A stretch of DNA of 64,000 nucleotides, taken from Nitrososphaeraceae archaeon (GTDB lineage Archaea > Thermoproteota > Nitrososphaeria > Nitrososphaerales > Nitrososphaeraceae). The notes under the pieces are model-generated. The model saw only the letters and a list, made by a program, of their open reading frames with translations. It made no database searches and was not told where the DNA came from. Each line of letters opens with the position of its first letter. Positions within the stretch are counted from its first letter, which is position 1. Made by a program: the position numbers and the translations under genes. Below are positions 1 through 64,000 of the stretch, one piece after another. The stretch lies in contig JADDOQ010000001.1 in assembly GCA_016782315.1 (NCBI GenBank), positions 12,737 to 76,736 of the forward strand, written 5' to 3'.

Positions 1-313
1 AATCTGCAACCGACGGACTCATTATATCAGATGCATCAAAAAGAGATTGTGAATCCGGTTACGCATCGGATTAATTTTAGCATAAACTGATCATCCATTC
101 TTTTTTTTGTTGATTAGGTATATGATGCAACCTACAGTTTATCTATACTGGAGAAGACCGGAATTTTTTACATTTATTTTATTGATCATTATAGCACTTG
201 TATCAGGTATTCGTAAACCCTTTCTACAACGTCGCTTAACAAAACAGAACATCAAAGAAATCATTGATATCAGTATTTTTTCCTTTAAATGAATTACTAT
301 ATTTAATACTGTT

Positions 314-858
314 ATGTTATTGAGTAAAAAAGATAAAGAAAAACTCGTAATCAAGTTAGCCAATGAGGGTAAAACCCCAAGAGAGACTGCTAAAGAGGTT
401 CATACATCTCAATCTATTGTACAGATTTTGAATAAAGCAACTGGGGACGATGAAGCAGAAAAGGAACAAAGACTGAAGAACAAATCCGAATATGCCCAAG
501 CTTTTAAGATGTTTAAGGATGGGCGACCACTTGAAGATGTGGCGATTGAGTTGGACATAGAATCACCCACCGTTATCTGCTAATATGAGGACTACCTTAA
601 GCTTGTGAATATGCGAAAGCTGGTTGCTATATATAATGATGTGAAAAACGACCTACCGCTGTTCCTTGATCTGTATGACCGCATAAAAAAAGAGAGGATC
701 AGTAAGCCCCAGATATCAGAACTTTTGAAAACTCCGAATCGCCTTTTGGACCTGAAGAAGATGGTGGATTTGTATAACGACCACATATGGAACTGCACTC
801 AAAGAAAATAAAACTCGAAAAGGAAATAGAGGACAAGAGGAAAAGACCACTAGTTTAG
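314..858 (+). pseudogene. Degraded HTH-containing coiled-coil protein (Nitrososphaeraceae accessory family)
   Basis: ORFs 314-583 and 605-811 are in the same frame, separated by one TAA at 581-583 (VIC*YEDYLKLV). One extra G at 789-790 would extend the frame as WELHSKKIKLEKEIEDKRKRPLV to TAG 856-858. HTH-like segments GKTPRETAKEVH and GRPLEDVAIELDI. Confidence 0.65.
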
Positions 859-1306
859 TTCGCTTCTGCTAGATTATACACTTAGGTAAAGTGGTATCCA
901 GGGGTAAGCCTAACACTTTAGTAAATTTTTGATGGCTGTTGCCCGGTATTCTGCTAGTTGTTGTCCATGCATTCATTTGTATACTTGTTGGATAAATGCA
1001 TTCACGATATTACAGACAGAGTTCGAAGGAATCCTATAAACATCTGAGCCTAGAAAAGCAGTCATTGTTTAAGAGGGCACGAAGGGATTAACTCAAAAAT
1101 GAATGAAATTCTTGCTTGGTCATATTCCAAATATGATTAGGAATGGCCGATGTATGCAATTTGAATAATATATTGGTAGTATTGGCATATGTTCAGTTTT
1201 GTGGCTATTCCTCACACAACAAAGTCCAATGTTTGGGCGGTAAAATCGTCCGTATTGTAATTGGGCTTATTGTTAAATAACACATTGCAATACACGTCTC
1301 TGCTAA

Positions 1307-1964
1307 CTAATATCCCAAATCAAATTGTAAAATTACACTATTTTGCTCTAAGGTATATATTACAAAGCTATGGGCATCAACGAATTCTTTTGTTTCGGAA
1401 TTAATTTGATCATAGAATTTGAGCAAATCTGTGTCCCATGTTTTTGAAGAGCCTGAGTCATACGCACAAAGAATGGACATGGGCAACGAGAGTTTTTTGC
1501 CAAGTGCATACTCAAGTTTATGCCATTGCCCCCCAAGTCCATGTGAAATAAAATAGGCAGACAGATCCGCTGCAACTCTAACTCCTTTTTTGCCTTTGGA
1601 AATAAACATGTCGGAGATAGATTTTGTAGCATTTATCCAATTATCAAGGTCCGGATTATTGGGATTTTTGTATATTTCCTCTCCTCTCAATATAATGAGA
1701 CTGCCATCACCAGATCCTTCTTCATATTGATATGTGTTAATTCCATGTTTTTGCATTGATTTTCTTACTTCATCTGTAGATTGTGTTGCAGTAAGGTACA
1801 CCGTCCCCCAGTTATCATCTAGACCTGATTTAACAAAAGCAAAGTGAATACGCTGCATCTCTTCTTTGGTGAAGAAAAAAAACACATCCGTGTTCTCCGG
1901 GTTTTACATCATGTAAAAACTCCTCTGGAGAAGCATTAACTCTATTCCTTGATTCTCTTGGCAT
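1307..1964 (-). pseudogene. MEDS (DcmR-type sensory) domain protein split by a +1 frameshift in a T8 tract
   Basis: MPRESR...KPGEHGCVFF (ATG 1964) joins FTKEEMQRIHFAFVKSGL...GVRVAAD...LCAYD if the T8 run (A8 at 1875-1882 on +) were T7. GEHxC, 'F++.GL' and 'LCAYD' are MEDS hallmarks. Confidence 0.7.
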
Positions 1965-2231
1965 ACCAATAATCTTTGGATATAATAACAAAATATTAAA
2001 ATGATATGATTGTGGGGGGACACAATCTAATAAAAACACCCTGCAATTGCATTATCTCCTGTAAGAATGGTTGCATCAACAAGTTTAATTTCTCAAACCT
2101 TTGCAAAGATATATTGGTTTACCATGATGCCAGAATAAATAGGGCATCCTATCCATCATATCATCTAGTTTCTAAAAGATATTAAATAAAAGGCGCTCCA
2201 TCGTTTTTATTCTTCATTAGACATATGTACA

Positions 2232-3617
2232 TTAGGTATTCCTTGATCTTCTTTGGGACAGTACCATTTTCATGTATTCCTTGATCTCTTCCTCATTAAC
2301 TTCGACTGAAAAACCTCCAGTCTGTTCTTCTAATTTTTTCTGCTCTTTTTTGACAAGCTTGGATACTCTTTGCTCTAGTTGCTGTTCCATCTGAGCAGAT
2401 CCAATATCATCCATTAGTTTTACCGCAGAAGCTTTTATTGATTTTCTTAATGAACGATCTTGAGATAATGCAACAGCCGAGAGATACAATCCCATGCTAA
2501 ACAAATATGAAGATAATAGTACTAGGGAATGACCCGCAATCCCATATGTCTGTTGTAGCGCTGAAGTAGACAGAGCAAGTCCCACTAGTATATCGCCGAT
2601 AGCGGCAATAGTAAGATAGTCTTTTAATTTTGGTGAGGTTACCCTCCTTGCCACCATGAAAAAGGCCAAACCAAATAGAATGTTTCCGCATACGTTACCT
2701 ATTCTAAACAAAAGTCTAAAATAATATCGATATTCTTCATCTACACCTGCCAAGCTTTCGCCTGACAAGAAGCCTGGCATTTTTCCAATCAGATAAAAAA
2801 CAAGTGGAAGAGAAAGAACAATCCATAACCATATGGGGAGCCTACCTAATGTTTGATAAAAGCTACGCAAAAGTGTTGTAGAAGCCAACCACCTAAATGC
2901 AAATGCTATGGGAATGACCGTAGAAGCCAGACCCACATATAGTTGTATATTTGAATATGGCAGTATATAGAGCGTGGTTGTTTCAGAATCCATCACCTTG
3001 TATTGTATTTCACCATTATGCTTCTCCGATGACTCATACAAAAAAGATGATTCTACAGGGACCCCAACAGGGGTTTTTTCTTTTATAACCTGTATCAGTA
3101 GCAATTTGCTAAAGCCTTCTTGAGCTATTGAAGTGGCAAGTAATATTGCTGCGATACCGTAAAACAAGAGAGTATAGTTTTTGTAACCTCTTAATCTATA
3201 CCATAAAAAGAATTTATAGGAAATTCCACCCATAATGATGCTTGCTACTGCAGAACTAACCGCAAAAACTAAAGGTGATAGAAATTCTGTGGTGTTAGTA
3301 AAAAACACAACTAAAAGTAGCCCCAAAAGAAAAAACTGAACTATCGTCATAGTCCAAAATGTTAGATTATGAAAACGCGATTTGGATCTAATTTCTTCAC
3401 TTACACGTTTAGTAAATCCCAAAAGGACAAAAGAACCAATGCCATATCCGATCACAACAGTCAAAATAAACATTATAGTCTCCGTATCATTGTTATATGA
3501 TAAAATCTGACGTGTCATTAGTAAATCAACAATTACAAGAAAAATTATGGAAAATCCTGCAATAACCGAAGCCTTTCTACTGGTTAGCATTGAGAACACG
3601 GAAGTTAGTCTTGACAA
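2232..3617 (-). CDS. Multi-pass membrane protein (461 aa) with cytoplasmic coiled-coil tail
   Basis: About 10-11 hydrophobic segments, then a soluble tail DRSLRKSIK...IGSAQMEQQLEQRV...EEEIKEYMKMVL resembling an expanded Nitrososphaeraceae family; TTG start. Confidence 0.8.
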   Translation of the reverse strand: MSRLTSVFSMLTSRKASVIAGFSIIFLVIVDLLMTRQILSYNNDTETIMFILTVVIGYGIGSFVLLGFTKRVSEEIRSKSRFHNLTFWTMTIVQFFLLGLLLVVFFTNTTEFLSPLVFAVSSAVASIIMGGISYKFFLWYRLRGYKNYTLLFYGIAAILLATSIAQEGFSKLLLIQVIKEKTPVGVPVESSFLYESSEKHNGEIQYKVMDSETTTLYILPYSNIQLYVGLASTVIPIAFAFRWLASTTLLRSFYQTLGRLPIWLWIVLSLPLVFYLIGKMPGFLSGESLAGVDEEYRYYFRLLFRIGNVCGNILFGLAFFMVARRVTSPKLKDYLTIAAIGDILVGLALSTSALQQTYGIAGHSLVLLSSYLFSMGLYLSAVALSQDRSLRKSIKASAVKLMDDIGSAQMEQQLEQRVSKLVKKEQKKLEEQTGGFSVEVNEEEIKEYMKMVLSQRRSRNT

Positions 3618-3695
3618 TTATAACAGATTCATAACAATGACGTATGTAATATAGTTATTTATATATTCGAATTCAATGAGGCTCATTATTCGGAT

Positions 3696-4131
3696 TCAAA
3701 TCCATTTTATGTAATTGATTCGGAAAGCATGTCACCTGTCCTACATATCGGTGACATGGTCATGGTTTGCAACAACAATGGCAATGGAACCTCCTTTGAA
3801 AATATACGTATTGGAGACATCGTTGTATTCAACGCTTTTGCTGCTGACGCCGTAGAAGAGGGCAAAACAATAGTCAGTAGAGTTGCGGCAATGTTTGAGG
3901 AAGGCTAAACATTGATGGGAAATGCTAAACTGGACCAATTGTGTACCCGTTTCAGTACCTGCTGTTTTGGAGAACAAAACGATATTGACCAAAGGGGACG
4001 CAAATGAGTGCTCTATCCCAGGGGTTGATATTCCGATCACGCAATAAAACTATATTGGAAGAGTTGTATCCATTATTAATGATGAACACACACCTGCAAT
4101 GACAGCTGATAAATTATCTAAAACTTGTTGA
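3696..4131 (+). pseudogene. Signal peptidase I (S26B/Sec11-type) remnant
   Basis: Hand translation gives NPFYVIDSESMSPVLHIGDMV...IGDIVVF...TIVSRV, then TAA 3906-3908. A second frame gives KTILTKGDANECSIPGVDIPITQ*NYIGRV (TAA 4045-4047). No N-terminal membrane anchor or start codon found. Confidence 0.8.
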
Positions 4132-4431
4132 GTACAAACGAATTTGAATTAGCTTTGGATGATAATTCAATATGATATTCTTTTCTACAAATATTACAAG
4201 TAATATGGAATAATTGCGTCCTTCCTTTCAATTGGTAAATGCATCTACCTCTGGTTGCTGGTTTGATTTGATTATTAATAGCATAAGATTCCAATTCTTG
4301 TGTCTAGCGGCGCTACCACCGCTAACTCTTTCTTACTTTGGGCTATAGTAGATATTGTTTGTCTGCATTATCCCACCAATTACTTCACATTGGTATAACC
4401 CAAACATACACCATTCAGCCGATATGCTGCT

Positions 4432-4964
4432 TTAAAACCCAACTCTCATTCCTGTTGAGGCCATGAGAAGGACAATAACCTTTCCTCGCCCATCACACAA
4501 AGATAAAAGCTTGGATATTTCATCATGGTGTAGCCTCTATATTCATATTTGTTTTCCTGCTCGCCTACAAACGTGGACAGTTTTTTTCTGTTTAGGGTTA
4601 TGTCGTTTAAGGAAAAGAAATGATATAGAGCAGCTATGTGAACTGACAAAGTTGAAAAGGAGAAATTCTCTCCTTTCTTCTCCATTAGTTGCTGGATAAT
4701 TTCGCCTTCAATGACTTTAGGGTCTTTGGAGAGAATGTCGGATAGGGATGCAACATTATTGTTACAATGGTGTTTTAGATACTTTTGGAGACACCTATCA
4801 TATTTTATTTTGGTGAGATTAGCCCTCAGTGATGATATAAAAAGAACATAAGCAGGGTGGTTTTTATAATCTAAAACAAGTTTGTCGGCATTGGGAGAAG
4901 TGTGATTAAAATTGGCAGCAGCAGCAGCAACAGCAGCAGCATTGGCAACACCTTTATTTTTCAT
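4432..4964 (-). mobile_element. Truncated, frameshifted tyrosine recombinase/integrase (pseudogene)
   Basis: N-terminal core-binding-like region (ALYHFFSLNDITLNRKKLSTFVGEQENKYEYRGYT). After a one-base frameshift at 4527-4528 the frame reads HDEISKLLSLCDGRGKVIVLLMASTGMRVG (box I catalytic Arg), then TAA at 4432-4434. The C-terminal HxxR/Tyr half is absent. Confidence 0.85.
4915..4941. repeat. (GCA)n trinucleotide tract encoding poly-Ala in the integrase N-terminus
   Basis: (GCA)5 ACA (GCA)3 read directly. Confidence 0.9.
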
Positions 4965-5086
4965 ATCATTTCCCCTTTAATTATAATATATAGAATAGAT
5001 TCTCTGATAATTATATGTAATATGGCAGTCATAGAAACAATATTATATTTATTGTACAGTTCACTAGCTTATTGGGATAGAGTAGG

Positions 5087-5512
5087 GTGACGATCGAGCT
5101 ATCAGTAGGTGCAATAATAAGATACCAGACCATGGAGTATAACAAGGATTATGCGGAATTCCTCCTTCTAAGAAATAAAAGGGGATTTTGGGGATTCCCT
5201 CAGGGGCATAAGGAAAGGGGCGAAAACGATATCCAAACGCTGCAAAGAGAGGTTCAGGAAGAGACTGGAATAGTTAACCTTGAGATCCACCAATATATTG
5301 GCAAAATCCAATACAAATACTTTAGAGCAGATGGACTTCGCTCAGAAAAAGAAGTAAAGTTTTATTTTGCTACTACCTCTACAAGAGAGGTTATCATATC
5401 AAATGAGCATGAAGATTTTAAATGGACCAACTATTTGGATGCATTGTCATTACTTGACCACCGTCAATTGAAATCCATCATACTTAAGGGAAGAAGAAAA
5501 GGACTCTATTAA
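5087..5512 (+). CDS. Nudix hydrolase, Ap4A hydrolase-like
   Basis: Complete Nudix box GHKERGENDIQTLQREVQEETGI; C-terminal SNEHEDFKW typical of Ap4A hydrolases. Confidence 0.9.
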   Translation: MTIELSVGAIIRYQTMEYNKDYAEFLLLRNKRGFWGFPQGHKERGENDIQTLQREVQEETGIVNLEIHQYIGKIQYKYFRADGLRSEKEVKFYFATTSTREVIISNEHEDFKWTNYLDALSLLDHRQLKSIILKGRRKGLY

Positions 5513-5834
5513 AATAAAGGATCATGGTATTTTTGCTTTTCTCTGATATGCTCTTTCTTAAATCAAACGACCGATTTGTTTTGTTAATGTGTTGCTATAG
5601 ATATTATATCTCCGTCATTGGTTCGTATATTTGTATTTTTAACTCCACTTAAAATGGGGTGTTTTGAATTTTGACCTGCTGCTGCTGCTGCTTTGCCCTC
5701 AGGCTTATGCGTGTTCTATATCCTTTTACCACTGTATTGTCAATTTTTCATCATAATACCCTTCATGGTGTAAATGGGATGAAAATAATTTTATACTCTC
5801 TGATAATAGTTATTTACAGGATATAGATTATAAA

Positions 5835-7409
5835 ATGGTATCTGGCAAAAGAATTGTTTTAACTGCTGATCGTAGCTTAATGACAAACTATCGGGGTAAT
5901 TTCCTTTATGGCTTTATCGCTTGTGGCCCTTACGAGCTTGTTCCTGAATTTGTTTTTGACAAACTTTTTTGCCCTAGTGTTGAGACAGTGAAAAGTACAG
6001 GCGAGATAAAAGTTGCTCAATGCGGACTCCGCAGAATAGAAAGCGCCCTTCTTCAGGAGTACCCTAAAAATGATATTTTTCTGGCCCATCCTGAAATGCT
6101 TGATAAATGTATAGGGCCCGAGACAAAGGTTGTAGGTATTAACGTGATGGATCCTCTGGGAATGGCTCCTGTCACTACCACTATGTCACCTGAAAAACTG
6201 TCTTATGTGGCAATGAAGTTTAAGAAAATGTGTGCTTCAATAATACAGTTAAAGAAAAAATATGACTTTAAGGTCGTAGTTGGAGGTAATGGATCGTGGG
6301 AATTGGCAAAGCCTGAGAGAATGAGGATTCATGGGATAGATACCGTTGTTATTGGGGAGGCTGACGAACTGGCACTTGACCTTTTCCATGACTTGGAAGC
6401 AGGTGATGCCCCTGAGCTATTGCATACCTTTGTCAGGAACATTGAGAACATTCCCACAATCAAAGGCCCAACGATAAATTCTTTAATTGAGGCTATGCGT
6501 GGCTGCGGAAGGGGATGTGACTTTTGCGATGTCAACAAACGCTCCAAAAAGGACATACCATTGTCAAGACTGCAGGAAGAAGCCAAAATAAACCTCAAAT
6601 ACGGATTTGATTCTATTTGGCTTCAATCAGATGAAATGTTACTATATGGGTGTGATAACAAAGACTTTGTTCCAAATCAGGATGCAATTCTTGACGTTTG
6701 GAAAGGGTTAAAGTCTATCGGGGCAAATTTCATAGGCACAACTCACATGACACTGTCCGCTGTTGCTTCGTCTCCGGATTTGATTGAAAAAATATCTCAG
6801 GTTAATGATATGGAAAATAATGGCAGATGGCTAGCAACTAACTTGGGTGTGGAAACTGTCGCTCCAAGAATGGTAAAAAAACACCTGGGTGTTAAAACCA
6901 AGCCATTTCAACCTGAAGAGTGGGGTTCGGTTGTAAGGGAAGGGTGCAAGATTCTCAATCGTAATCACTGGTTTCCCGCATTGACACTGATAATCGGTTG
7001 GCCAGATGAAACCCCTGATGAGACACAATATACTATTGATTTGATACAGGACTTTAAACAAATGGAAATGAGGGGTCTGGTGGCGCCATTGCTGTATCAG
7101 GATTTTTCTGAGAGAAATTCAATGCATTTTGGTAATCTCAATGAGTCGCAATTTGCACTGTTTTGGACATGCTGGCAGCATAACCTTAGGGTAATTGACA
7201 ATATCATTCCGATTATTATTAGAAATAAAACATACGGTCCTGCAATGAAGGTGTTTATGGCCATGTTGATAAAAGCAGGAACCTGGGCTATTATGAAATA
7301 CCTGCGCGGATTATCTAAGGGTCTCTTTGATGGTAAACCAGCAGAGGATGTTGTTGCGAAATATGTCAAACCCCGCTCTGTTACCGCACCGTTGCCATCA
7401 AAGCTGTGA
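5835..7409 (+). CDS. COG1032-type radical SAM protein with N-terminal B12-binding-like domain; GDGT ring synthase (Grs)-like paralogue 1
   Basis: CxxxCxxC (CGRGCDFC); N-terminal IVLTADRSLM..Y, GLRRIESAL and MDPLGMAP motifs. Grs-family resemblance is from recall of the family, not a search. Confidence 0.8.
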   Translation: MVSGKRIVLTADRSLMTNYRGNFLYGFIACGPYELVPEFVFDKLFCPSVETVKSTGEIKVAQCGLRRIESALLQEYPKNDIFLAHPEMLDKCIGPETKVVGINVMDPLGMAPVTTTMSPEKLSYVAMKFKKMCASIIQLKKKYDFKVVVGGNGSWELAKPERMRIHGIDTVVIGEADELALDLFHDLEAGDAPELLHTFVRNIENIPTIKGPTINSLIEAMRGCGRGCDFCDVNKRSKKDIPLSRLQEEAKINLKYGFDSIWLQSDEMLLYGCDNKDFVPNQDAILDVWKGLKSIGANFIGTTHMTLSAVASSPDLIEKISQVNDMENNGRWLATNLGVETVAPRMVKKHLGVKTKPFQPEEWGSVVREGCKILNRNHWFPALTLIIGWPDETPDETQYTIDLIQDFKQMEMRGLVAPLLYQDFSERNSMHFGNLNESQFALFWTCWQHNLRVIDNIIPIIIRNKTYGPAMKVFMAMLIKAGTWAIMKYLRGLSKGLFDGKPAEDVVAKYVKPRSVTAPLPSKL

Positions 7410-7504
7410 TTTTATACGAGTAAACTAAACTCGTTTTTCAGTTAAACCAAGGGAAAATTGCGGAAATTCCCAACAATTAAACATGATAAAATAGGATTTC
7501 ATTA

Positions 7505-7843
7505 TTATTGTTGCTGCCTGTTTAATTCGCTTAAAGCTGCATCGGCTAGTGTGTCTCTTTGAGGGGTAATTACTATGAAATAGTTCTTATCTGCTCTCTC
7601 CATTGCCGTTACTAGCTTGTGTTTTTTTGTGGATATGTCAAACTCGTACATACCGCGCTCTAGCTTGCCTTTTGTGTATATCATCAATAAAACGTCTCCT
7701 GAAAGGGGCGTAATCGGTACCATGGAGAAAACATGATCTTTATATGAACTTATGGGAAGCACTTGTTTCATATACGGTGCAACAGAAACCAAATAAATTA
7801 AAACATCTTCTATGGTCTCAAATTCTTCATACTCAAATTTCAT
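7505..7843 (-). CDS. Conserved hypothetical protein (112 aa)
   Basis: Clean ORF with ATG start and natural composition; co-oriented with fpr. Confidence 0.75.
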   Translation of the reverse strand: MKFEYEEFETIEDVLIYLVSVAPYMKQVLPISSYKDHVFSMVPITPLSGDVLLMIYTKGKLERGMYEFDISTKKHKLVTAMERADKNYFIVITPQRDTLADAALSELNRQQQ

Positions 7844-7900
7844 TTAAATTATTAACTATAGCAAGGATAAATAAACTTATAACAAAAATAAAATAAGGAA

Positions 7901-8743
7901 TCAGCCGTAAGATTCGAATTTTACATCAAAAGAGCCGTCTTTTCTCTTTTTCCTTTCAGTAACAAAACCTTTTGGCACAAGGGAGTCCAACACCCCATCA
8001 ACCGTTCCTTGCCATCCACAAACATAAAACGAGGTGTTTTCTGGTGTTATGTTTTCTCCAACCAATTCCTCAAGTGGTGATTTGTCATTGCCCGCCTTTG
8101 GTCTTAGGAATGTTTCTACTCTTCCTTTATGTCCGCTCCATGATCTGTTAAACCATTCTTGGGGCCTGCTTATGCTGGCCCTATACTGAAAGTTCCATTT
8201 GTCCCTTCCTTTGTCGATGCTTTCGCTCTCCAGTTCCGTTAATAGATCTCTATAGCTTAATTCATCAACATAACTAGCTCCGTGCAGTACTATAATTTCC
8301 CTTTTACTTTCGTTCTTTTTTAGGTGCAGAGAATATGAAATAAATGGGGCAAGGCCTGTGCCTCCACCAATCAATACCAATCTTCTGTTATCTGGCTCAC
8401 CGGAAGGCATTTTTTCGTTGATTGTAAATATTCCTGTGGGTTTGACCCAAAATATCTCGTCTCCCTCTTTTTTATCAAACATCTGTGTGGTTAGTCTTCC
8501 CGGAACTGGTTTCTTTACCCATCTTATGATTAACTCAAAATATTTTTTTTGATGGGGTGGCGATGCAATGGAGTATGCTCTTCTAACTGTTTTACCTTCA
8601 CTAGGAACATTTACACCAAGAGTTACAAATTGTCCTGGCTTAAAGTCGGGAACCTCGCCTTCATTTGGCTTGATGTGAAAAATAGCCAGGTCCTCCTTTA
8701 ATACACTAATGTATGATATTGTTGCCTTATTGTCAACTACCAT
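7901..8743 (-). CDS. fpr: Ferredoxin--NADP+ reductase (bacterial-type FNR)
   Basis: RRAYSIAS (FAD), GGGTGLAPF and YVCG (NADP) motifs, C-terminal FESYG. Confidence 0.9.
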   Translation of the reverse strand: MVVDNKATISYISVLKEDLAIFHIKPNEGEVPDFKPGQFVTLGVNVPSEGKTVRRAYSIASPPHQKKYFELIIRWVKKPVPGRLTTQMFDKKEGDEIFWVKPTGIFTINEKMPSGEPDNRRLVLIGGGTGLAPFISYSLHLKKNESKREIIVLHGASYVDELSYRDLLTELESESIDKGRDKWNFQYRASISRPQEWFNRSWSGHKGRVETFLRPKAGNDKSPLEELVGENITPENTSFYVCGWQGTVDGVLDSLVPKGFVTERKKRKDGSFDVKFESYG

Positions 8744-8978
8744 GATACTCTGTGTTTTAAGCCGAGTCAGTTAAATATTTTGTTCTAGTATTATAAAATA
8801 TCTATTTCAATTCCATAATTTTTACATTATAAACGCCAAAATAAAATATTTGTAAGAATATTGAAATATATTCAAAATAAATTGTAAATATTTGTGATTT
8901 ATGCACTATTGCTAAATGGCCAAAAATTGTTAATGTTTTTATGGATTGTAACCATGTAAACTGGAGTGCTTTTTTTGG

Positions 8979-9110
8979 TCATTTGTATTTCTTCATGATG
9001 TTGTAATATGGAGAAGCTTTATGTCTTTCTATGCATTTTTGACACATGGATTTATCTCCATATTTTCTGTGGCATTGGCAATCACAGATAGATTTTACAT
9101 TCGATTCCAA
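8979..9110 (-). CDS. Small Cys/His-rich putative metal-binding protein (43 aa; below the ORF-track cutoff)
   Basis: Hand translation MESNVKSICDCQCHRKYGDKSMCQKCIERHKASPYYNIMKKYK*; TTG start with a TATA-like TTATATTT about 25-30 nt upstream. Confidence 0.6.
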   Translation of the reverse strand: MESNVKSICDCQCHRKYGDKSMCQKCIERHKASPYYNIMKKYK

Positions 9111-9206
9111 ATGATGATAATGGTAGATTGATTAAATATAATGGTTTTTTATTTTTTTTGTTGGATTAAAAGATTTATAATCCCTATATAGGGCATTTTT
9201 TTTGAA

Positions 9207-9782
9207 ATGATCAATAGCCTAGCAAATAGCATTATCTCAAATGTGGTTTTATCATCCAAACCCTGCTCAAAACTGTTGGAAAGCGATGGGATTTCCTCTA
9301 AAGCATTTACATTGAGGAGTTTTGATGGCCGGAAATTGATTAGCCTTAAAGACGTGAGGACATTAAAAAATAGTGTTCCTCGTTTAGGAACAGCTATAAA
9401 CATAGTCAAGAACCTTGACGAATATCTTTACATAGTTTGCAATTACGTTCCCAATATCAATGACAGTAATTTCTTTAAGATTAGATTCCAAAAAATACGC
9501 GTATTGATCCATTTGCTATTCAGCAGGCTTTCAAAAATTCTCTCAGAGGCCACAAACCCGAATGACCTAAACGAATGGATTGGTGAGTCCAACTCGCTGC
9601 TGGTGGAGACATCGGATCTTGTTTTGGAGTATCGTGATTCTTTGAGGAATGAGAAAAATGGCCAGTCAACTGAAAACTTTGAGCAAAAGGTTAAACTCAA
9701 GAGGGATTATTTTAGCTACTTTGGCATGAAGGAGGAAAGCATGGATGTTGCTCTTTATTCCATTTATGGCATAGTTGTTTGA
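9207..9782 (+). CDS. Hypothetical helical protein (191 aa)
   Basis: Long ORF with no recognisable motif; its stop overlaps the bcp 3' end convergently. Confidence 0.65.
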   Translation: MINSLANSIISNVVLSSKPCSKLLESDGISSKAFTLRSFDGRKLISLKDVRTLKNSVPRLGTAINIVKNLDEYLYIVCNYVPNINDSNFFKIRFQKIRVLIHLLFSRLSKILSEATNPNDLNEWIGESNSLLVETSDLVLEYRDSLRNEKNGQSTENFEQKVKLKRDYFSYFGMKEESMDVALYSIYGIVV

Positions 9783-10297
9783 TTGCGTTGAATCTTGTCT
9801 TTTCCTGTAAAGTATTCCAAGATCTCTTTGCTGTGCCCTTCTGGTTTGACTTTGTTAAATATTTTTACTATTTTCCCGGTTTTATCTAGCAAGAAGGTTG
9901 ATCTATTCGTGCCATAATATTCCTTACCCATAAACCTTTTCAGCCCATATGTTCCGTATTTTTTGGATATTGCGTTGTTTGTGTCTGATGACAGCATGTA
10001 GGGTATTCCCATTTTTTCTCTGAATTTTAGATGCGATTCTTCAGAATCGGGACTTATGCCAATCACCTCAATATCGTTTTCCTTGAACTTTTGATAGTCT
10101 TTAGTAAACTCTTCTGCCTCAATTGTACATCCGGGGGTAAAATCTTTAGGGTAAAAATAGATTACTATGTTTTTCTTCCCTATCATTTCATCAATCTCAT
10201 GCTTATTGCCTTTGGTATCAAAAAAGCCAAAACTGGGCGGTTTTTCTCCTTCTCTGATTAGGGAGCCGTTTGTAGCAGGTTCATTTGATTCAGCCAT
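9764..10297 (-). CDS. bcp: Peroxiredoxin, BCP/PrxQ family (single Cys)
   Basis: YFYPKDFTPGCTIEA peroxidatic motif, GISPD, and RSTFLLD. Confidence 0.92.
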   Translation of the reverse strand: MAESNEPATNGSLIREGEKPPSFGFFDTKGNKHEIDEMIGKKNIVIYFYPKDFTPGCTIEAEEFTKDYQKFKENDIEVIGISPDSEESHLKFREKMGIPYMLSSDTNNAISKKYGTYGLKRFMGKEYYGTNRSTFLLDKTGKIVKIFNKVKPEGHSKEILEYFTGKDKIQRNQTTMP

Positions 10298-10376
10298 GAT
10301 GACATTCTATTGTAAACAAACAATATTTTCTTTTCCTTCTTTGATTTTCAGATTATGGTGCAAAAAAATTGCATTA

Positions 10377-11384
10377 TTATCCAAACACAAATGTGTAAAA
10401 ACAAAAATTATTTGACCTTGGGATTATTTCCACTTTGTGTGTTTCTGTATTTTTTGTTTTTACTATGTTGTATATAAAAGGCCATGTAGTTTCAATATAG
10501 CTTATCTCGCCATTTGTTTTGATGTGACTGCCAAATTGTCCTTCACTTAGGTATTTGCCATCCAGTCTAATTTCTGCAATTGCCGGTTTGCTATCGTCTG
10601 GCCCTACTATGACGTTCACATTTGATGCCTTGTCGTATTTGAAAATTATTGCTGGGTCTTTTTCTTTGTAATCCAGAGATGATTTTACCCTTTCTTTATC
10701 CCATCTCCATTTGCCCCTCAAATAGACATTGTTCTCCAAAATAATGCTTGGTTCTGCAAGTATGTTGTAATCATTTGTCTTTAGTTTTTGATTATTTCCA
10801 AATCTCCTGATTCTGGAGTACCCTAGGCAAATTTCTGGAGCCATGCCAACAAAATGCATACCATAAACTTTGGCGATTTCGTTTTCTTCTGGTCCTTCAT
10901 GGTTTTTTTGTGGATATTCATCATTACTATACGAAATGTCCAGTAAATCTGATATGGCCTCTTCAAATTCACTTAGATTGCCGTACCCTGGATGTTCATA
11001 CCTGACAAATCCTTCCCTATCAATCAAAACATGTTTTGGCCAATATGAGTTTCCATACTCTTCCCAAGTTTTGTTTTTTGTGTCAAACCCAGTAATGTAC
11101 CCATCTAGGCCTAAAGCCGAAATAGCTCTTTTTGTGTTATTGACATCCTTTGCAAATTCGTACTCTGAGGAGTGTATTGGTATCACTATCAACCCTTTAT
11201 CTCCATATTTTTTCTTTATTTTGTCCATAGTCGGAAGTGTCCTCAAGCAATAAACACAGGTATAGGTCCAAAAGTCTAATAGAATCACTTTACCCTTAAA
11301 ATCATTGATAGAATAATCCAAGCCATCACTCCAGACTTCTATTTCTTTAAAATCTGCCGCAGGAAACGCCGGTATGATGTTCAT
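10377..11384 (-). CDS. Thioredoxin-like redoxin with DipZ-like C-terminal domain
   Basis: LLDFWTYTCVYC, HSSEYEF, YWPKHVLIDREG, PEICLGY and C-terminal YTFVFG. Confidence 0.85.
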   Translation of the reverse strand: MNIIPAFPAADFKEIEVWSDGLDYSINDFKGKVILLDFWTYTCVYCLRTLPTMDKIKKKYGDKGLIVIPIHSSEYEFAKDVNNTKRAISALGLDGYITGFDTKNKTWEEYGNSYWPKHVLIDREGFVRYEHPGYGNLSEFEEAISDLLDISYSNDEYPQKNHEGPEENEIAKVYGMHFVGMAPEICLGYSRIRRFGNNQKLKTNDYNILAEPSIILENNVYLRGKWRWDKERVKSSLDYKEKDPAIIFKYDKASNVNVIVGPDDSKPAIAEIRLDGKYLSEGQFGSHIKTNGEISYIETTWPFIYNIVKTKNTETHKVEIIPRSNNFCFYTFVFG

Positions 11385-11459
11385 TCATTGAGTTTATGGC
11401 CCCATGATAACTTTATATCTTTTCTTCCATGGCTTGTTGTGGTGTGATGACATAAAGAG

Positions 11460-11544
11460 TGCGGGAGATGGGATTTGAACCCACGAACCCCTAAGGGATA
11501 AGGCCCTCAACCTTACGCCTTTGGCCAAGCTGGGCGACTCCCGC
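11460..11544 (-). tRNA. tRNA-Leu(GAG)
   Basis: Reverse complement GCGGGAG...TAAGG-TTGAGGG-CCTTA...long variable arm...GTGGG-TTCAAAT-CCCAT-CTCCCGC-A; no intron. Confidence 0.95.
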
Positions 11545-11646
11545 TTCAGTTTACTTTTGTTTTAGGTTTAATTTGAATATTCCCAATATTGTTGCTTGCT
11601 ATCAAAATTTGAATGGTTTTTATGTAGGCGATTATTTTTTTTAACT

Positions 11647-11886
11647 ATGCTTGTTCCTGTAAGATGTTTTACTTGTGGTAAATTGATTGCTCATATTTAT
11701 AATGAATATATATCTCGAGTCAAGTTGGGCGAAGAGCCAAACAATGTGATGGATTCTTTGAAAATAACAAGATATTGTTGCAGACGGATGTTTATCTCAA
11801 GTGTGGAAACAATATATCAGGTGATTCCATATTATGAAGCCTTGAGAAAACGCAGGACGGAGATACAATCTGAAATGGAAGGTTAG
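11647..11886 (+). CDS. rpoN: RNA polymerase subunit Rpo10 (N)
   Basis: MLVPVRCFTCGK...RYCCRRM signature; start set to ATG 11647. Confidence 0.97.
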   Translation: MLVPVRCFTCGKLIAHIYNEYISRVKLGEEPNNVMDSLKITRYCCRRMFISSVETIYQVIPYYEALRKRRTEIQSEMEG

Positions 11887-11888
11887 AC

Positions 11889-13142
11889 ATGCCTAAGATA
11901 ACCTCAATAAATGAGCGATTGGTGTTTAACAGCAGAGGTGATAAAGCTATTGAGGTCGATGTGGTTTCTGATAACCAGTTTCTCGGAAGAGCGTGTGCAC
12001 CATCAGGTGCAAGCGTAGGGATATACGAGGCGCAAAGTTTTATCGACAATGATCCGCAAAAAACTATTGACGCGTTTAGGGTCATTAAAAAAAAGTTTAT
12101 AGGGTTAGACTCCGCTGACCTGAAAACGATACATGAAACACTGAAGGGTAATGATGAGACTGTCAATTACTCTAACGTAGGTGGATCGATTGCATATGCT
12201 CTTACGATATCTTGCATTGATTCTGCTTCAAAATCCCTTAACCTGCCGTTCTATAAGGTTTTAAACCCAAAGATAAACAAAATCAATTTTCCATTTCCAT
12301 TGGGAAATATATTGGGTGGTGGTTCGCACGCCGGACAGGGAGCTCCTGACCTTCAGGAGTTTTTAGTTTGTCCTGTAGGTGCTAAATCCATATTTGAGGC
12401 GTTAGAGATTAATTCCAAAATCCATAAAGAGCTAAAAAAAAACATGGAGAAAAAAGATCCAAGGTTCACGGGTGGAAAAGGTGATGAGGGCGCATGGGCC
12501 CCAAACATTGATAATGATGGTGCGATTGAAATTTTGGAACAAGCTGTCGCAAACAGTGGTTATGACCCCAAAAAGGATGTACGTTTGGGAATAGATTTTG
12601 CAAGCTCATCGCTTTGGGATCCGATAAAGGAAACATATGAGTATAAAAGGTATGGCAAAACCCTGGATACCCAAGACCAACTGGATTATGCTGATAATTT
12701 GATAAAAAATTATGATTTGATATATGCTGAGGATCCGGTGCATGAGGAGGATTTTGAAGGAATGTCCATACTAACGAATAAGAATCCAAGGTGTCTTGTA
12801 ACCGGAGACGATCTATTGGTGACCAATAAAAACAGGGTGGCAACAGCTGCCAAGAAAAATTCCTGCTCCGGAGCCATATTGAAAGTAAATCAGGCAGGTT
12901 CTCTTTATGATGCATTGTTGTTTGCCAAAGAATGCGATGACAATAATATCAAAATAGTAACCTCCCATCGTTCAGGTGAATCAACAGATAACCATATTTC
13001 ACACATTGCTATAGCTACAAACTCTGTTATGTTAAAGTCCGGTGTTGTTGGTGGAGAAAGAATTTCTAAATTGAATGAATTGATTAGAATTTCAGAGTAT
13101 GGTTTAATAGAAGGAATGGCTAAATGGAGCAATAGTATATAA
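11889..13142 (+). CDS. eno: Enolase
   Basis: NSRGD..APSGAS, KVNQAG, SHRSGES and ERISKLNEL motifs. Confidence 0.95.
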   Translation: MPKITSINERLVFNSRGDKAIEVDVVSDNQFLGRACAPSGASVGIYEAQSFIDNDPQKTIDAFRVIKKKFIGLDSADLKTIHETLKGNDETVNYSNVGGSIAYALTISCIDSASKSLNLPFYKVLNPKINKINFPFPLGNILGGGSHAGQGAPDLQEFLVCPVGAKSIFEALEINSKIHKELKKNMEKKDPRFTGGKGDEGAWAPNIDNDGAIEILEQAVANSGYDPKKDVRLGIDFASSSLWDPIKETYEYKRYGKTLDTQDQLDYADNLIKNYDLIYAEDPVHEEDFEGMSILTNKNPRCLVTGDDLLVTNKNRVATAAKKNSCSGAILKVNQAGSLYDALLFAKECDDNNIKIVTSHRSGESTDNHISHIAIATNSVMLKSGVVGGERISKLNELIRISEYGLIEGMAKWSNSI

Positions 13143-13143
13143 A

Positions 13144-13977
13144 ATGTTTGAAAGAGTTTCAGATTCCTATTCCCAAGATAGTTATAGTGAAAAGGACAAT
13201 GTTGAAGAGAGTTTTGACAATTCAGTCGAAGTAGGAACTGAAAGTGATTCCAATTCAATTTCTCCTGATTCAAACGATATCACTTCACAATCTGGGGACA
13301 CAACCACCTCCACCACCACAAACAGTGCACCTGACTCCATTACTGGCGAAGAAGATACTGATTCGCTAGAAAATCCAAACAATTTGGAAAAAATGATATT
13401 GTCTACAGGAATTAGGGTAGGCACCCCCATAAAAACAAAATTTATGGCCTCTTTTATTACGCGTGCTAACCCTGAAGGATTATACATTCTTGATATCAGC
13501 AAAACGCTGGCAAGAATTGACGTTGCTGCTAAATTCATAGGAAGGGTCAGCATATCTAATGTAGCCGTAACGTCATCTAGAGAATATGGCAAAACCCCGG
13601 TTGAAAAATTTTGCGAACTGACGGGTGCTCGTGGGATATTTGGACGCTTTATGCCCGGAACATTCACCAATCCCTCTTTGCCAAAATACCTTGAGCCCGA
13701 AATTGTCATAGTTACAGACCCCCAAGCAGACGAGCAGGCCGTATTAGAATCCACCCGTGCCGGCGTTCCAGTAATTGCATTAGCTAACAGTGATAATATC
13801 ACATCTAAGGTTGACATTGTGATACCCACAAACAACAGAGGCAGAAAAGCTTTAGCTACGGTGTATTGGCTTTTGACAAAGGAAGTCTTAAAGAAACAGG
13901 GAAAAATAAAATCAGACTCTGAAATGCCACTTACAATCGATGACTTTGAAGCAAAATTAGTGGAAGAAGTTATTTGA
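13144..13977 (+). CDS. rps2: 30S ribosomal protein uS2 with an acidic N-terminal extension of about 80 aa
   Basis: LSTGIRVGT, GRFMPGTFTNP, VTDPQAD and PTNNRGRKALA. Confidence 0.96.
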   Translation: MFERVSDSYSQDSYSEKDNVEESFDNSVEVGTESDSNSISPDSNDITSQSGDTTTSTTTNSAPDSITGEEDTDSLENPNNLEKMILSTGIRVGTPIKTKFMASFITRANPEGLYILDISKTLARIDVAAKFIGRVSISNVAVTSSREYGKTPVEKFCELTGARGIFGRFMPGTFTNPSLPKYLEPEIVIVTDPQADEQAVLESTRAGVPVIALANSDNITSKVDIVIPTNNRGRKALATVYWLLTKEVLKKQGKIKSDSEMPLTIDDFEAKLVEEVI

Positions 13978-14852
13978 GGGAATCTGTTGCGACTAGGCAA
14001 CATAACTCTGATGGGTTTTTCTACCCCAAAAGTTCTCGGGAAATAATATTTACAATAGATAATCTATTTCATCAGATAAATGCCTCTGCCAAAGACAGAG
14101 AGGTATTGTTTATTGTTAAGGAATTTATCAAAAATAAGAAAATATTGACTTTTATAGTTCCTCATGGGGCATATTGCTATTCTGGTTATGTTTCTTCATT
14201 GGTTTACTATTTGATTGGCCTGATAGAATGCAATAAGTTTATAATTTTGTCGCCTGACCATAATGGGACCAGCCCGGGCATATCCATTATGGATAAGGGT
14301 TATTGGAGTACCCCTCTGGGTTACGTCCAAATCAGTGAGGAATTGGGATTAAAACTATTGAATGGTGATTCTGATAACTTTATCCGTATAGATCCATTTT
14401 CCCTATCTATAGACCATGCCATTGAGACTCAATTGCCTTTTTTACAGTATGTTAAAAGGGATGGATTTGAGTTTATTCCGATTTTGCAGAGAAATCAGGG
14501 TAAATCCGCTTCAATTAAGTTAGCTGATGTTTTAAGCTCAATTGTCCCTAAGGACGAAAATGTTGTTTTGATAGTTACCTCAAATTTCTCGCATTATTTA
14601 TGTTATGATGAGTGCTATAAAAAAGATAAAAAACTATTGTCTGATATACTGTCTATGAACATCGAATCCTTCTATAGAACTTTGGAAGATAATTCGATGA
14701 CATTATGTGGGTATGGATGCATAGCTTCAGCAATAGAGTTCTCAAAAAGAATGAAAAACACTGATGCTAGTTTATTAAAATATCTAACTAGTGGGGACAT
14801 TGATGGAAACAAATCGTCTGTTGTGGGTTACTCTTCCTTGATATTGCTATAA
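13974..14852 (+). CDS. MEMO1 family protein (AmmeMemoRadiSam protein B-like)
   Basis: VPHGAYCYSG, DHAIETQLPFLQ, SNFSHY, TLCGYG and VVGYSS; conserved position after rps2. Confidence 0.85.
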   Translation: MRESVATRQHNSDGFFYPKSSREIIFTIDNLFHQINASAKDREVLFIVKEFIKNKKILTFIVPHGAYCYSGYVSSLVYYLIGLIECNKFIILSPDHNGTSPGISIMDKGYWSTPLGYVQISEELGLKLLNGDSDNFIRIDPFSLSIDHAIETQLPFLQYVKRDGFEFIPILQRNQGKSASIKLADVLSSIVPKDENVVLIVTSNFSHYLCYDECYKKDKKLLSDILSMNIESFYRTLEDNSMTLCGYGCIASAIEFSKRMKNTDASLLKYLTSGDIDGNKSSVVGYSSLILL

Positions 14853-14858
14853 TGCCAT

Positions 14859-15923
14859 TTGGATATGGTTGTCTCACACAAAGTAACCTCGACATCTCCG
14901 GGAAAAGCAATACTTTTTGGGGAACATTTTGTAGTCTATGGCTATTCGTCACTTATTTTTGCCATTGATAAAAGATTTAGGGTTGTATTGGAATATGGTG
15001 ATTCTGATAGAAATTGCAGCAAGATAAGGGTTACCTCAAATTTAGGATTCAGTGCTGAGATAGTTGATTCAAAAATCATTATGTCCAATAATGATCAATC
15101 ATATGTTGATGTTGTCAACAACCTACACAAAATAATCAGTTATTTGCTAGAAGGCATGCATAATGACGGTACTGTTGCAAATAAACAAAGCATGAATGTT
15201 CATATAGACTCTGAAATTCCCGTAGGTGGTGGACTTGGGTCATCGTCTGCGTTTTGTGTCGCATTAACTGGGGCACTATATTACAATTCTGATAACAAAC
15301 CAGGCAAAAAATTCATTTGCGATAAGTCTATTGGGGTGGAAAGGGTAATAAATAATAGCACATCTGGTGTTGATTGCAGTATCTGTACATATGGCGGCCT
15401 TGGCGTTTATAATAAATCACATGGATTTAGAAAAATCGGGGCTGATATGCATGATTTTCCGTTTCTAGTTATAGATACGGGTATTCCACACAATACATCT
15501 GAAATGGTGAATAAGGTAAAAAGAGTCAAAGAAAATGATGCTGAATATTTTTCCATTTTGTGCAATCAGTATGAAAGCATTTTTAATCTTTCATTAAAGT
15601 CTCTGAAAACTAAAAACTTGGAAAGTTTGGGAACCTTGATGGATGAGAACCATTCTATTTTAAAGAAACTATCGTTATCTAACCATGTTATAGAAAAGGT
15701 CATAGAAATCTGCCAATCCGGCGGAACTTATGGCACCAAAATCACAGGTTCTGGCGGTGGGGGATGTTTGTTATCATTGGTAGATAAAAAAGACAAAACT
15801 CTGGTAAAGAGGCTGTTGAAAAAACTTGATGAACTCAAACTAAACCATTTTTTTGTGAATCCAGACGATGGCGGTATTAAAATTGAGATTGAAACCGCAT
15901 CCAATGCAAACAAAATCAGATGA
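14859..15923 (+). CDS. mvk: Mevalonate kinase
   Basis: PGKAILFGEHFVVYG, IPVGGGLGSSSA, SGVD and KITGSGGGG GHMP motifs. Confidence 0.93.
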   Translation: MDMVVSHKVTSTSPGKAILFGEHFVVYGYSSLIFAIDKRFRVVLEYGDSDRNCSKIRVTSNLGFSAEIVDSKIIMSNNDQSYVDVVNNLHKIISYLLEGMHNDGTVANKQSMNVHIDSEIPVGGGLGSSSAFCVALTGALYYNSDNKPGKKFICDKSIGVERVINNSTSGVDCSICTYGGLGVYNKSHGFRKIGADMHDFPFLVIDTGIPHNTSEMVNKVKRVKENDAEYFSILCNQYESIFNLSLKSLKTKNLESLGTLMDENHSILKKLSLSNHVIEKVIEICQSGGTYGTKITGSGGGGCLLSLVDKKDKTLVKRLLKKLDELKLNHFFVNPDDGGIKIEIETASNANKIR

Positions 15924-16007
15924 TGTTTTTGCAGGCTATCTTAAGGTTATCTATTCAATTTGTACAAACCAAATAATTAATAAAATGAATTATTATCACT
16001 AAACAGG

Positions 16008-16841
16008 TTGAATAGTACAAAGAATGGCGGTCTTTTAATTATTAAACTGGGTGGCTCTATAATTACATTCAAGGATAAACCTCTTACACCTAATTATCAC
16101 GCTATTGAAAAGTTGTCTGGTATCATTAAAGAACTAAAAAAACGTTATAAAATTATCATTGTACACGGTGGGGGTTCTTTTGGCCACTATTGGTCAGTAA
16201 AATATGACATGCATACCAAACCTTCTATATATCCCGATGAGGGAGTATCACGCGTCAATGAGTCCATGACAAAATTAAATCATATAATTGTTGAAAAATT
16301 CATTTCTAGAGACCTAAAACCATTTACTATTCACGCATCGTCTTTTGTTTTTAACAACCTGGAATGTAGTAGGGATCGAATAATGGATGTGACGGATATG
16401 ATAGAAAATAATGATATCATTCCAATAACCTATGGTGATGTAGTGCACACAACAAAAGGAAATTTCTCAATTCTATCTGGCGACGCATTAATGAAAATCT
16501 TGTCGATTAATCTAAATCCGCTGCTTTCAATTTTCACAACAAATGTGGATGGTATCTATGATAGTCTTGGCAGCGGCAAAATAATATCAAATATGCTCGT
16601 AAGTGAAAACAATGAACTATTAACCAATACCGATACCAATATCGAATTTACAAACACGCCTTTCGACGTTACAGGCGGCATGAAAAGAAAATTATCAGAA
16701 TCGATACATATCGTAAAAAATGGAATTCCAGTTTATTTGATAAATGGGTTTTACCCTGAAAGAATTGTGGATATAGTTAACGGAGGAGATTTTATTGGCA
16801 CATCGATAAAATTGCAGCAGGGGGAAAAGGGTGATAATTGA
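16008..16841 (+). CDS. ipk: Isopentenyl phosphate kinase
   Basis: IKLGGSIITFK, VHGGGSFGH, SGD and DVTGGM; between mvk and fni. Confidence 0.92.
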   Translation: MNSTKNGGLLIIKLGGSIITFKDKPLTPNYHAIEKLSGIIKELKKRYKIIIVHGGGSFGHYWSVKYDMHTKPSIYPDEGVSRVNESMTKLNHIIVEKFISRDLKPFTIHASSFVFNNLECSRDRIMDVTDMIENNDIIPITYGDVVHTTKGNFSILSGDALMKILSINLNPLLSIFTTNVDGIYDSLGSGKIISNMLVSENNELLTNTDTNIEFTNTPFDVTGGMKRKLSESIHIVKNGIPVYLINGFYPERIVDIVNGGDFIGTSIKLQQGEKGDN

Positions 16842-17975
16842 TTGTCTTTTTTTGATGAAGAAAATACAGGTCAAGATAATATGAATCTACCTGATGAAAA
16901 TGAAGATTTTGTAGAACAAATCAAAAAACGTAAAAGAGAGGGAATAGAGATTCCTTTAAAGGAAAACACCCAGGGGATGAAAAACTCCACCTACCTGGAA
17001 TATGTCAAACTTTTTCATAATGCGTTGCCTGAATTAGATTTTGAGGAAATTGATATTTCCACCACTTTCTTGGGAAAATCTTTTTCTGCTCCGTTAATAA
17101 TTGACTCAATGACTGGGGGGACCGATGAGGCCTTCCTAATAAACAAAAGATTGGGGCAGGTTGCAGAAAAATATGGGCTTGGTATGGGTTTAGGAAGCCA
17201 AAGAGCTGGATTAAAAAGTGAAAAACTAGTTGAAAGCTATTCCATTGCTAGAGACGTCGCACCCAACGCATTTTTGATAGCAAACATAGGTGGAGCGCAA
17301 TTATCGGAGGGATTGTCCACTTCAGATATCCTAAAAATAATAAAGATGATTGATGCAAATGCATTAGCTATTCATCTTAATCCGTTGCAAGAGCTGATTC
17401 AACCTGAGGGGGAGCCTCGATTTAAAGGGATTTTGAAAAAAATAGCCATCTTGGCAAATGACATCGAAATACCAATCATTGTAAAAGAGGTGGGTTCTGG
17501 CATATCGGCAGATGTGGCATTGCGGCTAGAAAGTTCGGGAATTAAATCAATAAACGTTGCAGGCTCTGGAGGCACAAGTTGGGCAGGTATAGAAAAAATA
17601 AGGGCTGATCAGCAGAACGAGCATATCAAATCTAGGTTGGGCGAGCTTTTTTGGGACTGGGGCATTCCCACCGCATTAAGTATATTGCTGGTTTCAAAAT
17701 CTGTTAGAATGCCGATTATAGCGTCAGGGGGGTTAAGAAATGGTTTGGAAATCGCAAAATGCTTAATACTGGGATCGGATCTATGTGCAATGGCCTTTCC
17801 TTTTTTGAAGAAAGCTTCCCAATCGGAAGAAGAGTTGGAGAGATTTACCAAGCTAATCTTGACTGAAATAAAGTCCACAATGTTCTTATTGGGCGCAGGA
17901 AACATAAAATCTCTAAAAAATACAAGGTATATATTGACAGATAAATTAGCTAGTGTAATAGGTAATTATGAGTAG
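16842..17975 (+). CDS. fni: Type 2 isopentenyl-diphosphate isomerase
   Basis: SMTGG, GSQR, HLNPLQE, KEVGSG, GGTSW and ASGG. Confidence 0.95.
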   Translation: MSFFDEENTGQDNMNLPDENEDFVEQIKKRKREGIEIPLKENTQGMKNSTYLEYVKLFHNALPELDFEEIDISTTFLGKSFSAPLIIDSMTGGTDEAFLINKRLGQVAEKYGLGMGLGSQRAGLKSEKLVESYSIARDVAPNAFLIANIGGAQLSEGLSTSDILKIIKMIDANALAIHLNPLQELIQPEGEPRFKGILKKIAILANDIEIPIIVKEVGSGISADVALRLESSGIKSINVAGSGGTSWAGIEKIRADQQNEHIKSRLGELFWDWGIPTALSILLVSKSVRMPIIASGGLRNGLEIAKCLILGSDLCAMAFPFLKKASQSEEELERFTKLILTEIKSTMFLLGAGNIKSLKNTRYILTDKLASVIGNYE

Positions 17976-18978
17976 TGCAGAAGAGATAAAAACTGAAATT
18001 AATTTTATTGCTTCAAAAATAAATCAGTTTATTCTTTCTAATGTTTCTGGTAGTCCAACACATCTTTATGATGCATCTTTGCATTATATCAAAAGCGGTG
18101 GAAAAAGGATCCGTCCTTTTCTTTCTGTTAAATCTTGTCAACTGTTTGGAGGGGTTATGGAAACAGTAATACCATATGCCTCCTCTGTCGAATTGGTTCA
18201 TAATTTTACTTTAATCCACGATGACATTATGGATAACGATAACGTGAGACATAGCGTATCTTCCGTACATAAGCAATTTGGAATTCCAGTTGCTATCTTA
18301 TCTGGTGACGTTCTGTTTTCTAAAGCCTTTCAGATTATCTCTCTTTATGGAGAAAGGTTTGGATTACCTAGTGAAACTTTGATAAAAATGATGAACCTCT
18401 TATCTTCATCTTGCATAGAAATATGTGAAGGTCAGGCACTAGACATAAAAATGTCAAATGATGAGAATTTTTCTTCTAAGGATGATTATATAAAAATGAT
18501 AGAAAAAAAAACAGCTTCTTTGTTTAAAGTCTCCTGCGAAATTGGAGCGTTATCTTCCTCAAATTGCAGTCAAATGGATATCGAAAACCTTTCAAATTAT
18601 GGCAAGAAAATCGGAATAGCGTTTCAATTGATAGATGATTTGATAGGTATTTACGGTGATCCGAAGATAACGGGAAAAGCCGTAGGCAATGATATCCGAG
18701 AGGGAAAAAAAACATTTCCTATTCTATTGGCAATTCAAAGCCTTGATTCTGATGATAAAAACAAACTGAAAGATATTTTCGGGGAAAAAAATGCAAGTGA
18801 TGAATCTATCAAAGAAATTGTAGACAAAATAGCTTTGGTCGGCATAGATAAGGATGTTCGTTCTGTTGCCCAGGATTACATTGAAGATGCATTTGATATA
18901 TTGGATAAGTATGATGCTTCAAACCCACTTTTGTCTTTGAAAAATTCAGCTAAATATATAGTCGAAAGAGGGTTATAA
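17968..18978 (+). CDS. idsA: Geranylgeranyl diphosphate synthase
   Basis: GGKRIRP, LIHDDIMD (FARM), KTASLF and FQLIDD (SARM). Confidence 0.93.
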   Translation: MSSAEEIKTEINFIASKINQFILSNVSGSPTHLYDASLHYIKSGGKRIRPFLSVKSCQLFGGVMETVIPYASSVELVHNFTLIHDDIMDNDNVRHSVSSVHKQFGIPVAILSGDVLFSKAFQIISLYGERFGLPSETLIKMMNLLSSSCIEICEGQALDIKMSNDENFSSKDDYIKMIEKKTASLFKVSCEIGALSSSNCSQMDIENLSNYGKKIGIAFQLIDDLIGIYGDPKITGKAVGNDIREGKKTFPILLAIQSLDSDDKNKLKDIFGEKNASDESIKEIVDKIALVGIDKDVRSVAQDYIEDAFDILDKYDASNPLLSLKNSAKYIVERGL

Positions 18979-18984
18979 TTAAAT

Positions 18985-20814
18985 TTGACACTCGAAGATA
19001 AACTTGCAAATACCATAAAACTGATATCATTGAAAAATGCAATCGATTTCAATAATAACATAAAGCCCGAGGTTGTTATATCAAAGACCTTTTCTTATGC
19101 AAAGGATTCAAAAAAAAATATAAAAGACATTATTCCTGAAATAAGGAAAATAATTTCAGAATTATCTTTACTGCCCCTAAATGAAAAGGAAACATTATAC
19201 AACCAAATCTTCAACGAGTCAGACCATTACCTAAAAAACCTGGATGCTGACATTACTCAACCAGTTTTAATATATGACGGAAATAATAATAAAAACCAAA
19301 TACCTGAAAAAAAATCTCCTGATAGCCAACATTTCTTTGAGCTCCCTCAATTAATTGGTGCCGAGTATGGTAATGTTGTTACTAGGTTTCCACCCGAGCC
19401 AAATGGCTATCCTCATATTGGTCATGCAAAGGCTGCGATTATTGATGAGGAATACGCACGCATGTACAATGGAAAACTTATCCTCCGCTTTGATGACACA
19501 AACCCAGTAAAGGAAAAGCTTGAATATTATGAAGCTATTGCAAAGGGTCTTGAATGGCTAAACATCAAACCATCTATTGTAAAAAACACCTCTGATGATA
19601 TGGAGATTCTATATGAATATGGCAGAAAGCTGATTCAAAAAAATTGCGCCTTTGTATGTGAATGTAATCCGGACCTGATTAAAGTTAATCGATCAAACGG
19701 TATATTTTGTAACTGCAGGTTGAATAATGTGGACCATAATTTAAGTAAATTTGAAAAAATGATTGCTGGTGAATACCGACAAAATGAATGCATCGTACGC
19801 TATAGGGGCGATATGAATAGCCTTAATACTGCTATGAGGGACCCAACACTTTTTAGAATTATTCTTGGTTCCCATCCAAAATTAGGAAATAAATATGCTT
19901 TATGGCCCACATATGATTTTGTTGCCCCCATTGAGGATGGTTTGGATGGCGTTACGCATGCCTTTAGAACAAAAGAATATGAGCTGCGAAATGAACTTTA
20001 TTTTGCTATACTATCTGATTTGGATTTGCGAGAGCCAAACCTAATAGAGTTTTCCAGATTGGAGTTTGAAGGCATACCTGTTTCTAAAAGAAAGATTACA
20101 CCGTTAATAGAAAAGGGAATAATACAAAGGTGGGATGATCCAAGACTACCCACACTGATGGGGTTAAAAAGGCGGGGCATTCAACCTGACGCAATTAGAA
20201 AATTTGTCCTTTCGCTTAGCATTACTTTGTCTGAAACAAAACCTTCCATTGAAATACTGGAGTCTTTTAATAGAAAAATACTAGATCCTATATCTCTAAG
20301 ATTATTCTTTGTCAGAGATCCTATTGAGTTACATATTGATAAATTGGATGTGGATTCTATTGAGATTAAAAATCATCCTACCTTGGAGATGGGCAAAAGG
20401 ACTGTAAAAGTTGAAAAAATACTTTATATATCTAACGATGATGCATTAAAACTAAAAGTTGGGGATTCAGTAAGGTTAATGGAACTTTGTAATATAGAAA
20501 TCATGGATATTGATGTTTCTGATGGAATGGGGACTGGCAAAAAGGTTATTGCTGCTAAGAATATTGGAAATGAAGTATCTCATAATGTCCAAAAGATTCA
20601 ATGGGTGTCAAAAAAAGAATCTGTGGATTACAAAATATTGAAACCTATGCCATTATACAAAGGAGATATTTACAATGAGAATAATTTAATAATTGATAAA
20701 GGTTTGGCTGAATCATTCATATCCAAACTTCAGATTGGGGCTATGATTCAATTTGTTAGGTATGGTTTTTGTAGAATTGATGATTTTTCATCTGCAATTT
20801 TTACTCATAGGTGA
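18985..20814 (+). CDS. gltX: Glutamyl-tRNA synthetase (archaeal)
   Basis: TRFPPEPNGYPHIGH, LRFDDTNP, VSKRK, WDDPRLPT and QFVRYGF. Confidence 0.96.
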   Translation: MTLEDKLANTIKLISLKNAIDFNNNIKPEVVISKTFSYAKDSKKNIKDIIPEIRKIISELSLLPLNEKETLYNQIFNESDHYLKNLDADITQPVLIYDGNNNKNQIPEKKSPDSQHFFELPQLIGAEYGNVVTRFPPEPNGYPHIGHAKAAIIDEEYARMYNGKLILRFDDTNPVKEKLEYYEAIAKGLEWLNIKPSIVKNTSDDMEILYEYGRKLIQKNCAFVCECNPDLIKVNRSNGIFCNCRLNNVDHNLSKFEKMIAGEYRQNECIVRYRGDMNSLNTAMRDPTLFRIILGSHPKLGNKYALWPTYDFVAPIEDGLDGVTHAFRTKEYELRNELYFAILSDLDLREPNLIEFSRLEFEGIPVSKRKITPLIEKGIIQRWDDPRLPTLMGLKRRGIQPDAIRKFVLSLSITLSETKPSIEILESFNRKILDPISLRLFFVRDPIELHIDKLDVDSIEIKNHPTLEMGKRTVKVEKILYISNDDALKLKVGDSVRLMELCNIEIMDIDVSDGMGTGKKVIAAKNIGNEVSHNVQKIQWVSKKESVDYKILKPMPLYKGDIYNENNLIIDKGLAESFISKLQIGAMIQFVRYGFCRIDDFSSAIFTHR

Positions 20815-20820
20815 TAAACG

Positions 20821-21690
20821 ATGAAAATTGCGAGAATGAAGTTAAATAACTCTTTCGAAACATACGGCATTGTTTCAGAGGATGGGAAAAAAATCATTAT
20901 TAAGGAGCAAATACAAGAAAAAACAGGCATTCCCATCCCACCTAGGATAAAGGATTTCTTGTTTGGGGGGTGGATAGAAGAGGTCAACAATAGAAAAAAT
21001 GAATTGGAATATGATATTTCAGTAGATGAAGTGGAGCTTTTATCGCCACTACCGAACCCGCCAAAAATAATTTGCCTTGCATTTAACTATTATGATCATG
21101 CAAGGGACGCAGGTTTGACCCCTTCCGAGGAGCCTGTTATTTTCATTAAGCCCAGAACCGCATTAAATTCCCCACATGGTGAGGTTATATCACCATCATA
21201 TGTAAAAAGACTGGATTATGAAGCCGAAATAGCCGTTATTATGGGCAAAAAAGTAAAAAAGATTCCTGAGGATGAATCATTAGATGCTGTATTTGGTTAT
21301 ATGGTTTTTCATGATGTCTCTGCAAGGGACATACAATTCAGAGACAAACAATTCACAAGGGGCAAAAGTATAGATACGTTCGCTCCTTGTGGCCCATGGA
21401 TTACAACCAAAGATGAGGTAGTTGACCCTCAGTCCTTAAAAATAATGACTACTGTAAACGGGGAAATAAGGCAAAATTCATCTAGCAACAACATGGTCAT
21501 ACCAATACGAAAGATAATCTCATCTTTAAGTAATTTGATGACTATTGAGCCTGGTGATATAATTTCGACCGGTACGCCGGCAGGTGTAGCAATGTCTATG
21601 AAGGAACCCAAATACTTAAAACACAATGATGTGGTGGAAATTTCCATCGAAAAATTGGGATCCATTAAAAATAAGATTCTCTTTAATTGA
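20821..21690 (+). CDS. Fumarylacetoacetate hydrolase family protein
   Basis: KIICLAFNY, DYEAE, DVSARD, GKSIDTF and TGTPAGV. Confidence 0.92.
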   Translation: MKIARMKLNNSFETYGIVSEDGKKIIIKEQIQEKTGIPIPPRIKDFLFGGWIEEVNNRKNELEYDISVDEVELLSPLPNPPKIICLAFNYYDHARDAGLTPSEEPVIFIKPRTALNSPHGEVISPSYVKRLDYEAEIAVIMGKKVKKIPEDESLDAVFGYMVFHDVSARDIQFRDKQFTRGKSIDTFAPCGPWITTKDEVVDPQSLKIMTTVNGEIRQNSSSNNMVIPIRKIISSLSNLMTIEPGDIISTGTPAGVAMSMKEPKYLKHNDVVEISIEKLGSIKNKILFN

Positions 21691-21779
21691 TCTTATTACC
21701 TAAATAAAAAATAAACAAAAATTGGAATTCAAACACTGGTTATCAAAGCAAAATAAATATAATTTTTTATATCACCTGT

Positions 21780-22109
21780 TCAATCATGCTTTTTCTTTTC
21801 CGTTTTGATCTGATTTTTCAGTTCGTTTTCTAATAAGCCACTGTATTGTTTGTATGCTTCTAATAGTTTTTCCCTTGTGTTGGCCAATTGCATAGATAGG
21901 TTCAGGGCTTGCAAACAGGTTTCAAGCGATCTTTCTTCTGTAAATTTTTCCATTTCACGCTTAAATTTCCTGACAATGACTCTCTGCTCATCGCTAAACT
22001 CCTCTATTGTTTTGATAATCTCGGGCAAGTGTTTGTTAATAGATGGGACATATGATGAGTCATTATTGTCTTTTTCTTTATTAATTTTAAAAAATATCAA
22101 ATAAAACAT
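21780..22109 (-). CDS. Conserved hypothetical coiled-coil protein (start uncertain)
   Basis: Helical ORF filling the gap between FAH and GGR. Confidence 0.65.
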   Translation of the reverse strand: MFYLIFFKINKEKDNNDSSYVPSINKHLPEIIKTIEEFSDEQRVIVRKFKREMEKFTEERSLETCLQALNLSMQLANTREKLLEAYKQYSGLLENELKNQIKTEKKKHD

Positions 22110-22194
22110 AAAAAAAATAGATACGATAATATTTATACTTTAAATTTTATTTTTAAATCTTCGTATTATTTTTGAAAATTGTATCTTAAAAATA

Positions 22195-23436
22195 ATGTAT
22201 AATAACCCATTTACCCTAAGTTCTAGTGATTTATTGAAGTTTGATATTGCTATTGTAGGTGGGGGCCCTGCTGGCCTTTCGGCTGCTTATTCTGCGTCAA
22301 AAAAAGGTGCAAAAGTTGTGCTTTTTGAAAAAGATCCTTCATTTGGACATAATGTTAGAACCAGTGGTGTTAGTTGGATAAAAGAGATGGAGAAACTTGG
22401 GATATCAAATGAATATTACAACCCAATCAAAAATTTCTCATTTATATCTCCCAACAATGAAGCAAACATGCTTGGCAATGATTACACTGCATGTGTACTT
22501 GATATAAAAAAAACCTTTCAGTTCTTGGCTATAAAAGCTGCTGCGGAAGGAACTACCTTGTTTGTAAAAAGTAATGTTTTTGATATAAAAAGAAATGCTG
22601 ATGGAAGGATCAATGGATTAAAGGTTTTTACACCAAAAGGAGTTGCTGATATAGACGCATCTTTGATAATCGATGCAAGCGGTTTCAATAGCTTTATTTC
22701 TAGAAAACTAGGTTATGTTTCTCTTTGGCAAAGATATGGGGTTGGCGCGGAATACGAATGTTACTGTGACAGCATAAACCAGGACACTCTGCACTTAATG
22801 GTTGGTCAAAAATATTCAGAAGCTGGATACGCATGGATTTTCCCACTATCAAGTAATCGCGTAAGAATAGGCGTTGGGATAGGGAGGCCTGAATCCACTG
22901 TTGACCCGTTGATTAAATTGAATAAAATACTGGAAAGTAACTTGTATCCCTTAAACAAACTCGGAAAAATTCAACCAATTGAGGTTCATTATGGGATGAT
23001 ACCTAATGAGGGTTTAAGAAAAAGCTGTGTTTATGATGGGCTAATGATGATAGGCGATACCGCAGGCCAGGCAAACCCTTTGGTTTTGGAGGGAATACGT
23101 TACGCAATTGAATTTGGGCAATTAGCCGGAAGACTAGGTGCTGACTCCCTTCAGTTTGCATCAACCCGTGATTCTCTAATAGAATATGAATATGTTTGCA
23201 GAAAAACCCTTGAAAAAAAAATTCAGTCTGCATTAAAAGTACAGTCAAGATGGCTATCCCTCTCTGACACTGATTGGGATAAGGAGATTGATATCATTAA
23301 AGACTTGACAATGGGTGAATTCTTGGATTTCATTAAATCTGATTTTTCAAACTATAAAATGATGAAACTTGCATTGAATCATCCAAAACTGGCAGCAAGG
23401 CAACTATTTGATTTGGTTGTAAACAAACATAAATAA
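22195..23436 (+). CDS. Geranylgeranyl reductase family (digeranylgeranylglycerophospholipid reductase-like)
   Basis: GGGPAG, DASG, YAWIFP and GDTAGQANPLVLEGIRYA. Confidence 0.88.
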   Translation: MYNNPFTLSSSDLLKFDIAIVGGGPAGLSAAYSASKKGAKVVLFEKDPSFGHNVRTSGVSWIKEMEKLGISNEYYNPIKNFSFISPNNEANMLGNDYTACVLDIKKTFQFLAIKAAAEGTTLFVKSNVFDIKRNADGRINGLKVFTPKGVADIDASLIIDASGFNSFISRKLGYVSLWQRYGVGAEYECYCDSINQDTLHLMVGQKYSEAGYAWIFPLSSNRVRIGVGIGRPESTVDPLIKLNKILESNLYPLNKLGKIQPIEVHYGMIPNEGLRKSCVYDGLMMIGDTAGQANPLVLEGIRYAIEFGQLAGRLGADSLQFASTRDSLIEYEYVCRKTLEKKIQSALKVQSRWLSLSDTDWDKEIDIIKDLTMGEFLDFIKSDFSNYKMMKLALNHPKLAARQLFDLVVNKHK

Positions 23437-23450
23437 TATCTGTGTTAGGG

Positions 23451-23463
23451 TAAGATTTTTATA
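23451..23463 (+). promoter_or_regulatory. Putative BRE/TATA for the nuo operon
   Basis: TAAGATTTTTATA with TTTATA at 23458-23463, about 26-31 nt upstream of the nuoA TTG (leaderless geometry). Confidence 0.45.
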
Positions 23464-23488
23464 CCTTCATAAGGCAGCACAGAGTAAT

Positions 23489-23863
23489 TTGGCAGGAGAA
23501 ACGGCTTCACAATTTCTTCCGATTCTGTATTTGTTTGGGTTTGGTGTAGTTGCAGGAATTTCTTCAGTTATGCTATCTAGGCTTTTGTCACAACGCAGAA
23601 GGTACAATCCTATAAAATTCCTTCCAATGGAATGCGGTCAAATTCCTACCGGTGAAGGAAGATCCCATTTTATGATGCAATATTACTCGTACATTCTTAT
23701 GTTTGTAGTTTTTGATGTGATGTTGATATTTCTATATGCATGGGCTGTGACTTTCACATCTGTCCCTAAAGAAGCCACATTACCTATGATGGGATTTCTG
23801 GGAATAATGTTTGCTGCCATGGGGTATGCCTTATTTTTAGCGGGAAGGAAAGGAATTTGGTGA
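23489..23863 (+). CDS. nuoA: Complex I subunit A
   Basis: PMECGQ, FVVFDV, three TM helices. Confidence 0.93.
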   Translation: MAGETASQFLPILYLFGFGVVAGISSVMLSRLLSQRRRYNPIKFLPMECGQIPTGEGRSHFMMQYYSYILMFVVFDVMLIFLYAWAVTFTSVPKEATLPMMGFLGIMFAAMGYALFLAGRKGIW

Positions 23864-23924
23864 TTATTTATATCCAATAGATTTTAATAACTAAACGTGC
23901 CAGATATTAATAAGGTGTAGTAGT

Positions 23925-24449
23925 GTGTTAAAACAACTAGTTAACCCAGTTAATCCTTCTAATTTTAATATTTTAGTGTCAAAGCTTAGTGATGTTCTTG
24001 TCAAAGCCTTGGATGAGCCCCTAGGCTATGCTATCAACTGGGGGCGTGTGTGGTCGTTATGGCCTGTTCATTTGGAAACTGCCTGTTGTAGTGTAGAATT
24101 TGGTGGATCATCAGACCCTAGATATGATGTTGAAAGGTTCGGTATTCTGGAGGCATTTGGTTCATTAAGGCAGTGTGACCTAATTGTTGTTCAGGGTACA
24201 GTAACTAGGAAGATGGCACCTAGGCTGCGTATGGTTTATGATCAGATGCCTGAGCCTAAATATGTGATTGCTATGGGTGCCTGTGCAATCACAGGTGGGC
24301 TTTATCTGGATTCTTACAATGTTTTGCCAGGGTGCGATGGTATCATACCTGTCGATGTTTATGTGCCTGGATGCCCTCCACGACCTGAAACTCTTATTCA
24401 GGGAACATTTCTTCTACAGGAAAAAATCAAAAGGTCAAAGATAAAGTGA
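23925..24449 (+). CDS. nuoB: Complex I subunit B
   Basis: TACCSVE, MGACAITGG and PGCPPRPE (N2 ligands). Confidence 0.96.
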   Translation: MLKQLVNPVNPSNFNILVSKLSDVLVKALDEPLGYAINWGRVWSLWPVHLETACCSVEFGGSSDPRYDVERFGILEAFGSLRQCDLIVVQGTVTRKMAPRLRMVYDQMPEPKYVIAMGACAITGGLYLDSYNVLPGCDGIIPVDVYVPGCPPRPETLIQGTFLLQEKIKRSKIK

Positions 24450-24955
24450 TGGACCGCAAATCCGAAATCGAGTTAAAAAAAAAATCCCTTTTACTATCAA
24501 AGGATATCTTAAACTCAGTAGTTGAAAAATTTGGTGAAAAAGTTGATGTAATTTATGATAAACGCAATCGCTCAAAAATCATGGTAAATCCGGAAATTAT
24601 TGTGGAAACTGCTATTTTTTTAAGGGACCATCATGGTTTTGATCATGTTGAATCCGCATCTGGAACAGATTATCCAAAAGAAGATCAAATTGAAATTAAT
24701 TATCATTTGGGCTCATATGTCAACCCGGATCTCTTTCCCTATGTTTTGGTTTTATCTACAAAAACAAGTAGATCTGATCCTAAGTCAAATAGTTTGATAA
24801 ATATATTCCCTAGTGTTGAATATTTTGAACGTGAAACTTACGAAATGTTGGGTGTGTATTTTATTGGCCATCCTAGAAATGAGAGATTTCTGTTACCAGA
24901 GGACTGGGCAGACATACCTCCTCTCCGAAAAGATTTTAGATTGAAAGGAAGATAA
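24446..24955 (+). CDS. nuoC: Complex I subunit C
   Basis: FERETYEMLGVYFIGHP and PPLRKDF. Confidence 0.94.
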   Translation: MMDRKSEIELKKKSLLLSKDILNSVVEKFGEKVDVIYDKRNRSKIMVNPEIIVETAIFLRDHHGFDHVESASGTDYPKEDQIEINYHLGSYVNPDLFPYVLVLSTKTSRSDPKSNSLINIFPSVEYFERETYEMLGVYFIGHPRNERFLLPEDWADIPPLRKDFRLKGR

Positions 24956-24969
24956 AAAGGGGTATATTA

Positions 24970-26130
24970 ATGTCTAGTTTGGATGAAAAAATTGAAGAAG
25001 CTAAGAAGCTATCTATGCACATAGTTAAGGAATCGGAAGATGATAAACTTATGACTCTCAGCGTTGGACCACAGCATCCTGGCACGGGGCACTTTAGATT
25101 TATAATAAAATTGGATGGCGATTACATAGTTAACGTTAATCTAGACCTTGGATATGTCCACCGGGGAGAGGAAAAAATGTGTGAATATAGAAATTATTTT
25201 ACGAATATTCCACATTTGGAAAGACCTGTCATCCATGATTCGGCCAACATAACATATTCATACAGCTTGGCCGTTGAGGATTTAATTGGCATTACTGTTC
25301 CACGAAGAGGACAGTTTCTTCGGGCACTTACCTCGGAATTAGATAGAATTAACTATACCTTGTATTGGCTTGCTATTTACGGAATATTTCTTGGGCATTC
25401 GACCATGTTCATGTGGCCTGCTGCTGATAGGGAGCTCGTGCTTGATTTGCTTGAGCGGCTTACGGGCCATCGAATTACACATGCTTTTAACATTCCGGGA
25501 GGGGTTAGAAACGATATGCCAAACAATTTCAAAGAGAAGTGTTTATCTCAGATAAATTACCTTGAAAAAAGACTTAAGGAATATGAACATATTTTCTACA
25601 ATAACCCATTATTTAGGCAAAGAACTGAAGGTGTGGGAATATTATCAAAGGAGGATGCAATAAAGTTAGGAGTTACTGGCTCCGTTCTCAGGGCTTCGGG
25701 CGTGCCTTATGATATTAGGAAGGTGGAGCCCTATGATATATACAATGAAATAGATTTTAACGTCCAGTACATGAAGACGTGTGACTCCTTTGCAAGGGCC
25801 TATATCCCCTTTTTGGATGTTAGAGAGTCATGTCATATTATCAGAGAACTTTTAGATAAAATGCCAGAATCAGGTGATGTCAGGGAAAAACTGCTAAGCA
25901 ACATCAAAGGGCCGCCTGGTGAGTCTTTCAAACGGGTGGAATCTGGACGAGGTGCACTAAGTTATCATTTAGTAAGTGATGGTACTTCCAGACCATACAG
26001 AGTTAAAATATCCACAGGTTCATTTAGAAATATTATAGCCTTGCCGTTTTTGTTGGTAGGCTCAAAATTGGGAGACATGCCAGCTATATATTGGTCTTTG
26101 AATTATTGGCCTATAGAGGCAGATAGATAA
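24970..26130 (+). CDS. nuoD: Complex I subunit D
   Basis: GPQHPGTGH, GYVHRGEEK, ELDRI and ESGRG; no NiFe CxxC motifs. Confidence 0.95.
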   Translation: MSSLDEKIEEAKKLSMHIVKESEDDKLMTLSVGPQHPGTGHFRFIIKLDGDYIVNVNLDLGYVHRGEEKMCEYRNYFTNIPHLERPVIHDSANITYSYSLAVEDLIGITVPRRGQFLRALTSELDRINYTLYWLAIYGIFLGHSTMFMWPAADRELVLDLLERLTGHRITHAFNIPGGVRNDMPNNFKEKCLSQINYLEKRLKEYEHIFYNNPLFRQRTEGVGILSKEDAIKLGVTGSVLRASGVPYDIRKVEPYDIYNEIDFNVQYMKTCDSFARAYIPFLDVRESCHIIRELLDKMPESGDVREKLLSNIKGPPGESFKRVESGRGALSYHLVSDGTSRPYRVKISTGSFRNIIALPFLLVGSKLGDMPAIYWSLNYWPIEADR

Positions 26131-27431
26131 TGGGCGCATTAAATCCAGATTTTAGGTTTGGCAATTTTGTAGGTAGCATAGTACAGCTAGTATTATTTAT
26201 TTTAGCATTTGTTACCTTGTTAGTCCTTCCAATAATCTTTTTTGTATTGTTTTTTGTACCTTTGCCTGTTGTTGATGGACAGGTATTAACACCGTACCTG
26301 TTTTTCTCAATGATGGTTGATCCTTCACGGACTATCCCCGTAATCCAGTTTTTGATTCACACCGATTTGTTTAGGGCGGCTGTTTTCCCCGGGTTTGCTT
26401 TCGCAGCTTTGATTGCCGCATCGACAATATTCCTTGAGCGTAAACTGTTGGCGAAAATGCAACTGCGTGTAGGACCGTTATACGCGGGGAAAATAGAAGG
26501 AATCTTTCAATTGCTTGCTGATGGACTGAAACTTATTTCTAAGGAAATAATTGTCCCCTCTGGTGCTGATAAGGTTATATTTTGGCTTGCTCCCATTATG
26601 TTTGTATCTACATCCGCAGCAGTTGTTGCGCTAATCCCAGTAGCACCTGGTTGGGTTGCTGCTGATGTGGACGTTGGGCTAATAGCTGTATTTGCCATAT
26701 TGGGGTTCTTTCCGTTAATAATACTGCTGTTTTCTTGGGCCAGCAACAGTAAATATCCGTTCATAGGGGGTCTGCGGGCCTTGCATCAGATGGTGGCCTT
26801 TGAGATACCGTTTTTGTTGTCTGCGTTACCCGCAGTTATTTTTGCCGGCTCTTTGAACCTGTCTAATATAGCCCTGTCACAAAATCTTTTTTGGAACATC
26901 CTTGTTATGCCAGTAAATGCATTTGTTTTCTTTATCTCTTCCCTTGCTGAATTGGAGCGTGTACCTTTTGACCTTCCTGAGGCAGAAAGTGAAATTGTGG
27001 CAGGTTGGCTAACTGAAACATCCGGAATGATCTTTGGATTGATTCAATTGGGAAATTACCTTAAGTTATATGCATTGGCGGGTTTGTTTGTACTTTTGTT
27101 TTTGGGCGGATGGTATGGACCTCAGATATTTCCACCAGAACTAATTCCCGGAGCTTCTACCTCCGATGTATCCTTGTTAAGGTTGGTTGCGTTGGAAGGA
27201 CTTTACAATCCTGTAACAATTAACAGTATCTTCTGGTTTACAGTAAAAACGTTTGTTGTTATTCTGTTGATGTTAATCACAAGGGGTATCAATCCTAGAA
27301 TCAGAATTGACATATTATTGCATACGGGTTGGTACAAGATGATTGTTTTAACATTCATAAATCTCTTTGTTGTATTAACGTTAATCTATGGCGGAATATT
27401 GGGACCGGGAGGGTTGATATCTGTAAAATGA
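26130..27431 (+). CDS. nuoH: Complex I subunit H
   Basis: LERKLLAKMQLRVGP, ADGLKLISKE and RVPFDLPEAESEIVAG. Confidence 0.96.
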   Translation: MGALNPDFRFGNFVGSIVQLVLFILAFVTLLVLPIIFFVLFFVPLPVVDGQVLTPYLFFSMMVDPSRTIPVIQFLIHTDLFRAAVFPGFAFAALIAASTIFLERKLLAKMQLRVGPLYAGKIEGIFQLLADGLKLISKEIIVPSGADKVIFWLAPIMFVSTSAAVVALIPVAPGWVAADVDVGLIAVFAILGFFPLIILLFSWASNSKYPFIGGLRALHQMVAFEIPFLLSALPAVIFAGSLNLSNIALSQNLFWNILVMPVNAFVFFISSLAELERVPFDLPEAESEIVAGWLTETSGMIFGLIQLGNYLKLYALAGLFVLLFLGGWYGPQIFPPELIPGASTSDVSLLRLVALEGLYNPVTINSIFWFTVKTFVVILLMLITRGINPRIRIDILLHTGWYKMIVLTFINLFVVLTLIYGGILGPGGLISVK

Positions 27432-27925
27432 ATACAGCTAGTGGATTCATTAGGGCGTTGGAGTCTGGAACACGACATCTTTTCGTAAAGAGGTTCACAT
27501 TAAGATATCCTGAACAAAAACTAAAGTTTGTTGGCGATGGTTATCAGTTTGACCCAAAAAAAGGCGTTGGAATCGCCGGATTAAGGGGAAGGCACATTCT
27601 TTTTCATGATAAATGCACAGGGTGTCAGCTATGCTCAATTGCCTGTGAGGGTATTGCCGAAGCTATAGCTATGGTTAAAGTGGATGAGCAATGGAAACAA
27701 AACAAAAAGTCCATTATGCCGCAAATAGACTATGGAAAATGTGTTTTTTGTGGCCTGTGTGTTGATGCTTGTCCGTTTTACGCTCTGTATATGACCAATG
27801 ACTATGAACTATCTTCGTACACAAAACAGCATCTAATCTATACACCTTCTCAGCTAGCCATTAAACCTATAGATAATGGGGAGGTGGAAATAAAAATAGA
27901 CTCCAGAGGGGCTAGCCATGGCTGA
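27428..27925 (+). CDS. nuoI: Complex I subunit I
   Basis: CTGCQLCSIAC and CVFCGLCVDACP; ATG 27428 overlaps the nuoH stop (ATGA). Confidence 0.95.
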   Translation: MNTASGFIRALESGTRHLFVKRFTLRYPEQKLKFVGDGYQFDPKKGVGIAGLRGRHILFHDKCTGCQLCSIACEGIAEAIAMVKVDEQWKQNKKSIMPQIDYGKCVFCGLCVDACPFYALYMTNDYELSSYTKQHLIYTPSQLAIKPIDNGEVEIKIDSRGASHG

Positions 27926-28439
27926 CGCCATGTTTGTAGGTTTGTCCATACTGACCATTGGCTCTGCTATTATTTCATTGGAGAGCAAGGAGCTGCTATA
28001 TGGGGGCATTGCTTTGGCTGTTTCTTTGTTGGGTATCGCAGGCTTTTTTGTTATTTTGGATGCTCCGTTTGTTGCAATGTTTCAGATAGCCGTATATGTT
28101 GGAGCAGTTGCGGTTCTTGTTATATTTACCGTTATGCTTGTCAGATCTCCTAATACCGTTACAAAAAGGGAAACAGTGAAGAGAAAGATATCTGGCATCA
28201 TCTTAAGCTTGGCTTTTCTTGCATTGTTTGGAGCTTTTATTGGAAATTCGGCTGTTTCACAATTTAGTTTTTCTGATGCTGTACCTGCTGTTGACATAAA
28301 GGAGATAGGAAGGGAATTGTTAACTTATTATTCACCTGTGCTAATTGTTTTGGCGTTTACTTTGGCAGGAGCCATTATAGGTGCATTGGCACTTGCAAGA
28401 AGAGAGGATATAGAGGAAAAAAATGAACCAGCCAAGTGA
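27918..28439 (+). CDS. nuoJ: Complex I subunit J
   Basis: QIAVYVGAVAVL; five TM helices. Confidence 0.93.
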   Translation: MADAMFVGLSILTIGSAIISLESKELLYGGIALAVSLLGIAGFFVILDAPFVAMFQIAVYVGAVAVLVIFTVMLVRSPNTVTKRETVKRKISGIILSLAFLALFGAFIGNSAVSQFSFSDAVPAVDIKEIGRELLTYYSPVLIVLAFTLAGAIIGALALARREDIEEKNEPAK

Positions 28440-28725
28440 TTTTTTAATTATAGCTGCTGTTTTGATATCTATTGGTATATATGGCATAGTTGTTAAAAGA
28501 AACGCCCTGCGGTTAATCATCTCTATTGAGTTGATTGCAAATGCAGTAAACTTGGTTATTGTTGCCTTTTCAAGGATGTTGCCAAATCCACAAGGCCAAG
28601 TATTTGTGCTGTTTTCAATTGCCATTTCTGCTGCTGAGGTGGCCGTGGGATTGGGGATTATGATAATAGCCTACCGATTCTATAAGGATATTGACGTAAC
28701 GGAATACAAAAACCTTAAAAACTAG
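28423..28725 (+). CDS. nuoK: Complex I subunit K
   Basis: ISIELIANA and AAEVAVGL. Confidence 0.94.
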   Translation: MNQPSDFLIIAAVLISIGIYGIVVKRNALRLIISIELIANAVNLVIVAFSRMLPNPQGQVFVLFSIAISAAEVAVGLGIMIIAYRFYKDIDVTEYKNLKN

Positions 28726-28829
28726 GGTTTCTCTCACATTTTATCTCATTTGTTATAATTACTAAACGTATAATATATAAAAGGAGTCCATGTCGTTTTT
28801 GTAGGGGTATTCGGGGTACGAGAATGTAG

Positions 28830-30623
28830 ATGGCGGATTCATCTTCATATTTTCTGATGGTGGCAACGTTTTTGCCCTTGATATTTTCTCCAGTAGTGTA
28901 TTTTTTAGGTAAACACAAAGGGATAAACATTGCAACATGGTTCTCATTTGGGATTTTAGCACTTTCTACGATTTTTCTAATAATTCCATCTTTAGGCCTA
29001 GGTTCTGGTGGTCAATATCAAGAAATTTATTCGGGTGGTCAATTAGGGCATTTTGGGCTTAAGTTAGATGGATTAAGTGTTCCTTTCGCAATAACAATAT
29101 ATATCATATCTACGGCAGTAGTTCTTTATTCAAAACCATATATGGCGCGAAAAATTCTTCTTGACCATGATCATGATCAAACCAAAACTATTGTAGAGCC
29201 AAAAAAAGATGATGTTGAAGTTGAGGATGGTAAAAATGTTGGGTTTAAAGGCGGTAATTTGTCCACAATGGTTTTATCAAAAACCCAAAAATCCCATCTT
29301 GATACCCAAATGGGGATTTACTTTGCCCTATACCTGGCCCTTTCAATGGGAATGGTGGGCACAGTACTTGCAACCAACATTCTTGAGTTCTATGTGTTTT
29401 TTGAATTAATGATTGTCCCGCCCTTCTTCCTTATTGCCTTTTTTGGTTATGGCAATAGGAAAAAGGTTTCATTTGTGTTCTTTTTATGGTCGGCCGTTGG
29501 AGCGCTTGTTTTGCTTTTGGGTTTGCTGGCCATAGGATTTTTCTCTGGAGGTTTTGATTTTGATGTTATAAAGTCTAATTCCTCACAAATACCTGTTGAT
29601 TGGATACCCTTGATACTGCTTTCGATTGTAATGGGTTTTGGGATAAAACTTGGCGCATTGTTTTTGCATGTTTGGTTACCTGACACATACACACAGGCAC
29701 CTACGCCAATATCTGTGGTAATTTCTTCGGCAATGACTGGAATAGGTGCATATGGTATTGTTCGAATATGGTTGGAGTTACTGTCCGGGAACTATGCTGG
29801 TTACGGCATTTACTTGGACATATGGGGGGTAGCAACAATGGTGTTTGGTGGTGCAATGGCGTTGATGCAAAATGACATCAAAAAGGTTTTGGCTTACTCG
29901 AGTATAAGCTCTATGGGCTATATTATATTTGGATTGGGCTCTGAAAGTGTTTTGGGTATAAGTGGTGCGATAATGCTTTACGTTTCCCATGGGCTTGGAA
30001 AAGCGTTACTGTTTATGATGGCTGGATCTATCATTCTGCAAACAGGAACAAGAAATATGGACAAGTTGGGTGGACTCTCAAGTAAAATGCCATACACCGC
30101 GGTACTGACTATGATTGGGGCGTTAACTATAATGGGTGTTCCTATAACCAGTGGCTTTATGGCTGAGTGGGTGCTGTTTAATGGGTCTCTGCAGGATGCC
30201 ATTGATGAAACGAATTATTTGAAGATCGCAGCATTTGCTGTGGCAATATCCACTACCGTCCTAACTTCGGCTTATATCTTATGGATGTACAAAAGAATAT
30301 TCTTCGGAATAGTTCCAGAAACATTAAAAAACGTAGGGGATTCGAGTAGATATGTAATAGTTACGATGGGGGTTTTAGCTGCTTTCACCTTGATTTTGGG
30401 TCTTTATCCTGATTTATTTTACAGCCCAATAATAAATTATGTAGAGAATTTGTATAGCAATTCTAGTAATATTGCCCAAATAAAACAAACAACTGATTCT
30501 CAGGAATTAAGAATCTCGGATCAGCTTATCGGCGGTTTTGGTGATTCAAAAACTAATGATTTTTCACAAATCGGAACAGGGGAAGTTGACGGATATTATA
30601 TGCAGCAGAATCGGTATACATAG
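28830..30623 (+). CDS. nuoM: Complex I antiporter-like subunit M with a hydrophilic insertion and C-terminal extension
   Basis: FYVFFELM, LHVWLPDTY, KKVLAYSSIS and SHGLGKALLF. Confidence 0.92.
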   Translation: MADSSSYFLMVATFLPLIFSPVVYFLGKHKGINIATWFSFGILALSTIFLIIPSLGLGSGGQYQEIYSGGQLGHFGLKLDGLSVPFAITIYIISTAVVLYSKPYMARKILLDHDHDQTKTIVEPKKDDVEVEDGKNVGFKGGNLSTMVLSKTQKSHLDTQMGIYFALYLALSMGMVGTVLATNILEFYVFFELMIVPPFFLIAFFGYGNRKKVSFVFFLWSAVGALVLLLGLLAIGFFSGGFDFDVIKSNSSQIPVDWIPLILLSIVMGFGIKLGALFLHVWLPDTYTQAPTPISVVISSAMTGIGAYGIVRIWLELLSGNYAGYGIYLDIWGVATMVFGGAMALMQNDIKKVLAYSSISSMGYIIFGLGSESVLGISGAIMLYVSHGLGKALLFMMAGSIILQTGTRNMDKLGGLSSKMPYTAVLTMIGALTIMGVPITSGFMAEWVLFNGSLQDAIDETNYLKIAAFAVAISTTVLTSAYILWMYKRIFFGIVPETLKNVGDSSRYVIVTMGVLAAFTLILGLYPDLFYSPIINYVENLYSNSSNIAQIKQTTDSQELRISDQLIGGFGDSKTNDFSQIGTGEVDGYYMQQNRYT

Positions 30624-30637
30624 GGGATTGAAAAAAA

Positions 30638-32686
30638 ATGGTAGGAACAGAAACAATAGGTTTTGCAGGTTTGGGTGTAAATGCCTGGTTGATTTGGATG
30701 ATTCCATTCATTGGGGCCGCATTGATCCCTGCATTAAAAAACAAAAGCGAACGTGTAAAAAGCTATATAGCGGTGGGATTTTCTTTTTTAAGCGCATTTT
30801 TTGCATTAAGTATTTTACCAATTGGTCTTGCGGGTAATGAAATTCACAGTCAGATCCCATGGTTTTCAGCCCTGAATTTGAATGCCGGGGTGTTGGCTGA
30901 TCCGCTCGGAATAATAATGAGCAATTTGGTTGCCTGGATATCTGCATCAATTTTTGTGTACTCTATATCTTATATGCATGGTGAAAGGTCTCTTACCCGT
31001 TATTGGTTTTTTATGCTGTTTTTCATAGGCTCGATGCAGCTAATTGTGTTGTCTGATAACCTTTTAATGGTGTTCTTTGGGTGGGAAGGCGTAGGATTGG
31101 CTTCCTTTGCTTTGATAGGGTTTTGGTACACAGACAGAAAGAAAGACTATGTTGGCAGAGAGGGACATGTAGTTTGGGGCATTCCCATGTGGGCATCGCC
31201 AACCCATTCTGGGATAAAGGCATTTTTGTTTAACCGTGTGGGCGACATAATGATGCTTTCGGGAATGTTCATGATTTTTGCATATGCTGGAACATTTGGA
31301 TTTAAAGAACTACTGTCTGACCAGAGCTGGGCCCAAGAAATGATGCAGCAAAATCTTTTAGTTCCTGCTGCGGTTTTGCTGTTTGGTGGAGCGATTGGAA
31401 AGTCTGCTCAGTTTCCATTAAATGAGTGGTTACTTGAGGCCATGACCGGTCCGACCTCTGTATCGGCATTGATACATGCTGCTACAATGGTGAAAGCTGG
31501 GGTCTTTTTAGTTGCAAGGATAGGTCCGCTCTTTTTTGCCTTGGCTGTCTTTAATGTTTCACTGTTCTTTGAGGTTGTGGCCTGGGTTGGTGCAATTACT
31601 GCTTTCCTATTGGCAACGCAGGCACTGGTTAACCAGGAAATAAAAAAAGTTTTGGCGTATTCTACAGGTTCACAGATAGGATACATGATGATGGCACTTG
31701 GAATTGCTGGCTTATCTACTAATTTTGTTGATGGCTATACCGCCGGTTTCTTTCATATGATTAGTCACGCCTTATTCAAAGCCTCATTGTTTATGGCAGC
31801 TGGTGCTATACTGCACACAGTTGGCTCAAGATTTATGTATGATATGGGTGGACTGAGAAAAAATATGAAAAAAACGTATATTTTCATGTTATTGGCTAGC
31901 TTGTCGTTAGCAGGGGCGCCTTTGATAACCTCTGGTTTTTGGAGCAAGGATGCTATTTTTGCGTCTTTATTGGAGTCTAGCTATTCATTATCGCCATACC
32001 TGTTTACAATTGCTGTTGTCATAGCCGTAATGACCGCATTTTACACCTTCAGGATGGTTGGACTTGTATTTTTTGGCAAACCTAGCAAAAACATGGCTAA
32101 TATGGAATCTAAAGGACAAAGAATCCATGAGGTAAGCAAAATGATGTGGATACCCTTTGCCATATTGGCCATATCATCCATAGCAATTGGTTTTGTAGGT
32201 TTTGCGTTTGAGGCACAAATCCATGGTTTATTTGCACACTATCTTTCAAATACGTTTGGCATATCTGAAAGAGGTGAAGGTGATGACGGAGGATTTTTGG
32301 GCCTTAATCCAATAGCTGCGATTTCTTCTGTTGGTGCTTTTGGGGTAGGAGGATATTTGGGTTATCTTTTCTATATACAGAGAAAAGCCGACCCTGAAAA
32401 AATACGGGAGAATGTTGTTTCAAGGGCCATGTGGCAGTTTTTGCACAACCGATGGTACCTCAATTCGCTTTTATATTGGATAGGTGTTGTTATCCCACTT
32501 GCTTTCTATAGGCTTACTTACAAATATTTTGAAGGTATATTTATCAATGGGATAAACCCAGCTCTTCAATATTCAATGGTTTTCATGTCAAAGGTCGTAA
32601 AGGTTACACAGACTGGGAATATACAGACATATTTGTATGTGTTTTCAGCTGGAATTATAGTAATAGCTATGCTATTATTGATGTAA
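30638..32686 (+). CDS. nuoL: Complex I antiporter-like subunit L
   Basis: GWEGVGL, GKSAQFPL, AMTGPTSVSALIHAATMVKAG and HALFKA. Confidence 0.95.
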   Translation: MVGTETIGFAGLGVNAWLIWMIPFIGAALIPALKNKSERVKSYIAVGFSFLSAFFALSILPIGLAGNEIHSQIPWFSALNLNAGVLADPLGIIMSNLVAWISASIFVYSISYMHGERSLTRYWFFMLFFIGSMQLIVLSDNLLMVFFGWEGVGLASFALIGFWYTDRKKDYVGREGHVVWGIPMWASPTHSGIKAFLFNRVGDIMMLSGMFMIFAYAGTFGFKELLSDQSWAQEMMQQNLLVPAAVLLFGGAIGKSAQFPLNEWLLEAMTGPTSVSALIHAATMVKAGVFLVARIGPLFFALAVFNVSLFFEVVAWVGAITAFLLATQALVNQEIKKVLAYSTGSQIGYMMMALGIAGLSTNFVDGYTAGFFHMISHALFKASLFMAAGAILHTVGSRFMYDMGGLRKNMKKTYIFMLLASLSLAGAPLITSGFWSKDAIFASLLESSYSLSPYLFTIAVVIAVMTAFYTFRMVGLVFFGKPSKNMANMESKGQRIHEVSKMMWIPFAILAISSIAIGFVGFAFEAQIHGLFAHYLSNTFGISERGEGDDGGFLGLNPIAAISSVGAFGVGGYLGYLFYIQRKADPEKIRENVVSRAMWQFLHNRWYLNSLLYWIGVVIPLAFYRLTYKYFEGIFINGINPALQYSMVFMSKVVKVTQTGNIQTYLYVFSAGIIVIAMLLLM

Positions 32687-32704
32687 CGGTGTATGTGGTA
32701 AAAA

Positions 32705-34204
32705 ATGGTTGATATATTCTCAACACCTTCTTTAGTTACTATTGTTTTGGGAACGGTTGCCCTTTTGATTCCGGTGATTGACGCTTTAAACAAAGAGAAA
32801 AGCTCCAAAAATAAAGTTTACAGCGGTATAGCTTTTGGTTCCCTTGTGTTGGCTTTGGTGATTGTGATTGCAAGAATAGTTTCAGGAGAAACACTCCCAG
32901 CTTTATCCCTTTCAAGTGACGGTGTCATCACCGATGATGTTTTTGGTGGGTTTTTCTCGATAGCTTTTCTTATTGTGTCTATAATGGTAACAGTATCATC
33001 ATGGAGCTACATGAAAAATAAAAGCAATCATGCTGCCTACTATTCTTTAATCCTTTTGTCCAGCATAGGGATGATACTCATAGGCTATTCAACAGATTTT
33101 GTAATGCTGTTAGTTTCATGGGAGCTGATGTCAATTCCAACTTATGCGCTAGCAGCGTTTTCTAAAAAGGACCCTATTTCAAATGAGTCTGCCGTAAAAT
33201 ACTTTCTGTTTGGAGCATTATCTACCTCAATTATTATTTTAGCTATGGGGATTGTATATGGATTAACCGGCACCACAAACATTTATGACTCGATTGTGGC
33301 GTTATCTGAACTAAAAACGGAGTTAATACCTTTTGGACTGTTGGCTGTGGGGTTGTTTGTGGCAGGTTTTGGCTTCAAGATGGGTTTGGTGCCTTTTCAT
33401 ATGTGGCTGCCAGATACCTATTCTGGGGCTCCCACAACAGTTGGTACACTCCTTGCGGCAGGCACAAAAAAAGCTGGGTTTGCAGCAGCCATAAGGGTCA
33501 TTGTGATTGGATTGATAGCATTAAACGTTCAATGGGCATTTGTGCTTGCCATTATTGCCATATTTACAATGACCATTGGTAATTTAGGAGCACTAACCCA
33601 GAGAAGCGTTCCAAGAATACTTGCTTATTCTAGTGTAGCTCAAGCCGGCTACATACTTATAGGTTTGGCAGTTGCCCCATTTGCCGCTCAGGGAATTGAT
33701 GCTTCTCTGTTTCATGTAATGAACCATGCGGTTATGAAATCTGGCGCCTTTATTGCGGCTGCAGCAGTTATTGTGGTTATCTCAGGTTACACCCTTGATA
33801 AATACAAGGGATTGGGTTATAGGATGCCAATAACCGCCATTGTAATGACAATCTCACTGCTGGCTTTAGCTGGGATTCCACCTCTGAATGGATTTTGGAG
33901 CAAACTGTTGTTGTTTGGATCGGCAATTGATAGCGGTCAACTAATTTGGTGGGGTCCCTACCTTGCGATTGCTGGTATACTAAATAGCGCATTGTCATTA
34001 GGCTATTATGCCTTGATAATAAGAAAAATGTATTTGGATGAGGGTGAGAATAGGGTGAGACAAAAGGAACCAAAGTCCCTAGTGGCCGTGCTGATATTTG
34101 CTCTGGGCTTTATGGTGATATTTGGTATATGGTATGGACCTATACTTGATTTCGCGTCCATGGCCTCTCCTGGAGATCTGACTCAACTGGTACCTGTAAG
34201 GTAA
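32705..34204 (+). CDS. nuoN: Complex I antiporter-like subunit N
   Basis: ESAVKYFL, FKMGLVPFHMWLPD, RILAYSS and AGIPPLNGF. Confidence 0.95.
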   Translation: MVDIFSTPSLVTIVLGTVALLIPVIDALNKEKSSKNKVYSGIAFGSLVLALVIVIARIVSGETLPALSLSSDGVITDDVFGGFFSIAFLIVSIMVTVSSWSYMKNKSNHAAYYSLILLSSIGMILIGYSTDFVMLLVSWELMSIPTYALAAFSKKDPISNESAVKYFLFGALSTSIIILAMGIVYGLTGTTNIYDSIVALSELKTELIPFGLLAVGLFVAGFGFKMGLVPFHMWLPDTYSGAPTTVGTLLAAGTKKAGFAAAIRVIVIGLIALNVQWAFVLAIIAIFTMTIGNLGALTQRSVPRILAYSSVAQAGYILIGLAVAPFAAQGIDASLFHVMNHAVMKSGAFIAAAAVIVVISGYTLDKYKGLGYRMPITAIVMTISLLALAGIPPLNGFWSKLLLFGSAIDSGQLIWWGPYLAIAGILNSALSLGYYALIIRKMYLDEGENRVRQKEPKSLVAVLIFALGFMVIFGIWYGPILDFASMASPGDLTQLVPVR

Positions 34205-34338
34205 ACCTTTGTCATTTTTTGTATTGTAAACATATGGTCGGCAAAGACTATTCCCGGATAGTTTTTTATTTTCTTTGATAACTCTATGATTATATGTCTA
34301 TGAAAAAGTTTTATTAGGAAAACTGAATAGTTTATTGG

Positions 34339-34617
34339 TTGTTCCCGGAACATTGCTCATTTGTAATTAACAAGGAAAAATGTTTACTTCCACCAGAATT
34401 TATAATGGAAATCAATGATGACAAAAATAACAAATTTATGGTGGGGCTGACCTGCTCTGGCCATAAACAAAAATTGGAAGAAAAGTTTCTACTTCTGCAA
34501 AGAAACAAACAGATTCCTCAGGGCGAAATCGTTTTTACTGCGATTAAGGTAATCACTACTAAATGCGTTACTGGAAACCAAGAAGATAAGGATGAAATAC
34601 AATTAAAAAGACTATAA
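34339..34617 (+). CDS. Conserved small Cys-containing protein
   Basis: TTG-started ORF MFPEHCS...KCLLPPEF...GLTCSGHK, resembling a conserved AOA hypothetical found after nuoN. Confidence 0.65.
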   Translation: MFPEHCSFVINKEKCLLPPEFIMEINDDKNNKFMVGLTCSGHKQKLEEKFLLLQRNKQIPQGEIVFTAIKVITTKCVTGNQEDKDEIQLKRL

Positions 34618-34663
34618 AAATCATCTTATTTTGTAGTATATTTTTACAACCCTTAGTTTAAAA

Positions 34664-35644
34664 TCACACCAATAATGCCTTTTTGTCATTGCCCTCTAAC
34701 ACATTAATTATATTTGTAGCTGCAGTCTCTGACATTCTATTTCTCGTGCTATGGCTTGAACTCCCAATATGTGGTAACAAAATGACATTTTTCATTTTAA
34801 TGAGCGGATTGTTTCTCGATATTGGCTCCTGTTCAAATACGTCCAATGCTGCTCCGGCCAGGTATTTGTTTCTCAAGGCAAAAACCAGATCTCTTTCTTT
34901 TATTATTCTACCCCTAGAAATATTGATTAGGAACGCTGTTTTTTTCATCACTTTAAGATTTTCAATATCTATTAGATGGTAACTGTCATCATTCAGAGAA
35001 CATGCGATTACTATGTAGTCAGCAATGGATAGTAATTCCTTCAATTTGCAGTACTTTGCTTTATTTTTTATATCTTTGCCTATGTCTGTTTTTTGTATAT
35101 TTCTTTTGTAATAAATGATTTCCATATCAAACCCTGTCGCTCTTTTGGCCACTGCTTTGCCAATTTTTCCAAAACCTATTAGACCTAAAACTTTATTATG
35201 TATGTCTGTTCCTAACATTAGCTCAGGACACCAACCGTTTTTCCATTTTGAATCTCTAACAAATTTGTCTGCCTCCACTATCCTTCTTCCCATACACAAT
35301 ACCAAACCAAATGCTAAATCAGCGGTTGTTTCTGTTAAGGTATCTCCTGTATAGCCTATCCTTATGCCTTTTTTATTGGCTGATTCAATGTCTATATGCT
35401 CATAACCTGCACTAAAAGTGCTTATTATCTTCAGGTTTGGCCCTGCAGTGTCTATAATTTGTTTATCAATTTTATCCTGTAGTACGCATAAAATAGCGTC
35501 TTTATCTTTTACGCTTTTAATTAACTCGTTCCTGTTTAAAGGCCTGTCTTTCTCATTGATTATTACATTATACCTTGATCTTAGGATTTCTATTCCATTT
35601 GTAGGAATCTTTCTTGTAATTAAAACTGTGGGTCTCTTTATCAA
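34664..35644 (-). CDS. gyaR: D-2-hydroxyacid dehydrogenase (glyoxylate reductase-like)
   Basis: GLIGFGKIG, NISRG, LDVFEQEP and PHIGS. Confidence 0.88.
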   Translation of the reverse strand: MIKRPTVLITRKIPTNGIEILRSRYNVIINEKDRPLNRNELIKSVKDKDAILCVLQDKIDKQIIDTAGPNLKIISTFSAGYEHIDIESANKKGIRIGYTGDTLTETTADLAFGLVLCMGRRIVEADKFVRDSKWKNGWCPELMLGTDIHNKVLGLIGFGKIGKAVAKRATGFDMEIIYYKRNIQKTDIGKDIKNKAKYCKLKELLSIADYIVIACSLNDDSYHLIDIENLKVMKKTAFLINISRGRIIKERDLVFALRNKYLAGAALDVFEQEPISRNNPLIKMKNVILLPHIGSSSHSTRNRMSETAATNIINVLEGNDKKALLV

Positions 35645-35860
35645 TTAATGGATTTTATTCTCAACAATATTTAATTTTGATGAATCATAAAATGACGGAA
35701 AAATGGATTATTAATTATCATAAAACAAGTCTTATTACTTTGAATGTTATAGAAATGTGTCATGTTTGATCATGTTACTGATGCGTATAGCAATAGGGGA
35801 ATAAATGTAAAGAAAAGCCGAAGCCCCGTTATGGGTAATTCCCCTAAAAATGATTATTAG

Positions 35861-36564
35861 TTGGGTCATAATCACGAACTTGATGCTTTTCTATCAAATA
35901 ACGTAATTTTCGAAAACATTATCGATTATGATAATATAAAGAAAATTTTTCTTTTTGCGATAACGTCTAACTTACCTGTCCATATTTTACTTGTTGGTCC
36001 GCCTGGCTCTGCAAAAACTTTGTTTTTAATGGAATGTATGAAACTACCCCGCTCATATTTTACTCTAGGCAGCCATAGCACAAAGGCAGGCATGATAGAT
36101 TATCTATTAAAAACAGGCCCAGAAACCTGATTATTGATGAGATTGAGTACATGCCAATTAAGGACCAAGCTGTACTATTGAGTCTAATGGAATCTGGAAT
36201 ATTGAGTGAAACAAAGTTTGAAAAGATTCGGAAGTCTGCTATGAGGACCTGGGTTTTTGCATCATGCAATAACGAAAAAAAACTGTTGACACCTTTGTTG
36301 TCGAGATTTCTTGTCCTATATTTTAAAAAATATACTTATGCGGCCTTTTTAAAAATAACGGAGAACATTCTCCTGAAAGACTGCAACCTTGGGCCGAAAA
36401 TCTCAAATGAGATTGCTTATTTAGTATGGAATAAACTAAAATCTAGAGATGTAAGAGATTGCATAAAGATAGGTAGGCTTTCAAAAAGCATTGAGGATGT
36501 GAATTTAATTGTGAATGCTTTAAAACAAAACAAAAATAATAGTGGCGATTTGTCCGACAGTTGA
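35861..36564 (+). pseudogene. AAA+ ATPase (MCM/RuvB-like small family) split by a -1 frameshift in an A5 tract
   Basis: Walker A GPPGSAKT in 35861-36130. A6 instead of A5 at 36109-36113 gives LKNRPRNLIIDEIEYM (Walker B), continuing into 36151-36564 with LLSRF (arginine finger). Confidence 0.8.
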
Positions 36565-36583
36565 AAGGTTTCTTTAAATTAAA

Positions 36584-37771
36584 TTGAAAGTAAAAAAAAA
36601 TATAAAGACAAAATGTGTAGTAGAACCACACCCAAAATTGAGAATTTTTATCTGTGGCCCAACGCTCTATGAAAAGTGCCACATAGGCCATGCTCGAATC
36701 TTTATTTTCTTTAATCTTTTAATTAATTTCCATAGATTTGTTGGAGACTCACCTGTCGCTATATTACAGCTAACTGATATTGACCATAAAATCTATCAAA
36801 AGAGCAGCAGCAGCAGCAATCACAAAACAGAAAAAATTGCCAATCTTCCTGATAAATACTTAATTTATCTTTTTAGAGATTTAGAAAATTTGCAGGTAGA
36901 ACATAACTTTATTTACAGCCGTGTTTCTGACTTTTTATCTTTAATTAAAAATGATGTTGTGGATATCCTGAGAACAAAAAGGGGGTATTCTTATGCTGGG
37001 AATGTTTACTTGACAATTGAGGATCCGATCGTTGGCTCCCTTGGGCTAACATCAGATGAAATTGATGATATGCCAATTGATATCTCTAGTGGAAAAAAGA
37101 ACCAGAGGGATATACTGATATGGAACTCTGAAAATTTTTACCAAGAATATAAAAAAACTGATTGTAATGGCGAAAACAATGATACAATATTGACAACGGG
37201 CATTCCCGGATGGCATTTCCAGGATCATGAAATAATAAAAAATGTTTTTAGCACCAAATATGATATCCATGGTGGAGCTAGAGAACTGTTATATCCTCAT
37301 CATGAGTTCATTGATGAATTGTTTATCAAAAATAATCTAAATGATGGTTACTTGAACCAAAAAAACAATTGGGTTCATGTAGGGCTTGTAAATATTGATT
37401 CAGAAAAGATGTCTAATTCAAGCGGCAATACTGTTTCCATTTCAGATGTTTTAAAAAGATACAGTCCAAATGCGCTTAAAATCTTTTTTTTATCCAAAAA
37501 ATATAGAGATGACGTCGAGTTTTCCATTGAAGGTCTTGACAGGGCCGATATTATTGACAAAATTATTGCAGGTTTATTGTTAAAGAAAGAAAATAATCCA
37601 CAACAATACAATTATTTAGAAAAAGAATATTTAAAGCAGTTTCTAAAGTTTATGCGAGACGATTATGACACTGAGTCATCCATAAGCCTCATCTTAAGGA
37701 TAATTGATAAGTATCATAATCCGGTGTTGATTGAAAGTATGGTCGGTATTCTTGGTCTCAGATATTATTAA
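36584..37771 (+). CDS. Divergent cysteinyl-tRNA synthetase-like protein (degenerate Zn site, no anticodon-binding domain)
   Basis: CGPTLYEKCHIGH, TDIDHKI, PGWHFQD, HGGARELLYPHHEF, KMSNSSGN, and a DALR-like DDYDT; ends at 395 aa. Confidence 0.85.
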   Translation: MKVKKNIKTKCVVEPHPKLRIFICGPTLYEKCHIGHARIFIFFNLLINFHRFVGDSPVAILQLTDIDHKIYQKSSSSSNHKTEKIANLPDKYLIYLFRDLENLQVEHNFIYSRVSDFLSLIKNDVVDILRTKRGYSYAGNVYLTIEDPIVGSLGLTSDEIDDMPIDISSGKKNQRDILIWNSENFYQEYKKTDCNGENNDTILTTGIPGWHFQDHEIIKNVFSTKYDIHGGARELLYPHHEFIDELFIKNNLNDGYLNQKNNWVHVGLVNIDSEKMSNSSGNTVSISDVLKRYSPNALKIFFLSKKYRDDVEFSIEGLDRADIIDKIIAGLLLKKENNPQQYNYLEKEYLKQFLKFMRDDYDTESSISLILRIIDKYHNPVLIESMVGILGLRYY

Positions 37772-38588
37772 AGTTTTAAAAGAAAACGAATTTAGTTTCT
37801 GTAGTAGTTGGCATTCTGGAGTTTTAAATATCGATAACAAGTTCTTTACATTGGTTAACAAAGACTTGCATGATGATTATTTTATAAACAGAACAGTAAT
37901 CAATAAAAAACTTCATTTCAATCTAAATGACATAGGCCAAATCGAAAAGTTGATGCATCCTTTACTTCAACTTTCGAAAGAGGAAAAAATGACTTTTAAT
38001 TTGCATATAGGCTCAGATCAGTCTCTTTTGGAAGATTATTTAATATGCAAAAATTTTAACAAAATTGATGAAGTATTGGGTTTGCATTACCCTGATTACT
38101 CTGATATGACCGTTTCAAATGTACCTGACAGTGCATTAAAACAAAACGATCAATCTTTGAAGGTTTTGGTAGTTGATAATGCTGATTTGCTGAAAAAGTG
38201 GATAGAGGTCTACTGTTTATCCTTTGATATCGATAAAAACAAAGAAATGTTGATATATCGGTTATTGTTGAAAAAATTCAATATCTTTAAGTTTGTTTTT
38301 GCTGAAATAGATGCCGTAGGGGGAAAAAATAAACAAATTGTAGGCTGCAGCATCCTATACTTTCATAATGATTGCATTGCTTTGTATTGTTTAGGTACTC
38401 TGAAGGAATATAGGCACAAAAACATTGCAACAAATATTATTAATTTTTCTATTGAATATGGCAGAAGGAAAAGTTGCGGGGTATTTGGTCTTCAAACACT
38501 TAAAAGCGATAATTTATTGTCTTTCTATCAAAAAAAGGGGTTTGTAAAAAGTTATAATAATAAGATATACAGGATCTTTGACCGTTAA
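37731..38588 (+). CDS. GNAT family N-acetyltransferase (two-domain, 285 aa)
   Basis: C-terminal LGTLKEYRHKNIA acetyl-CoA motif A and FYQKKGF motif B; overlaps the upstream gene (TTG at 37731 or 37752). Confidence 0.85.
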   Translation: MKVWSVFLVSDIIKVLKENEFSFCSSWHSGVLNIDNKFFTLVNKDLHDDYFINRTVINKKLHFNLNDIGQIEKLMHPLLQLSKEEKMTFNLHIGSDQSLLEDYLICKNFNKIDEVLGLHYPDYSDMTVSNVPDSALKQNDQSLKVLVVDNADLLKKWIEVYCLSFDIDKNKEMLIYRLLLKKFNIFKFVFAEIDAVGGKNKQIVGCSILYFHNDCIALYCLGTLKEYRHKNIATNIINFSIEYGRRKSCGVFGLQTLKSDNLLSFYQKKGFVKSYNNKIYRIFDR

Positions 38589-38623
38589 ATTTAATACCAA
38601 TATATTTTTACTTAAAAAATCTA

Positions 38624-39592
38624 TTGAATGTTTTTGATAATGTAGGTGATTTTATTTTTCCTATATTTGTTTATGAGTGTGAATCAAATTATCAGAATAG
38701 TTTAAGACTTCGAAACCTTAACGATTCTAAAGTTTTCATAAATAATATTCCTGTATTCATTCAAAAATTGATTGATTTGAAGATATGCAATATACTTATT
38801 TTTGGTATACCCGCAAAAAGGGATTCGTTTGGAGCCTCTTCATTTGATAAAAACGGAATAACCCAAAATGCAATTAAAACAATTAAGTCAAATTTTGGCA
38901 GCAGGGTAAATATTATTTCTGACGTGTGCATTTGTCAATATAACACCTCTGGTCATTGTGGCGTGTGTTGTTATGATGGTGCTAATAATTCAAATGAACC
39001 AAAAAAAAATACGAGAATTCTAAAAATAGATAACGATAAAACATTGAGTATATTGGGAAAGATATCATTAAGCTTATCCGAATCTGGAACAGACTTTATT
39101 GCTCCTTCCTCAATGATGGATGGCCAAGTATTTTATCTAAGGAGAGTTTTGGAAAATAACGACTATGATGGCATTAAAATAATGAGTTATTCTTCAAAGC
39201 ATAACTCTAGTTTGTATACGCCATTTAGGAGCAACAATTTTTTTAAATCCGATTTTATTGATAAATCTTCTTATCAAAATAGTTTCTATAATTTAAGCGA
39301 ATCTTTTAGGGAAGTAATAATGGATATTGATGAAGGCGCTGACTGGGTAATGATTAAACCTTCTTTATGGTACATGGATTTAGTAAAAATGATGAAATCA
39401 TACACCGATACGCCGTTGGTTGTCCAAAACGTATCCGGGGAGTATGCGTTAGTACAAGCTGCTGCAGATAATAAATGGCTCAACAAAACAGAGTGGTCTG
39501 CTTTATCTTTGATGTCGATGAGGAGAGCCGGAGCAGATAAGATAATCTCGTATTTTATTTTTGAATTGTTAAACAAATTGCTTGACAAATAA
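38624..39592 (+). CDS. hemB: Porphobilinogen synthase (divergent, N-terminal arm absent)
   Basis: DVCICQYNTSGHCG Zn site, APSSMMDG, MSYSSK and MIKP Schiff-base lysines, VSGEY and RAGAD. Confidence 0.88.
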   Translation: MNVFDNVGDFIFPIFVYECESNYQNSLRLRNLNDSKVFINNIPVFIQKLIDLKICNILIFGIPAKRDSFGASSFDKNGITQNAIKTIKSNFGSRVNIISDVCICQYNTSGHCGVCCYDGANNSNEPKKNTRILKIDNDKTLSILGKISLSLSESGTDFIAPSSMMDGQVFYLRRVLENNDYDGIKIMSYSSKHNSSLYTPFRSNNFFKSDFIDKSSYQNSFYNLSESFREVIMDIDEGADWVMIKPSLWYMDLVKMMKSYTDTPLVVQNVSGEYALVQAAADNKWLNKTEWSALSLMSMRRAGADKIISYFIFELLNKLLDK

Positions 39593-39633
39593 TTTGTAAT
39601 AAAATAGTTAGTGCTATTGCAATATTTGTATTC

Positions 39634-40062
39634 TCAAGTCTTTTTAGAGGATGAAACAATCTGTCCACTTGTTGAATCTACATATATTTTTGTATTGTTA
39701 GTTGTAATTTCCCATGCGTAATGAATGCCCTCTGTTATTGGGGGCGTTGTGTTACCAATTGCCTTTATGGCAGAACGATTGTCTTGTTCCAACAGATATA
39801 CACTTCCATTACCTCTCACCATTACATATTGGTAAGTAAACCTATCTTTAACATCGTTGAAGGTAATGTTATTAATTTCACTAAGAGGGTATTTAAAAAC
39901 TTCATGCAACACTATGATAAATGCCTCCTCAGGCAAAAGCTCAATGGAATTAAATTTGGGATTGCCAAGTGAATTTAAAAAAAACCCGTAGATTATTAAT
40001 GTAAAGGCTATAGAAAACAAAAACAAAATGAATATCTTAATTTTGTTATTTTTACCATCCAT
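39634..40062 (-). CDS. Membrane-anchored protein with PepSY-like C-terminus
   Basis: N-terminal TM helix; C-terminal YAWEIT...IYVDSTSGQIV resembles the PepSY motif. Confidence 0.55.
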   Translation of the reverse strand: MDGKNNKIKIFILFLFSIAFTLIIYGFFLNSLGNPKFNSIELLPEEAFIIVLHEVFKYPLSEINNITFNDVKDRFTYQYVMVRGNGSVYLLEQDNRSAIKAIGNTTPPITEGIHYAWEITTNNTKIYVDSTSGQIVSSSKKT

Positions 40063-40161
40063 ATGGTTTTTTAAATTTATGGTAATAATATATTGATTTA
40101 TTTAACTATAAATTCAATTTTACGATTAGAATATATATAATTAATTTTTAAAATAAAATAT

Positions 40162-40322
40162 CCCGCGGTAGCTCAGCCTGGTAGAGCTTTCGGCTGTAGT
40201 TGTTGGCAACCAATTGCTAACCAATATCAGCCTATCAGGCTTACATCCAGCAGTAACCGAAGAGTCGCAGGCTCAAACAAAAAATGAAATATCGTTTTTT
40301 GGAGCAAATCCTGCTCGCGGGA
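40162..40322 (+). tRNA. tRNA-Tyr(GUA) with two introns (37/38: 40200-40255; T-loop 58/59: 40277-40307)
   Basis: Acceptor CCCGCGG/TCGCGGG with A73, D-arm GCTC/GAGC, anticodon stem TTCGG/CCGAA with CT-GTA-G, T-stem GCAGG/CCTGC. Both insertions fold as bulge-helix-bulge motifs. TATA-like ATATATAA at about -30. Confidence 0.92.
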
Positions 40323-41323
40323 TTTATATACATGCTGCTGTTGTTGTCGTTGTTGCTTTTGCCTTTATGTTAATTCTTGTGTGGTCCATTACATTATATG
40401 CGATAATTTTTATTTGCGGTATTGGAAAGGGAATGTTGGGTAAAATAACAAGGTTTATCGGCCAACTAAAATTCTTCAGAACTATGAAGTGGATTTATCG
40501 TGAGCGTTCCAAGGATAAGAATGTTTCATTATATTAATTTTTGGGTCTAATTGATACTTTTTGTGTTGCATTAGGACAACTGGACCTACATTCAATTGTG
40601 TTACGTAGATCTTATTTTAGTGAACATACACACATTATCCTCGCTGCATTTACACGCAGTGGGCATCTGCTTTCGTCATAGCGGTCATAAATAATTCCAT
40701 ATGACTAATTTTAAATTGATTTAGTTTTCATTGTGTTTGTCTTTATCAACTTAAGCATATCATGATTTGGAATTAGAGAAATTTCGCCCCTATCTTCAAC
40801 TTTTCCAAATGTTCGTTTGTATTGCTCATATCCTGCCTTCAATTGGCTCAAAATCATATGATAAACAATCATTTGTCTAGCCGAGGTAATGCGTTGTTAC
40901 TTCAGTTAGACTAATCAAGGTATTTCTGATCGCAATGGTTCATTAGTTTTAAAAATCCATTAACCCTTCACATTTGAATTTTAGATTTTGCGTTTTGTTT
41001 TGTATCCTGTGTTTTCAGAATTCAAAAGAATATATTCATTATTATGTGACAATTAGTGATGCCAATGATGACGACGAAGAGCCGTCTGATTTTTATGCTA
41101 ATGACGAAGATTATGAGTGCTGAGGCATCAACTGTAATTTGAGTTTTTATTTTAGGTATGGAAAAATAATCAAGTCCAAATCGATTCTTAAGTAGTAAGA
41201 TCTGTTAATGGATAGTCTATTCTATAATAGAGCCATTTACATCAAAATATTGCCCATTTACTTTATTTAGATTCTGTTATAAAATTATATAACGTGCAAC
41301 TTTTCTTTATAATATAAAACTTA

Positions 41324-41992
41324 ATGAATTCCTTACAAAAGTTTATTCTTGGTTGCATTTATTGTAATAATTTATATGATGGACCAGACTCTAGTTTTAT
41401 TTTACCTTATCTTGAAAATAAACTCAATTTAGGTAATGAATTATATATTGACAACATTATTAATTTGGAAAAACAAGGGTATGTAAGAATAAAGAGTAAT
41501 GAACCCGACGCACTAAAACCTAAACAAATTGTTTGTTGTCTGAGCGAACTAGGTCGTTCAAAGATAAAGGTTGTATTTGTGGGTGGAGTTTTTGATTTAC
41601 TACATCCTGGCCATATTCACACTTTAAAATCAGCAAAGTCTTTTGGGGATGTTCTTGTTGTTGTCGTTGCTACTACTTCTACGGCTTTGAAATTGAAGAA
41701 AAATAGAAATATTTATCATGATGAAAAACAAAGACAAGAATTGGTTGCATCATTATCGTTTGTAGATTTGTCAATTATTGGAAAAGAGGGTACATTATAT
41801 GATACTGTGTCTTTTGTAAAACCTGATATAATAGCTTTGGGATATGATCAAAAACATGATGAGAAGGAAATACAAAAGAATTGCTTAGAAAGAGGGATGG
41901 AATTGGATGTCATAAGACTATCTTCTCCAATTCCTCGAATAAAAAGCACTATGATAAAAAGAAGCCTAGGTAATTCTTTTTATGATATTTAA
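41324..41992 (+). CDS. ribL: FAD synthetase with an N-terminal wHTH-like domain
   Basis: GGVFDLLHPGH, KPDIIALGYDQ and KSTMIK; adjacent to ribK. Confidence 0.85.
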   Translation: MNSLQKFILGCIYCNNLYDGPDSSFILPYLENKLNLGNELYIDNIINLEKQGYVRIKSNEPDALKPKQIVCCLSELGRSKIKVVFVGGVFDLLHPGHIHTLKSAKSFGDVLVVVVATTSTALKLKKNRNIYHDEKQRQELVASLSFVDLSIIGKEGTLYDTVSFVKPDIIALGYDQKHDEKEIQKNCLERGMELDVIRLSSPIPRIKSTMIKRSLGNSFYDI

Positions 41993-42705
41993 TCCAAATC
42001 TTTTAACTCAATTGTTACAATGTCCCCATTTTTTAAACTTGCTGTTTCTTTAATGCATACTGGAGAGATAACTTCAACTAAGCTGTTGTTATGGTGTGTT
42101 CTTTCTAAAAGCAGTATGGATGATTCTATTTCCATCTTTTCATAATTTTCTTTGTTTCCGGGAATTAAAATTGTTGGATAGCATTTAACCCATCCAAATG
42201 TTCTGTTTTCATCCTTAAAGCCGTGAATGTAGATGGATGGATAGCTTGTTATTTCTCTTTTGGTGTCTTTATAAATTTGTTCTTCCAGTTTTACGTTTAA
42301 AGTGCCCGGAAAGGGTTCGTATCCTAATTTTTCCCTAAATTGATCTTTGTACCCTTTCTTTGACATGTAGTATGAACCCTCTCCCATACCCGTAACAATT
42401 TTTCCTTTGAAAATTACTCTTTTACCTCTAGAGCTATCTATTGCTGTTTTCATCATACTATGCAGTTCTTTTATGACCTCAAATCCTTCCTGTGTTACTT
42501 TTATTTTGAATTTCTTATTGTTTTTAATTCTTTCAATTAAGTTGTCTTTTTCTAATTCAATCAATACCTTTGAAGCTGTTTGTTGAGAGCGTTGGATGAC
42601 TTTACTTATTTGACCACTCGTTATTTCAGTATGGGTTTCCTTGGCACCTAATGACAGTAAGTGAGCCAAGGTTAAAAAATGAAAATAATTTAAATTACCT
42701 TCCAT
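41989..42705 (-). CDS. ribK: CTP-dependent riboflavin kinase with N-terminal HTH
   Basis: SQQTAS HTH, GMGEGSYY, PFPGTLN, RTHH and EVISP. Confidence 0.93.
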   Translation of the reverse strand: MEGNLNYFHFLTLAHLLSLGAKETHTEITSGQISKVIQRSQQTASKVLIELEKDNLIERIKNNKKFKIKVTQEGFEVIKELHSMMKTAIDSSRGKRVIFKGKIVTGMGEGSYYMSKKGYKDQFREKLGYEPFPGTLNVKLEEQIYKDTKREITSYPSIYIHGFKDENRTFGWVKCYPTILIPGNKENYEKMEIESSILLLERTHHNNSLVEVISPVCIKETASLKNGDIVTIELKDLD

Positions 42706-44038
42706 TATTGCTATGGTTAATCAAGCCTATATCCGAAAAGGTTTTTATGCGAATTTCTGAAATTGGTTTTTTTATGCTGCTTGTTCTATGCCCTATTATA
42801 TATTGAATCCCTGCTTTGTTAGCCGCTTCTATTAATCTCTGGGTAATTATCCCATCTAAAACCAATAGTTTTCCACCTTGTGAATTTGATATTCTTTTTA
42901 CAATGTCAGAAACAGGTACTTTTATCATTGCTTTCATTGAATTGTCAAAGATTACTGCTTCTAAAGTTTCGTTGATTTCTGGGAATATTTGCTTAATGGT
43001 TGAAATGATTACCTCATCTTCTTTTATGGGTGATATATTTTTGTCTATGTTCGCGTATGTGATTTTATTATTGTTATCTTCTACAGACGCTTTGTTTTGC
43101 TGATTGTTGATGGGTTTGGTGTTCATGTCAATCATGTTTATTTGATTTTGGTTTGTTGTGGATTGCACATTGTTTCGTGTCTGAAACTGGTTTTCTGAGT
43201 TTGAACTATTAGGCGAGTTACTATAAATGTTCTTAATGTATTGTTCCACATCCTTTAGTATTTCTGAAATCTCTAAAGGAGTGCACTCTTCGACTTCCCT
43301 ACCTGCTGGTGCTCGGTATACTCTGTCTATTTTTACTAATCCTTGCAACTCTTTTAATATTAAATCACCGGCTCTATCTCCATCAATAAAAGCAACAACT
43401 CTTTTACCATGTGTTAGTTTTAATATTGTTTCGTCAATCTTTGCACCTTCAATTGCTATTGAATTTTCAAATCCTGCTCTGAGGAGATTTATTACGTCTG
43501 CTCTTCCTTCTACCAAAATAATCCAATCAGAATCAAATACACCTACTCCGCATGCTAATTGAGCCTTGCCAAAAGTAGTTAGTCTGCCTGGTTTGCTTGC
43601 GTCATATACATCCTTTAACATTTCCTCTCCTTCGCTTATTGTTTTTGTTGCCCATTCTTGTACGATTTTTTTTGCTCTATCTACTATGATTTTCTTTTTG
43701 ATTGCCCTTATGTCATCAATTCCTATTAATGAGAATTTGGCTTGAAAAGGACCAACTTTGTCAATACTTTCGATTGCAGCAGCTATTAGAGCGGCCGTAG
43801 AAATGTCGGTGCTCATGGGGATTAAAGCATCGCCTTTTGCGGAATTCGACTTGGAGTCTACATTAACTTCGATCCTTCCAACTTTGGATACTTTTTGTAG
43901 TTCATTCAGGTTCATTTCTGGTCCCAACAAGCCTTCCGTTTGCCCAAAAATAGCGCCAATAATATCGGCCTTTTCTACTAAACCATCAACATCAAATTTT
44001 AACTTTACATGATACTTAACAATGCCGGTATTTGGCAT
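42695..44038 (-). CDS. dnaG: Archaeal DnaG primase-like protein
   Basis: GVVEKAD-type GLVEKADIIGAIFGQTEGLLG, ILVEGRADV and DGDRAG (Toprim); start set to MPNTG at ATG 44038. Confidence 0.95.
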   Translation of the reverse strand: MPNTGIVKYHVKLKFDVDGLVEKADIIGAIFGQTEGLLGPEMNLNELQKVSKVGRIEVNVDSKSNSAKGDALIPMSTDISTAALIAAAIESIDKVGPFQAKFSLIGIDDIRAIKKKIIVDRAKKIVQEWATKTISEGEEMLKDVYDASKPGRLTTFGKAQLACGVGVFDSDWIILVEGRADVINLLRAGFENSIAIEGAKIDETILKLTHGKRVVAFIDGDRAGDLILKELQGLVKIDRVYRAPAGREVEECTPLEISEILKDVEQYIKNIYSNSPNSSNSENQFQTRNNVQSTTNQNQINMIDMNTKPINNQQNKASVEDNNNKITYANIDKNISPIKEDEVIISTIKQIFPEINETLEAVIFDNSMKAMIKVPVSDIVKRISNSQGGKLLVLDGIITQRLIEAANKAGIQYIIGHRTSSIKKPISEIRIKTFSDIGLINHSNNGR

Positions 44039-44208
44039 CTTTATTACCTCGTTATTAATTTTATTTATCATATTTAGATGATGTATTTAATACATTACCT
44101 ACCTTCATTAATCTTTTTATTTTATGATTAATTAAATTGTTTTTCTACAAATTTAAATAAATTTTATGTTTATATTTGTATATTCATTATTTTTTATATT
44201 AGTGCTAT

Positions 44209-44667
44209 TTATTTTATCTTTTCTGATATGGTTATATAAAATGATTTCATTTCTTCAATTTTTCTTATTCTTCCCTTGGTGATTTTTAGCAATTTTTTTT
44301 TATAATACAGATCAATAAATTTGCCATTGGTCTGTGACAATATTTTTTTTGTAATTGCCTTTCCTTTTTGGTCTGCGTCTAAAAGTAATATTAGTTTTTT
44401 ATAGTTTGCAGAACAATAGTCCACAAAATCAGTTGTACCTTTAAAGTTATGATATGCTTTTAGGTTACCTTTAAACCCTAAATAATTCAAGGCATCAATA
44501 TCTTTTTTGCCCTCTACAACAACTATTGAATTCTTGAGCGACTCATTATTTAATGAGCTTATAAAGTTGTTTAATTCTTCTATTGAAGTTTCTCTATATT
44601 CTTTCTTCATGGATAATGACTTAGTTACGAGCCAACTCTCTTCATCTTTGAGCCGCATCTTGGACAA
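44209..44667 (-). CDS. Small Toprim-domain protein (start uncertain)
   Basis: VVVEGKKD and LLLDADQKG Toprim motifs. Confidence 0.85.
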   Translation of the reverse strand: MSKMRLKDEESWLVTKSLSMKKEYRETSIEELNNFISSLNNESLKNSIVVVEGKKDIDALNYLGFKGNLKAYHNFKGTTDFVDYCSANYKKLILLLDADQKGKAITKKILSQTNGKFIDLYYKKKLLKITKGRIRKIEEMKSFYITISEKIK

Positions 44668-44927
44668 GAAGATTGATCGTGTTTAGTGCCACAATTCATA
44701 CAATAATAACTAATTGAACTTCCTGAGCCGCCAAAAACAGAACCAGACATTCCCATTTTTTTCATGGTTCTATTTCTTATGTAATAACTTAGCATAATGA
44801 ATACAATTATTATAATTGGTAATGAGAAGGGAAAAGGTATTAAGAATGAAATACCCAAACTTATTCCTAAAGAAATTCCTATCCACATTAATTGCTGTGA
44901 TAAAAATTGCCTGTTATTGCCTATCAC
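44625..44927 (-). CDS. Small membrane protein with C-terminal zinc ribbon
   Basis: Two TM helices, then CMNCG...CPRCG. Confidence 0.8.
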   Translation of the reverse strand: MIGNNRQFLSQQLMWIGISLGISLGISFLIPFPFSLPIIIIVFIMLSYYIRNRTMKKMGMSGSVFGGSGSSISYYCMNCGTKHDQSSCPRCGSKMKRVGS

Positions 44928-45003
44928 TGTATATCATTGATACTAATAAAAAACATTATATTTAAAATCTTTCCTCTTTTCTAAATTTTATTTTTAACTG
45001 TGT

Positions 45004-45330
45004 TCAATTATATTCTGCATAATATTTATAGCGTTTCTCAACTTCTTTGTTTTTTCCGTCTAATACGATTTGAATCTGTTGTTGTAATTGATTCATGGAG
45101 TAGTTTTTAAATTTCACTCCATCATCTGTATCTGGAAACTTGGATAATGTATTCTCAAAATCCTTCATAAAGGTGACTACCATCTCCCTAAACTCATCTT
45201 TTGTTGGGCTTTTGTGGTTATTTACTTTAAACCATGAAACAGCTAATTGTGATGAGTAGATTTTCGCTAAATCTTCTGTTAGCCTGTCAATTTCAAAAAA
45301 ATCCGCCATTATCTCGTAAAAACTAGGCAA
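45004..45330 (-). CDS. Conserved hypothetical protein (108 aa)
   Basis: Clean helical ORF, TTG start. Confidence 0.7.
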   Translation of the reverse strand: MPSFYEIMADFFEIDRLTEDLAKIYSSQLAVSWFKVNNHKSPTKDEFREMVVTFMKDFENTLSKFPDTDDGVKFKNYSMNQLQQQIQIVLDGKNKEVEKRYKYYAEYN

Positions 45331-46088
45331 TCCTTATTAAAATTTCTATTGTATTCTTAGTTAAGGCCTGTCATATTGGAATTATGTACCTTAAATAACC
45401 TGTATTTCTTTTGTATGTATATTAAAAAATACCATACACACAAATATGTTGGCTAGATTGCATTTGGATTAATACTATGCATGTCTTGTTGAAATATTTT
45501 AAAATCTCCAATATATTTTGTCAAAATAAGTCACATTTCCATTGGGTGTCGATACTCAAGCATAAACATTATGAGGTATCGTGCAACAAAAAGAGGGTTT
45601 TTGAACCTATGGTTAGATGCACTATTTTAAGGTGGTACTAGTACTTGGGCTTGAAGTTGCATTTGACTATGTTAATAAATAACAATGTAGTGAGGATAAC
45701 AAAGAATCTAAATTTGTTATTATGACATAGTTTTTTCCATTTGGCATTGTCAAATATTATGGTGAATGTTCCAATTCAGCCGATTCGAAAAGGCTACTAC
45801 ATTCGCCTCTAGTTTGTGCAGTTTATTTGAATAAATGCGTCATTCGCCTTGTTTGAGAAAAGCATTGTTGATTGAACTATTCAATATCCGAAAGATAGGC
45901 TGAAAGTATTGGTTATTGCTTTTTTTGCATAGGTGGTAAATGCAAATTAAAGAAAGCAAATAGCGGTTTAATCTATTTAATTCTATCAAAATAAAGAAGA
46001 TGCACAAAAGTTAAAAGAGCCTCTCCACGCTCTACCTGGAGAATGCGAATAGAAAGATAAAAATGGGTTTGAATATTCTCAACAGATA

Positions 46089-46256
46089 ATGCCTATAACA
46101 GATGTAATAAAAAAACAAATAGCTCAAAAAAGACGACTATTTTTCAAGATATGTTTTAAGTGTGGAGCTAAAAACCCTATTGGATCAGATAGATGTAGAA
46201 AATGTCATGGAAACCAGATGCGTTTAAAAAACAGAACATTGGGTGCAAAAAAATAG
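46089..46256 (+). CDS. rpl40e: 50S ribosomal protein eL40 (55 aa; missed by the ORF track)
   Basis: Hand translation MPITDVIKKQIAQKRRLFFKICFKCGAKNPIGSDRCRKCHGNQMRLKNRTLGAKK*. Confidence 0.95.
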   Translation: MPITDVIKKQIAQKRRLFFKICFKCGAKNPIGSDRCRKCHGNQMRLKNRTLGAKK

Positions 46257-46285
46257 TTTTTTTTAACCATGCCGCAACAATTTGC

Positions 46286-46329
46286 TTAATTCTTTATTAA
46301 TTCTTTATTAATTCTTTATTAATTCTTTT
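46286..46329. repeat. Tandem repeat, 4 x 11 bp (TTAATTCTTTA)
   Basis: Three perfect copies and one with a last-base mismatch; no spacers. Confidence 0.95.
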
Positions 46330-46386
46330 CAAATAAGAAACCTTTAATTATCTTTTTCTATTCATCAATCTAAGATCACGATTAGT

Positions 46387-48111
46387 ATGAAATACCCAAA
46401 AGTTGTTTTGACTGCTGACAGAACTTTAATGTCTCCTTATAGAGGAATCTCCCTTGCATCTTTTTTTGGCTGTGCCCCAGCTCTTGATATAAACCGTAGT
46501 CCTGATTCCTTTTGGTATAAAGTTCTAGGTAATCAGGTAACTCCTAAATTACTTTTTGATTTTATTTGCAATCCAATTGGCCATGTAAATGGACGGGCTA
46601 GTTATGCTCCTTATGGCCTAAGAAAGATTGAAGCGTCATTGTTGAGAGATGGTTATTCAAAGGAAGATGTGGTCGTTGCCCATCCTGATTTTGTTGAAAA
46701 GTTTATAGGCCCTGAAACTGAATTTGTAGGAACTTATGAAATGGATCCTTTAGGAATGGGTCCAGTTACCATGACTTTTACTTATGGGCGAAAACAAATG
46801 TCCTATGATGAATATTATAATAGGGATTTACATCGTAAAATTAACAACGCAAAGGAAAAAAACAAGAGCAAAGCCAAGGTTGTGGTTGGGGCTTCAGGCA
46901 CTTGGCAATATAATTATGACCCTGCAAAAATCGAAGAATACGGACTATATGCTATTATGGAGGGTGACCTCGGTGGTATTGGACCTGAAATTGATGGAGC
47001 TGGAAGAAGCTTTTTTGATGCTATAATAAATAATGAATTAGAAACAGCAAATCCTTTTAAAAAGTCGAAATTTAGAGTTGAAGTTAAAGAATTTAACAGA
47101 AAAGATAGGAAATACCATGGACGATTTATCCATTATTCTGACGAGCCTAATGTAGACGAAATACCAAATATTGTTAATCCCAGCATGCACGGGATGATTG
47201 AAGTAATGAGGGGATGCGGTAGGGGCTGTAAATTTTGCGATGTTACATTGAGACAATTAAGATATTATCCTGTGGAAAAGGTACAAAAAGAAATAGAAGT
47301 CAATATGAAGTATGGTGGCTTAAAAAATGCCTGGATCCAAAGTGATGATATTTTTGTTTATGGCTTAAATCCAAGGACAACAAAAAACATGCAACCTAAT
47401 AGGGAGGCTCTTGAAGAACTTTTCAAAGGGATAATGGAAACGGGTATTGAGCATACAAATCCTACACATGGAACGCTCGCAGGTGCAATTGCCGATGAAA
47501 AGTTAATTCCAAGCCTTTCTAAAATTATAAAATCCGGTCCGGGAAACCATATTGGTGTACAATGTGGTTTGGAAACGGGGAGTATTAGGTTAATTGGTAA
47601 ATATGCCGATAGGAAACTTGCACCTTATAAACCATCTGAATGGCACTGGGTAGTTAAAGAAGGTGTGAAAACCCTTAACGAATACTATTGGGTGCCTGCA
47701 TTTACCCTTATTATGGGACTTGATAATGATGAAAGTGCAGATGACAGCTGGGAAACAATTCAGTTAATTCATCAATTAGAAAAAGAGCAACCTGACTCTA
47801 AATTTACTGTTACACCATTAACCTTTGTCCCGATTGGGTTGCTTGAGAAGTCCGAATTTTTTGATATAGGAAATACCATGGATCCCGCAAAATTAGGCGT
47901 CATGTATAAAACATGGCAACACAATTTTAAATATGCGATCCACAAATTTATGCATAAGGTAGGTCAGAACGATCCTTTAAAGAAATACTTTTTTGCTTCT
48001 TTGGCAAAGACATTGGGTGGAGTTCCATTAAACGCAATGGAAAAGTATGCTAGGCGTAAAAGCCCAGAGCATGAAAGGGTGATCGAAAAAATCAAAGCGC
48101 AATACGCTTGA
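46387..48111 (+). CDS. COG1032-type radical SAM protein; Grs-like paralogue 2
   Basis: CGRGCKFC; VVLTADRTLMSPY, APYGLRKIEASL and MDPLGMGP; clearly homologous to 5835-7409. Confidence 0.8.
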   Translation: MKYPKVVLTADRTLMSPYRGISLASFFGCAPALDINRSPDSFWYKVLGNQVTPKLLFDFICNPIGHVNGRASYAPYGLRKIEASLLRDGYSKEDVVVAHPDFVEKFIGPETEFVGTYEMDPLGMGPVTMTFTYGRKQMSYDEYYNRDLHRKINNAKEKNKSKAKVVVGASGTWQYNYDPAKIEEYGLYAIMEGDLGGIGPEIDGAGRSFFDAIINNELETANPFKKSKFRVEVKEFNRKDRKYHGRFIHYSDEPNVDEIPNIVNPSMHGMIEVMRGCGRGCKFCDVTLRQLRYYPVEKVQKEIEVNMKYGGLKNAWIQSDDIFVYGLNPRTTKNMQPNREALEELFKGIMETGIEHTNPTHGTLAGAIADEKLIPSLSKIIKSGPGNHIGVQCGLETGSIRLIGKYADRKLAPYKPSEWHWVVKEGVKTLNEYYWVPAFTLIMGLDNDESADDSWETIQLIHQLEKEQPDSKFTVTPLTFVPIGLLEKSEFFDIGNTMDPAKLGVMYKTWQHNFKYAIHKFMHKVGQNDPLKKYFFASLAKTLGGVPLNAMEKYARRKSPEHERVIEKIKAQYA

Positions 48112-48127
48112 TTTAAATTTTTATTAG

Positions 48128-49027
48128 CTATTTTACCTCCTTCTCAATTATGCTGATTAGCGATGCTATATCAGCTATAAAATTTCCTTTGAAATTATTT
48201 TCAAATTTTTCAATTATTTTTTTTGTGGAAAAAACTATTGTTTTGACTTTATTTGCCTGTTCGATTTCATCTACTGCTGCAGATAGGAATTTTATTGACA
48301 TTTCGTTGTAGGAAATTATACATATACAGATTTTTTCTTTATTTCTATTCAATAGCTTATTTATGTATCTCTGGAAGTCGATATCAAAAAATGGATCAAT
48401 ATATTTCTCTACGTTTCCAATGACTGTAGAGTTGATTTTAATCTTTTTAGCGTAAATGTTTATAATACTGCATATGGGCAAAGAATCGTCATCACCTGCA
48501 ACAATAACAAGTAACATATTCCTGTGAATGCTGCTTTCATGAATTACATTGCAGTTTCTTAATAGGCCTAAAGATTCTGTTAGGTTTGTTATCAAATGGA
48601 TCTTCTCTGTTTTTCCGATTTTTCCCCTGTTATGTAGTTCGAAAAGAGTATTTAAGACTGGAAGGCAAATATCTATAATTATTTTCTTTAAATTAATTTG
48701 TTTATTTAATATGCTTAGTATAATGTTCTGAGATATCTCTTTATCCCCATTTATTAAAGATATTATTAATTTTTGCTGCAGTTCGATATAGTTTTCGTCT
48801 TTTGTGTCAAAATTTACTATTCCTGGATCCAAAAACCAAAAATTGACTGAACCGATTTTTTTTCTATTGATGATTTTTTGAAAGTATAATATATCGAGAT
48901 ATTTCGAAATAGTAATTCTATTTGTTCCTATTTTCTTTGATATTTCTGTACTAGACATAGGGTTGTTATTACGAAGTAGTTCTATTACCTCCTTTTGAAT
49001 ATCTGATAAATTATATCTCTTATACAT
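48128..49027 (-). CDS. wHTH regulator fused to a B12-binding-like cap and Rossmann domain
   Basis: N-terminal SSTEISKKIGTNRITISKYL; central four-helix cap-like segment (LINGD...IIIDICLPVL...RGKIG); C-terminal Rossmann-like domain. Confidence 0.7.
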   Translation of the reverse strand: MYKRYNLSDIQKEVIELLRNNNPMSSTEISKKIGTNRITISKYLDILYFQKIINRKKIGSVNFWFLDPGIVNFDTKDENYIELQQKLIISLINGDKEISQNIILSILNKQINLKKIIIDICLPVLNTLFELHNRGKIGKTEKIHLITNLTESLGLLRNCNVIHESSIHRNMLLVIVAGDDDSLPICSIINIYAKKIKINSTVIGNVEKYIDPFFDIDFQRYINKLLNRNKEKICICIISYNEMSIKFLSAAVDEIEQANKVKTIVFSTKKIIEKFENNFKGNFIADIASLISIIEKEVK

Positions 49028-49096
49028 TGCCTATTTCTTTATCTTGAAATGATCAAGTATACAAGATATTTAAGTGATAAAAAAATACAAATTATA

Positions 49097-49783
49097 TTAT
49101 GATTTAAATGCTGAAGCTAACTCAAATATTTTTTCGTACCAATTATTTGCTTTGGTGATGCTGCTAGAAACCAGTATTCCTTTTGCTCCATACTCTAATG
49201 CCATTTTAACATCTTCATTTTTATTTATTCCTGCTCCACAAATTAATTCAGATATTTGACCTTTCATATTTACCATCTGTTTGCATTCGCGGATTAAGAA
49301 CGGTTTTTCGGATGAGATTGATTTCTGGGTACCAATCAATTCTGGTGGCTCTATTGCAATATAGTTGGGTGCTAGCTCTAGAATTTCCTTTAATTCTTTT
49401 GTTGTTTTTACGCATACAAAAGACAACAAATTTAATTCTTTTAGTTTTTCTATCAATTGCTTTATTTCCGTTGTTTCTATGGGGTGTTCACTATGATTGA
49501 TCAATGAACCCGTAGCCCCTATCTTATCTATTATTTCAGATACATAGTATCCAGTCGTAGACCCGGGCTTTTTTAAATCAACGTGCTGCGATATAACTTT
49601 TAGATTGGTCTGTTTTACTATCAATGCTAAAGAGGGTTGTGGAGGAGAAACGATAATCTCAACATCTAGCCTCTCACTAACCTTCTCTGCATCCTTTACA
49701 AGTTTTATTGTGTTGTCCCCCGATGTTTCCAAGTAATTCTTTAGGTTGATGATTAGAGGACCATCTTTCTTAATTTTCATCAT
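49097..49783 (-). CDS. tpiA: Triosephosphate isomerase (archaeal type)
   Basis: INLKNY, QHVD, NHSEH, EPPELIGT and GAGI. Confidence 0.95.
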   Translation of the reverse strand: MMKIKKDGPLIINLKNYLETSGDNTIKLVKDAEKVSERLDVEIIVSPPQPSLALIVKQTNLKVISQHVDLKKPGSTTGYYVSEIIDKIGATGSLINHSEHPIETTEIKQLIEKLKELNLLSFVCVKTTKELKEILELAPNYIAIEPPELIGTQKSISSEKPFLIRECKQMVNMKGQISELICGAGINKNEDVKMALEYGAKGILVSSSITKANNWYEKIFELASAFKS

Positions 49784-49792
49784 TAGAAATTA

Positions 49793-50875
49793 TTACTTGA
49801 ATTTTTCATTTAGTTTTGAAATTCTTGCCTCATATCCTTTATTATATTCAAGCTCGTCTGGAACCAAAGTAGCTGGATGTACAAATCCTTGAACCCTTAT
49901 CATCATAGCTCTTTCAACTGCCATCATCCTCTGATAATCCCAGTCTGAGGTACCAAAGCCGTCGTGAGGACCGGTAAATTTACCATTGTGCATACTGAAT
50001 AACAAACAGGAAACTATTGGGATTGAATAATTTAGGCTTGCAGCAGAGTTTAGTTTTATTGGCATCAAGGGCATATGATGACTTCCTCTTGTGTTTCCTG
50101 CTACAATGTGTGATTCATTAAACGCACTTCCAGCTTCTTCTGTTGCAGGGAAGTTTTTTTGAGTCCTAACTATTGATATTGGGTCATCTTTTCCCACATA
50201 TGTGCCAGCAATATTGTGCAGCCTGTCAGTAGATGATGAAACTATTTGTTCCCCATTATGAGACAAAACTGAATGCACTACATATCTTCCCGGATACATG
50301 AGCGCAGCTTCAATTTCGGGTTTATCATTCCATAGTTTTAGATCTGCAATCTTTCCGGTCATTACATCCATAATCCTAAATATTGATCCCTTAGCCAATT
50401 CCTCGTTTATAATCAGTCCTGTATTGCTTCCAGTATCTACAAACATTCTCCAAAAGGGAAAATTGTATGCCCCTGGTTCAGTTTTATCAGCTGCGAAGAC
50501 GCAGAATACTTCACTTGGCCTCTCTTCCATTTCTATCTCGGCAACACCAGGTCCCATGCCTTTTACGTTTCCAGAAAATGAATCTTTTAGCAAATCTTGA
50601 CCGGCTCCATAAAGCCCCTGCTCTTTTGCAAGTTTGGTTCCCTCAGTAAAAGCGTCCCATGCTAGTTTGTGTATCTCCTTATTGTCCACGCCTAAAGTAT
50701 GACTCATTATGATGTGAATGTCATCGCCCGTGTATCCAATGTATTTGTCAATAAGCATTCCTTTTCCGTTTTTCATTACGTAATCCTTAACAGTTTGAAC
50801 TAATTCGTCACTGGGTCTAGTGTGTCCTCCTATACCTCCAATGTCTGCCTTTATTGCTGAAACCGTTATTTTCAT
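49793..50875 (-). CDS. fbp: Bifunctional fructose-1,6-bisphosphate aldolase/phosphatase
   Basis: IKADIGGIGGH, GLYGAGQDLL, DKTEPGAYN and YVGKDDP. Confidence 0.96.
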   Translation of the reverse strand: MKITVSAIKADIGGIGGHTRPSDELVQTVKDYVMKNGKGMLIDKYIGYTGDDIHIIMSHTLGVDNKEIHKLAWDAFTEGTKLAKEQGLYGAGQDLLKDSFSGNVKGMGPGVAEIEMEERPSEVFCVFAADKTEPGAYNFPFWRMFVDTGSNTGLIINEELAKGSIFRIMDVMTGKIADLKLWNDKPEIEAALMYPGRYVVHSVLSHNGEQIVSSSTDRLHNIAGTYVGKDDPISIVRTQKNFPATEEAGSAFNESHIVAGNTRGSHHMPLMPIKLNSAASLNYSIPIVSCLLFSMHNGKFTGPHDGFGTSDWDYQRMMAVERAMMIRVQGFVHPATLVPDELEYNKGYEARISKLNEKFK

Positions 50876-51120
50876 AAACAATTTGCCTTTAATGTTCTTT
50901 AAAAATTTTGTGCAAGTGTTTTTATTTAATGTGGTGCTCTTTTGGTGTGTCCATAAAAACTTAAATGCTTGTTATAACCTATTGTGATGTCATGGATATA
51001 CTTGAAAATGAATTGATGTTACCATAATTTTAGTTAAATATTGAAGCTTTTTACTGCATTTGGGGTTCTCGTTGCCAAAAAAAGTAACTAATAAATACCC
51101 ATTATTTTTACTTTACTACT

Positions 51121-51378
51121 ATGCGTGATGCAAACTTAATCAAAATTATGATTGAAGAACGTGCTTTAGTAAAACTAATCAAAACCATAGGTGAGAAAGA
51201 GTACTCTACCAGAGACCTATTGAAAAAACTTGGCGCATATGGATATGGGCATAAGTTATTGATCAAAGCAGAGGATAGGGGATTAGTAGAGAGAAGCAAT
51301 GTTAAAAATAAAACCTACAACAAATTAACAAAAGAAGGCAAGAAAATAATCAAATTAGCTAAAGAGATAGGCGTCTAA
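51121..51378 (+). CDS. Small winged-helix protein (85 aa)
   Basis: STRDLLKKLG and the wing NKLTKEGKK. Confidence 0.7.
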   Translation: MRDANLIKIMIEERALVKLIKTIGEKEYSTRDLLKKLGAYGYGHKLLIKAEDRGLVERSNVKNKTYNKLTKEGKKIIKLAKEIGV

Positions 51379-51459
51379 ATCAATAAAATATTTATATTAA
51401 ATTTTATTTTTTATCTTAACAAAAGAGTTAAATTATTTGCTGTATTACGCTCGCCTGCT

Positions 51460-52647
51460 ATGAATAAAGTTATACTTGCCTTTTCGGGAGGGCTGGATAC
51501 CTCTGTATGCGTAAAATATTTACAAAAATTACATAACTTGGATGTAATTACATTAACTGTTGATGTAGGACAAGATGATGATTTTGATGAAATTGAGAAA
51601 ATCTCTTCGGATTTAGGATCAATTGACCACATCTATATTGATGCCAAAGAAGAATTCGTTAACGAATACGTTGCGCCTGCAATAAAAGCAAATGCTTTGT
51701 ATCAACAAGAATACCCACTTGCAACTGCTATTGCTCGTCCCTTGATTGCAAAGAAGTCTGTAGAGGTAGCTAAAAAACACGATGCTACATCAATTGCTCA
51801 TGGATGTACAGGAAAGGGGAACGATCAAATTCGTTTTGATATTACTATCAAATCACTAAATCCTAATATAAAGATCATTGCACCCATTCGTGATCTTAAC
51901 CTTACTAGGGATAAAGAGATAGATTTCGCTAAAGAAAACGGTATTAAAATAAGTGAAATATCAAAAAAATACAGTATTGATAAAAATTTATGGGGTAGAT
52001 CGATAGAAGGGGGTATTCTTGAAGTCCTCGAAAATGAACCATTGGAAGATGCTTTTGAATATGTTAAATTCGATAATAATTCTGTTGGTAATGTCGACAT
52101 AGGTTTTGAAAATGGAGTACCAGTATCCATAAACGGTAAAAAAGAAGAATTGCCATCTTTAATAGACAAACTAAATCGTATAGCTGGTTCATTTGGGATA
52201 GGTGTTGTTGATCACATTGAGGACCGTGTAATAGGGATAAAATCAAGGGAGGTTTATGAAGCCCCTGCTGCTTTAATCCTTATACGCGCTCACAAAGATC
52301 TTGAAAAACTAACATTAACAAGTCATGAACTTCGCTTTAAGGCAATGGTGGAAGAGCAGTGGTCATGGCTAGCTTACTCCGGATTATGGCTAGACCCATT
52401 ACTTTCAGATCTCAATCAGTTTATAGAAAAAACTCAAGAGAGAGTAACAGGAAAAATAAAGGTTAAAATGCATAGTGGATATTATAGGGTAATAGGGAGA
52501 GAATCAAAATTTTCATTGTATAACAAAGATATTGCGACCTATTTGTCAAATTCAAATTTTGATCAAACTATGGCTAAAGGGTTTGTAGAACTGTGGGGTT
52601 TGCCATCCATAACAGCTAATACTGTAATTTCAGACAATAATGCATAA
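51460..52647 (+). CDS. argG: Argininosuccinate synthase
   Basis: AFSGGLDTS, HGCTGKGNDQIRF and IKSREVYEAP. Confidence 0.97.
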   Translation: MNKVILAFSGGLDTSVCVKYLQKLHNLDVITLTVDVGQDDDFDEIEKISSDLGSIDHIYIDAKEEFVNEYVAPAIKANALYQQEYPLATAIARPLIAKKSVEVAKKHDATSIAHGCTGKGNDQIRFDITIKSLNPNIKIIAPIRDLNLTRDKEIDFAKENGIKISEISKKYSIDKNLWGRSIEGGILEVLENEPLEDAFEYVKFDNNSVGNVDIGFENGVPVSINGKKEELPSLIDKLNRIAGSFGIGVVDHIEDRVIGIKSREVYEAPAALILIRAHKDLEKLTLTSHELRFKAMVEEQWSWLAYSGLWLDPLLSDLNQFIEKTQERVTGKIKVKMHSGYYRVIGRESKFSLYNKDIATYLSNSNFDQTMAKGFVELWGLPSITANTVISDNNA

Positions 52648-52649
52648 AA

Positions 52650-53522
52650 ATGGTTAAATTATGTATTTTCTTTGATAAATTGCGTTTCGAAGAAAAATCC
52701 CTCTATGAGACAGCTATAAAAAACGGAATTGATTGCAATCTGGTTGATTCTAAGAACGTTATTTTAAATACAGAATATCTGACCTCAAATGATTTACGTT
52801 TTGGGGAGATAATATTACAAAGAAGTATCAGTCATTTTAGAGGACAGTTCTTAACGGTTTGTCTGGAAATGCTAGGATATGATGTGATAAATAATTCAAA
52901 AATAGGGGAGATTTGTGGAAACAAATTGTTAACTTCTATGGTTTTAAAAAAAAATAATGTTCCTACGCCAAAATCCATTTTTTCGTTTAACTATGATTCA
53001 GCTTTTAACATTATTGACGAGCAGAATTTAGAAAAAAACCCCCTGGTTTTCAAACCTATATTTGGATCATGGGGCAGAGGTGTATTCCCTGTTAGAAATA
53101 AGGAGGTGGGAAAGATGATTGTTGAAATGAGGCAGGAGAATCCGAGTACATTTTCGAACATTTATTATTTTCAAGAACTGGTTGACAGGCCGCCAAGAGA
53201 CATTAGATGTATAGTTCTAGGAGAACATGTTGTGGCTGCTATCTACCGTTATTCATCCAGTGAAGAATGGCGAACAAATGTTTCAAGGGGTGGAAAAGCT
53301 GAAAAGATAAAGATAACATCCGAGTTGGAAGATGTTGCTGTTAAAGCCGCAAATGCGGTTGGAACTGGTGTTTTAGGAATAGATATGATGGAGGATAAAG
53401 AACATGGGCTGTTGGTCCATGAGGTAAACAACACTGTGGAATTCAAAGGGGCCAGCTCCGCTACTGATATCGATATAGCAAAATTAATAATTGAATATAT
53501 GGTGGATATATACAAAAAATAA
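52650..53522 (+). CDS. argX: RimK/LysX-family ligase, ArgX-like (LysW--glutamate ligase)
   Basis: ATP-grasp KPIFGSWGR and EVNNTVEFKGA. The Gly after EFK is the ArgX-type signature; follows argG. Confidence 0.8.
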   Translation: MVKLCIFFDKLRFEEKSLYETAIKNGIDCNLVDSKNVILNTEYLTSNDLRFGEIILQRSISHFRGQFLTVCLEMLGYDVINNSKIGEICGNKLLTSMVLKKNNVPTPKSIFSFNYDSAFNIIDEQNLEKNPLVFKPIFGSWGRGVFPVRNKEVGKMIVEMRQENPSTFSNIYYFQELVDRPPRDIRCIVLGEHVVAAIYRYSSSEEWRTNVSRGGKAEKIKITSELEDVAVKAANAVGTGVLGIDMMEDKEHGLLVHEVNNTVEFKGASSATDIDIAKLIIEYMVDIYKK

Positions 53523-53648
53523 ACCCCTCTTATATAACTACCAAAAATTTAAATGAGGATTGTTTGACGGTTTATTATTTATGAGATTCTGCATTGATAA
53601 TATATTTTTCAACGGTAAAAATAACGGTCCCAACGTGAGGGTATCTAC

Positions 53649-54701
53649 ATGAAGGTTGGAGTGATTGGAGCATCTGGATATGTGGGTGGAGAGTTATTAC
53701 GTCTTTTAGTCACCCACCCTGAAATAGAGATTTCGACTGTTACGTCAAGACAACAGGCTGGAGAGTATGTTCATAGGGTCCATCCAAGTTTGAAAAATTT
53801 CATTACTTTGACATTTTCCGACATGAATCTAGACAAAATAACAAATTCTTGTGACTTGGTATTTGTTTCTGTCCCCCATGGAAAATCCAATAAAATTATC
53901 AATGATTTGCTAAAAAGCGGGGTAAAAATAATAGACCTTTCTGCAGACTTTAGACTTAAGGATCCTCAAGATTATGTGAAATGGTATGGGTGGGAACATC
54001 CATTTCCTGATTTATTGTCAAAATCCGTATATGGTGTACCCGAATTTCACCGAGAAGAGATAAAAAATGCCCAATTGGTTTCCTGCCCGGGCTGTATGGC
54101 AGTTACGTCATTGCTTGCATTAAAACCATTAATAGAAAATGATTTAATTGATACGGATCATATTATTGTTGATAGTAAGATAGGATCATCAGGAGCTGGC
54201 GCAAAATCAAATGCTGGGACACATCATGCTCTCAGATATGGTGTGGTTAGACCTTATAAACCAGCAAAACATCGTCATACTGGGGAAATAGAGCAGGAAT
54301 TAGGTCTTCTCTCCAAAGTTAAAGTTCATGTCAGTATGACCCCCCATGCAGTTAATTTGGTGAGAGGGATATTGACTACTAATCATGTGTTTTTAAAAAA
54401 GCAGTTAAATGAATTAGAGTTATGGAAAATTTACAGAAATGCCTATAAAAATGAGATGTTCATAAGGCTGATAAGGGACAAAAACGGATTCTATAAATTT
54501 CCAGACCCTAAATTTGTGGTGGGTTCAAACTTCTGCGATGTTGGATTTGACATCGATGAGGGTAACAATAGGGTTGTGGCTCTTTCAGCATCTGATAACC
54601 TTATGAAAGGCGCAGCAGGGTCTGCAATACAAAACATGAACGTAATGTTCGGATACGATGAAATGGCGGGGCTGAAACTTACTCCGCTTACACCAGTATG
54701 A
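53649..54701 (+). CDS. lysY: LysW-gamma-aminoadipyl/glutamyl-phosphate reductase
   Basis: GASGYVG, CPGC and DNLMKGAAG. Confidence 0.93.
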   Translation: MKVGVIGASGYVGGELLRLLVTHPEIEISTVTSRQQAGEYVHRVHPSLKNFITLTFSDMNLDKITNSCDLVFVSVPHGKSNKIINDLLKSGVKIIDLSADFRLKDPQDYVKWYGWEHPFPDLLSKSVYGVPEFHREEIKNAQLVSCPGCMAVTSLLALKPLIENDLIDTDHIIVDSKIGSSGAGAKSNAGTHHALRYGVVRPYKPAKHRHTGEIEQELGLLSKVKVHVSMTPHAVNLVRGILTTNHVFLKKQLNELELWKIYRNAYKNEMFIRLIRDKNGFYKFPDPKFVVGSNFCDVGFDIDEGNNRVVALSASDNLMKGAAGSAIQNMNVMFGYDEMAGLKLTPLTPV

Positions 54702-55498
54702 TTGTTATTAAGTTAGGCGGAAGTGTTGTAGAGGGATTACATTCTTCTATATTGGATGATTTTGCAGAGTTATGTAAAACGGAAAAAATTGTTGTAGTCC
54801 ATGGTGGAGGGAAAGATGTTACTAATGTTGCCAACCAGATGGGCATAGAACAAAAATTCATCGTGTCACCAGAGGGTAAACAAAGCAGATATACCGATAA
54901 AGAGACATCAATGATATATACCATGGTTATGTCTGGAAAGATAGGCAAAAACATAACTGCCATGTTATCTAGTAAGGGTATACTATCAGCTGGGATAACT
55001 GGAATAGATGGCGAAACTATTAGGGCTATAAGGAAAAAAAAATTAGTTATTTTAAATGAGAAAGGAAGGAAAATGATTATTGATGGCGGATATACTGGTA
55101 AAGTTTCTTATGTCAATTCTAAACTAATAAATGTTTTATTGGATAGTGGCTATCTGCCTGTGATCTCTCCTATAGCTCTAGGCGAAGGGTATGAATTCTT
55201 AAACATTGATGGCGATAGAGCTGCTGCAAACATTGCTGGTGCATTAAAATCGGACATTGTTATTTTTATAACAAATGTAAGTGGGTTAATGATGGAAGAA
55301 CGGTTGATTAGTAATCTTACTTTGGATGAGGCTACTAAATTATTGCCTAAAATTGGTCCCGGTATGGAAAAAAAAGTGTTGGCTAGTACAGAAGCATTAA
55401 ATCTAGGTGTAAAAAAAGCAATAATAGCATCAGGCTCAGTTAAAAACCCTATTTTATCTGCCCTTGCACATGATAATTGCACGGTGATACTGAAATGA
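54698..55498 (+). CDS. lysZ: LysW-gamma-aminoadipate/glutamate kinase
   Basis: IKLGGS, VHGGG, NIDGDRAA and GMEKK. Confidence 0.93.
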   Translation: MIVIKLGGSVVEGLHSSILDDFAELCKTEKIVVVHGGGKDVTNVANQMGIEQKFIVSPEGKQSRYTDKETSMIYTMVMSGKIGKNITAMLSSKGILSAGITGIDGETIRAIRKKKLVILNEKGRKMIIDGGYTGKVSYVNSKLINVLLDSGYLPVISPIALGEGYEFLNIDGDRAAANIAGALKSDIVIFITNVSGLMMEERLISNLTLDEATKLLPKIGPGMEKKVLASTEALNLGVKKAIIASGSVKNPILSALAHDNCTVILK

Positions 55499-56691
55499 AC
55501 TCCGTTGTAGACGAGGAACATTTTGTGGGTAATATTTATCAGCGATTTCCAGTGAATGTAGTTAAAGGCAAAGGATGTAGCCTTTGGGATACCGATGGGA
55601 AAGAATACATTGACTGTATGGGAGGATATGGGGTTGCTTTAGTGGGTCATTGTAATGATATGGTTGTTAACGCAATCAAAAAACAGGCGGAACAGCTTAT
55701 AACTTGCCATATGTCTTTGTATAATGATTCAAGGCTAGAGTTTCTCAACAAAATTTTTACAATAGTGCCCAAAAGACTAAACAGAGTGTTTTTTTCCAAC
55801 AGCGGAACCGAATCCGTTGAAGCTGCTATTAAATTCTCAAGAAAATATACCACTAAAAAGGGTATCATTGCATTGAACGGATCTTACCATGGGAAAACAT
55901 TTGGTGCGTTGTCTGTTACGTACAATGAAAAATATCGTAAATCCTTTATGCCCTTGTTAGATGGTGTTGATTTCATATCTTACAGTGATCTTGAGAGACT
56001 CGACGACATAATCCACAATCCGAATAATAATATTGGAACTATAATCGTCGAACCTATACAAGGTGAAACGGGGATAATAGTTCCGCCAGAAGGTTTTCTA
56101 AAAAAAATACGTAATATATGTGATAAGTATAGTTTGGTATTGATTTTTGATGAGATTCAATCAGGTTTAGGTAGAACTGGAAAGATGTGGGCAGGCCAAC
56201 ATTGGGGTGTAGAACCTGATATTATGTGCCTGGCAAAGGGAATAGCAGGAGGGGTGCCAATGGGTCTTACACTTGCCCGTTCTGAAATTCTCGATTGCAT
56301 TAAAGTTGGGGAGCATTCATCAACATTTGCGGGGAATCCGCTTGCCTGTGCTGCGGGCTCTGCAACAATAGATTCATTGGTGGATGATAACTTGGTTGAA
56401 AATTCAAAAAGAATGGGGTTGATTTTTAAGGAAGGTCTATTGCGTTTAAAAGAAACTCATAAAATCATTCGCGATGTCCGGGGATTTGGAATGATGTTGG
56501 GGATGGAGATGAAATTTGATATCAAAGATATACTTTTTGATGGCATCAGAAACGGTATTTTGTTGTTATATTCAGGTAGGAACATTTTGAGGTTGCTTCC
56601 ACCTTTGGTGATGGATGAAGATATAACCAAAAAATCAATTAATCTAATAGATAATTTAATTACTAGTGAGGAGAAAAGGCGAACTGTCTGA
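55495..56691 (+). CDS. lysJ: LysW-gamma-lysine/ornithine aminotransferase
   Basis: NSGTES, DEIQSGLGRTG, AKGIAGG (PLP Lys) and STFAGNPLA; ATG overlaps the lysZ stop. Confidence 0.93.
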   Translation: MNSVVDEEHFVGNIYQRFPVNVVKGKGCSLWDTDGKEYIDCMGGYGVALVGHCNDMVVNAIKKQAEQLITCHMSLYNDSRLEFLNKIFTIVPKRLNRVFFSNSGTESVEAAIKFSRKYTTKKGIIALNGSYHGKTFGALSVTYNEKYRKSFMPLLDGVDFISYSDLERLDDIIHNPNNNIGTIIVEPIQGETGIIVPPEGFLKKIRNICDKYSLVLIFDEIQSGLGRTGKMWAGQHWGVEPDIMCLAKGIAGGVPMGLTLARSEILDCIKVGEHSSTFAGNPLACAAGSATIDSLVDDNLVENSKRMGLIFKEGLLRLKETHKIIRDVRGFGMMLGMEMKFDIKDILFDGIRNGILLLYSGRNILRLLPPLVMDEDITKKSINLIDNLITSEEKRRTV

Positions 56692-57118
56692 AAACTTGAA
56701 TTCCATAGATGAAAAAATTATCCGAATATTAAAAAATGATTCAAGAAAATCTTTTGTAGAAATTGCAAATGACATTGGAATGTCGGAATCTGCTGTTAGG
56801 CGTAGAGTGAAAAATATGCAGGATATTGGGGTAATAAAAAAATTCACAATTGATATGGGGCCGTCTAATAAGACTAGTGCAATAACCTTGATATCTGTAA
56901 GCTCTGCAGCAGATACATCTAATGTTTCAAATCAGCTTTTGGGCCTCAAGGGTGTTGATGTGGTTTATGAAATAACAGGGCAATATGATATTGCCACCAT
57001 AATTGTTGCCCCCACAATTTCAGAAATAAACTCCTACATTGATGAAATACGAAAAATAGATGGCGTTTCTGATACAAACACTGTGATAATACTGAGAACC
57101 CTAGTCAATTCGTCCTAA
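56666..57118 (+). CDS. lysM: Lrp/AsnC regulator (LysM-like)
   Basis: DEKIIRILKNDSRKSFVEIA HTH plus RAM domain (YEITGQYD); position inside the lys cluster. Confidence 0.85.
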   Translation: MRRKGELSENLNSIDEKIIRILKNDSRKSFVEIANDIGMSESAVRRRVKNMQDIGVIKKFTIDMGPSNKTSAITLISVSSAADTSNVSNQLLGLKGVDVVYEITGQYDIATIIVAPTISEINSYIDEIRKIDGVSDTNTVIILRTLVNSS

Positions 57119-57251
57119 TTTTGTTATGCATCTTTAATAATAACTATATTGTGATGAATTTCATCACATATTGTTTTTTTACGCAAACAATATTGTTTTT
57201 TATACCTATAACATTTATAAATTAAACGATAACAGTGTTAATGACCATAAT

Positions 57252-58460
57252 ATGTCTCTAAATTCGGATGATCCTAATTATTTTGCTCATATCTATAATG
57301 ATTCTGAAAGAGATAAGAAAAATATTAGGATATTAGATTCCACTTTAAGGGAAGGTGAACAACATCCGGGAGTTTCATTTTCTAACAAGCAAAGAATCCA
57401 AATTGCATGGATGCTCGACTCCTTTGGAGTGGACCAAATAGAAATAAGCCCAATAGTTTCATTGGATCATCGAGAAGCTACAAAAATAATTATCAAACAA
57501 GGCCTAAATGCTGACATCGTGGCTCATGTTCGTGCAATAAAATCTGATGTTGATGTCGCCATCGATTGCAATGCTACATGGGTGGCAACCTATCTTGGTA
57601 TTTCAGACATCCACTTAAAATCCAAGTTACGGATATCTAGGGAGGAAGCTAAAATTAGAGCTTTGGAGGTTGCTGATTATATCAAGTCTCATGGATTAAA
57701 GTCCAGATTTACTATGGAAGATGCAAGCAGAACAGAGCCGGGATTTCTTTTGGATATGTGTAAGGAAATGAGTAACCGCGGTATAGATAGGATCAGTATT
57801 CCAGATACTGTGGGAATTATGAGGCCTCGAGGTATGTATAATATTGTAAAAATGGTCCACAGCCATATTGATAATTCAAAAACTTCACTGGATGTCCATT
57901 GTCATAATGATGTTGGATTAGCACTATCCAATGCCTTGTCAGGATGTGAAGGTGGCGCAGATCAAATTCATACCACCATAGATGGAATTGGTGAAAGAAC
58001 AGGAATACCTACACTGGCAGAGACCGCTGTTGTATTGAGCCTCATATACAAATCCAATAATGATTTTAGGTTACATATGCTAAAGGATCTGTCAAAAACT
58101 ATTTCTGATTATACTGGAATACCTATTCATGAATCCAAACCATTGGTAGGCGATAGTTCCTATAAGCATAAGGCCGGAACGCATCTTGCCGCAATTTTGA
58201 GAAATCCATCGGCTTATGAAATAATCGAACCAAAACAGGTAGGCAATAGGCGTAAAATTGTCTTTGGCGAGCTATCGGGAAAAAATGGCTCTGCGTATCT
58301 TTTATCAATTTTGGGATTAGGTTCATCAAAGGAAAATGCTGAGTCTTTAGCAAAGGGATTAAAAGAATTACGTATGGGTGATATTCTTGAATTGTATTTG
58401 GATGAAAAATTGGAGAGAAAAATACTTAATGAGGGTTATATGAAGACAAATAAGGATTAA
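57252..58460 (+). CDS. Homocitrate synthase (LeuA family, no regulatory domain)
   Basis: DSTLREGEQ, HCHND and GIGERTG; immediately upstream of lysW-lysX-lysK. Confidence 0.85.
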   Translation: MSLNSDDPNYFAHIYNDSERDKKNIRILDSTLREGEQHPGVSFSNKQRIQIAWMLDSFGVDQIEISPIVSLDHREATKIIIKQGLNADIVAHVRAIKSDVDVAIDCNATWVATYLGISDIHLKSKLRISREEAKIRALEVADYIKSHGLKSRFTMEDASRTEPGFLLDMCKEMSNRGIDRISIPDTVGIMRPRGMYNIVKMVHSHIDNSKTSLDVHCHNDVGLALSNALSGCEGGADQIHTTIDGIGERTGIPTLAETAVVLSLIYKSNNDFRLHMLKDLSKTISDYTGIPIHESKPLVGDSSYKHKAGTHLAAILRNPSAYEIIEPKQVGNRRKIVFGELSGKNGSAYLLSILGLGSSKENAESLAKGLKELRMGDILELYLDEKLERKILNEGYMKTNKD

Positions 58461-58462
58461 AA

Positions 58463-58636
58463 ATGACAAAAGTTAATTGTATTGAATGTGACGCAGTAAT
58501 TCCAATACCTGATGACTCAATGCAAGGAGAGATCGTTACCTGCCCGGATTGTGGAGAGAGTTTTGAATTGGTAAAAACCGGTGACGAGTTTAGCATAAAG
58601 CCTGCGCAAGTAGTTGGAGAAGATTGGGGACAATAA
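58463..58636 (+). CDS. lysW: Amino-group carrier protein LysW (57 aa; missed by the ORF track) ending EDWGQ
   Basis: Hand translation MTKVNCIECDAVIPIPDDSMQGEIVTCPDCGESFELVKTGDEFSIKPAQVVGEDWGQ*; two CxxC motifs, acidic. Confidence 0.95.
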   Translation: MTKVNCIECDAVIPIPDDSMQGEIVTCPDCGESFELVKTGDEFSIKPAQVVGEDWGQ

Positions 58637-59508
58637 AAATAGGGGAAGAACAGTCTTCTTCACTCTATATTCTTTTTGATAGCATTAGATGGGAAGAAAA
58701 ATCAATAATTGAATCTGCAAAAAAAAACAATATTGATATAAAACCGATCGATTGTAAAGAACTTATTTTATTTTTGAATAGTGAAACTAAAGAATTTAAA
58801 GATAAAGTTGTCTTACAGCGATGCATAAGTTATTTTAAAAGCATTCATTCTACCGCTGCACTGGAAGGGCTTGGTGCACAAATGATAAACACCCTTTACA
58901 CTTCCATAATGTGTGGTAATAAATTGTTCTCTCACATGGAACTTCAAAAGCAAGGAATAGTTACTCCAAACGCCTTTTGCTCTTTCTCCCCAGCATCTGC
59001 GATTGAAGGAATCCATCGATTAGGCTATCCCGCCGTGATTAAACCAACCATAGGAAGCTGGGGGCGATTGATTGGCCTGTTAAATGACGAAGAAGCTGCC
59101 AAAGCTGTTTTAGAGGATCGTCAACACATGTTTCCAATCTATCAAATAAACTATATTGAAGAATTTGTTAAAAGGCCGCCAAGAGATATACGGGCAATTG
59201 TTATAGCCGATCAAGTGGTAGCTGCCATATATAGATATTCGGGCAAAAATGAATGGAAGACAAATATGGCGTTGGGAGGCCATGCCGAAGCATGTCCCAT
59301 AACGAAAGATCTGGAGGATATTTGTATTAGATCCGCAAAAATTTTTAAAGGTGACATAGTAGGTGTTGATTTGATGGAAAATGAGGCCCATGGTTTATTA
59401 GTTCATGAAGTAAACAATACAACCGAGTTCAAAAACACTGTAAGAGTTACTGGGATTGATATACCGTCGTTGATTGTTGATTACATGATTAAAATTTCCA
59501 AAAAATAG
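58624..59508 (+). CDS. lysX: Alpha-aminoadipate--LysW ligase
   Basis: KPTIGSWGR and EVNNTTEFKNT (Asn signature of LysX). Confidence 0.85.
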   Translation: MGTIKIGEEQSSSLYILFDSIRWEEKSIIESAKKNNIDIKPIDCKELILFLNSETKEFKDKVVLQRCISYFKSIHSTAALEGLGAQMINTLYTSIMCGNKLFSHMELQKQGIVTPNAFCSFSPASAIEGIHRLGYPAVIKPTIGSWGRLIGLLNDEEAAKAVLEDRQHMFPIYQINYIEEFVKRPPRDIRAIVIADQVVAAIYRYSGKNEWKTNMALGGHAEACPITKDLEDICIRSAKIFKGDIVGVDLMENEAHGLLVHEVNNTTEFKNTVRVTGIDIPSLIVDYMIKISKK

Positions 59509-59513
59509 CAAAT

Positions 59514-60638
59514 ATGGTTTCTCCAGCCTTTGCTATAAAATTATTACAGAACTCGTTGGAAATTTATTCGCCATCTAGATCAGAATCAAAACTTGCAAAT
59601 TTTTTAAAAGATGTTTGCATGGATCTTGGGTTTGAGCAAGCAAATATTGATAGCGTGGGAAATATTATTGCAATAAAAGGGACTGGGGATCCTGTAATAT
59701 TACTTTGTGGTCATATGGATACAGTTCCCGGTATTGTTCCAGTCCGCCTAGATGGTGATTATATGTATGGCAGAGGCGCCTCAGACGCAAAGGCGCCTTT
59801 GATTTCTATGTTATTGAGTGCCGCTGATTTTCCTAAACAAACTGGAACTATAATTTTTGCTGGTGTAGTTGATGAAGAAGGCAATGCCACGGGCATAAAA
59901 AACCTTGTCAAAGACAAAAATTTAAGTCCACATTATGCTATTTTTGGTGAACCAAGCGGAATTGATAATATTACTATTTCTTATAAAGGTCGTTTAGAGA
60001 TTCGTTTGCTGTGTGATGTAAATAACAGTGCACATGCAAGTGCGCCATGGCTTTCTTTGAATGCTATCGAGGAAATTTATAGTATATGGAATAGCTTAAA
60101 AAATGTTTTAGACAACATTGATGTCAATACAACTAAAAATAAGGCAAACACTGTAAGTTACAGCATAACCGAGGTAAGTGGGGGATCAAGTCATAATGTT
60201 ACTCCTCAAAAATGCAGAATGACTATTGATATTCGAATACCTAACAGCCTATGTTGCGATGATGTTTTGAATTTATTGGATATAAAAATCAATGAAATTA
60301 CAAAAGAGAAGGGTACAATCATAATTAAATATCATGTAGAGGACAAAACAGAACCTTTTCAAGCAAATGCTTCTTCTCCTTTAGTGAGATCCTTGGTATT
60401 GGCAATTTTGGAAAACAGAAAAAGAAGACCTTTACTGTTAAGAAAAACTGGAACAGGGGATATGAATATTTTGGGTAACCTGTTAAATATACCTGTGGTC
60501 ACATATGGTCCTGGAGACCCGCACTCATCTCATACAGCAGATGAGAGGGTATACATCAAAGAATATCTGACTGGTATAGAAATATTTAAAAATACTGTAT
60601 CTCATATGATAAGGTTGCATAAGAATTTACAAAAATAA
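59514..60638 (+). CDS. lysK: LysW-gamma-lysine/ornithine carboxypeptidase (M20)
   Basis: GHMDTV, GRGASDAK, DEEG, GEPS and YGPGD...SHT. Confidence 0.92.
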   Translation: MVSPAFAIKLLQNSLEIYSPSRSESKLANFLKDVCMDLGFEQANIDSVGNIIAIKGTGDPVILLCGHMDTVPGIVPVRLDGDYMYGRGASDAKAPLISMLLSAADFPKQTGTIIFAGVVDEEGNATGIKNLVKDKNLSPHYAIFGEPSGIDNITISYKGRLEIRLLCDVNNSAHASAPWLSLNAIEEIYSIWNSLKNVLDNIDVNTTKNKANTVSYSITEVSGGSSHNVTPQKCRMTIDIRIPNSLCCDDVLNLLDIKINEITKEKGTIIIKYHVEDKTEPFQANASSPLVRSLVLAILENRKRRPLLLRKTGTGDMNILGNLLNIPVVTYGPGDPHSSHTADERVYIKEYLTGIEIFKNTVSHMIRLHKNLQK

Positions 60639-60737
60639 TCGCATAAGCAATAATTTTTCAGTTCTTTTCTTTCCTTGATGGATATTGGTGAATACATACA
60701 TACATAAATTATAACAATATACCGTATTTAACAATCA

Positions 60738-61850
60738 ATGCTCTGTTTAATAGGTGTGGGAATAAATGAATATGATTCTTTGAGTTCTGGCTCTATTGAA
60801 ATATTGAAAAACAGTGATATGGTGTATATAGAAAGATTCACTGGATTTTTATCAGACGAATTTTTAGAAAAAGTAAAAAGTGTTGTGGATGGTTATGGAG
60901 TTTCAAGCCAAAAAAATAGGATTGAGGTTCAATTAGTAAAAAGATGGTTTGTAGAGGATGGGAGGCAAATATTGGAAAATTCATTAAAAGAAAATGTGAG
61001 TATATTGATTTACGGTGACCCACTGATTGCAACCACCTACAATGATCTTCTTGTTAGGGCTAAAAAGCAATCCATACCCTATAAAGTAATTCATTCCTCA
61101 TCTGGAATTCCGTCACTAATAGGTGAGTCTGGACTGCATTATTATAAATTTGGGAAAATGGTTACTATTATGTCTGATCCAATGTCGTCAATAACCGTAT
61201 ACGATACCATATATAATAACATTTGTCTTGGATTACATACTCTGATTCTAACGGAATATAACAATGATTCTGAAAATGATGGTTTAAGCCCCTACAGTCA
61301 GTCCCCTTTTTTTCTTTCTCCAAAAAAAGTTTTTGATCTCCTACTGGAAAGAGAAAATGAATTAAAACTAATCAATTTGTCTGAAAACTCTTTTGTAATT
61401 GTGGCCTATAAAATTGGAACTGAGAGCTCGAAAGTAATATGTGGAAAAATAAAGTCTATGATGAATATTGAGTTTGAGAGTGGTCCTAATTCTATAATTA
61501 TTCCTGGTACTTTACATTTTACTGAAGTTGATTCCATTAAAAACTTGACTGTTGCGTTGGATGATCCCATAGATAACTCTGCCAAAATCGATATACTGTC
61601 CAACAGGATGTTAGACAAATACATTCCAAATGCAAAAAAAGCATTATCCGCCTTATCGTCATTAATAAAAGAAGAAGATATTACTATTAAAAAAGAATAT
61701 TCTGTTGTTTTGGAAAATGCTGAAAACTATCTTTACGATGCCGAAAATTTTTATAAGCAAGGTAGAACGGAACTCGCAATTCTTAGTGTTGGTTATGCTG
61801 AGGGTTTAATTGATTCTATTCGATTCCAAAAAGGCATGAACCCTTGGTAG
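60738..61850 (+). CDS. dph5: Diphthine synthase fused to a DUF357-like C-terminal domain
   Basis: GDPLIATT, GLHYYKFGK, GLHTL and IIIPG..HFTE; tail YLYDAENF...AILSVGYAEGLID. Confidence 0.9.
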   Translation: MLCLIGVGINEYDSLSSGSIEILKNSDMVYIERFTGFLSDEFLEKVKSVVDGYGVSSQKNRIEVQLVKRWFVEDGRQILENSLKENVSILIYGDPLIATTYNDLLVRAKKQSIPYKVIHSSSGIPSLIGESGLHYYKFGKMVTIMSDPMSSITVYDTIYNNICLGLHTLILTEYNNDSENDGLSPYSQSPFFLSPKKVFDLLLERENELKLINLSENSFVIVAYKIGTESSKVICGKIKSMMNIEFESGPNSIIIPGTLHFTEVDSIKNLTVALDDPIDNSAKIDILSNRMLDKYIPNAKKALSALSSLIKEEDITIKKEYSVVLENAENYLYDAENFYKQGRTELAILSVGYAEGLIDSIRFQKGMNPW

Positions 61851-61912
61851 TATATGAAAATACTTTTTTATATACAATAGTTTAGAATTGTTAATAGAAT
61901 ATTTTCTCGAAG

Positions 61913-63466
61913 ATGTGTAAAACAATGCACTACGATACCAATACTAATTTACCTGGCAATCCAAATAATGACGATAACCCTGATTCTAATGATAATAGTT
62001 ATAGTGTACAACCAAATAAAGAGAAAGTAAAAAAGAAAAATAGTGCTATTGGTCATTTGCCTCCAGAACTGTTGAAATTTGTTAATAACGATACTTATTC
62101 TTTACTTATTAAAGGTAAACCAGGAACTGGAAAAACAACTTTAGCACTTACTTTGATGGACAACCTGAATTATGATAGCAATTATTTTTATATTTCTACA
62201 AGGCTTTCGATTAGGCAACTTTTATATTTTTATCCTTGGATTACAAAATTCACCCTCAACAATGAATTCAATCATGAGTATAAATTTGAGGATGCTAGGT
62301 TGGATGAACCCGAGTCTCTTTTTGAGCGAATTACCAACCAATTAATGGATGTAAAATCTCCAATTATAATAATAGATACATGGGATACTATTGCTTTGTT
62401 TATGGATCGAGAATCAAGGCTGAATAATGAGCGCGTTTTACAAATATGGAGGGAGCGGTCAGGGGCAAAGTTAATTTTTTTGAGCGAATCATCGGATTTG
62501 ACTCTTTTAGATTCAATAGTTGATGGGGTAATTACTCTTAGACAAGAATCAAAAAAATCATATACCTGCAGAGAATTATTTTTTAATAAACTTCGAGGAA
62601 TTCCTATTGATTGTCCGAAATACTGTTTTTCTTTATACAATGGAATATTTTTTGCTTTAGATTCCTCATCAGAATTAAATTTAATTGAAAAGTTCAAAAA
62701 CAATGAACTAAAACATAACGGATATGATTTTAAGGAAACCACTTATTTACCAAACGATAAAAATAAACCATATCAGTCTCCAAATACGTTTTTAAATGAA
62801 ATTATAAACGGCAGCAATATAGTAACTACGGAGTTTGATTCCAGAATACCTAATGAATTGATATCGTCTGTATTGTTTAGGACTCTATTTTCTTGGATAG
62901 TTTCTGCTAAACCCGTCTTAATCAATAATTTTGAATGGGGTTTTTATTCAATCCTAAAGAAAATCCTGCTTTTTTTTGTCCAACCTGAAAAAGTTAATGA
63001 TCTCCTATTAAATGAAAAATTGGATTTTTTCAAAATATATAAAGACTATGTTGCTAACAATGAACAAAATAATTCAACTAAAGAAAACAAAAGTAATTTG
63101 GACGAGTTTGAGGTATCCATAAATAACATTATACCTGCAGTTTACAACAACAACAACAACATAAATCATCATGATGTTTTAAATATAATTGATGGCAATA
63201 ATACAAAAAATTTAATTTCTGACTTTAAATTCATTGACCGCATAAAAAGACTCCATAACATCCATAATCTTGTTATTATTAAAAATAGGTTTTCCCAGGA
63301 TCATAACATTAACAATAGTAATGTATTGCTGTCTGAAGGTAATTATTTTAAAATCTATTTGAAAGGCAATAATATTATAATAAAGTCTATCAGCCCATCA
63401 AAACAAATCTATGGTGCATTCAATCAAAACGATGACTTGTTTGTTGATTGGTACCCTTTAATCTGA
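61913..63466 (+). CDS. RAD55/KaiC-like (GvpD-type) ATPase with a degenerate second domain
   Basis: IKGKPGTGKTT Walker A, IIIDTWD Walker B, DSIVDGVITL and KLRG. Confidence 0.8.
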   Translation: MCKTMHYDTNTNLPGNPNNDDNPDSNDNSYSVQPNKEKVKKKNSAIGHLPPELLKFVNNDTYSLLIKGKPGTGKTTLALTLMDNLNYDSNYFYISTRLSIRQLLYFYPWITKFTLNNEFNHEYKFEDARLDEPESLFERITNQLMDVKSPIIIIDTWDTIALFMDRESRLNNERVLQIWRERSGAKLIFLSESSDLTLLDSIVDGVITLRQESKKSYTCRELFFNKLRGIPIDCPKYCFSLYNGIFFALDSSSELNLIEKFKNNELKHNGYDFKETTYLPNDKNKPYQSPNTFLNEIINGSNIVTTEFDSRIPNELISSVLFRTLFSWIVSAKPVLINNFEWGFYSILKKILLFFVQPEKVNDLLLNEKLDFFKIYKDYVANNEQNNSTKENKSNLDEFEVSINNIIPAVYNNNNNINHHDVLNIIDGNNTKNLISDFKFIDRIKRLHNIHNLVIIKNRFSQDHNINNSNVLLSEGNYFKIYLKGNNIIIKSISPSKQIYGAFNQNDDLFVDWYPLI

Positions 63467-63467
63467 A

Positions 63468-63517
63468 TTTGCTTTGCTTTGCTTTGCTTTGCTTTGCTTT
63501 GCTTTGCTTTGCTTTGC
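63468..63517. repeat. (TTTGC)10 microsatellite
   Basis: Ten perfect pentamers starting 2 nt after the ATPase stop codon. Confidence 0.97.
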
Positions 63518-63605
63518 TTCTCAGTTGTACATTGTGTCTCTTTAGGTGAAAATGATCCAAACATATAAAAATATCTTTATTTGATTGCTTTGGTTATTAT
63601 TTTAT

Positions 63606-64000
63606 ATGTCTGATTTCTTCTCTGTTTTAGATTATAGAGTTCAAGACTTTTTGGATGCAATTGTTAAAACCACAAAAATACACGATGATCAAAGAACCCG
63701 GGGCGTTGTCTCAAAAATCGGCATATTGTCTGGACACTATATTAATTTCAAAATTCCACACAATCTTGTAGTTGTTGGTGATATACATGGCGATTTTGTC
63801 GCTTTGGAGAAGATAATGGGGAGGATAGATTTTAAAGATTTTTTAAAAAACGAATCTAACATCTTAATTTTTCTAGGCGATTATATTGATAGGGGTGAGT
63901 ATTCCATTGAAGTTTTGCTTTTTCTTTGCAAACTAAAAATTCTTTACCCTGGCAATGTCTTTTTATTGAGGGGCAATCATGAATCCTATGACCGTTTTCC
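63606..64000 (+). CDS. PPP-family Ser/Thr protein phosphatase (partial; runs off the window)
   Basis: Hand translation gives VVGDIHGD, FLGDYIDRG and LRGNHE. Confidence 0.9.
   Translation, partial: MSDFFSVLDYRVQDFLDAIVKTTKIHDDQRTRGVVSKIGILSGHYINFKIPHNLVVVGDIHGDFVALEKIMGRIDFKDFLKNESNILIFLGDYIDRGEYSIEVLLFLCKLKILYPGNVFLLRGNHESYDRF

Follow-up and report, generated by a model that had tools for sequence, protein, structure and literature searches.

Which enzymes close the rings of crenarchaeol, and whether two radical SAM paralogues divide this task between them, is the question raised by a 64,000-nucleotide stretch of archaeal DNA (the window). Ammonia-oxidising archaea (AOA) have crenarchaeol as their signature lipid, which is also a component of the TEX86 palaeothermometer; its cyclohexane-closing enzyme was still called unknown in papers of 2025. 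AOA have at least two grs homologues, one cyclopentane position, and a cyclohexyl ring to which no enzyme has been assigned (10.1101/2022.08.15.504015; PMC9385802; PMC11442133). If the cyclohexane enzyme were identified, crenarchaeol production would become traceable in genomes and metagenomes, which would also help to date the origin of the lipid. The host of the window is an ammonia-oxidising soil archaeon of the Nitrososphaeraceae, similar to Candidatus Nitrosocosmicus.

The initial annotation had proposed two Grs-like radical SAM genes, A and B, that share ring formation. The ORF reading recovered both on the plus strand with exactly the boundaries it had given (Table 1), and the four motifs it had quoted, LTADR(S/T)LM, GLR(R/K)IE, MDPLGM, and MRGCGRGC(D/K)FC, were found in A and B alike. 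BLASTP aligned the two proteins as full-length paralogues over ~545 columns (31% identity, E 2e-82), B exceeding A by 50 residues, and this similarity of the predicted proteins is far above chance. Both are Nitrosocosmicus-type members (93–96% identical to database entries), and no further Grs-like gene was found in their own genome.

Table 1. Positions of the two Grs-family genes, their segments of interest, and other features of the window
Feature	Coordinates	Strand	Basis or remark
ORF A, 524 aa, Grs-family radical SAM with B12-type N-domain	5835..7409	+	AOA 'A' orthogroup
CX3CX2C radical SAM cluster motif of A, C224/C228/C231, CGRGCDFC	6504..6527	+	sequence
112-aa ORF, tail-to-tail with A	7505..7843	-	candidate partner, lead only
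mvk	14859-15923		Pfam
ipk	16008-16841		Pfam
fni	16842-17975		Pfam
GGPPS	17968-18978		Pfam
GGR-like flavoprotein	22195-23436		Pfam
ORF B, 574 aa, Grs-family radical SAM with B12-type N-domain	46387..48111	+	AOA 'B' orthogroup
17-aa insert of B, LDINRSPDSFWYKVLGN, residues 33-49	46483..46533	+	alignment of 23 family members; AOA B orthogroup only
Remodelled segment of B after Rossmann-domain GE motif, residues 195-208	46969..47010	+	alignment; specific to AOA B orthogroup
~35-aa insertion of B, residues 219-253, just before radical SAM motif	47041..47145	+	alignment; partly modelled as beta-hairpin
CX3CX2C motif of B, C277/C281/C284, CGRGCKFC	47215..47238	+	sequence

The lipid genes that had been pointed out in the window (mvk-ipk-fni-GGPPS and GGR) were verified by Pfam, and no operon or neighbourhood link of A or B to these lipid genes was found. 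Directly beside A and B lie housekeeping genes (Nudix, FNR-like reductase, peroxiredoxins, and enolase; primase-like Toprim proteins, TIM, and FBPase). As the lipid genes are not operonic with either ORF and the neighbours are of this kind, the span from A to B is two distinct genes with 39 kb between them and not one feature. The spacing between A and B is 39–76 kb in their own genus, and they lie far apart in other AOA. A 112-aa ORF was the only conserved neighbour of A, and B had none. This ORF, for which no match was found in Pfam, NCBIfam, or the PDB, was present as a single copy in 136 of the 136 A-bearing genomes of the AOA order and absent from the amoA-less genome of that order and from all non-AOA members of the class. 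Its position 20–120 bp from A in two AOA families (f1 and f2) is a new lead, and it may be a possible partner of A.

Both proteins carry the CX3CX2C motif and gave AF2 models matching radical SAM structures, which places them in the radical SAM superfamily. The three motif cysteines of A were 100% conserved in a 94-row family alignment, and the Pfam model Radical_SAM (PF04055) scored 35.5 bits for A, above the cut-off of 29.5, while B, at 25.3 bits, fell short of it. The best fold matches of the A model (pLDDT 80.7) were MgmA, MiaB, and TsrM, and those of the B model, which is of modest confidence (pLDDT 66, pTM 0.72), were MgmA and TsrM. MgmA (9ccb) and TsrM (6wtf) were matched over both domains, so that the N-terminal Rossmann-like B12-binding domain of class B radical SAM enzymes was recognised in A and B at the fold level only; the Pfam B12-binding model gave E 0.18 in A and no match in B. 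The B12-domain-type assignment made at the outset was thus borne out, as both models are nearest to cobalamin radical SAM enzymes. In the models, a predicted Rossmann-like domain of the cobalamin type forms the N-terminal part; it is followed by a partial TIM barrel, which carries the single CX3CX2C [4Fe-4S] site, and by long helices at the C-terminus. B contains six cysteines in all and has no cysteine-rich C-terminus; an auxiliary Fe-S cluster in B is therefore unlikely.

Other radical SAM families were considered and rejected. A and B are not the tetraether synthase Tes, as neither had a PDB match to 7tol at E <= 1 and the Tes model was absent from the NCBIfam matches; the similarity to MJ0619/NF045702 and the auxiliary-cluster cysteines that mark Tes were not found, and the true Tes of the genome is encoded on another contig (E 1.9e-128 to GDGT-MAS 7tol). 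Neither is Gms, a SPASM/Twitch enzyme (PMC11214058), as no SPASM or Twitch model matched and the C-terminus is not cysteine-rich. For MiaB/RimO methylthiotransferases, we used the family cut-offs, the N-terminal UPF0004 cluster cysteines, and the TRAM domain, and TIGR00089 gave only 36.8 and 25.5 bits where its cut-off demands 251. The MiaB-like protein of the genome, encoded elsewhere, was used as a distant outgroup in the trees.

GrsA forms the C-7 ring and GrsB the C-3 ring. A and B aligned over their full length with both enzymes of S. acidocaldarius (26–30% identity, E 1e-54 to 1e-69), namely GrsB (Saci_0240, AAY79657) and GrsA (Saci_1585, AAY80898), where the assignment of tags to names follows the review PMC13459092. 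A profile built from A and B retrieved GrsA and GrsB from the S. acidocaldarius genome at E 5e-54 and 1e-47, and no other match was stronger than 2e-12. The trees, whose backbone and root were without resolution, placed A and B inside the set holding the GrsA, GrsB, and C clades, apart from the remaining B12 radical SAM families. With full-length homology, this makes them members of the Grs family in the broad sense. The phylogeny suggested in the initial annotation accordingly stood in that A and B fall inside the Grs radiation; the 'Grs/Gms clade' that it named does not exist, Gms being of the SPASM/Twitch type (PMC11214058).

Within this radiation, support was 100/99 for the A superclade, 99/100 for the B superclade, and 92/99 for A and B as sister superclades. 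AU tests, the groups for which were named only after the first tree had been inspected, rejected A+GrsA (p 0.0003), B+GrsB (p 0.0014), A+GrsB (p 0.0003), and B+GrsA (p 0.007). A and B thus belong to neither the GrsA nor the GrsB orthogroup, and the idea that they are the counterparts of these two enzymes was ruled out, as they are mutually closest and all four pairings failed. By BLAST, B was slightly closer to GrsA and A closer to GrsB. The labels 'GrsA' and 'GrsB' are not justified for A and B by analogy on the present tree, which points to ancient paralogous enzymes of the GDGT ring synthase (Grs) family. As neither is an orthologue of a characterised enzyme, any activity given to them is extrapolated across 26–30% identity, and we found no functional test of an AOA Grs homologue in the literature searched.

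Of the 136 genomes of the AOA order (135 with amoA), essentially every one held orthologues of A and B, both single-copy. A was found at 74–96% identity in every AOA genome sampled, and B as a full-length orthologue at 72–94% in nearly all. B was not found in one AOA genome, of family f5, that is 97% complete, and neither gene was found in the sole complete genome of the order without amoA. Such universality is what is expected of ring-forming enzymes in crenarchaeol producers. Identity between AOA families was 74–80% for A and 72–77% for B, and values this high indicate strong constraint. The stem branch of the B orthogroup was ~0.58 (~0.6) substitutions per site and that of A ~0.5, summed over two branches. 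Non-AOA sister clades exist for both (A3, B2, and B3), and a B3-type protein is the sole Grs in five sampled Caldarchaeia genomes.

This distribution bears on the idea that A and B are redundant C-7 cyclopentane synthases retained for regulation, e.g., by temperature or growth phase. Redundant grsB copies do occur in S. solfataricus (10.1101/2022.08.15.504015). However, the duplication is older than AOA, each copy having its own sister clades outside them, and the two proteins are only 31% identical to each other while each is kept at 72–80% between AOA families, even in streamlined marine genomes of 1.1–1.7 Mb. This old pattern of duplication and retention argues for distinct, essential roles, and we regard simple redundancy as very improbable.

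The reading that we prefer is that A and B are Grs paralogues that split the closure of the C-7 cyclopentane rings and of the cyclohexane ring between them, to which we assign a probability of roughly 45%. It is the most economical reading because most AOA hold only these two Grs genes, yet make cyclopentane rings of a single known type (C-7) and the cyclohexane ring. Counting against it are the missing operon link to lipid genes, the C237-encoded radical SAM protein described below, and the 97%-complete AOA genome in which B was not found. By extension of the proposals for Sulfolobus GrsA and GrsB, Tes would first join the biphytanyl chain, on which A and B would then act. Each enzyme would cleave SAM twice, abstract one hydrogen from a methyl branch and one from a chain carbon, and close the ring, the first radical probably being held by cobalamin. 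The C-7 cyclopentane rings would thereby come from one paralogue and the cyclohexane ring of crenarchaeol from the second. We infer these substrates and this division of labour; sequence comparison cannot tell which paralogue makes which ring. The phyletic pattern is equally unable to assign the ring types because each of A and B spans the AOA and has sister clades outside them, in organisms whose lipids are uncharacterised (10.1101/2024.07.09.602736).

Differences between the paralogues were examined for signs of a new function. The initial annotation had taken an insertion before the SAM domain of the longer paralogue as a possible mark of distinct activity. The insertion is present (residues 219-253, with strands 230-238 and 241-249 in the model), but the alignment showed it also in B3 proteins from Caldarchaeia and from Nitrososphaeria that are not AOA, and it therefore has no link to crenarchaeol. 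By alignment, the two smaller inserts (residues 33-49 and 195-208) and replacements at two positions otherwise invariant in the family are the traits of B that are specific to AOA. The residue 33-49 insert was found in B of three AOA families (f1, f2, and f3) and in none of B2, B3, A, GrsA, and GrsB in the 23-member alignment; a 2-residue extra in one AOA C-clade row and a 7-residue one in V. distributa GrsA at the same site could not be aligned with it. The two replaced residues, a glycine and an aspartate (G169A and D188Y), lie just upstream of the 195-208 segment within the predicted cobalamin domain of B. Fixed departures from family-conserved residues in the 94-row alignment numbered nine in A, mostly conservative, and six in B, of which two fall on invariant positions. 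These sequence changes are suggestive of a new function in B, though not decisive.

Such changes could also mean that one or both paralogues have left ring synthesis and now modify isoprenoid lipids, or some other substrate, by a different radical reaction (e.g., desaturation, methylation, or a reaction on the way to hydroxy-GDGTs or menaquinone). Archaeal-lipid relatives among the B12-type radical SAM enzymes include methylases and a desaturase (10.1101/2025.10.20.683597), and the altered cofactor domain and AOA-only inserts of B and the long stems of both orthogroups favour such a departure. Against it, A and B fall within the Grs radiation, apart from the methylases, their joint profile strongly matches GrsA and GrsB alone in S. 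acidocaldarius, and the remaining family core residues (56 columns) are kept in both. AOA moreover need at least one ring synthase, for which A and B are the sole candidates in most of their genomes. We consider this departure improbable.

If the ring types are divided, B may be the cyclohexane enzyme, although we hold this more specific assignment to be rather doubtful. The B orthogroup would then have been derived from a cyclopentane-forming B3-type enzyme in a burst of change when ammonia oxidisers arose, comprising the ~0.6 stem, the two AOA-only inserts, and the replaced glycine and aspartate. Ring closure would have been re-aimed from C-7/C-10 to C-11/C-15, and A would form the cyclopentane rings, possibly aided by the AOA-specific 112-aa protein encoded beside it. 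The mirror assignment, in which A closes the cyclohexane ring, fits the evidence almost as well.

A further explanation, which we find somewhat unlikely, is that A and B both form cyclopentane rings only, sub-functionalised for instance by ring order, by the biphytanyl chain or headgroup accepted, or by the stereochemistry of the cyclopentane adjoining the cyclohexane, while another enzyme closes the cyclohexane ring. The best candidate is a 293-aa radical SAM protein encoded on contig C237 of the same genome, which is single-copy in 136 of the 136 AOA-order genomes (54–85% identity) and absent from the amoA-less genome (G164) and from non-AOA class members. Its motif is GCSFNECSFC, and its nearest NCBIfam models, PhpK/HpnJ and B12 radical SAM cores, scored far under their cut-offs. 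A 2026 proteomics study (PMC12974425) proposes an extra radical SAM protein, Nmar_0217, for crenarchaeol, which may or may not belong to the C237 family. However, cyclohexane closure is the same type of methyl-to-chain C-C coupling as Grs chemistry, and the C237 protein lacks both a B12-type domain and an auxiliary-cluster domain, either of which could hold the first radical. Its distribution is explicable by many AOA-specific core functions unrelated to lipids, and an extra reason would be needed for two universally kept Grs genes with one cyclopentane position. Being AOA-universal and AOA-specific, the C237 protein is a new lead and a rival candidate. Two further unassigned radical SAM genes of the genome, both SPASM-type, were rejected as rivals, as they are patchy in AOA (38 of 201 and 62 of 201 genomes).

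The division of ring formation between A and B is not a new idea, having been published (10.1101/2022.08.15.504015; PMC9385802; PMC11442133), and that one paralogue makes the cyclohexane ring of crenarchaeol is plausible and was already proposed in 2019–2024. The observation itself is real, ordinary, and already known, and the window adds no new candidates to a Grs pair that has been discussed in AOA since 2019.

Compared with known systems, A and B resemble GrsA and GrsB in the Rossmann-like B12-type N-domain, the single CX3CX2C radical SAM barrel, the C-terminal helices, and the lack of auxiliary-cluster cysteines, and in both cases the organism makes cyclised GDGTs. In contrast to these two enzymes, A and B belong to a superclade of their own (92/99), shared with further sequences from Nitrososphaeria and Caldarchaeia, and B has three extra segments. 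The models share the two-domain layout of MgmA (9ccb) and TsrM (6wtf), with Foldseek E values of 3e-14 and 5e-12 for MgmA and a target-normalised TM-score of 0.64–0.65; however, these are methylases acting on peptide or tryptophan substrates, the sequence identity is 12–15%, and nothing in the analysis indicates methyl transfer by A or B. Tes (GDGT-MAS, 7tol) is likewise a radical SAM enzyme and joins inert lipid carbons by C-C bonds, supplying the substrate of the ring synthases, whereas A and B are without its auxiliary clusters and rubredoxin-like site. From the AOA Grs homologues described earlier, among them the clade of Thaumarchaeota that PMC8473941 credits to Zeng et al. 2019, A and B show no essential difference. 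As a pair, they are the same two orthogroups as 'GRS-A' and 'GRS-X' (PMC11442133), which are ubiquitous in AOA at about one copy each and stand apart from the GrsA and GrsB of thermophiles.

The initial annotation had placed two Grs-like (GDGT ring synthase) open reading frames, A and B, in the window with four motifs in common; both were found exactly there, with all four motifs in each protein. A and B were 31% identical across nearly their full length (BLASTP, E 2e-82), and each contained one CX3CX2C motif (C224/C228/C231 in A and C277/C281/C284 in B). Apart from a faint signal for the B12-binding domain in A, Pfam returned Radical_SAM alone, with A scoring 35.5 bits and B 25.3 bits. The NCBIfam matches of the two proteins (TIGR04013, MiaB/RimO, and MgmA) were all far under their cut-offs, and no Grs model was among them. 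AlphaFold modelling gave a pLDDT of 80.7 and a pTM of 0.84 for A and, at modest confidence, a pLDDT of 66 and a pTM of 0.72 for B; both models had the same best structure matches, the cobalamin-dependent radical SAM enzymes MgmA (9ccb) and TsrM (6wtf).

Features described in the text. Positions are those of the window unless a contig or protein is named.
Feature	Position	Strand	Length or remark
ORF A	5835-7409	+	524 aa
Conserved neighbour of A	7505-7843	-	112 aa
FNR-like oxidoreductase	7901-8743	-	FAD_binding_6 + NAD_binding_1
ORF B	46387-48111	+	574 aa
AOA-B-specific insert	residues 33-49 of B		17 aa
AOA-B-specific replacements, Rossmann-like domain	G169A + D188Y of B		family-invariant Gly and Asp elsewhere
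AOA-B-specific remodelled segment	residues 195-208 of B		
Large insertion of B	residues 219-253 of B		
Radical SAM, own genome, outside the window	C237:134-1012	+	293 aa; CX4CX2C-type motif GCSFNECSFC
PTO1314-like SPASM/Twitch radical SAM, own genome	C216:6224-7171		
B of genome G193, two pieces	G193:C1:1461737-1463985	- and +	residues 3-392 (-), residues 380-573 (+)
B2-type + C-clade tandem	G116:C1:1110450-1113338; G166:C3:117627-120452; G192:C17:14079-16904	same strand	
SPASM-type radical SAM fragment of G184	G184:C1:2123540-2126144		internal TGA

Genome G264, which we take to be S. acidocaldarius DSM 639, held two Grs-like genes, AAY79657.1 (0.20 Mb) and AAY80898.1 (1.35 Mb), whose protein names confirm the species and whose positions fit Saci_0240 (GrsB) and Saci_1585 (GrsA), respectively. 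The assignment of these genes to the names was taken from PMC13459092. A and B were each 26–30% identical to both GrsA and GrsB, and a profile of A and B searched against 1.84 billion representative proteins delimited a compact family of 200 clusters at E <= 1e-30. In trees (FastTree, 182 sequences; IQ-TREE with LG+G4, 94 sequences) whose backbone between the large clades was not resolved and whose root was uncertain because the outgroup was distant, supported clades were obtained for GrsA (97/69), GrsB (100/99), a third clade C (99/99), with a Vulcanisaeta gene and some of the AOA extras among its members, the A-superclade (100/99), and the B-superclade (99/100). The two superclades were joined (92/99), in agreement with the statement in PMC8473941 that thaumarchaeal Grs homologues form their own clade. 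With groups chosen after sight of a first tree, AU tests rejected all four orthologous pairings, namely A with GrsA (p 0.0003), B with GrsB (p 0.0014), A with GrsB (p 0.0003), and B with GrsA (p 0.007). The phylogeny against Saci_1585 and Saci_0240 that had been proposed as a check was thus run, and its supported clades and the AU rejections place A and B, judged by sequence, within the Grs family, though as orthologues of neither characterised enzyme. The A/B duplication is likewise placed by these comparisons as distinct from the GrsA/GrsB duplication.

One set of 201 genomes from the class was searched for A, for B, and for amoA. An orthologue of A (74–96% identical) was present in every genome of the order of ammonia-oxidising archaea (AOA) except G164, the order's only complete genome lacking amoA, in which no Grs-like gene was found; A was split or cut by contig ends in three AOA-order genomes. 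The amoA gene was detected in 135 of the 136 AOA-order genomes holding A, the exception (G194) being a fragmented assembly. Full-length orthologues of B (72–94% identical) occurred in nearly all AOA-order genomes; none was found in G192 or G178 in this search, and that of G121 was cut by a contig end. B lay in two opposite-strand pieces in the complete genome G193 (genus g10), reflecting either a gene broken by inversion or an assembly error at that spot. Relatives of A and B in non-AOA members of the class were only 35–42% identical.

Extra Grs paralogues were observed in thermophilic AOA (family f3), in family f5, and in G184, which we take to be Nitrososphaera gargensis. This distribution is in line with 10.1101/2022.08.15.504015, where thermophilic Nitrososphaerales were reported to carry grs in high copy number. 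Nitrosocaldaceae-like genomes contained up to six Grs-family genes, and a B2-type paralogue and a C-clade gene formed a tandem in thermophilic and deep-branching AOA. The extra paralogue of G184 (clade A2) had a SPASM-type fragment of the own-genome C300 family immediately upstream. G192 (family f5, genus g30; 97% complete, 130 contigs) carried amoA, A (with one TAG inside the gene, read through in the search), an A2 extra, a B2 paralogue, and a C-clade gene. Its lack of B represents either an assembly gap or a naturally B-less AOA, and its crenarchaeol content would be informative.

Database orthologues of A and B were named Candidatus Nitrosocosmicus or Nitrososphaeraceae. The own genome, from which the window derives (2.5 Mb, 327 contigs, amoA present), gave 17 radical SAM matches, of which only A and B were Grs-like (tblastn). 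The tetraether synthase Tes was encoded separately, on contig C217, and matched GDGT-MAS 7tol at E 1.9e-128; A and B, neither of which matched 7tol, were rejected as Tes. Three other candidate radical SAM genes were compared by their distribution over the 201 genomes. Two SPASM/Twitch-like genes were poor candidates, being patchy in AOA (38/201 genomes and, for the AOA-only PTO1314-like gene, 62/201); PTO1314-like genes reached 4-5 copies per genome in Nitrosocosmicus, several with stop codons. The third, the 293-aa C237 gene, was single-copy in 136 of 136 AOA-order genomes (54–85% identity), and among the class genomes neither G164, which lacks amoA, nor any non-AOA Nitrososphaeria had a member of its family; no B12 domain was found in the protein. 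With this AOA-universal and AOA-only distribution, it is a rival candidate for AOA-specific (lipid) chemistry, and we consider it a serious one beside A and B. An extra radical SAM protein, Nmar_0217, was put forward for crenarchaeol in a 2026 proteomics paper (PMC12974425).

The mvk, ipk, fni, GGPPS, and GGR genes named in the initial annotation were confirmed (the last as GGR-like), separated from A by at least 7 kb and from B by 23 kb, and housekeeping genes directly flanked both A and B. The 112-aa ORF, without family or structure match, was single-copy and universal in AOA and missing from non-AOA; it lay tail-to-tail with A, 20–120 bp apart, in Nitrososphaeraceae and Nitrosopumilaceae, whereas in G176 and in families f3 and f5 the two were not adjacent. 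The FNR-like oxidoreductase gene, two genes downstream of A, was conserved at this position in Nitrososphaeraceae alone (its identity in G184 was 81%), which makes a role as a reductase dedicated to A improbable.

That AOA carry two Grs homologues is real but already known from prior publications, which have also put forward the idea that one of the two may make the cyclohexyl ring. The two homologues were described by Zeng et al. 2019 (cited through PMC8473941), and the pair and the cyclohexyl-ring idea were discussed in a review (PMC9385802) and in section 4.3 of 10.1101/2022.08.15.504015. PMC11442133 named two AOA clusters GRS-A and GRS-X and reported that 88% of AOA genomes hold a marker set including GRS-A, GRS-X, amoA, and accA, and a 2025 preprint still gave the cyclohexyl gene as unknown. 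The present analysis adds to this in that orthology of A and B to GrsA or GrsB is explicitly rejected, the large insertion in B is demoted as a crenarchaeol-linked feature, and two further genes are brought forward, the third AOA-specific radical SAM (C237) and the conserved 112-aa neighbour of A.

The Grs complement of most AOA was exactly A and B. AOA GDGTs contain one known cyclopentane ring type and the cyclohexane ring of crenarchaeol. The economical reading would be one paralogue per ring type, one forming the cyclopentane and the other the cyclohexane ring, and we give this division of labour slightly less than even odds (roughly 0.45). The distribution favours neither paralogue for either ring, since both orthogroups are AOA-wide and both have non-AOA sisters whose lipids are uncharacterised. 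The large insertion of B before the SAM domain, initially suggested to mark a distinct activity, was common to the B3 sister clade of non-AOA Nitrososphaeria and to Caldarchaeia, where the sampled genomes have this type as their sole Grs, and thus it is not crenarchaeol-specific. A showed nine fixed departures at family-conserved residues, mostly conservative; as the stem-branch changes in B were more radical, we lean slightly towards B as the paralogue that may have the new activity. An auxiliary cluster in B is unlikely, as the protein has only six cysteines in all. For GrsA and GrsB, a 2026 review (PMC13459092) described a proposal in which SAM-dependent H-abstraction takes place twice and cobalamin holds the first substrate radical in between, and by its account these enzymes are likewise without an auxiliary cluster, a feature in which B would resemble them.

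Follow-up and report, generated by a model that had tools for sequence, protein, structure and literature searches.

Here, we describe a short paralogue of cysteinyl-tRNA synthetase (CysRS) from a soil ammonia-oxidising archaeon of the Nitrososphaeraceae that is tightly coupled genetically to an acyl-CoA-type tandem-GNAT acetyltransferase and to a small protein ending in tyrosine. Its gene lies in a stretch of 64,000 nucleotides, which is called the window in the following. The trio appears to be an undescribed, probably cysteine-ligating system. The reading that we favour, with moderate confidence, is that the short protein is an accessory cysteine-activating ligase, which goes back to a duplicated D-type CysRS that lost its anticodon domain and which would work in the manner of MshC/MshD with a candidate non-tRNA acceptor and a candidate N-acetylase.

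The short CysRS paralogue and its descent

The features of the locus are collected in Table 1. The short ligase comprises a class I catalytic domain, a CP domain, a stem-contact fold and a shortened helical bundle. Its C-terminus (GLRYY before the stop codon) falls, in the alignment, where the helical bundle of CysRS ends, and the anticodon-binding domain of about 60 residues is missing. This is in agreement with the earlier note on this DNA, made from the sequence alone, which had described a 395-residue protein ending at this point; its list of motifs (HIGH, WHFQD, PHHEFIDE, KMSNS, no WxSPWG) was reproduced letter by letter and place by place. Most orthologues start at the position of an alternative TTG codon, 36638.

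Table 1. Coordinates of the ligase locus, of the motifs within the ligase and of the two partner genes (window positions unless a contig is given).
Feature	Position	Strand	Remarks
AAA/MCM-like P-loop gene	35762..36564	+	upstream of ligase; in-frame stop near 35858, frameshift near 36106-36125
Short D-type CysRS paralogue (ORF)	36584..37771	+	395 aa from TTG 36584
Cys24	36653..36655	+	corresponds to zinc ligand C28 of E. coli; no exchange in any of the CysRS groups compared
HIGH motif	36680..36691	+	intact
Lineage-specific replacement and insert NSENFYQEYKKTDCNGENNDTILTTGIPG	37124..37210	+	at the place of WxSPWG; end of CP domain, beside the acceptor-end pocket
WHFQD	37211..37225	+	W and H invariant; Asp214 at the E. 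coli C209 position
PHHEFIDE	37295..37318	+	H239 = H234 equivalent; FI insert, then E245 aligned with E238
KMSNS	37406..37420	+	for KMSKS
Tandem-GNAT acetyltransferase	37731..38588	+	285 aa; start TTG 37731 or 37752; overlaps the ligase stop codon by 20-41 nt
Small protein of ~100 aa, copy of this genome	G000:C252:17027-17335	-	outside the window, unlinked to the ligase

With E. coli CysRS (PDB 1LI5/1U0B; TIGR00435) the short ligase shares the class I fold, HIGH and the equivalents of C28, H234, W205 and T68, and it differs in the exchange of C209 for Asp, in KMSNS for KMSKS and in the lack of both the WxSPWG segment and the anticodon domain. The pairwise match reaches 133 bits over residues 19-372. 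Pfam tRNA-synt_1e (PF01406) scores 173 bits for residues 18-321, and both NCBIfam models stay well below their cut-offs: cysS (TIGR00435) with 182 bits against 340 and MshC (TIGR03447) with 107 bits against an equivalog cut-off of 485. The nearest database proteins, with 91% identity, are labelled Candidatus Nitrosocosmicus, and an alignment of orthologues covering 34-91% identity retains 40 invariant columns. The AAA/MCM-like gene upstream adjoins the ligase only within Nitrosocosmicus and stands outside the conserved trio described below. Two Nitrosocosmicus relatives have it in unbroken form (267 aa); the disruption here stems either from decay into a pseudogene or from a fault of the assembly.

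As the earlier note had supposed, a canonical cysS is present elsewhere in the genome. It is located on contig C168 (G000:C168), encodes 468 aa with HIGH, WGSPWG, GWHIEC, PHHENE, KMSKS and the anticodon domain, and this contig carries the only anticodon-domain match of the genome. The short form is thus not the only cysS here, nor is it the sole CysRS in any of the 61 genomes of the order. It is an accessory enzyme and not the housekeeping enzyme of the genome, and its role is probably non-canonical. One tRNA-Cys(GCA) gene was found in the genome, at G000:C272:9889-9984, and it bears an intron. ARAGORN reported only 20 tRNAs in this 96.5% complete genome, and many intron-bearing tRNAs were probably missed.

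The short ligase is also a working gene, as follows from the purifying selection acting on it. Compared with its closest orthologue (L018, 92% amino acid identity) dN/dS is 0.22, and compared with the orthologue L007 (68% identity) it is 0.14; the neighbouring hemB yields 0.22 against L018, at 94% identity. The reading frame is unbroken in all loci examined except one, the locus L092 of genome G045, where the ligase was matched as two pieces and may carry a frameshift.

CysRS-family genes were collected from all 61 genomes of the order and fall into three kinds. C-type enzymes are of full length (approximately 440-560 aa, most of them 460-500) and carry WHIEC and PHHENEIA. Full-length D-type enzymes (465-472 aa) carry WHIED and PHHEAEIA. 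Short D-type enzymes, to which the window protein belongs, comprise 365-437 aa and show the pattern WH(I/M/L/F)(E/Q)D. Full-length D-types with an intact anticodon domain also occur in Bathyarchaeia and Korarchaeota. They (e.g., P0147, P0187, P0195) are the closest relatives of the short forms, with about 50% identity to typical ones and only about 25-30% to the window protein. GWHIED, PHHEAEIAQ, HIGH and KMSKS (KMAKS in some) are common to full-length D-types and typical short forms. The full-length enzymes keep the anticodon-binding domain, which the short forms do not, and neither a GNAT nor the small protein lies alongside them in the loci examined. We considered the full-length D-type as the sole route to Cys-tRNA. 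This holds only for G004 and G016, where it is the only full-length CysRS and where no SepRS was found; in family f12 it occurs alongside a bona fide SepRS, complete genes of which score 550-574 bits.

In a maximum-likelihood tree restricted to CysRS sequences, the short forms are monophyletic (SH-aLRT 100). Their clade is sister to the full-length D-types of Bathyarchaeia, Korarchaeota and some Nitrososphaerales, with a joint support of 100, and the branching inside it follows the genome families. A typical short form, L011, matches an archaeal CysRS structure with 348 bits and MshC with 191 bits. This score difference, together with the sister position to the D-types, indicates that the short family is an independent truncation of archaeal CysRS and not an orthologue of MshC. 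Genome G004 holds a full-length and a short D-type (the L033/L037 pair) and no C-type, which shows an origin of the short form by duplication of a D-type and not by displacement. The branch leading to Nitrosocosmicus is very long (1.59 substitutions per site). Considering that KMSKS reads KMSNS in this lineage and that its acceptor-side WxSPWG segment is remodelled, the Nitrosocosmicus enzyme may be unlike the other family members, with a drift in acceptor or rate.

Two partner genes inherited with the ligase

Most of the functional information is carried by two partner genes, which the functional picture of the earlier note had left out. The first encodes the tandem-GNAT acetyltransferase. 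It directly follows the short ligase in 27 of 30 short-form loci, and no GNAT was seen within 4 kb on either side of the full-length CysRS loci examined. Its AF2 model (pLDDT 87.8) shows two GNAT lobes. An acyl-CoA loop of the form R-x-x-G-x-G/A is located in the C-terminal lobe of eight out of ten aligned members, namely the eight from outside Nitrosocosmicus; the loop reads RHKNIA in the window protein and RHKNIA or RRKNVA within Nitrosocosmicus. An FY..GF motif is present in all aligned partners. According to Foldseek, its closest matches among PDB structures comprise VipF, WecD and a mycobacterial tandem GNAT, besides an unknown Staphylococcus protein and MshD (2C27, at rank 14), with FemX-type aminoacyl-tRNA transferases lower. 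The acetyl-CoA enzymes VipF, WecD, MshD and glucosamine N-acetyltransferase are among the best neighbours. Pfam and NCBIfam return generic GNAT matches only, apart from weak matches of TIGR03448 (MshD) in four of the ten members and none for the window protein; the GNAT is not an MshD equivalog. Further downstream, the neighbourhood is lineage-specific, with an HExxH protein in f10 (L024, L031, L042) and a radical SAM enzyme in f14 (L011, L014, L016, L095).

The second partner is the small protein, whose gene is divergently oriented upstream of the ligase in most loci. The family members comprise approximately 85-120 aa and share the motif L-D-x-D-(E/A)-G-I-R ... P-x-x-A-(W/Y)-x-Y, the last residues of which form the extreme C-terminus. 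A search among 1.84 billion representative proteins returned 172 members at E <= 0.001. Among the best 150 of these 172, the C-terminal Tyr is found in 143 representatives, and all 150 are stand-alone proteins of 50-149 aa without fusion to other domains. No Pfam or NCBIfam model matches the small protein. Its structure model has a pLDDT of 92, with no PDB fold neighbour better than E = 0.09.

Within the 61 genomes of the order, the short ligase occurs in 32, the small protein in 33 and the GNAT in 30, while 28 genomes contain none of the three. The three genes share their gains and losses, and co-loss occurred independently at least six times, once inside this genus (G015). In G051 (locus L009), which has the short ligase, the small protein occurs in two copies, and no GNAT was detected. 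On the level of the class, 123 of 401 genomes and 33 of 81 genera contain the small protein. Within this genus it is found in ten of 15 genomes, and the trio is absent from the other five and thus dispensable.

Likeness to MshC/MshD and other recruited synthetases

MshC and MshD are the cysteine:GlcN-Ins ligase and the mycothiol synthase of Actinobacteria (PDB 3C8Z, 8HFM, 1OZP, 2C27). Like MshC, the short ligase is derived from CysRS and has no anticodon domain, and it appears to keep a zinc-type cysteine pocket together with the contacts to the alpha-amino group (T46/T83/G44 equivalents). As in the MshC/MshD pair, the ligase is accompanied by a two-lobed GNAT, the C-terminal lobe of which bears the acyl-CoA loop. 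The differences are equally clear. In contrast to MshC, the short ligase is of independent origin, as sister to the archaeal D-type CysRS, and has Asp instead of Cys at the second zinc ligand position. In contrast to MshC/MshD, the ligase and GNAT genes are adjacent and overlapping, the scores lie far below both NCBIfam cut-offs, and an additional obligate partner of about 100 aa is present. There is also no co-varying LmbE-type deacetylase as in the mycothiol pathway: LmbE/PIG-L (PF02585) was found in 19 of the 61 genomes, independently of the trio. An amino-sugar route of the mycothiol or bacillithiol kind (MshB-type) thus finds no support. Judged by this comparison, the logic of the trio appears to parallel that of MshC/MshD, but the trio does not qualify as a member of that system by score, by descent or by pathway context.

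The reuse of a synthetase core together with GNAT-fold partners is also known from other aminoacyl-tRNA synthetase paralogues recruited to non-ribosomal ligation; the survey of these paralogues contains no archaeal CysRS-derived system (PMC2922099). A review of archaeal thiols from 2020 found no MshC homologues in archaea, which according to it lack genes of the mycothiol type (PMC7278568). The genes listed for ammonia oxidisers are those of ergothioneine only, with gshA in addition for the soil lineage Nitrososphaerales (PMC7554672). In our literature search, we found no paper that ties mycothiol or MshC to Thaumarchaeota or ammonia-oxidising archaea.

Proposed function and competing explanations

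In the mechanism that we propose, the ligase would form Cys-AMP in a site built from HIGH, KMS(K/N)S and the zinc-type pocket. The cysteinyl group would then be passed to an acceptor other than a tRNA selected by its anticodon. The translationally coupled tandem GNAT would acylate the product from acetyl-CoA, most simply at the alpha-amine of cysteine, and the small protein, encoded on contig C252 in this genome, would be the obligate partner that serves as acceptor, carrier or specificity subunit. For the formation of Cys-AMP, the independence from tRNA and the site of acetylation alike, we infer the step from the sequences and their comparison.

A tRNA-dependent enzyme in two pieces appears unlikely. 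In this reading, the short ligase would charge tRNA-Cys or another RNA, the small protein would bind the RNA in trans, and the Cys-tRNA would feed a dedicated pathway or be N-acylated by the GNAT. The catalytic core is unchanged, and the basic charge of stem-contact fold and helical bundle has been kept or raised: the net charge of the stem-contact fold is +4.8 in short forms versus +3.4/+2.3 in full-length enzymes, and that of the helical bundle is -1.6 versus -3.8/-4.3. Both are thus no more acidic than in full-length forms, which leaves room for a tRNA-dependent role. The model of the small protein bears a weak likeness to the PC4/Whirly single-strand nucleic-acid binders (probability 0.5-0.8), but with E >= 0.09 these fold matches lie below significance. 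As a detached anticodon domain of CysRS the small protein was rejected, since hhalign gives a probability of homology of 0.2%. In eight of the 123 genomes with the small protein no CysRS anticodon domain is seen, as a two-piece enzyme might allow, but the other 115 also have a CysRS of full length, and the surplus of genomes lacking it is small and does not reach significance (p = 0.08). Finally, Fem-type transferases, which unlike acyl-CoA GNATs use aminoacyl-tRNA as donor, are among the tandem-GNAT folds. However, the acyl-CoA loop in most lineages of the GNAT partner favours an acyl-CoA over an aminoacyl-tRNA donor.

A more specific version of the favoured reading assigns the role of acceptor or carrier to the small protein itself. 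The ligase would load cysteine onto it, with the C-terminal Tyr placed in the pocket for the tRNA 3'-end, and the GNAT would modify the cargo. We consider this version rather doubtful. If true, tRNA aminoacylation or scaffold-peptide biosynthesis would have a protein-based counterpart here, and such protein-acceptor chemistry would be widespread in ammonia-oxidising archaea and their relatives.

Adenylation of something other than cysteine in a retuned pocket is improbable. The earlier note had regarded the pocket for zinc and cysteine as lost or retuned, from the residues at positions 209 and 238 among others. When the enzymes are compared position by position, every C-type has Cys at position 209 and every D-type has Asp. 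Asp is also found in 14 of 14 sampled full-length TACK-type archaeal CysRSs that have kept the anticodon domain (L030, L032, L035-L037, L039 and L044; P0147, P0158, P0166, P0170, P0187, P0195 and P0231). D209 is ancestral and does not represent a loss of cysteine recognition. The equivalents of C28, G29, T31, both histidines of HIGH, T68, W205, H206, H234 and H235 are invariant in the D-types. The same positions are invariant in the C-types except for the last His of HIGH and single exceptions at the first His and at H206; this last His is replaced by Asn (HxGN) in the C-type CysRS of 16 of 31 genomes of the order. All positions in contact with cysteine and ATP are invariant except 209.

A retuned pocket would be in better agreement with the position of E238, which reads H, V or L in other genera of the Nitrososphaeraceae and R/K in one Nitrosocosmicus subclade, with the two-residue insert after PHHE and with the long Nitrosocosmicus branch. 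The Glu is nevertheless retained in 23 of 29 short forms. Its loss from the window protein, as claimed before, is not robust, since HMMER and MAFFT both place the FI insert after PHHE and align E245 with E238. The residues at C28, C209, H234, E238, W205 and T68 are accordingly C, D, H, E (after the two-residue insert), W and T. In MshC, zinc is held by only three protein ligands plus the thiol of the substrate (PMC9736012). Given this requirement, the invariant residues and the ancestral D209, the pocket of the short ligase still looks like a cysteine pocket. The earlier note is borne out in part, in that the gene is probably neofunctionalised, has accessory status and lacks the anticodon domain; retuning of the pocket is not evident, nor is the gene in decay.

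A catalytically inactive or regulatory remnant, e.g., a sensor for cysteine or zinc or a scaffold for the GNAT, is very improbable. One might think of it in view of the dispensable trio and of KMSNS, in which the second Lys of KMSKS (K269) is replaced by Asn. This exchange is found in two of 29 short D-types, both from Nitrosocosmicus (the window protein and L007), with KMSKS in the other 27; in an alignment of closer relatives (A1) KMSNS occurs in further Nitrososphaeraceae too. But activity is known from class I synthetases that carry KMSSS or KMSAS, and HIGH and all residues in contact with the substrates are invariant across a deep phylogeny. The decaying copy that the earlier note had offered as its other option, redundant to the canonical cysS and lost repeatedly as a paralogue, is refuted by dN/dS values in the range of hemB, by the frame being intact in all loci examined but one (the possible break in G045) and by a monophyletic, class-wide conserved clade that is co-inherited with two partner genes.

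For the annotation of CysRS genes, it has to be considered that Asp is a normal zinc-site residue across a whole clade of archaeal enzymes, which bears on any assignment made from motifs. In soil and in the sea, ammonia-oxidising archaea belong to the most abundant microbes, and little is known about their thiol and redox chemistry. The existence of a class-wide trio built from the CysRS of these archaea themselves suggests a cysteine-containing product or a protein modification that has so far gone unrecognised. If the reading as an accessory cysteine ligase is true, it would be the second, independent case of a CysRS that was turned into a non-translational ligase.

Follow-up and report, generated by a model that had tools for sequence, protein, structure and literature searches.

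Amino-group carrier proteins of the LysW/ArgW type have been characterised from Thermus thermophilus, Sulfolobus/Sulfurisphaera, Thermococcus kodakarensis and Natrinema gari (PDB 3WWL, 3VPB, 5K2M), that is, from thermophiles and a haloarchaeon. These carriers are Cys4 zinc ribbons of about 55 aa with an acidic tail EDWG followed by a terminal Glu, and in every characterised system it is the gamma-carboxyl of this Glu that is phosphorylated by LysX or ArgX and that subsequently carries the substrate. Structural papers on the LysX, LysZ and LysY complexes have also been published (PMC5076833, PMC4281745, PMC4858999). The terminal side chain is required in a canonical system, since the Natrinema ArgW E54A strain is an arginine auxotroph (PMC10433800). 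Two further systems are relevant here. The first is Pup of actinobacteria, a small protein that is ligated through the side-chain carboxyl of its C-terminal residue by an ATP-dependent enzyme (PafA) forming an acyl-phosphate. Some lineages encode Pup with a C-terminal Gln (PupQ) and others with Glu (PupE), and the depupylase Dop, which removes the tag, also deamidates PupQ (PMC8599861). The second is the RimK family of alpha-L-glutamate ligases (RimK, CofF, MptN), to which LysX and ArgX belong and which likewise activate a C-terminal carboxyl of a carrier-like substrate, but whose other characterised members ligate at an alpha-carboxyl.

We analysed a window of 64,000 nucleotides from a Candidatus Nitrosocosmicus genome, a soil ammonia-oxidising archaeon (AOA) of the Nitrososphaeraceae (GCA_016782315.1, contig JADDOQ010000001.1, positions 12,737 to 76,736; the genome is 96.5% complete). 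A sequence-only reading of this window had pointed out an intact lysW between homocitrate synthase and lysX that ends in Gln instead of Glu. This observation proved correct. The locus contains the following features, identified with profile searches and structure-chain comparisons:

51460-52647, + strand: argG, argininosuccinate synthase (PF00764, PF20979); in other AOA argW lies between this gene and argX.
52650-53522, + strand: argX-type second ATP-grasp ligase (RimK, LysX_preATP_grasp), with the GSWGR motif and with TNV and EFKG as in ArgX; it starts 2 nt after argG without a carrier gene in between.
53649-54701, + strand: lysY/argC, [LysW]-aminoadipyl/glutamyl-phosphate reductase (TIGR01850, 433 bits).
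54698-55498, + strand: lysZ/argB, [LysW]-aminoadipate/[LysW]-glutamate kinase (NF010662, 286 bits, cut-off 194).
55477-56691, + strand: lysJ/argD aminotransferase (TIGR00707, 411 bits; LysJ models 341-357 bits, below their strict cut-offs).
56666-57118, + strand: lysM, Lrp-type regulator (NF040947, 181 bits, cut-off 180).
57171-58460, + strand: homocitrate synthase-like gene, first step of the aminoadipate route (TIGR02146, 358 bits, below cut-off; PF00682, PF22617 HCS_D2).
58463-58636, + strand: lysW, amino-group carrier protein of 57 aa with a Cys4 zinc ribbon and the tail VGEDWGQ.
58631-58633, + strand: terminal codon CAA of lysW (Gln57), at the position of the ligation residue Glu of canonical LysW, followed by the TAA stop at 58634-58636.
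58624-59508, + strand: lysX, ATP-grasp ligase of the lysine branch with the GSWGR tail-recognition motif (TIGR02144 LysX_arch, 313 bits, cut-off 276; LysX chains 3VPD/1UC8, E 1e-55 to 1e-51).
59514-60638, + strand: lysK, M20 [LysW]-lysine/ornithine hydrolase and candidate deamidase (TIGR01902, 285 bits, cut-off 163; NF003367 [LysW]-lysine hydrolase, 283 bits, below its cut-off of 363; Thermus LysK 5XOY, E 8e-49).

The encoded carrier, MTKVNCIECDAVIPIPDDSMQGEIVTCPDCGESFELVKTGDEFSIKPAQVVGEDWGQ, starts 2 nt after the homocitrate synthase stop and ends GAA GAT TGG GGA CAA TAA (58616-58636). It scored 84 bits against NF041070 carrier_LysW_Arch (cut-off 75) and 47 bits against PF21344 (cut-off 27), whereas the Thermus-type model TIGR01206 reached only 25 bits against a cut-off of 53. 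The four zinc-ribbon cysteines (C6, C9, C27, C30) and G52-E-D-W-G56 are invariant in the alignment of homologues. The protein aligned end to end with the solved LysW chains 3VPB_E, 3WWL_A and 5K2M_E, which all end EDWGE, so that Gln sits exactly on their terminal Glu. The locus thus has the gene neighbourhood, fold and EDWG tail of a LysW system, and one carrier accompanies two ligases as in Sulfolobus, but the encoded terminal residue is not the Glu that provides the gamma-carboxyl. A sequencing or assembly error is implausible, because in two pattern searches all 13 and all 15 genomes of the genus, respectively, had the Q-ended tail, with CAA in most and CAG in two of them (genomes G005 and G011), and because hundreds of other AOA share it.

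We next sought to determine whether another carrier could take over the function. A translated search and a PF21344 search found no second carrier in this genome, and across 16 Nitrosocosmicus genomes, two of them single-contig, NF041070 found exactly one carrier above cut-off per genome; the weak extra hits were zinc-ribbon pieces inside ORFs of 119 to 719 aa. Every Nitrosocosmicus carrier whose tail or ORF was read ends in Q. None of the 16 genomes has ArgJ or DAP epimerase, which would point to back-up pathways, and the genome-scale model of N. maritimus also needed the LysW route for arginine and lysine (PMC6038301). A hidden argW between argG and argX was ruled out as well, since the gap is 2 nt in the window (52647-52650) and in 14 of the 15 Nitrosocosmicus loci that hold both genes, while in the remaining locus (L026) the two genes overlap by 8 nt. 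Nitrosocosmicus has therefore deleted the arginine-branch carrier gene. In four other Nitrososphaeraceae loci of related genera (L046 3889-4070, L051 3795-3961, L059 3948-4118 and L060 3926-4101), argW survives in that position as a decayed remnant with lost zinc-ribbon Cys and, in three of them, tails such as LNWGH or ACWGQ, while argX stays intact. One GC-rich Nitrosopumilaceae genome seems to have made the opposite loss (locus L120, G250:C1:1775000-1788000), as it has no carrier gene between hcs and lysX and only the E-ended ArgW remains.

The distribution of the Q-ended tail was then examined more broadly. Of 85 database homologues, 60 end EDWGQ and 23 end EDWGE, the other two having odd read-through or duplicated tails. 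In a pattern survey of 401 Nitrososphaeria genomes, 365 have an E- or Q-ended tail and 305 have at least one Q-ended tail, with none among the 64 genomes outside the AOA order. Most AOA have two carriers about 5.8 kb apart, in the order argG-argW-argX-lysY-lysZ-lysJ-lysM-hcs-lysW-lysX-lysK, and all four E/Q combinations exist. By family and genus counts read by eye from the survey tables, all 78 Nitrososphaeraceae genomes have at least one Q-ended carrier and 53 have only Q-ended carriers, as do three Nitrosopumilaceae genomes (56 of the 401 in total). In Nitrosopumilaceae, all but about a dozen of roughly 224 genomes have one E-ended and one Q-ended carrier, and where the gene order was read, the E copy is ArgW and the Q copy is LysW. 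Several non-AOA relatives have a single E-ended carrier before argX and none before lysX, and the second carrier is therefore an AOA-lineage duplication.

These results bear directly on the interpretation offered by the sequence-only reading, which was supported only in part. Its suggestion of Q-ended copies in other AOA was correct, although they are far more widespread than it implied. Of its three proposals, the inactive decoy carrier is refuted for this organism: the condition it had set against its own interpretation, a singleton pseudogene beside a functional EDWGE copy, was not fulfilled, because the ORF is intact, there is no EDWGE copy in this genome or in 15 congeners, and two ligases depend on this one carrier. 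Many other AOA do carry an E-ended copy (ArgW) in the same cluster, but a decoy, regulatory copy, pseudogene or sequencing error is only a remote possibility here. The other two proposals, a deamidation-dependent maturation step and use of the alpha-carboxyl, are both compatible with the sequence data, which alone could not decide between them. The reading missed that most AOA have two carrier paralogs, that E and Q interchange repeatedly in both, and that this genus has lost the arginine-branch carrier.

To reconstruct the history of the terminal residue, we placed the carrier ends on a tree of 115 ligases, in which the upstream and downstream ligases of the window fell into separate ArgX and LysX clades, each with support 100. 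The upstream ligase carries ArgX-type residues at the published specificity positions (V at Thermus position 203 and G at 258), while the downstream ligase carries N at 258, as LysX does. Q is the ancestral partner state across the AOA LysX clade, which includes Nitrosocaldus-like, Nitrosomirales, Nitrosopumilaceae and Nitrososphaeraceae lineages, with at least four reversions to E, one of them in the sister group of Nitrosocosmicus. ArgW is ancestrally E and became Q within Nitrososphaeraceae, with at least two E/Q swaps in this paralog. The first base of the terminal codon changed at least 4 times on 78 tips, compared with 2 to 15 changes at neighbouring synonymous sites, while E53, D54, W55 and G56 never change. 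The terminal residue thus swaps about as often as nearby synonymous sites do, and apart from the two odd tails only E or Q was found.

The partner enzymes were inspected for changes that track the terminal residue, and we found no sign that they were retooled. No LysX column changes consistently in the four lineages whose LysW reverted to E. Of the 62 columns conserved in ArgX with E partners, 55 are kept in ArgX working with Q carriers, and the other 7 are mostly mild, lineage-specific substitutions whose roles are not known. The GSWGR motif, reported to recognise EDWGE (PMC10433800), is unchanged in every ligase where it was found. LysK follows lysX in nearly every locus long enough to show it, and no LysK column separates Q-containing from E-only close relatives. 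The candidate columns (LysX H220, the residue after GSWGR, and LysK C35/C248/L296) follow phylogeny and not the terminal residue. The overlap of lysW with the lysX start was also considered as a reason for keeping Q. In the window lysX starts at a TTG formed by the Asp-Trp codons of lysW (13-nt overlap), whereas many other AOA use the GTG inside CAG-TGA or GAG-TGA (4-nt overlap, GTGA); both arrangements occur with E as well as with Q, so the overlap does not force Q. Where the TTG start is used, an E/Q swap in LysW changes LysX residue 3 (Thr/Pro/Ala/Ser to Arg).

We tentatively favor the view that the Q-ended LysW, as the working and only carrier for both lysine and arginine synthesis in this Nitrosocosmicus, is made as a pro-carrier, although we hold this as a best guess that is somewhat less likely than not. 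In this view, the side-chain amide of the C-terminal Gln would be hydrolysed once to Glu, after which LysX (aminoadipate) and ArgX (glutamate) would load the gamma-carboxyl in the canonical ATP-grasp way, LysZ, LysY and LysJ would work on the tethered substrate, and LysK would release lysine or ornithine and so regenerate the Glu form. All AOA ligases must share one chemistry, because carriers flip between E and Q on short branches without detectable ligase change, and the restriction to E or Q together with their frequent exchange is what one expects if Q is simply a precursor of E. The most economical candidate deamidase is LysK itself, since it already docks LysW and hydrolyses a gamma-glutamyl amide bond, and the Gln side chain is that same bond with NH3 as the leaving group; one turnover per carrier lifetime would be enough. 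PupQ and Dop provide a precedent for this logic, and the alternation of Gln and Glu matches, but the proteins are unrelated: the ligase here is an ATP-grasp enzyme and not glutamine-synthetase-like, and the hydrolase is an M20 metallopeptidase and not a PafA homologue. There is also evidence that fits this view less well. The cluster holds no extra hydrolase, its release slot being occupied by the ordinary M20 LysK, and a PF13230 search of the genome found no stand-alone Cys-Ntn (GATase_4, EgtC-like) amidase, the only hits being a 491-aa ORF (26 bits) and a 609-aa ORF (21.5 bits) of sizes typical of PurF and GlmS. LysK shows no Q-specific signature, and M20 enzymes normally bind the carboxylate of the leaving amino acid, which NH3 lacks. 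Moreover, the E-ended and Q-ended carriers of Nitrosopumilaceae are kept although nearby synonymous sites vary, so Q and E are not strictly equivalent there, which is harder to explain if the mature proteins are identical. What the sequence comparisons establish is that the Q-ended carrier is the sole one in these genomes, is ancient and has been interchangeable with E over evolution, whereas its covalent loading by LysX and ArgX is inferred from its being the only carrier and from the absence of ArgJ and DAP epimerase, and that deamidation occurs, and by which enzyme, is likewise inferred.

The main alternative, which we consider possible but unlikely, is that AOA LysX and ArgX activate the free alpha-carboxyl of the terminal residue, as RimK, CofF and MptN do, and attach aminoadipate or glutamate by an ordinary peptide bond, with the side chain serving only for recognition and LysK acting as a true carboxypeptidase. 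The ligase does belong to this family (TIGR00768, 270 bits, cut-off 143; PF08443), and the reading needs no extra enzyme. It would account for free E/Q exchange without partner changes, and also for why Q and E can each be held under selection as a lasting identity mark in Nitrosopumilaceae. In addition, AOA LysX (window 58624-59508, residues around 190-225; loci L092-L131) differs from canonical LysX of Thermus, of the basal E-only lineages f3, f6, f8 and f14 and of non-AOA at or next to published specificity positions, with F182I, T203M and R205L in Thermus numbering (TNMALGG against TNTARGG) and a basic residue after GG. This change arose near the base of the clade in which Q-ended LysW appears, but it also occurs with E partners, and L205 is found in both LysX and ArgX that have E partners. 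Against this reading, it requires all six enzymes (LysX, ArgX, LysZ, LysY, LysJ, LysK) to have shifted to a linker two atoms shorter at the base of the AOA, yet ArgX working with Q carriers keeps the same WRTNVARGG and GSWGR motifs as ArgX of E-only non-AOA lineages. One would also expect residues other than E or Q among hundreds of carriers, and none turned up, while E54A abolishes function in Natrinema although an alpha-carboxyl is still present. In its strongest form, which we regard as somewhat less likely still, AOA would never convert the glutamine, and the whole carrier pathway of one of the most abundant archaeal groups would run on an alpha-peptide-linked intermediate, a second linkage chemistry for amino-group carrier proteins, with the Gln/Glu side chain as an identity tag that keeps the lysine and arginine carrier pools apart.

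Two further mechanisms appear improbable. Q could be a tolerated near-neutral variant that becomes Glu slowly, by spontaneous hydrolysis or an unspecific amidase, which would be consistent with the near-synonymous rate of E/Q swaps in Nitrososphaeraceae and with recycling of the carrier, by which a single conversion per long-lived molecule would presumably be enough in these very slow-growing cells. However, a C-terminal Gln has no following backbone nitrogen for the fast imide route, so spontaneous deamidation should be very slow. Q has moreover been retained in LysW across the AOA lineages sampled and through CAA/CAG synonymous changes, and organisms whose only carrier is Q-ended would depend on an accident. 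Even less likely is new chemistry directly on the amide, such as ATP-dependent activation of the carboxamide oxygen followed by amine attack, or a transglutaminase-like exchange with loss of NH3. Nothing excludes this, and a first loading by transamidation would give the canonical gamma-linked product. On the other hand, no transglutaminase-like or Cys-hydrolase gene is present in the cluster, no ATP-grasp enzyme is known to activate an amide, and after one LysK release the carrier would be Glu anyway, so that this could only matter in the first cycle.

The surroundings of the cluster were also inspected. Upstream, at 49097-50881 on the minus strand, lie a class V fructose-1,6-bisphosphatase (aldolase/phosphatase type, PF01950) and triosephosphate isomerase. 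The gene after lysK (60738-61850) encodes a tetrapyrrole-methylase-fold protein, probably diphthine synthase-like, fused to a C-terminal DUF357 domain, and a similar 345-aa ORF, judged by its end sequences only, follows lysK in one Nitrosopumilaceae (L005) and one Nitrosomirales (L006) locus. It is followed at 61913-63466 by a 517-aa GvpD/KaiC-like P-loop ATPase with Asn-rich low-complexity stretches at both ends. A short tandem repeat in the intergenic region at 63420-63564 reads KAKQS three times in both small minus-strand ORFs, which suggests a 15-nt unit.

No paper in the literature collection that was searched contains EDWGQ, and papers mentioning LysW in AOA treat it as canonical. Ammonia-oxidising archaea are among the most abundant microbes in soils and oceans, and their metabolic models assume the canonical LysW reaction (PMC6038301). 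Nitrosocosmicus, with one carrier, two ligases, no back-up pathway and cultured strains, is the cleanest test case. If its sole carrier is encoded with a blocked ligation site, every lysine and arginine these organisms make passes through a step that is not in any pathway map, either a carrier-activating deamidation, which would be a convergent counterpart of Pup/Dop, or a different regiochemistry of the ATP-grasp ligases.
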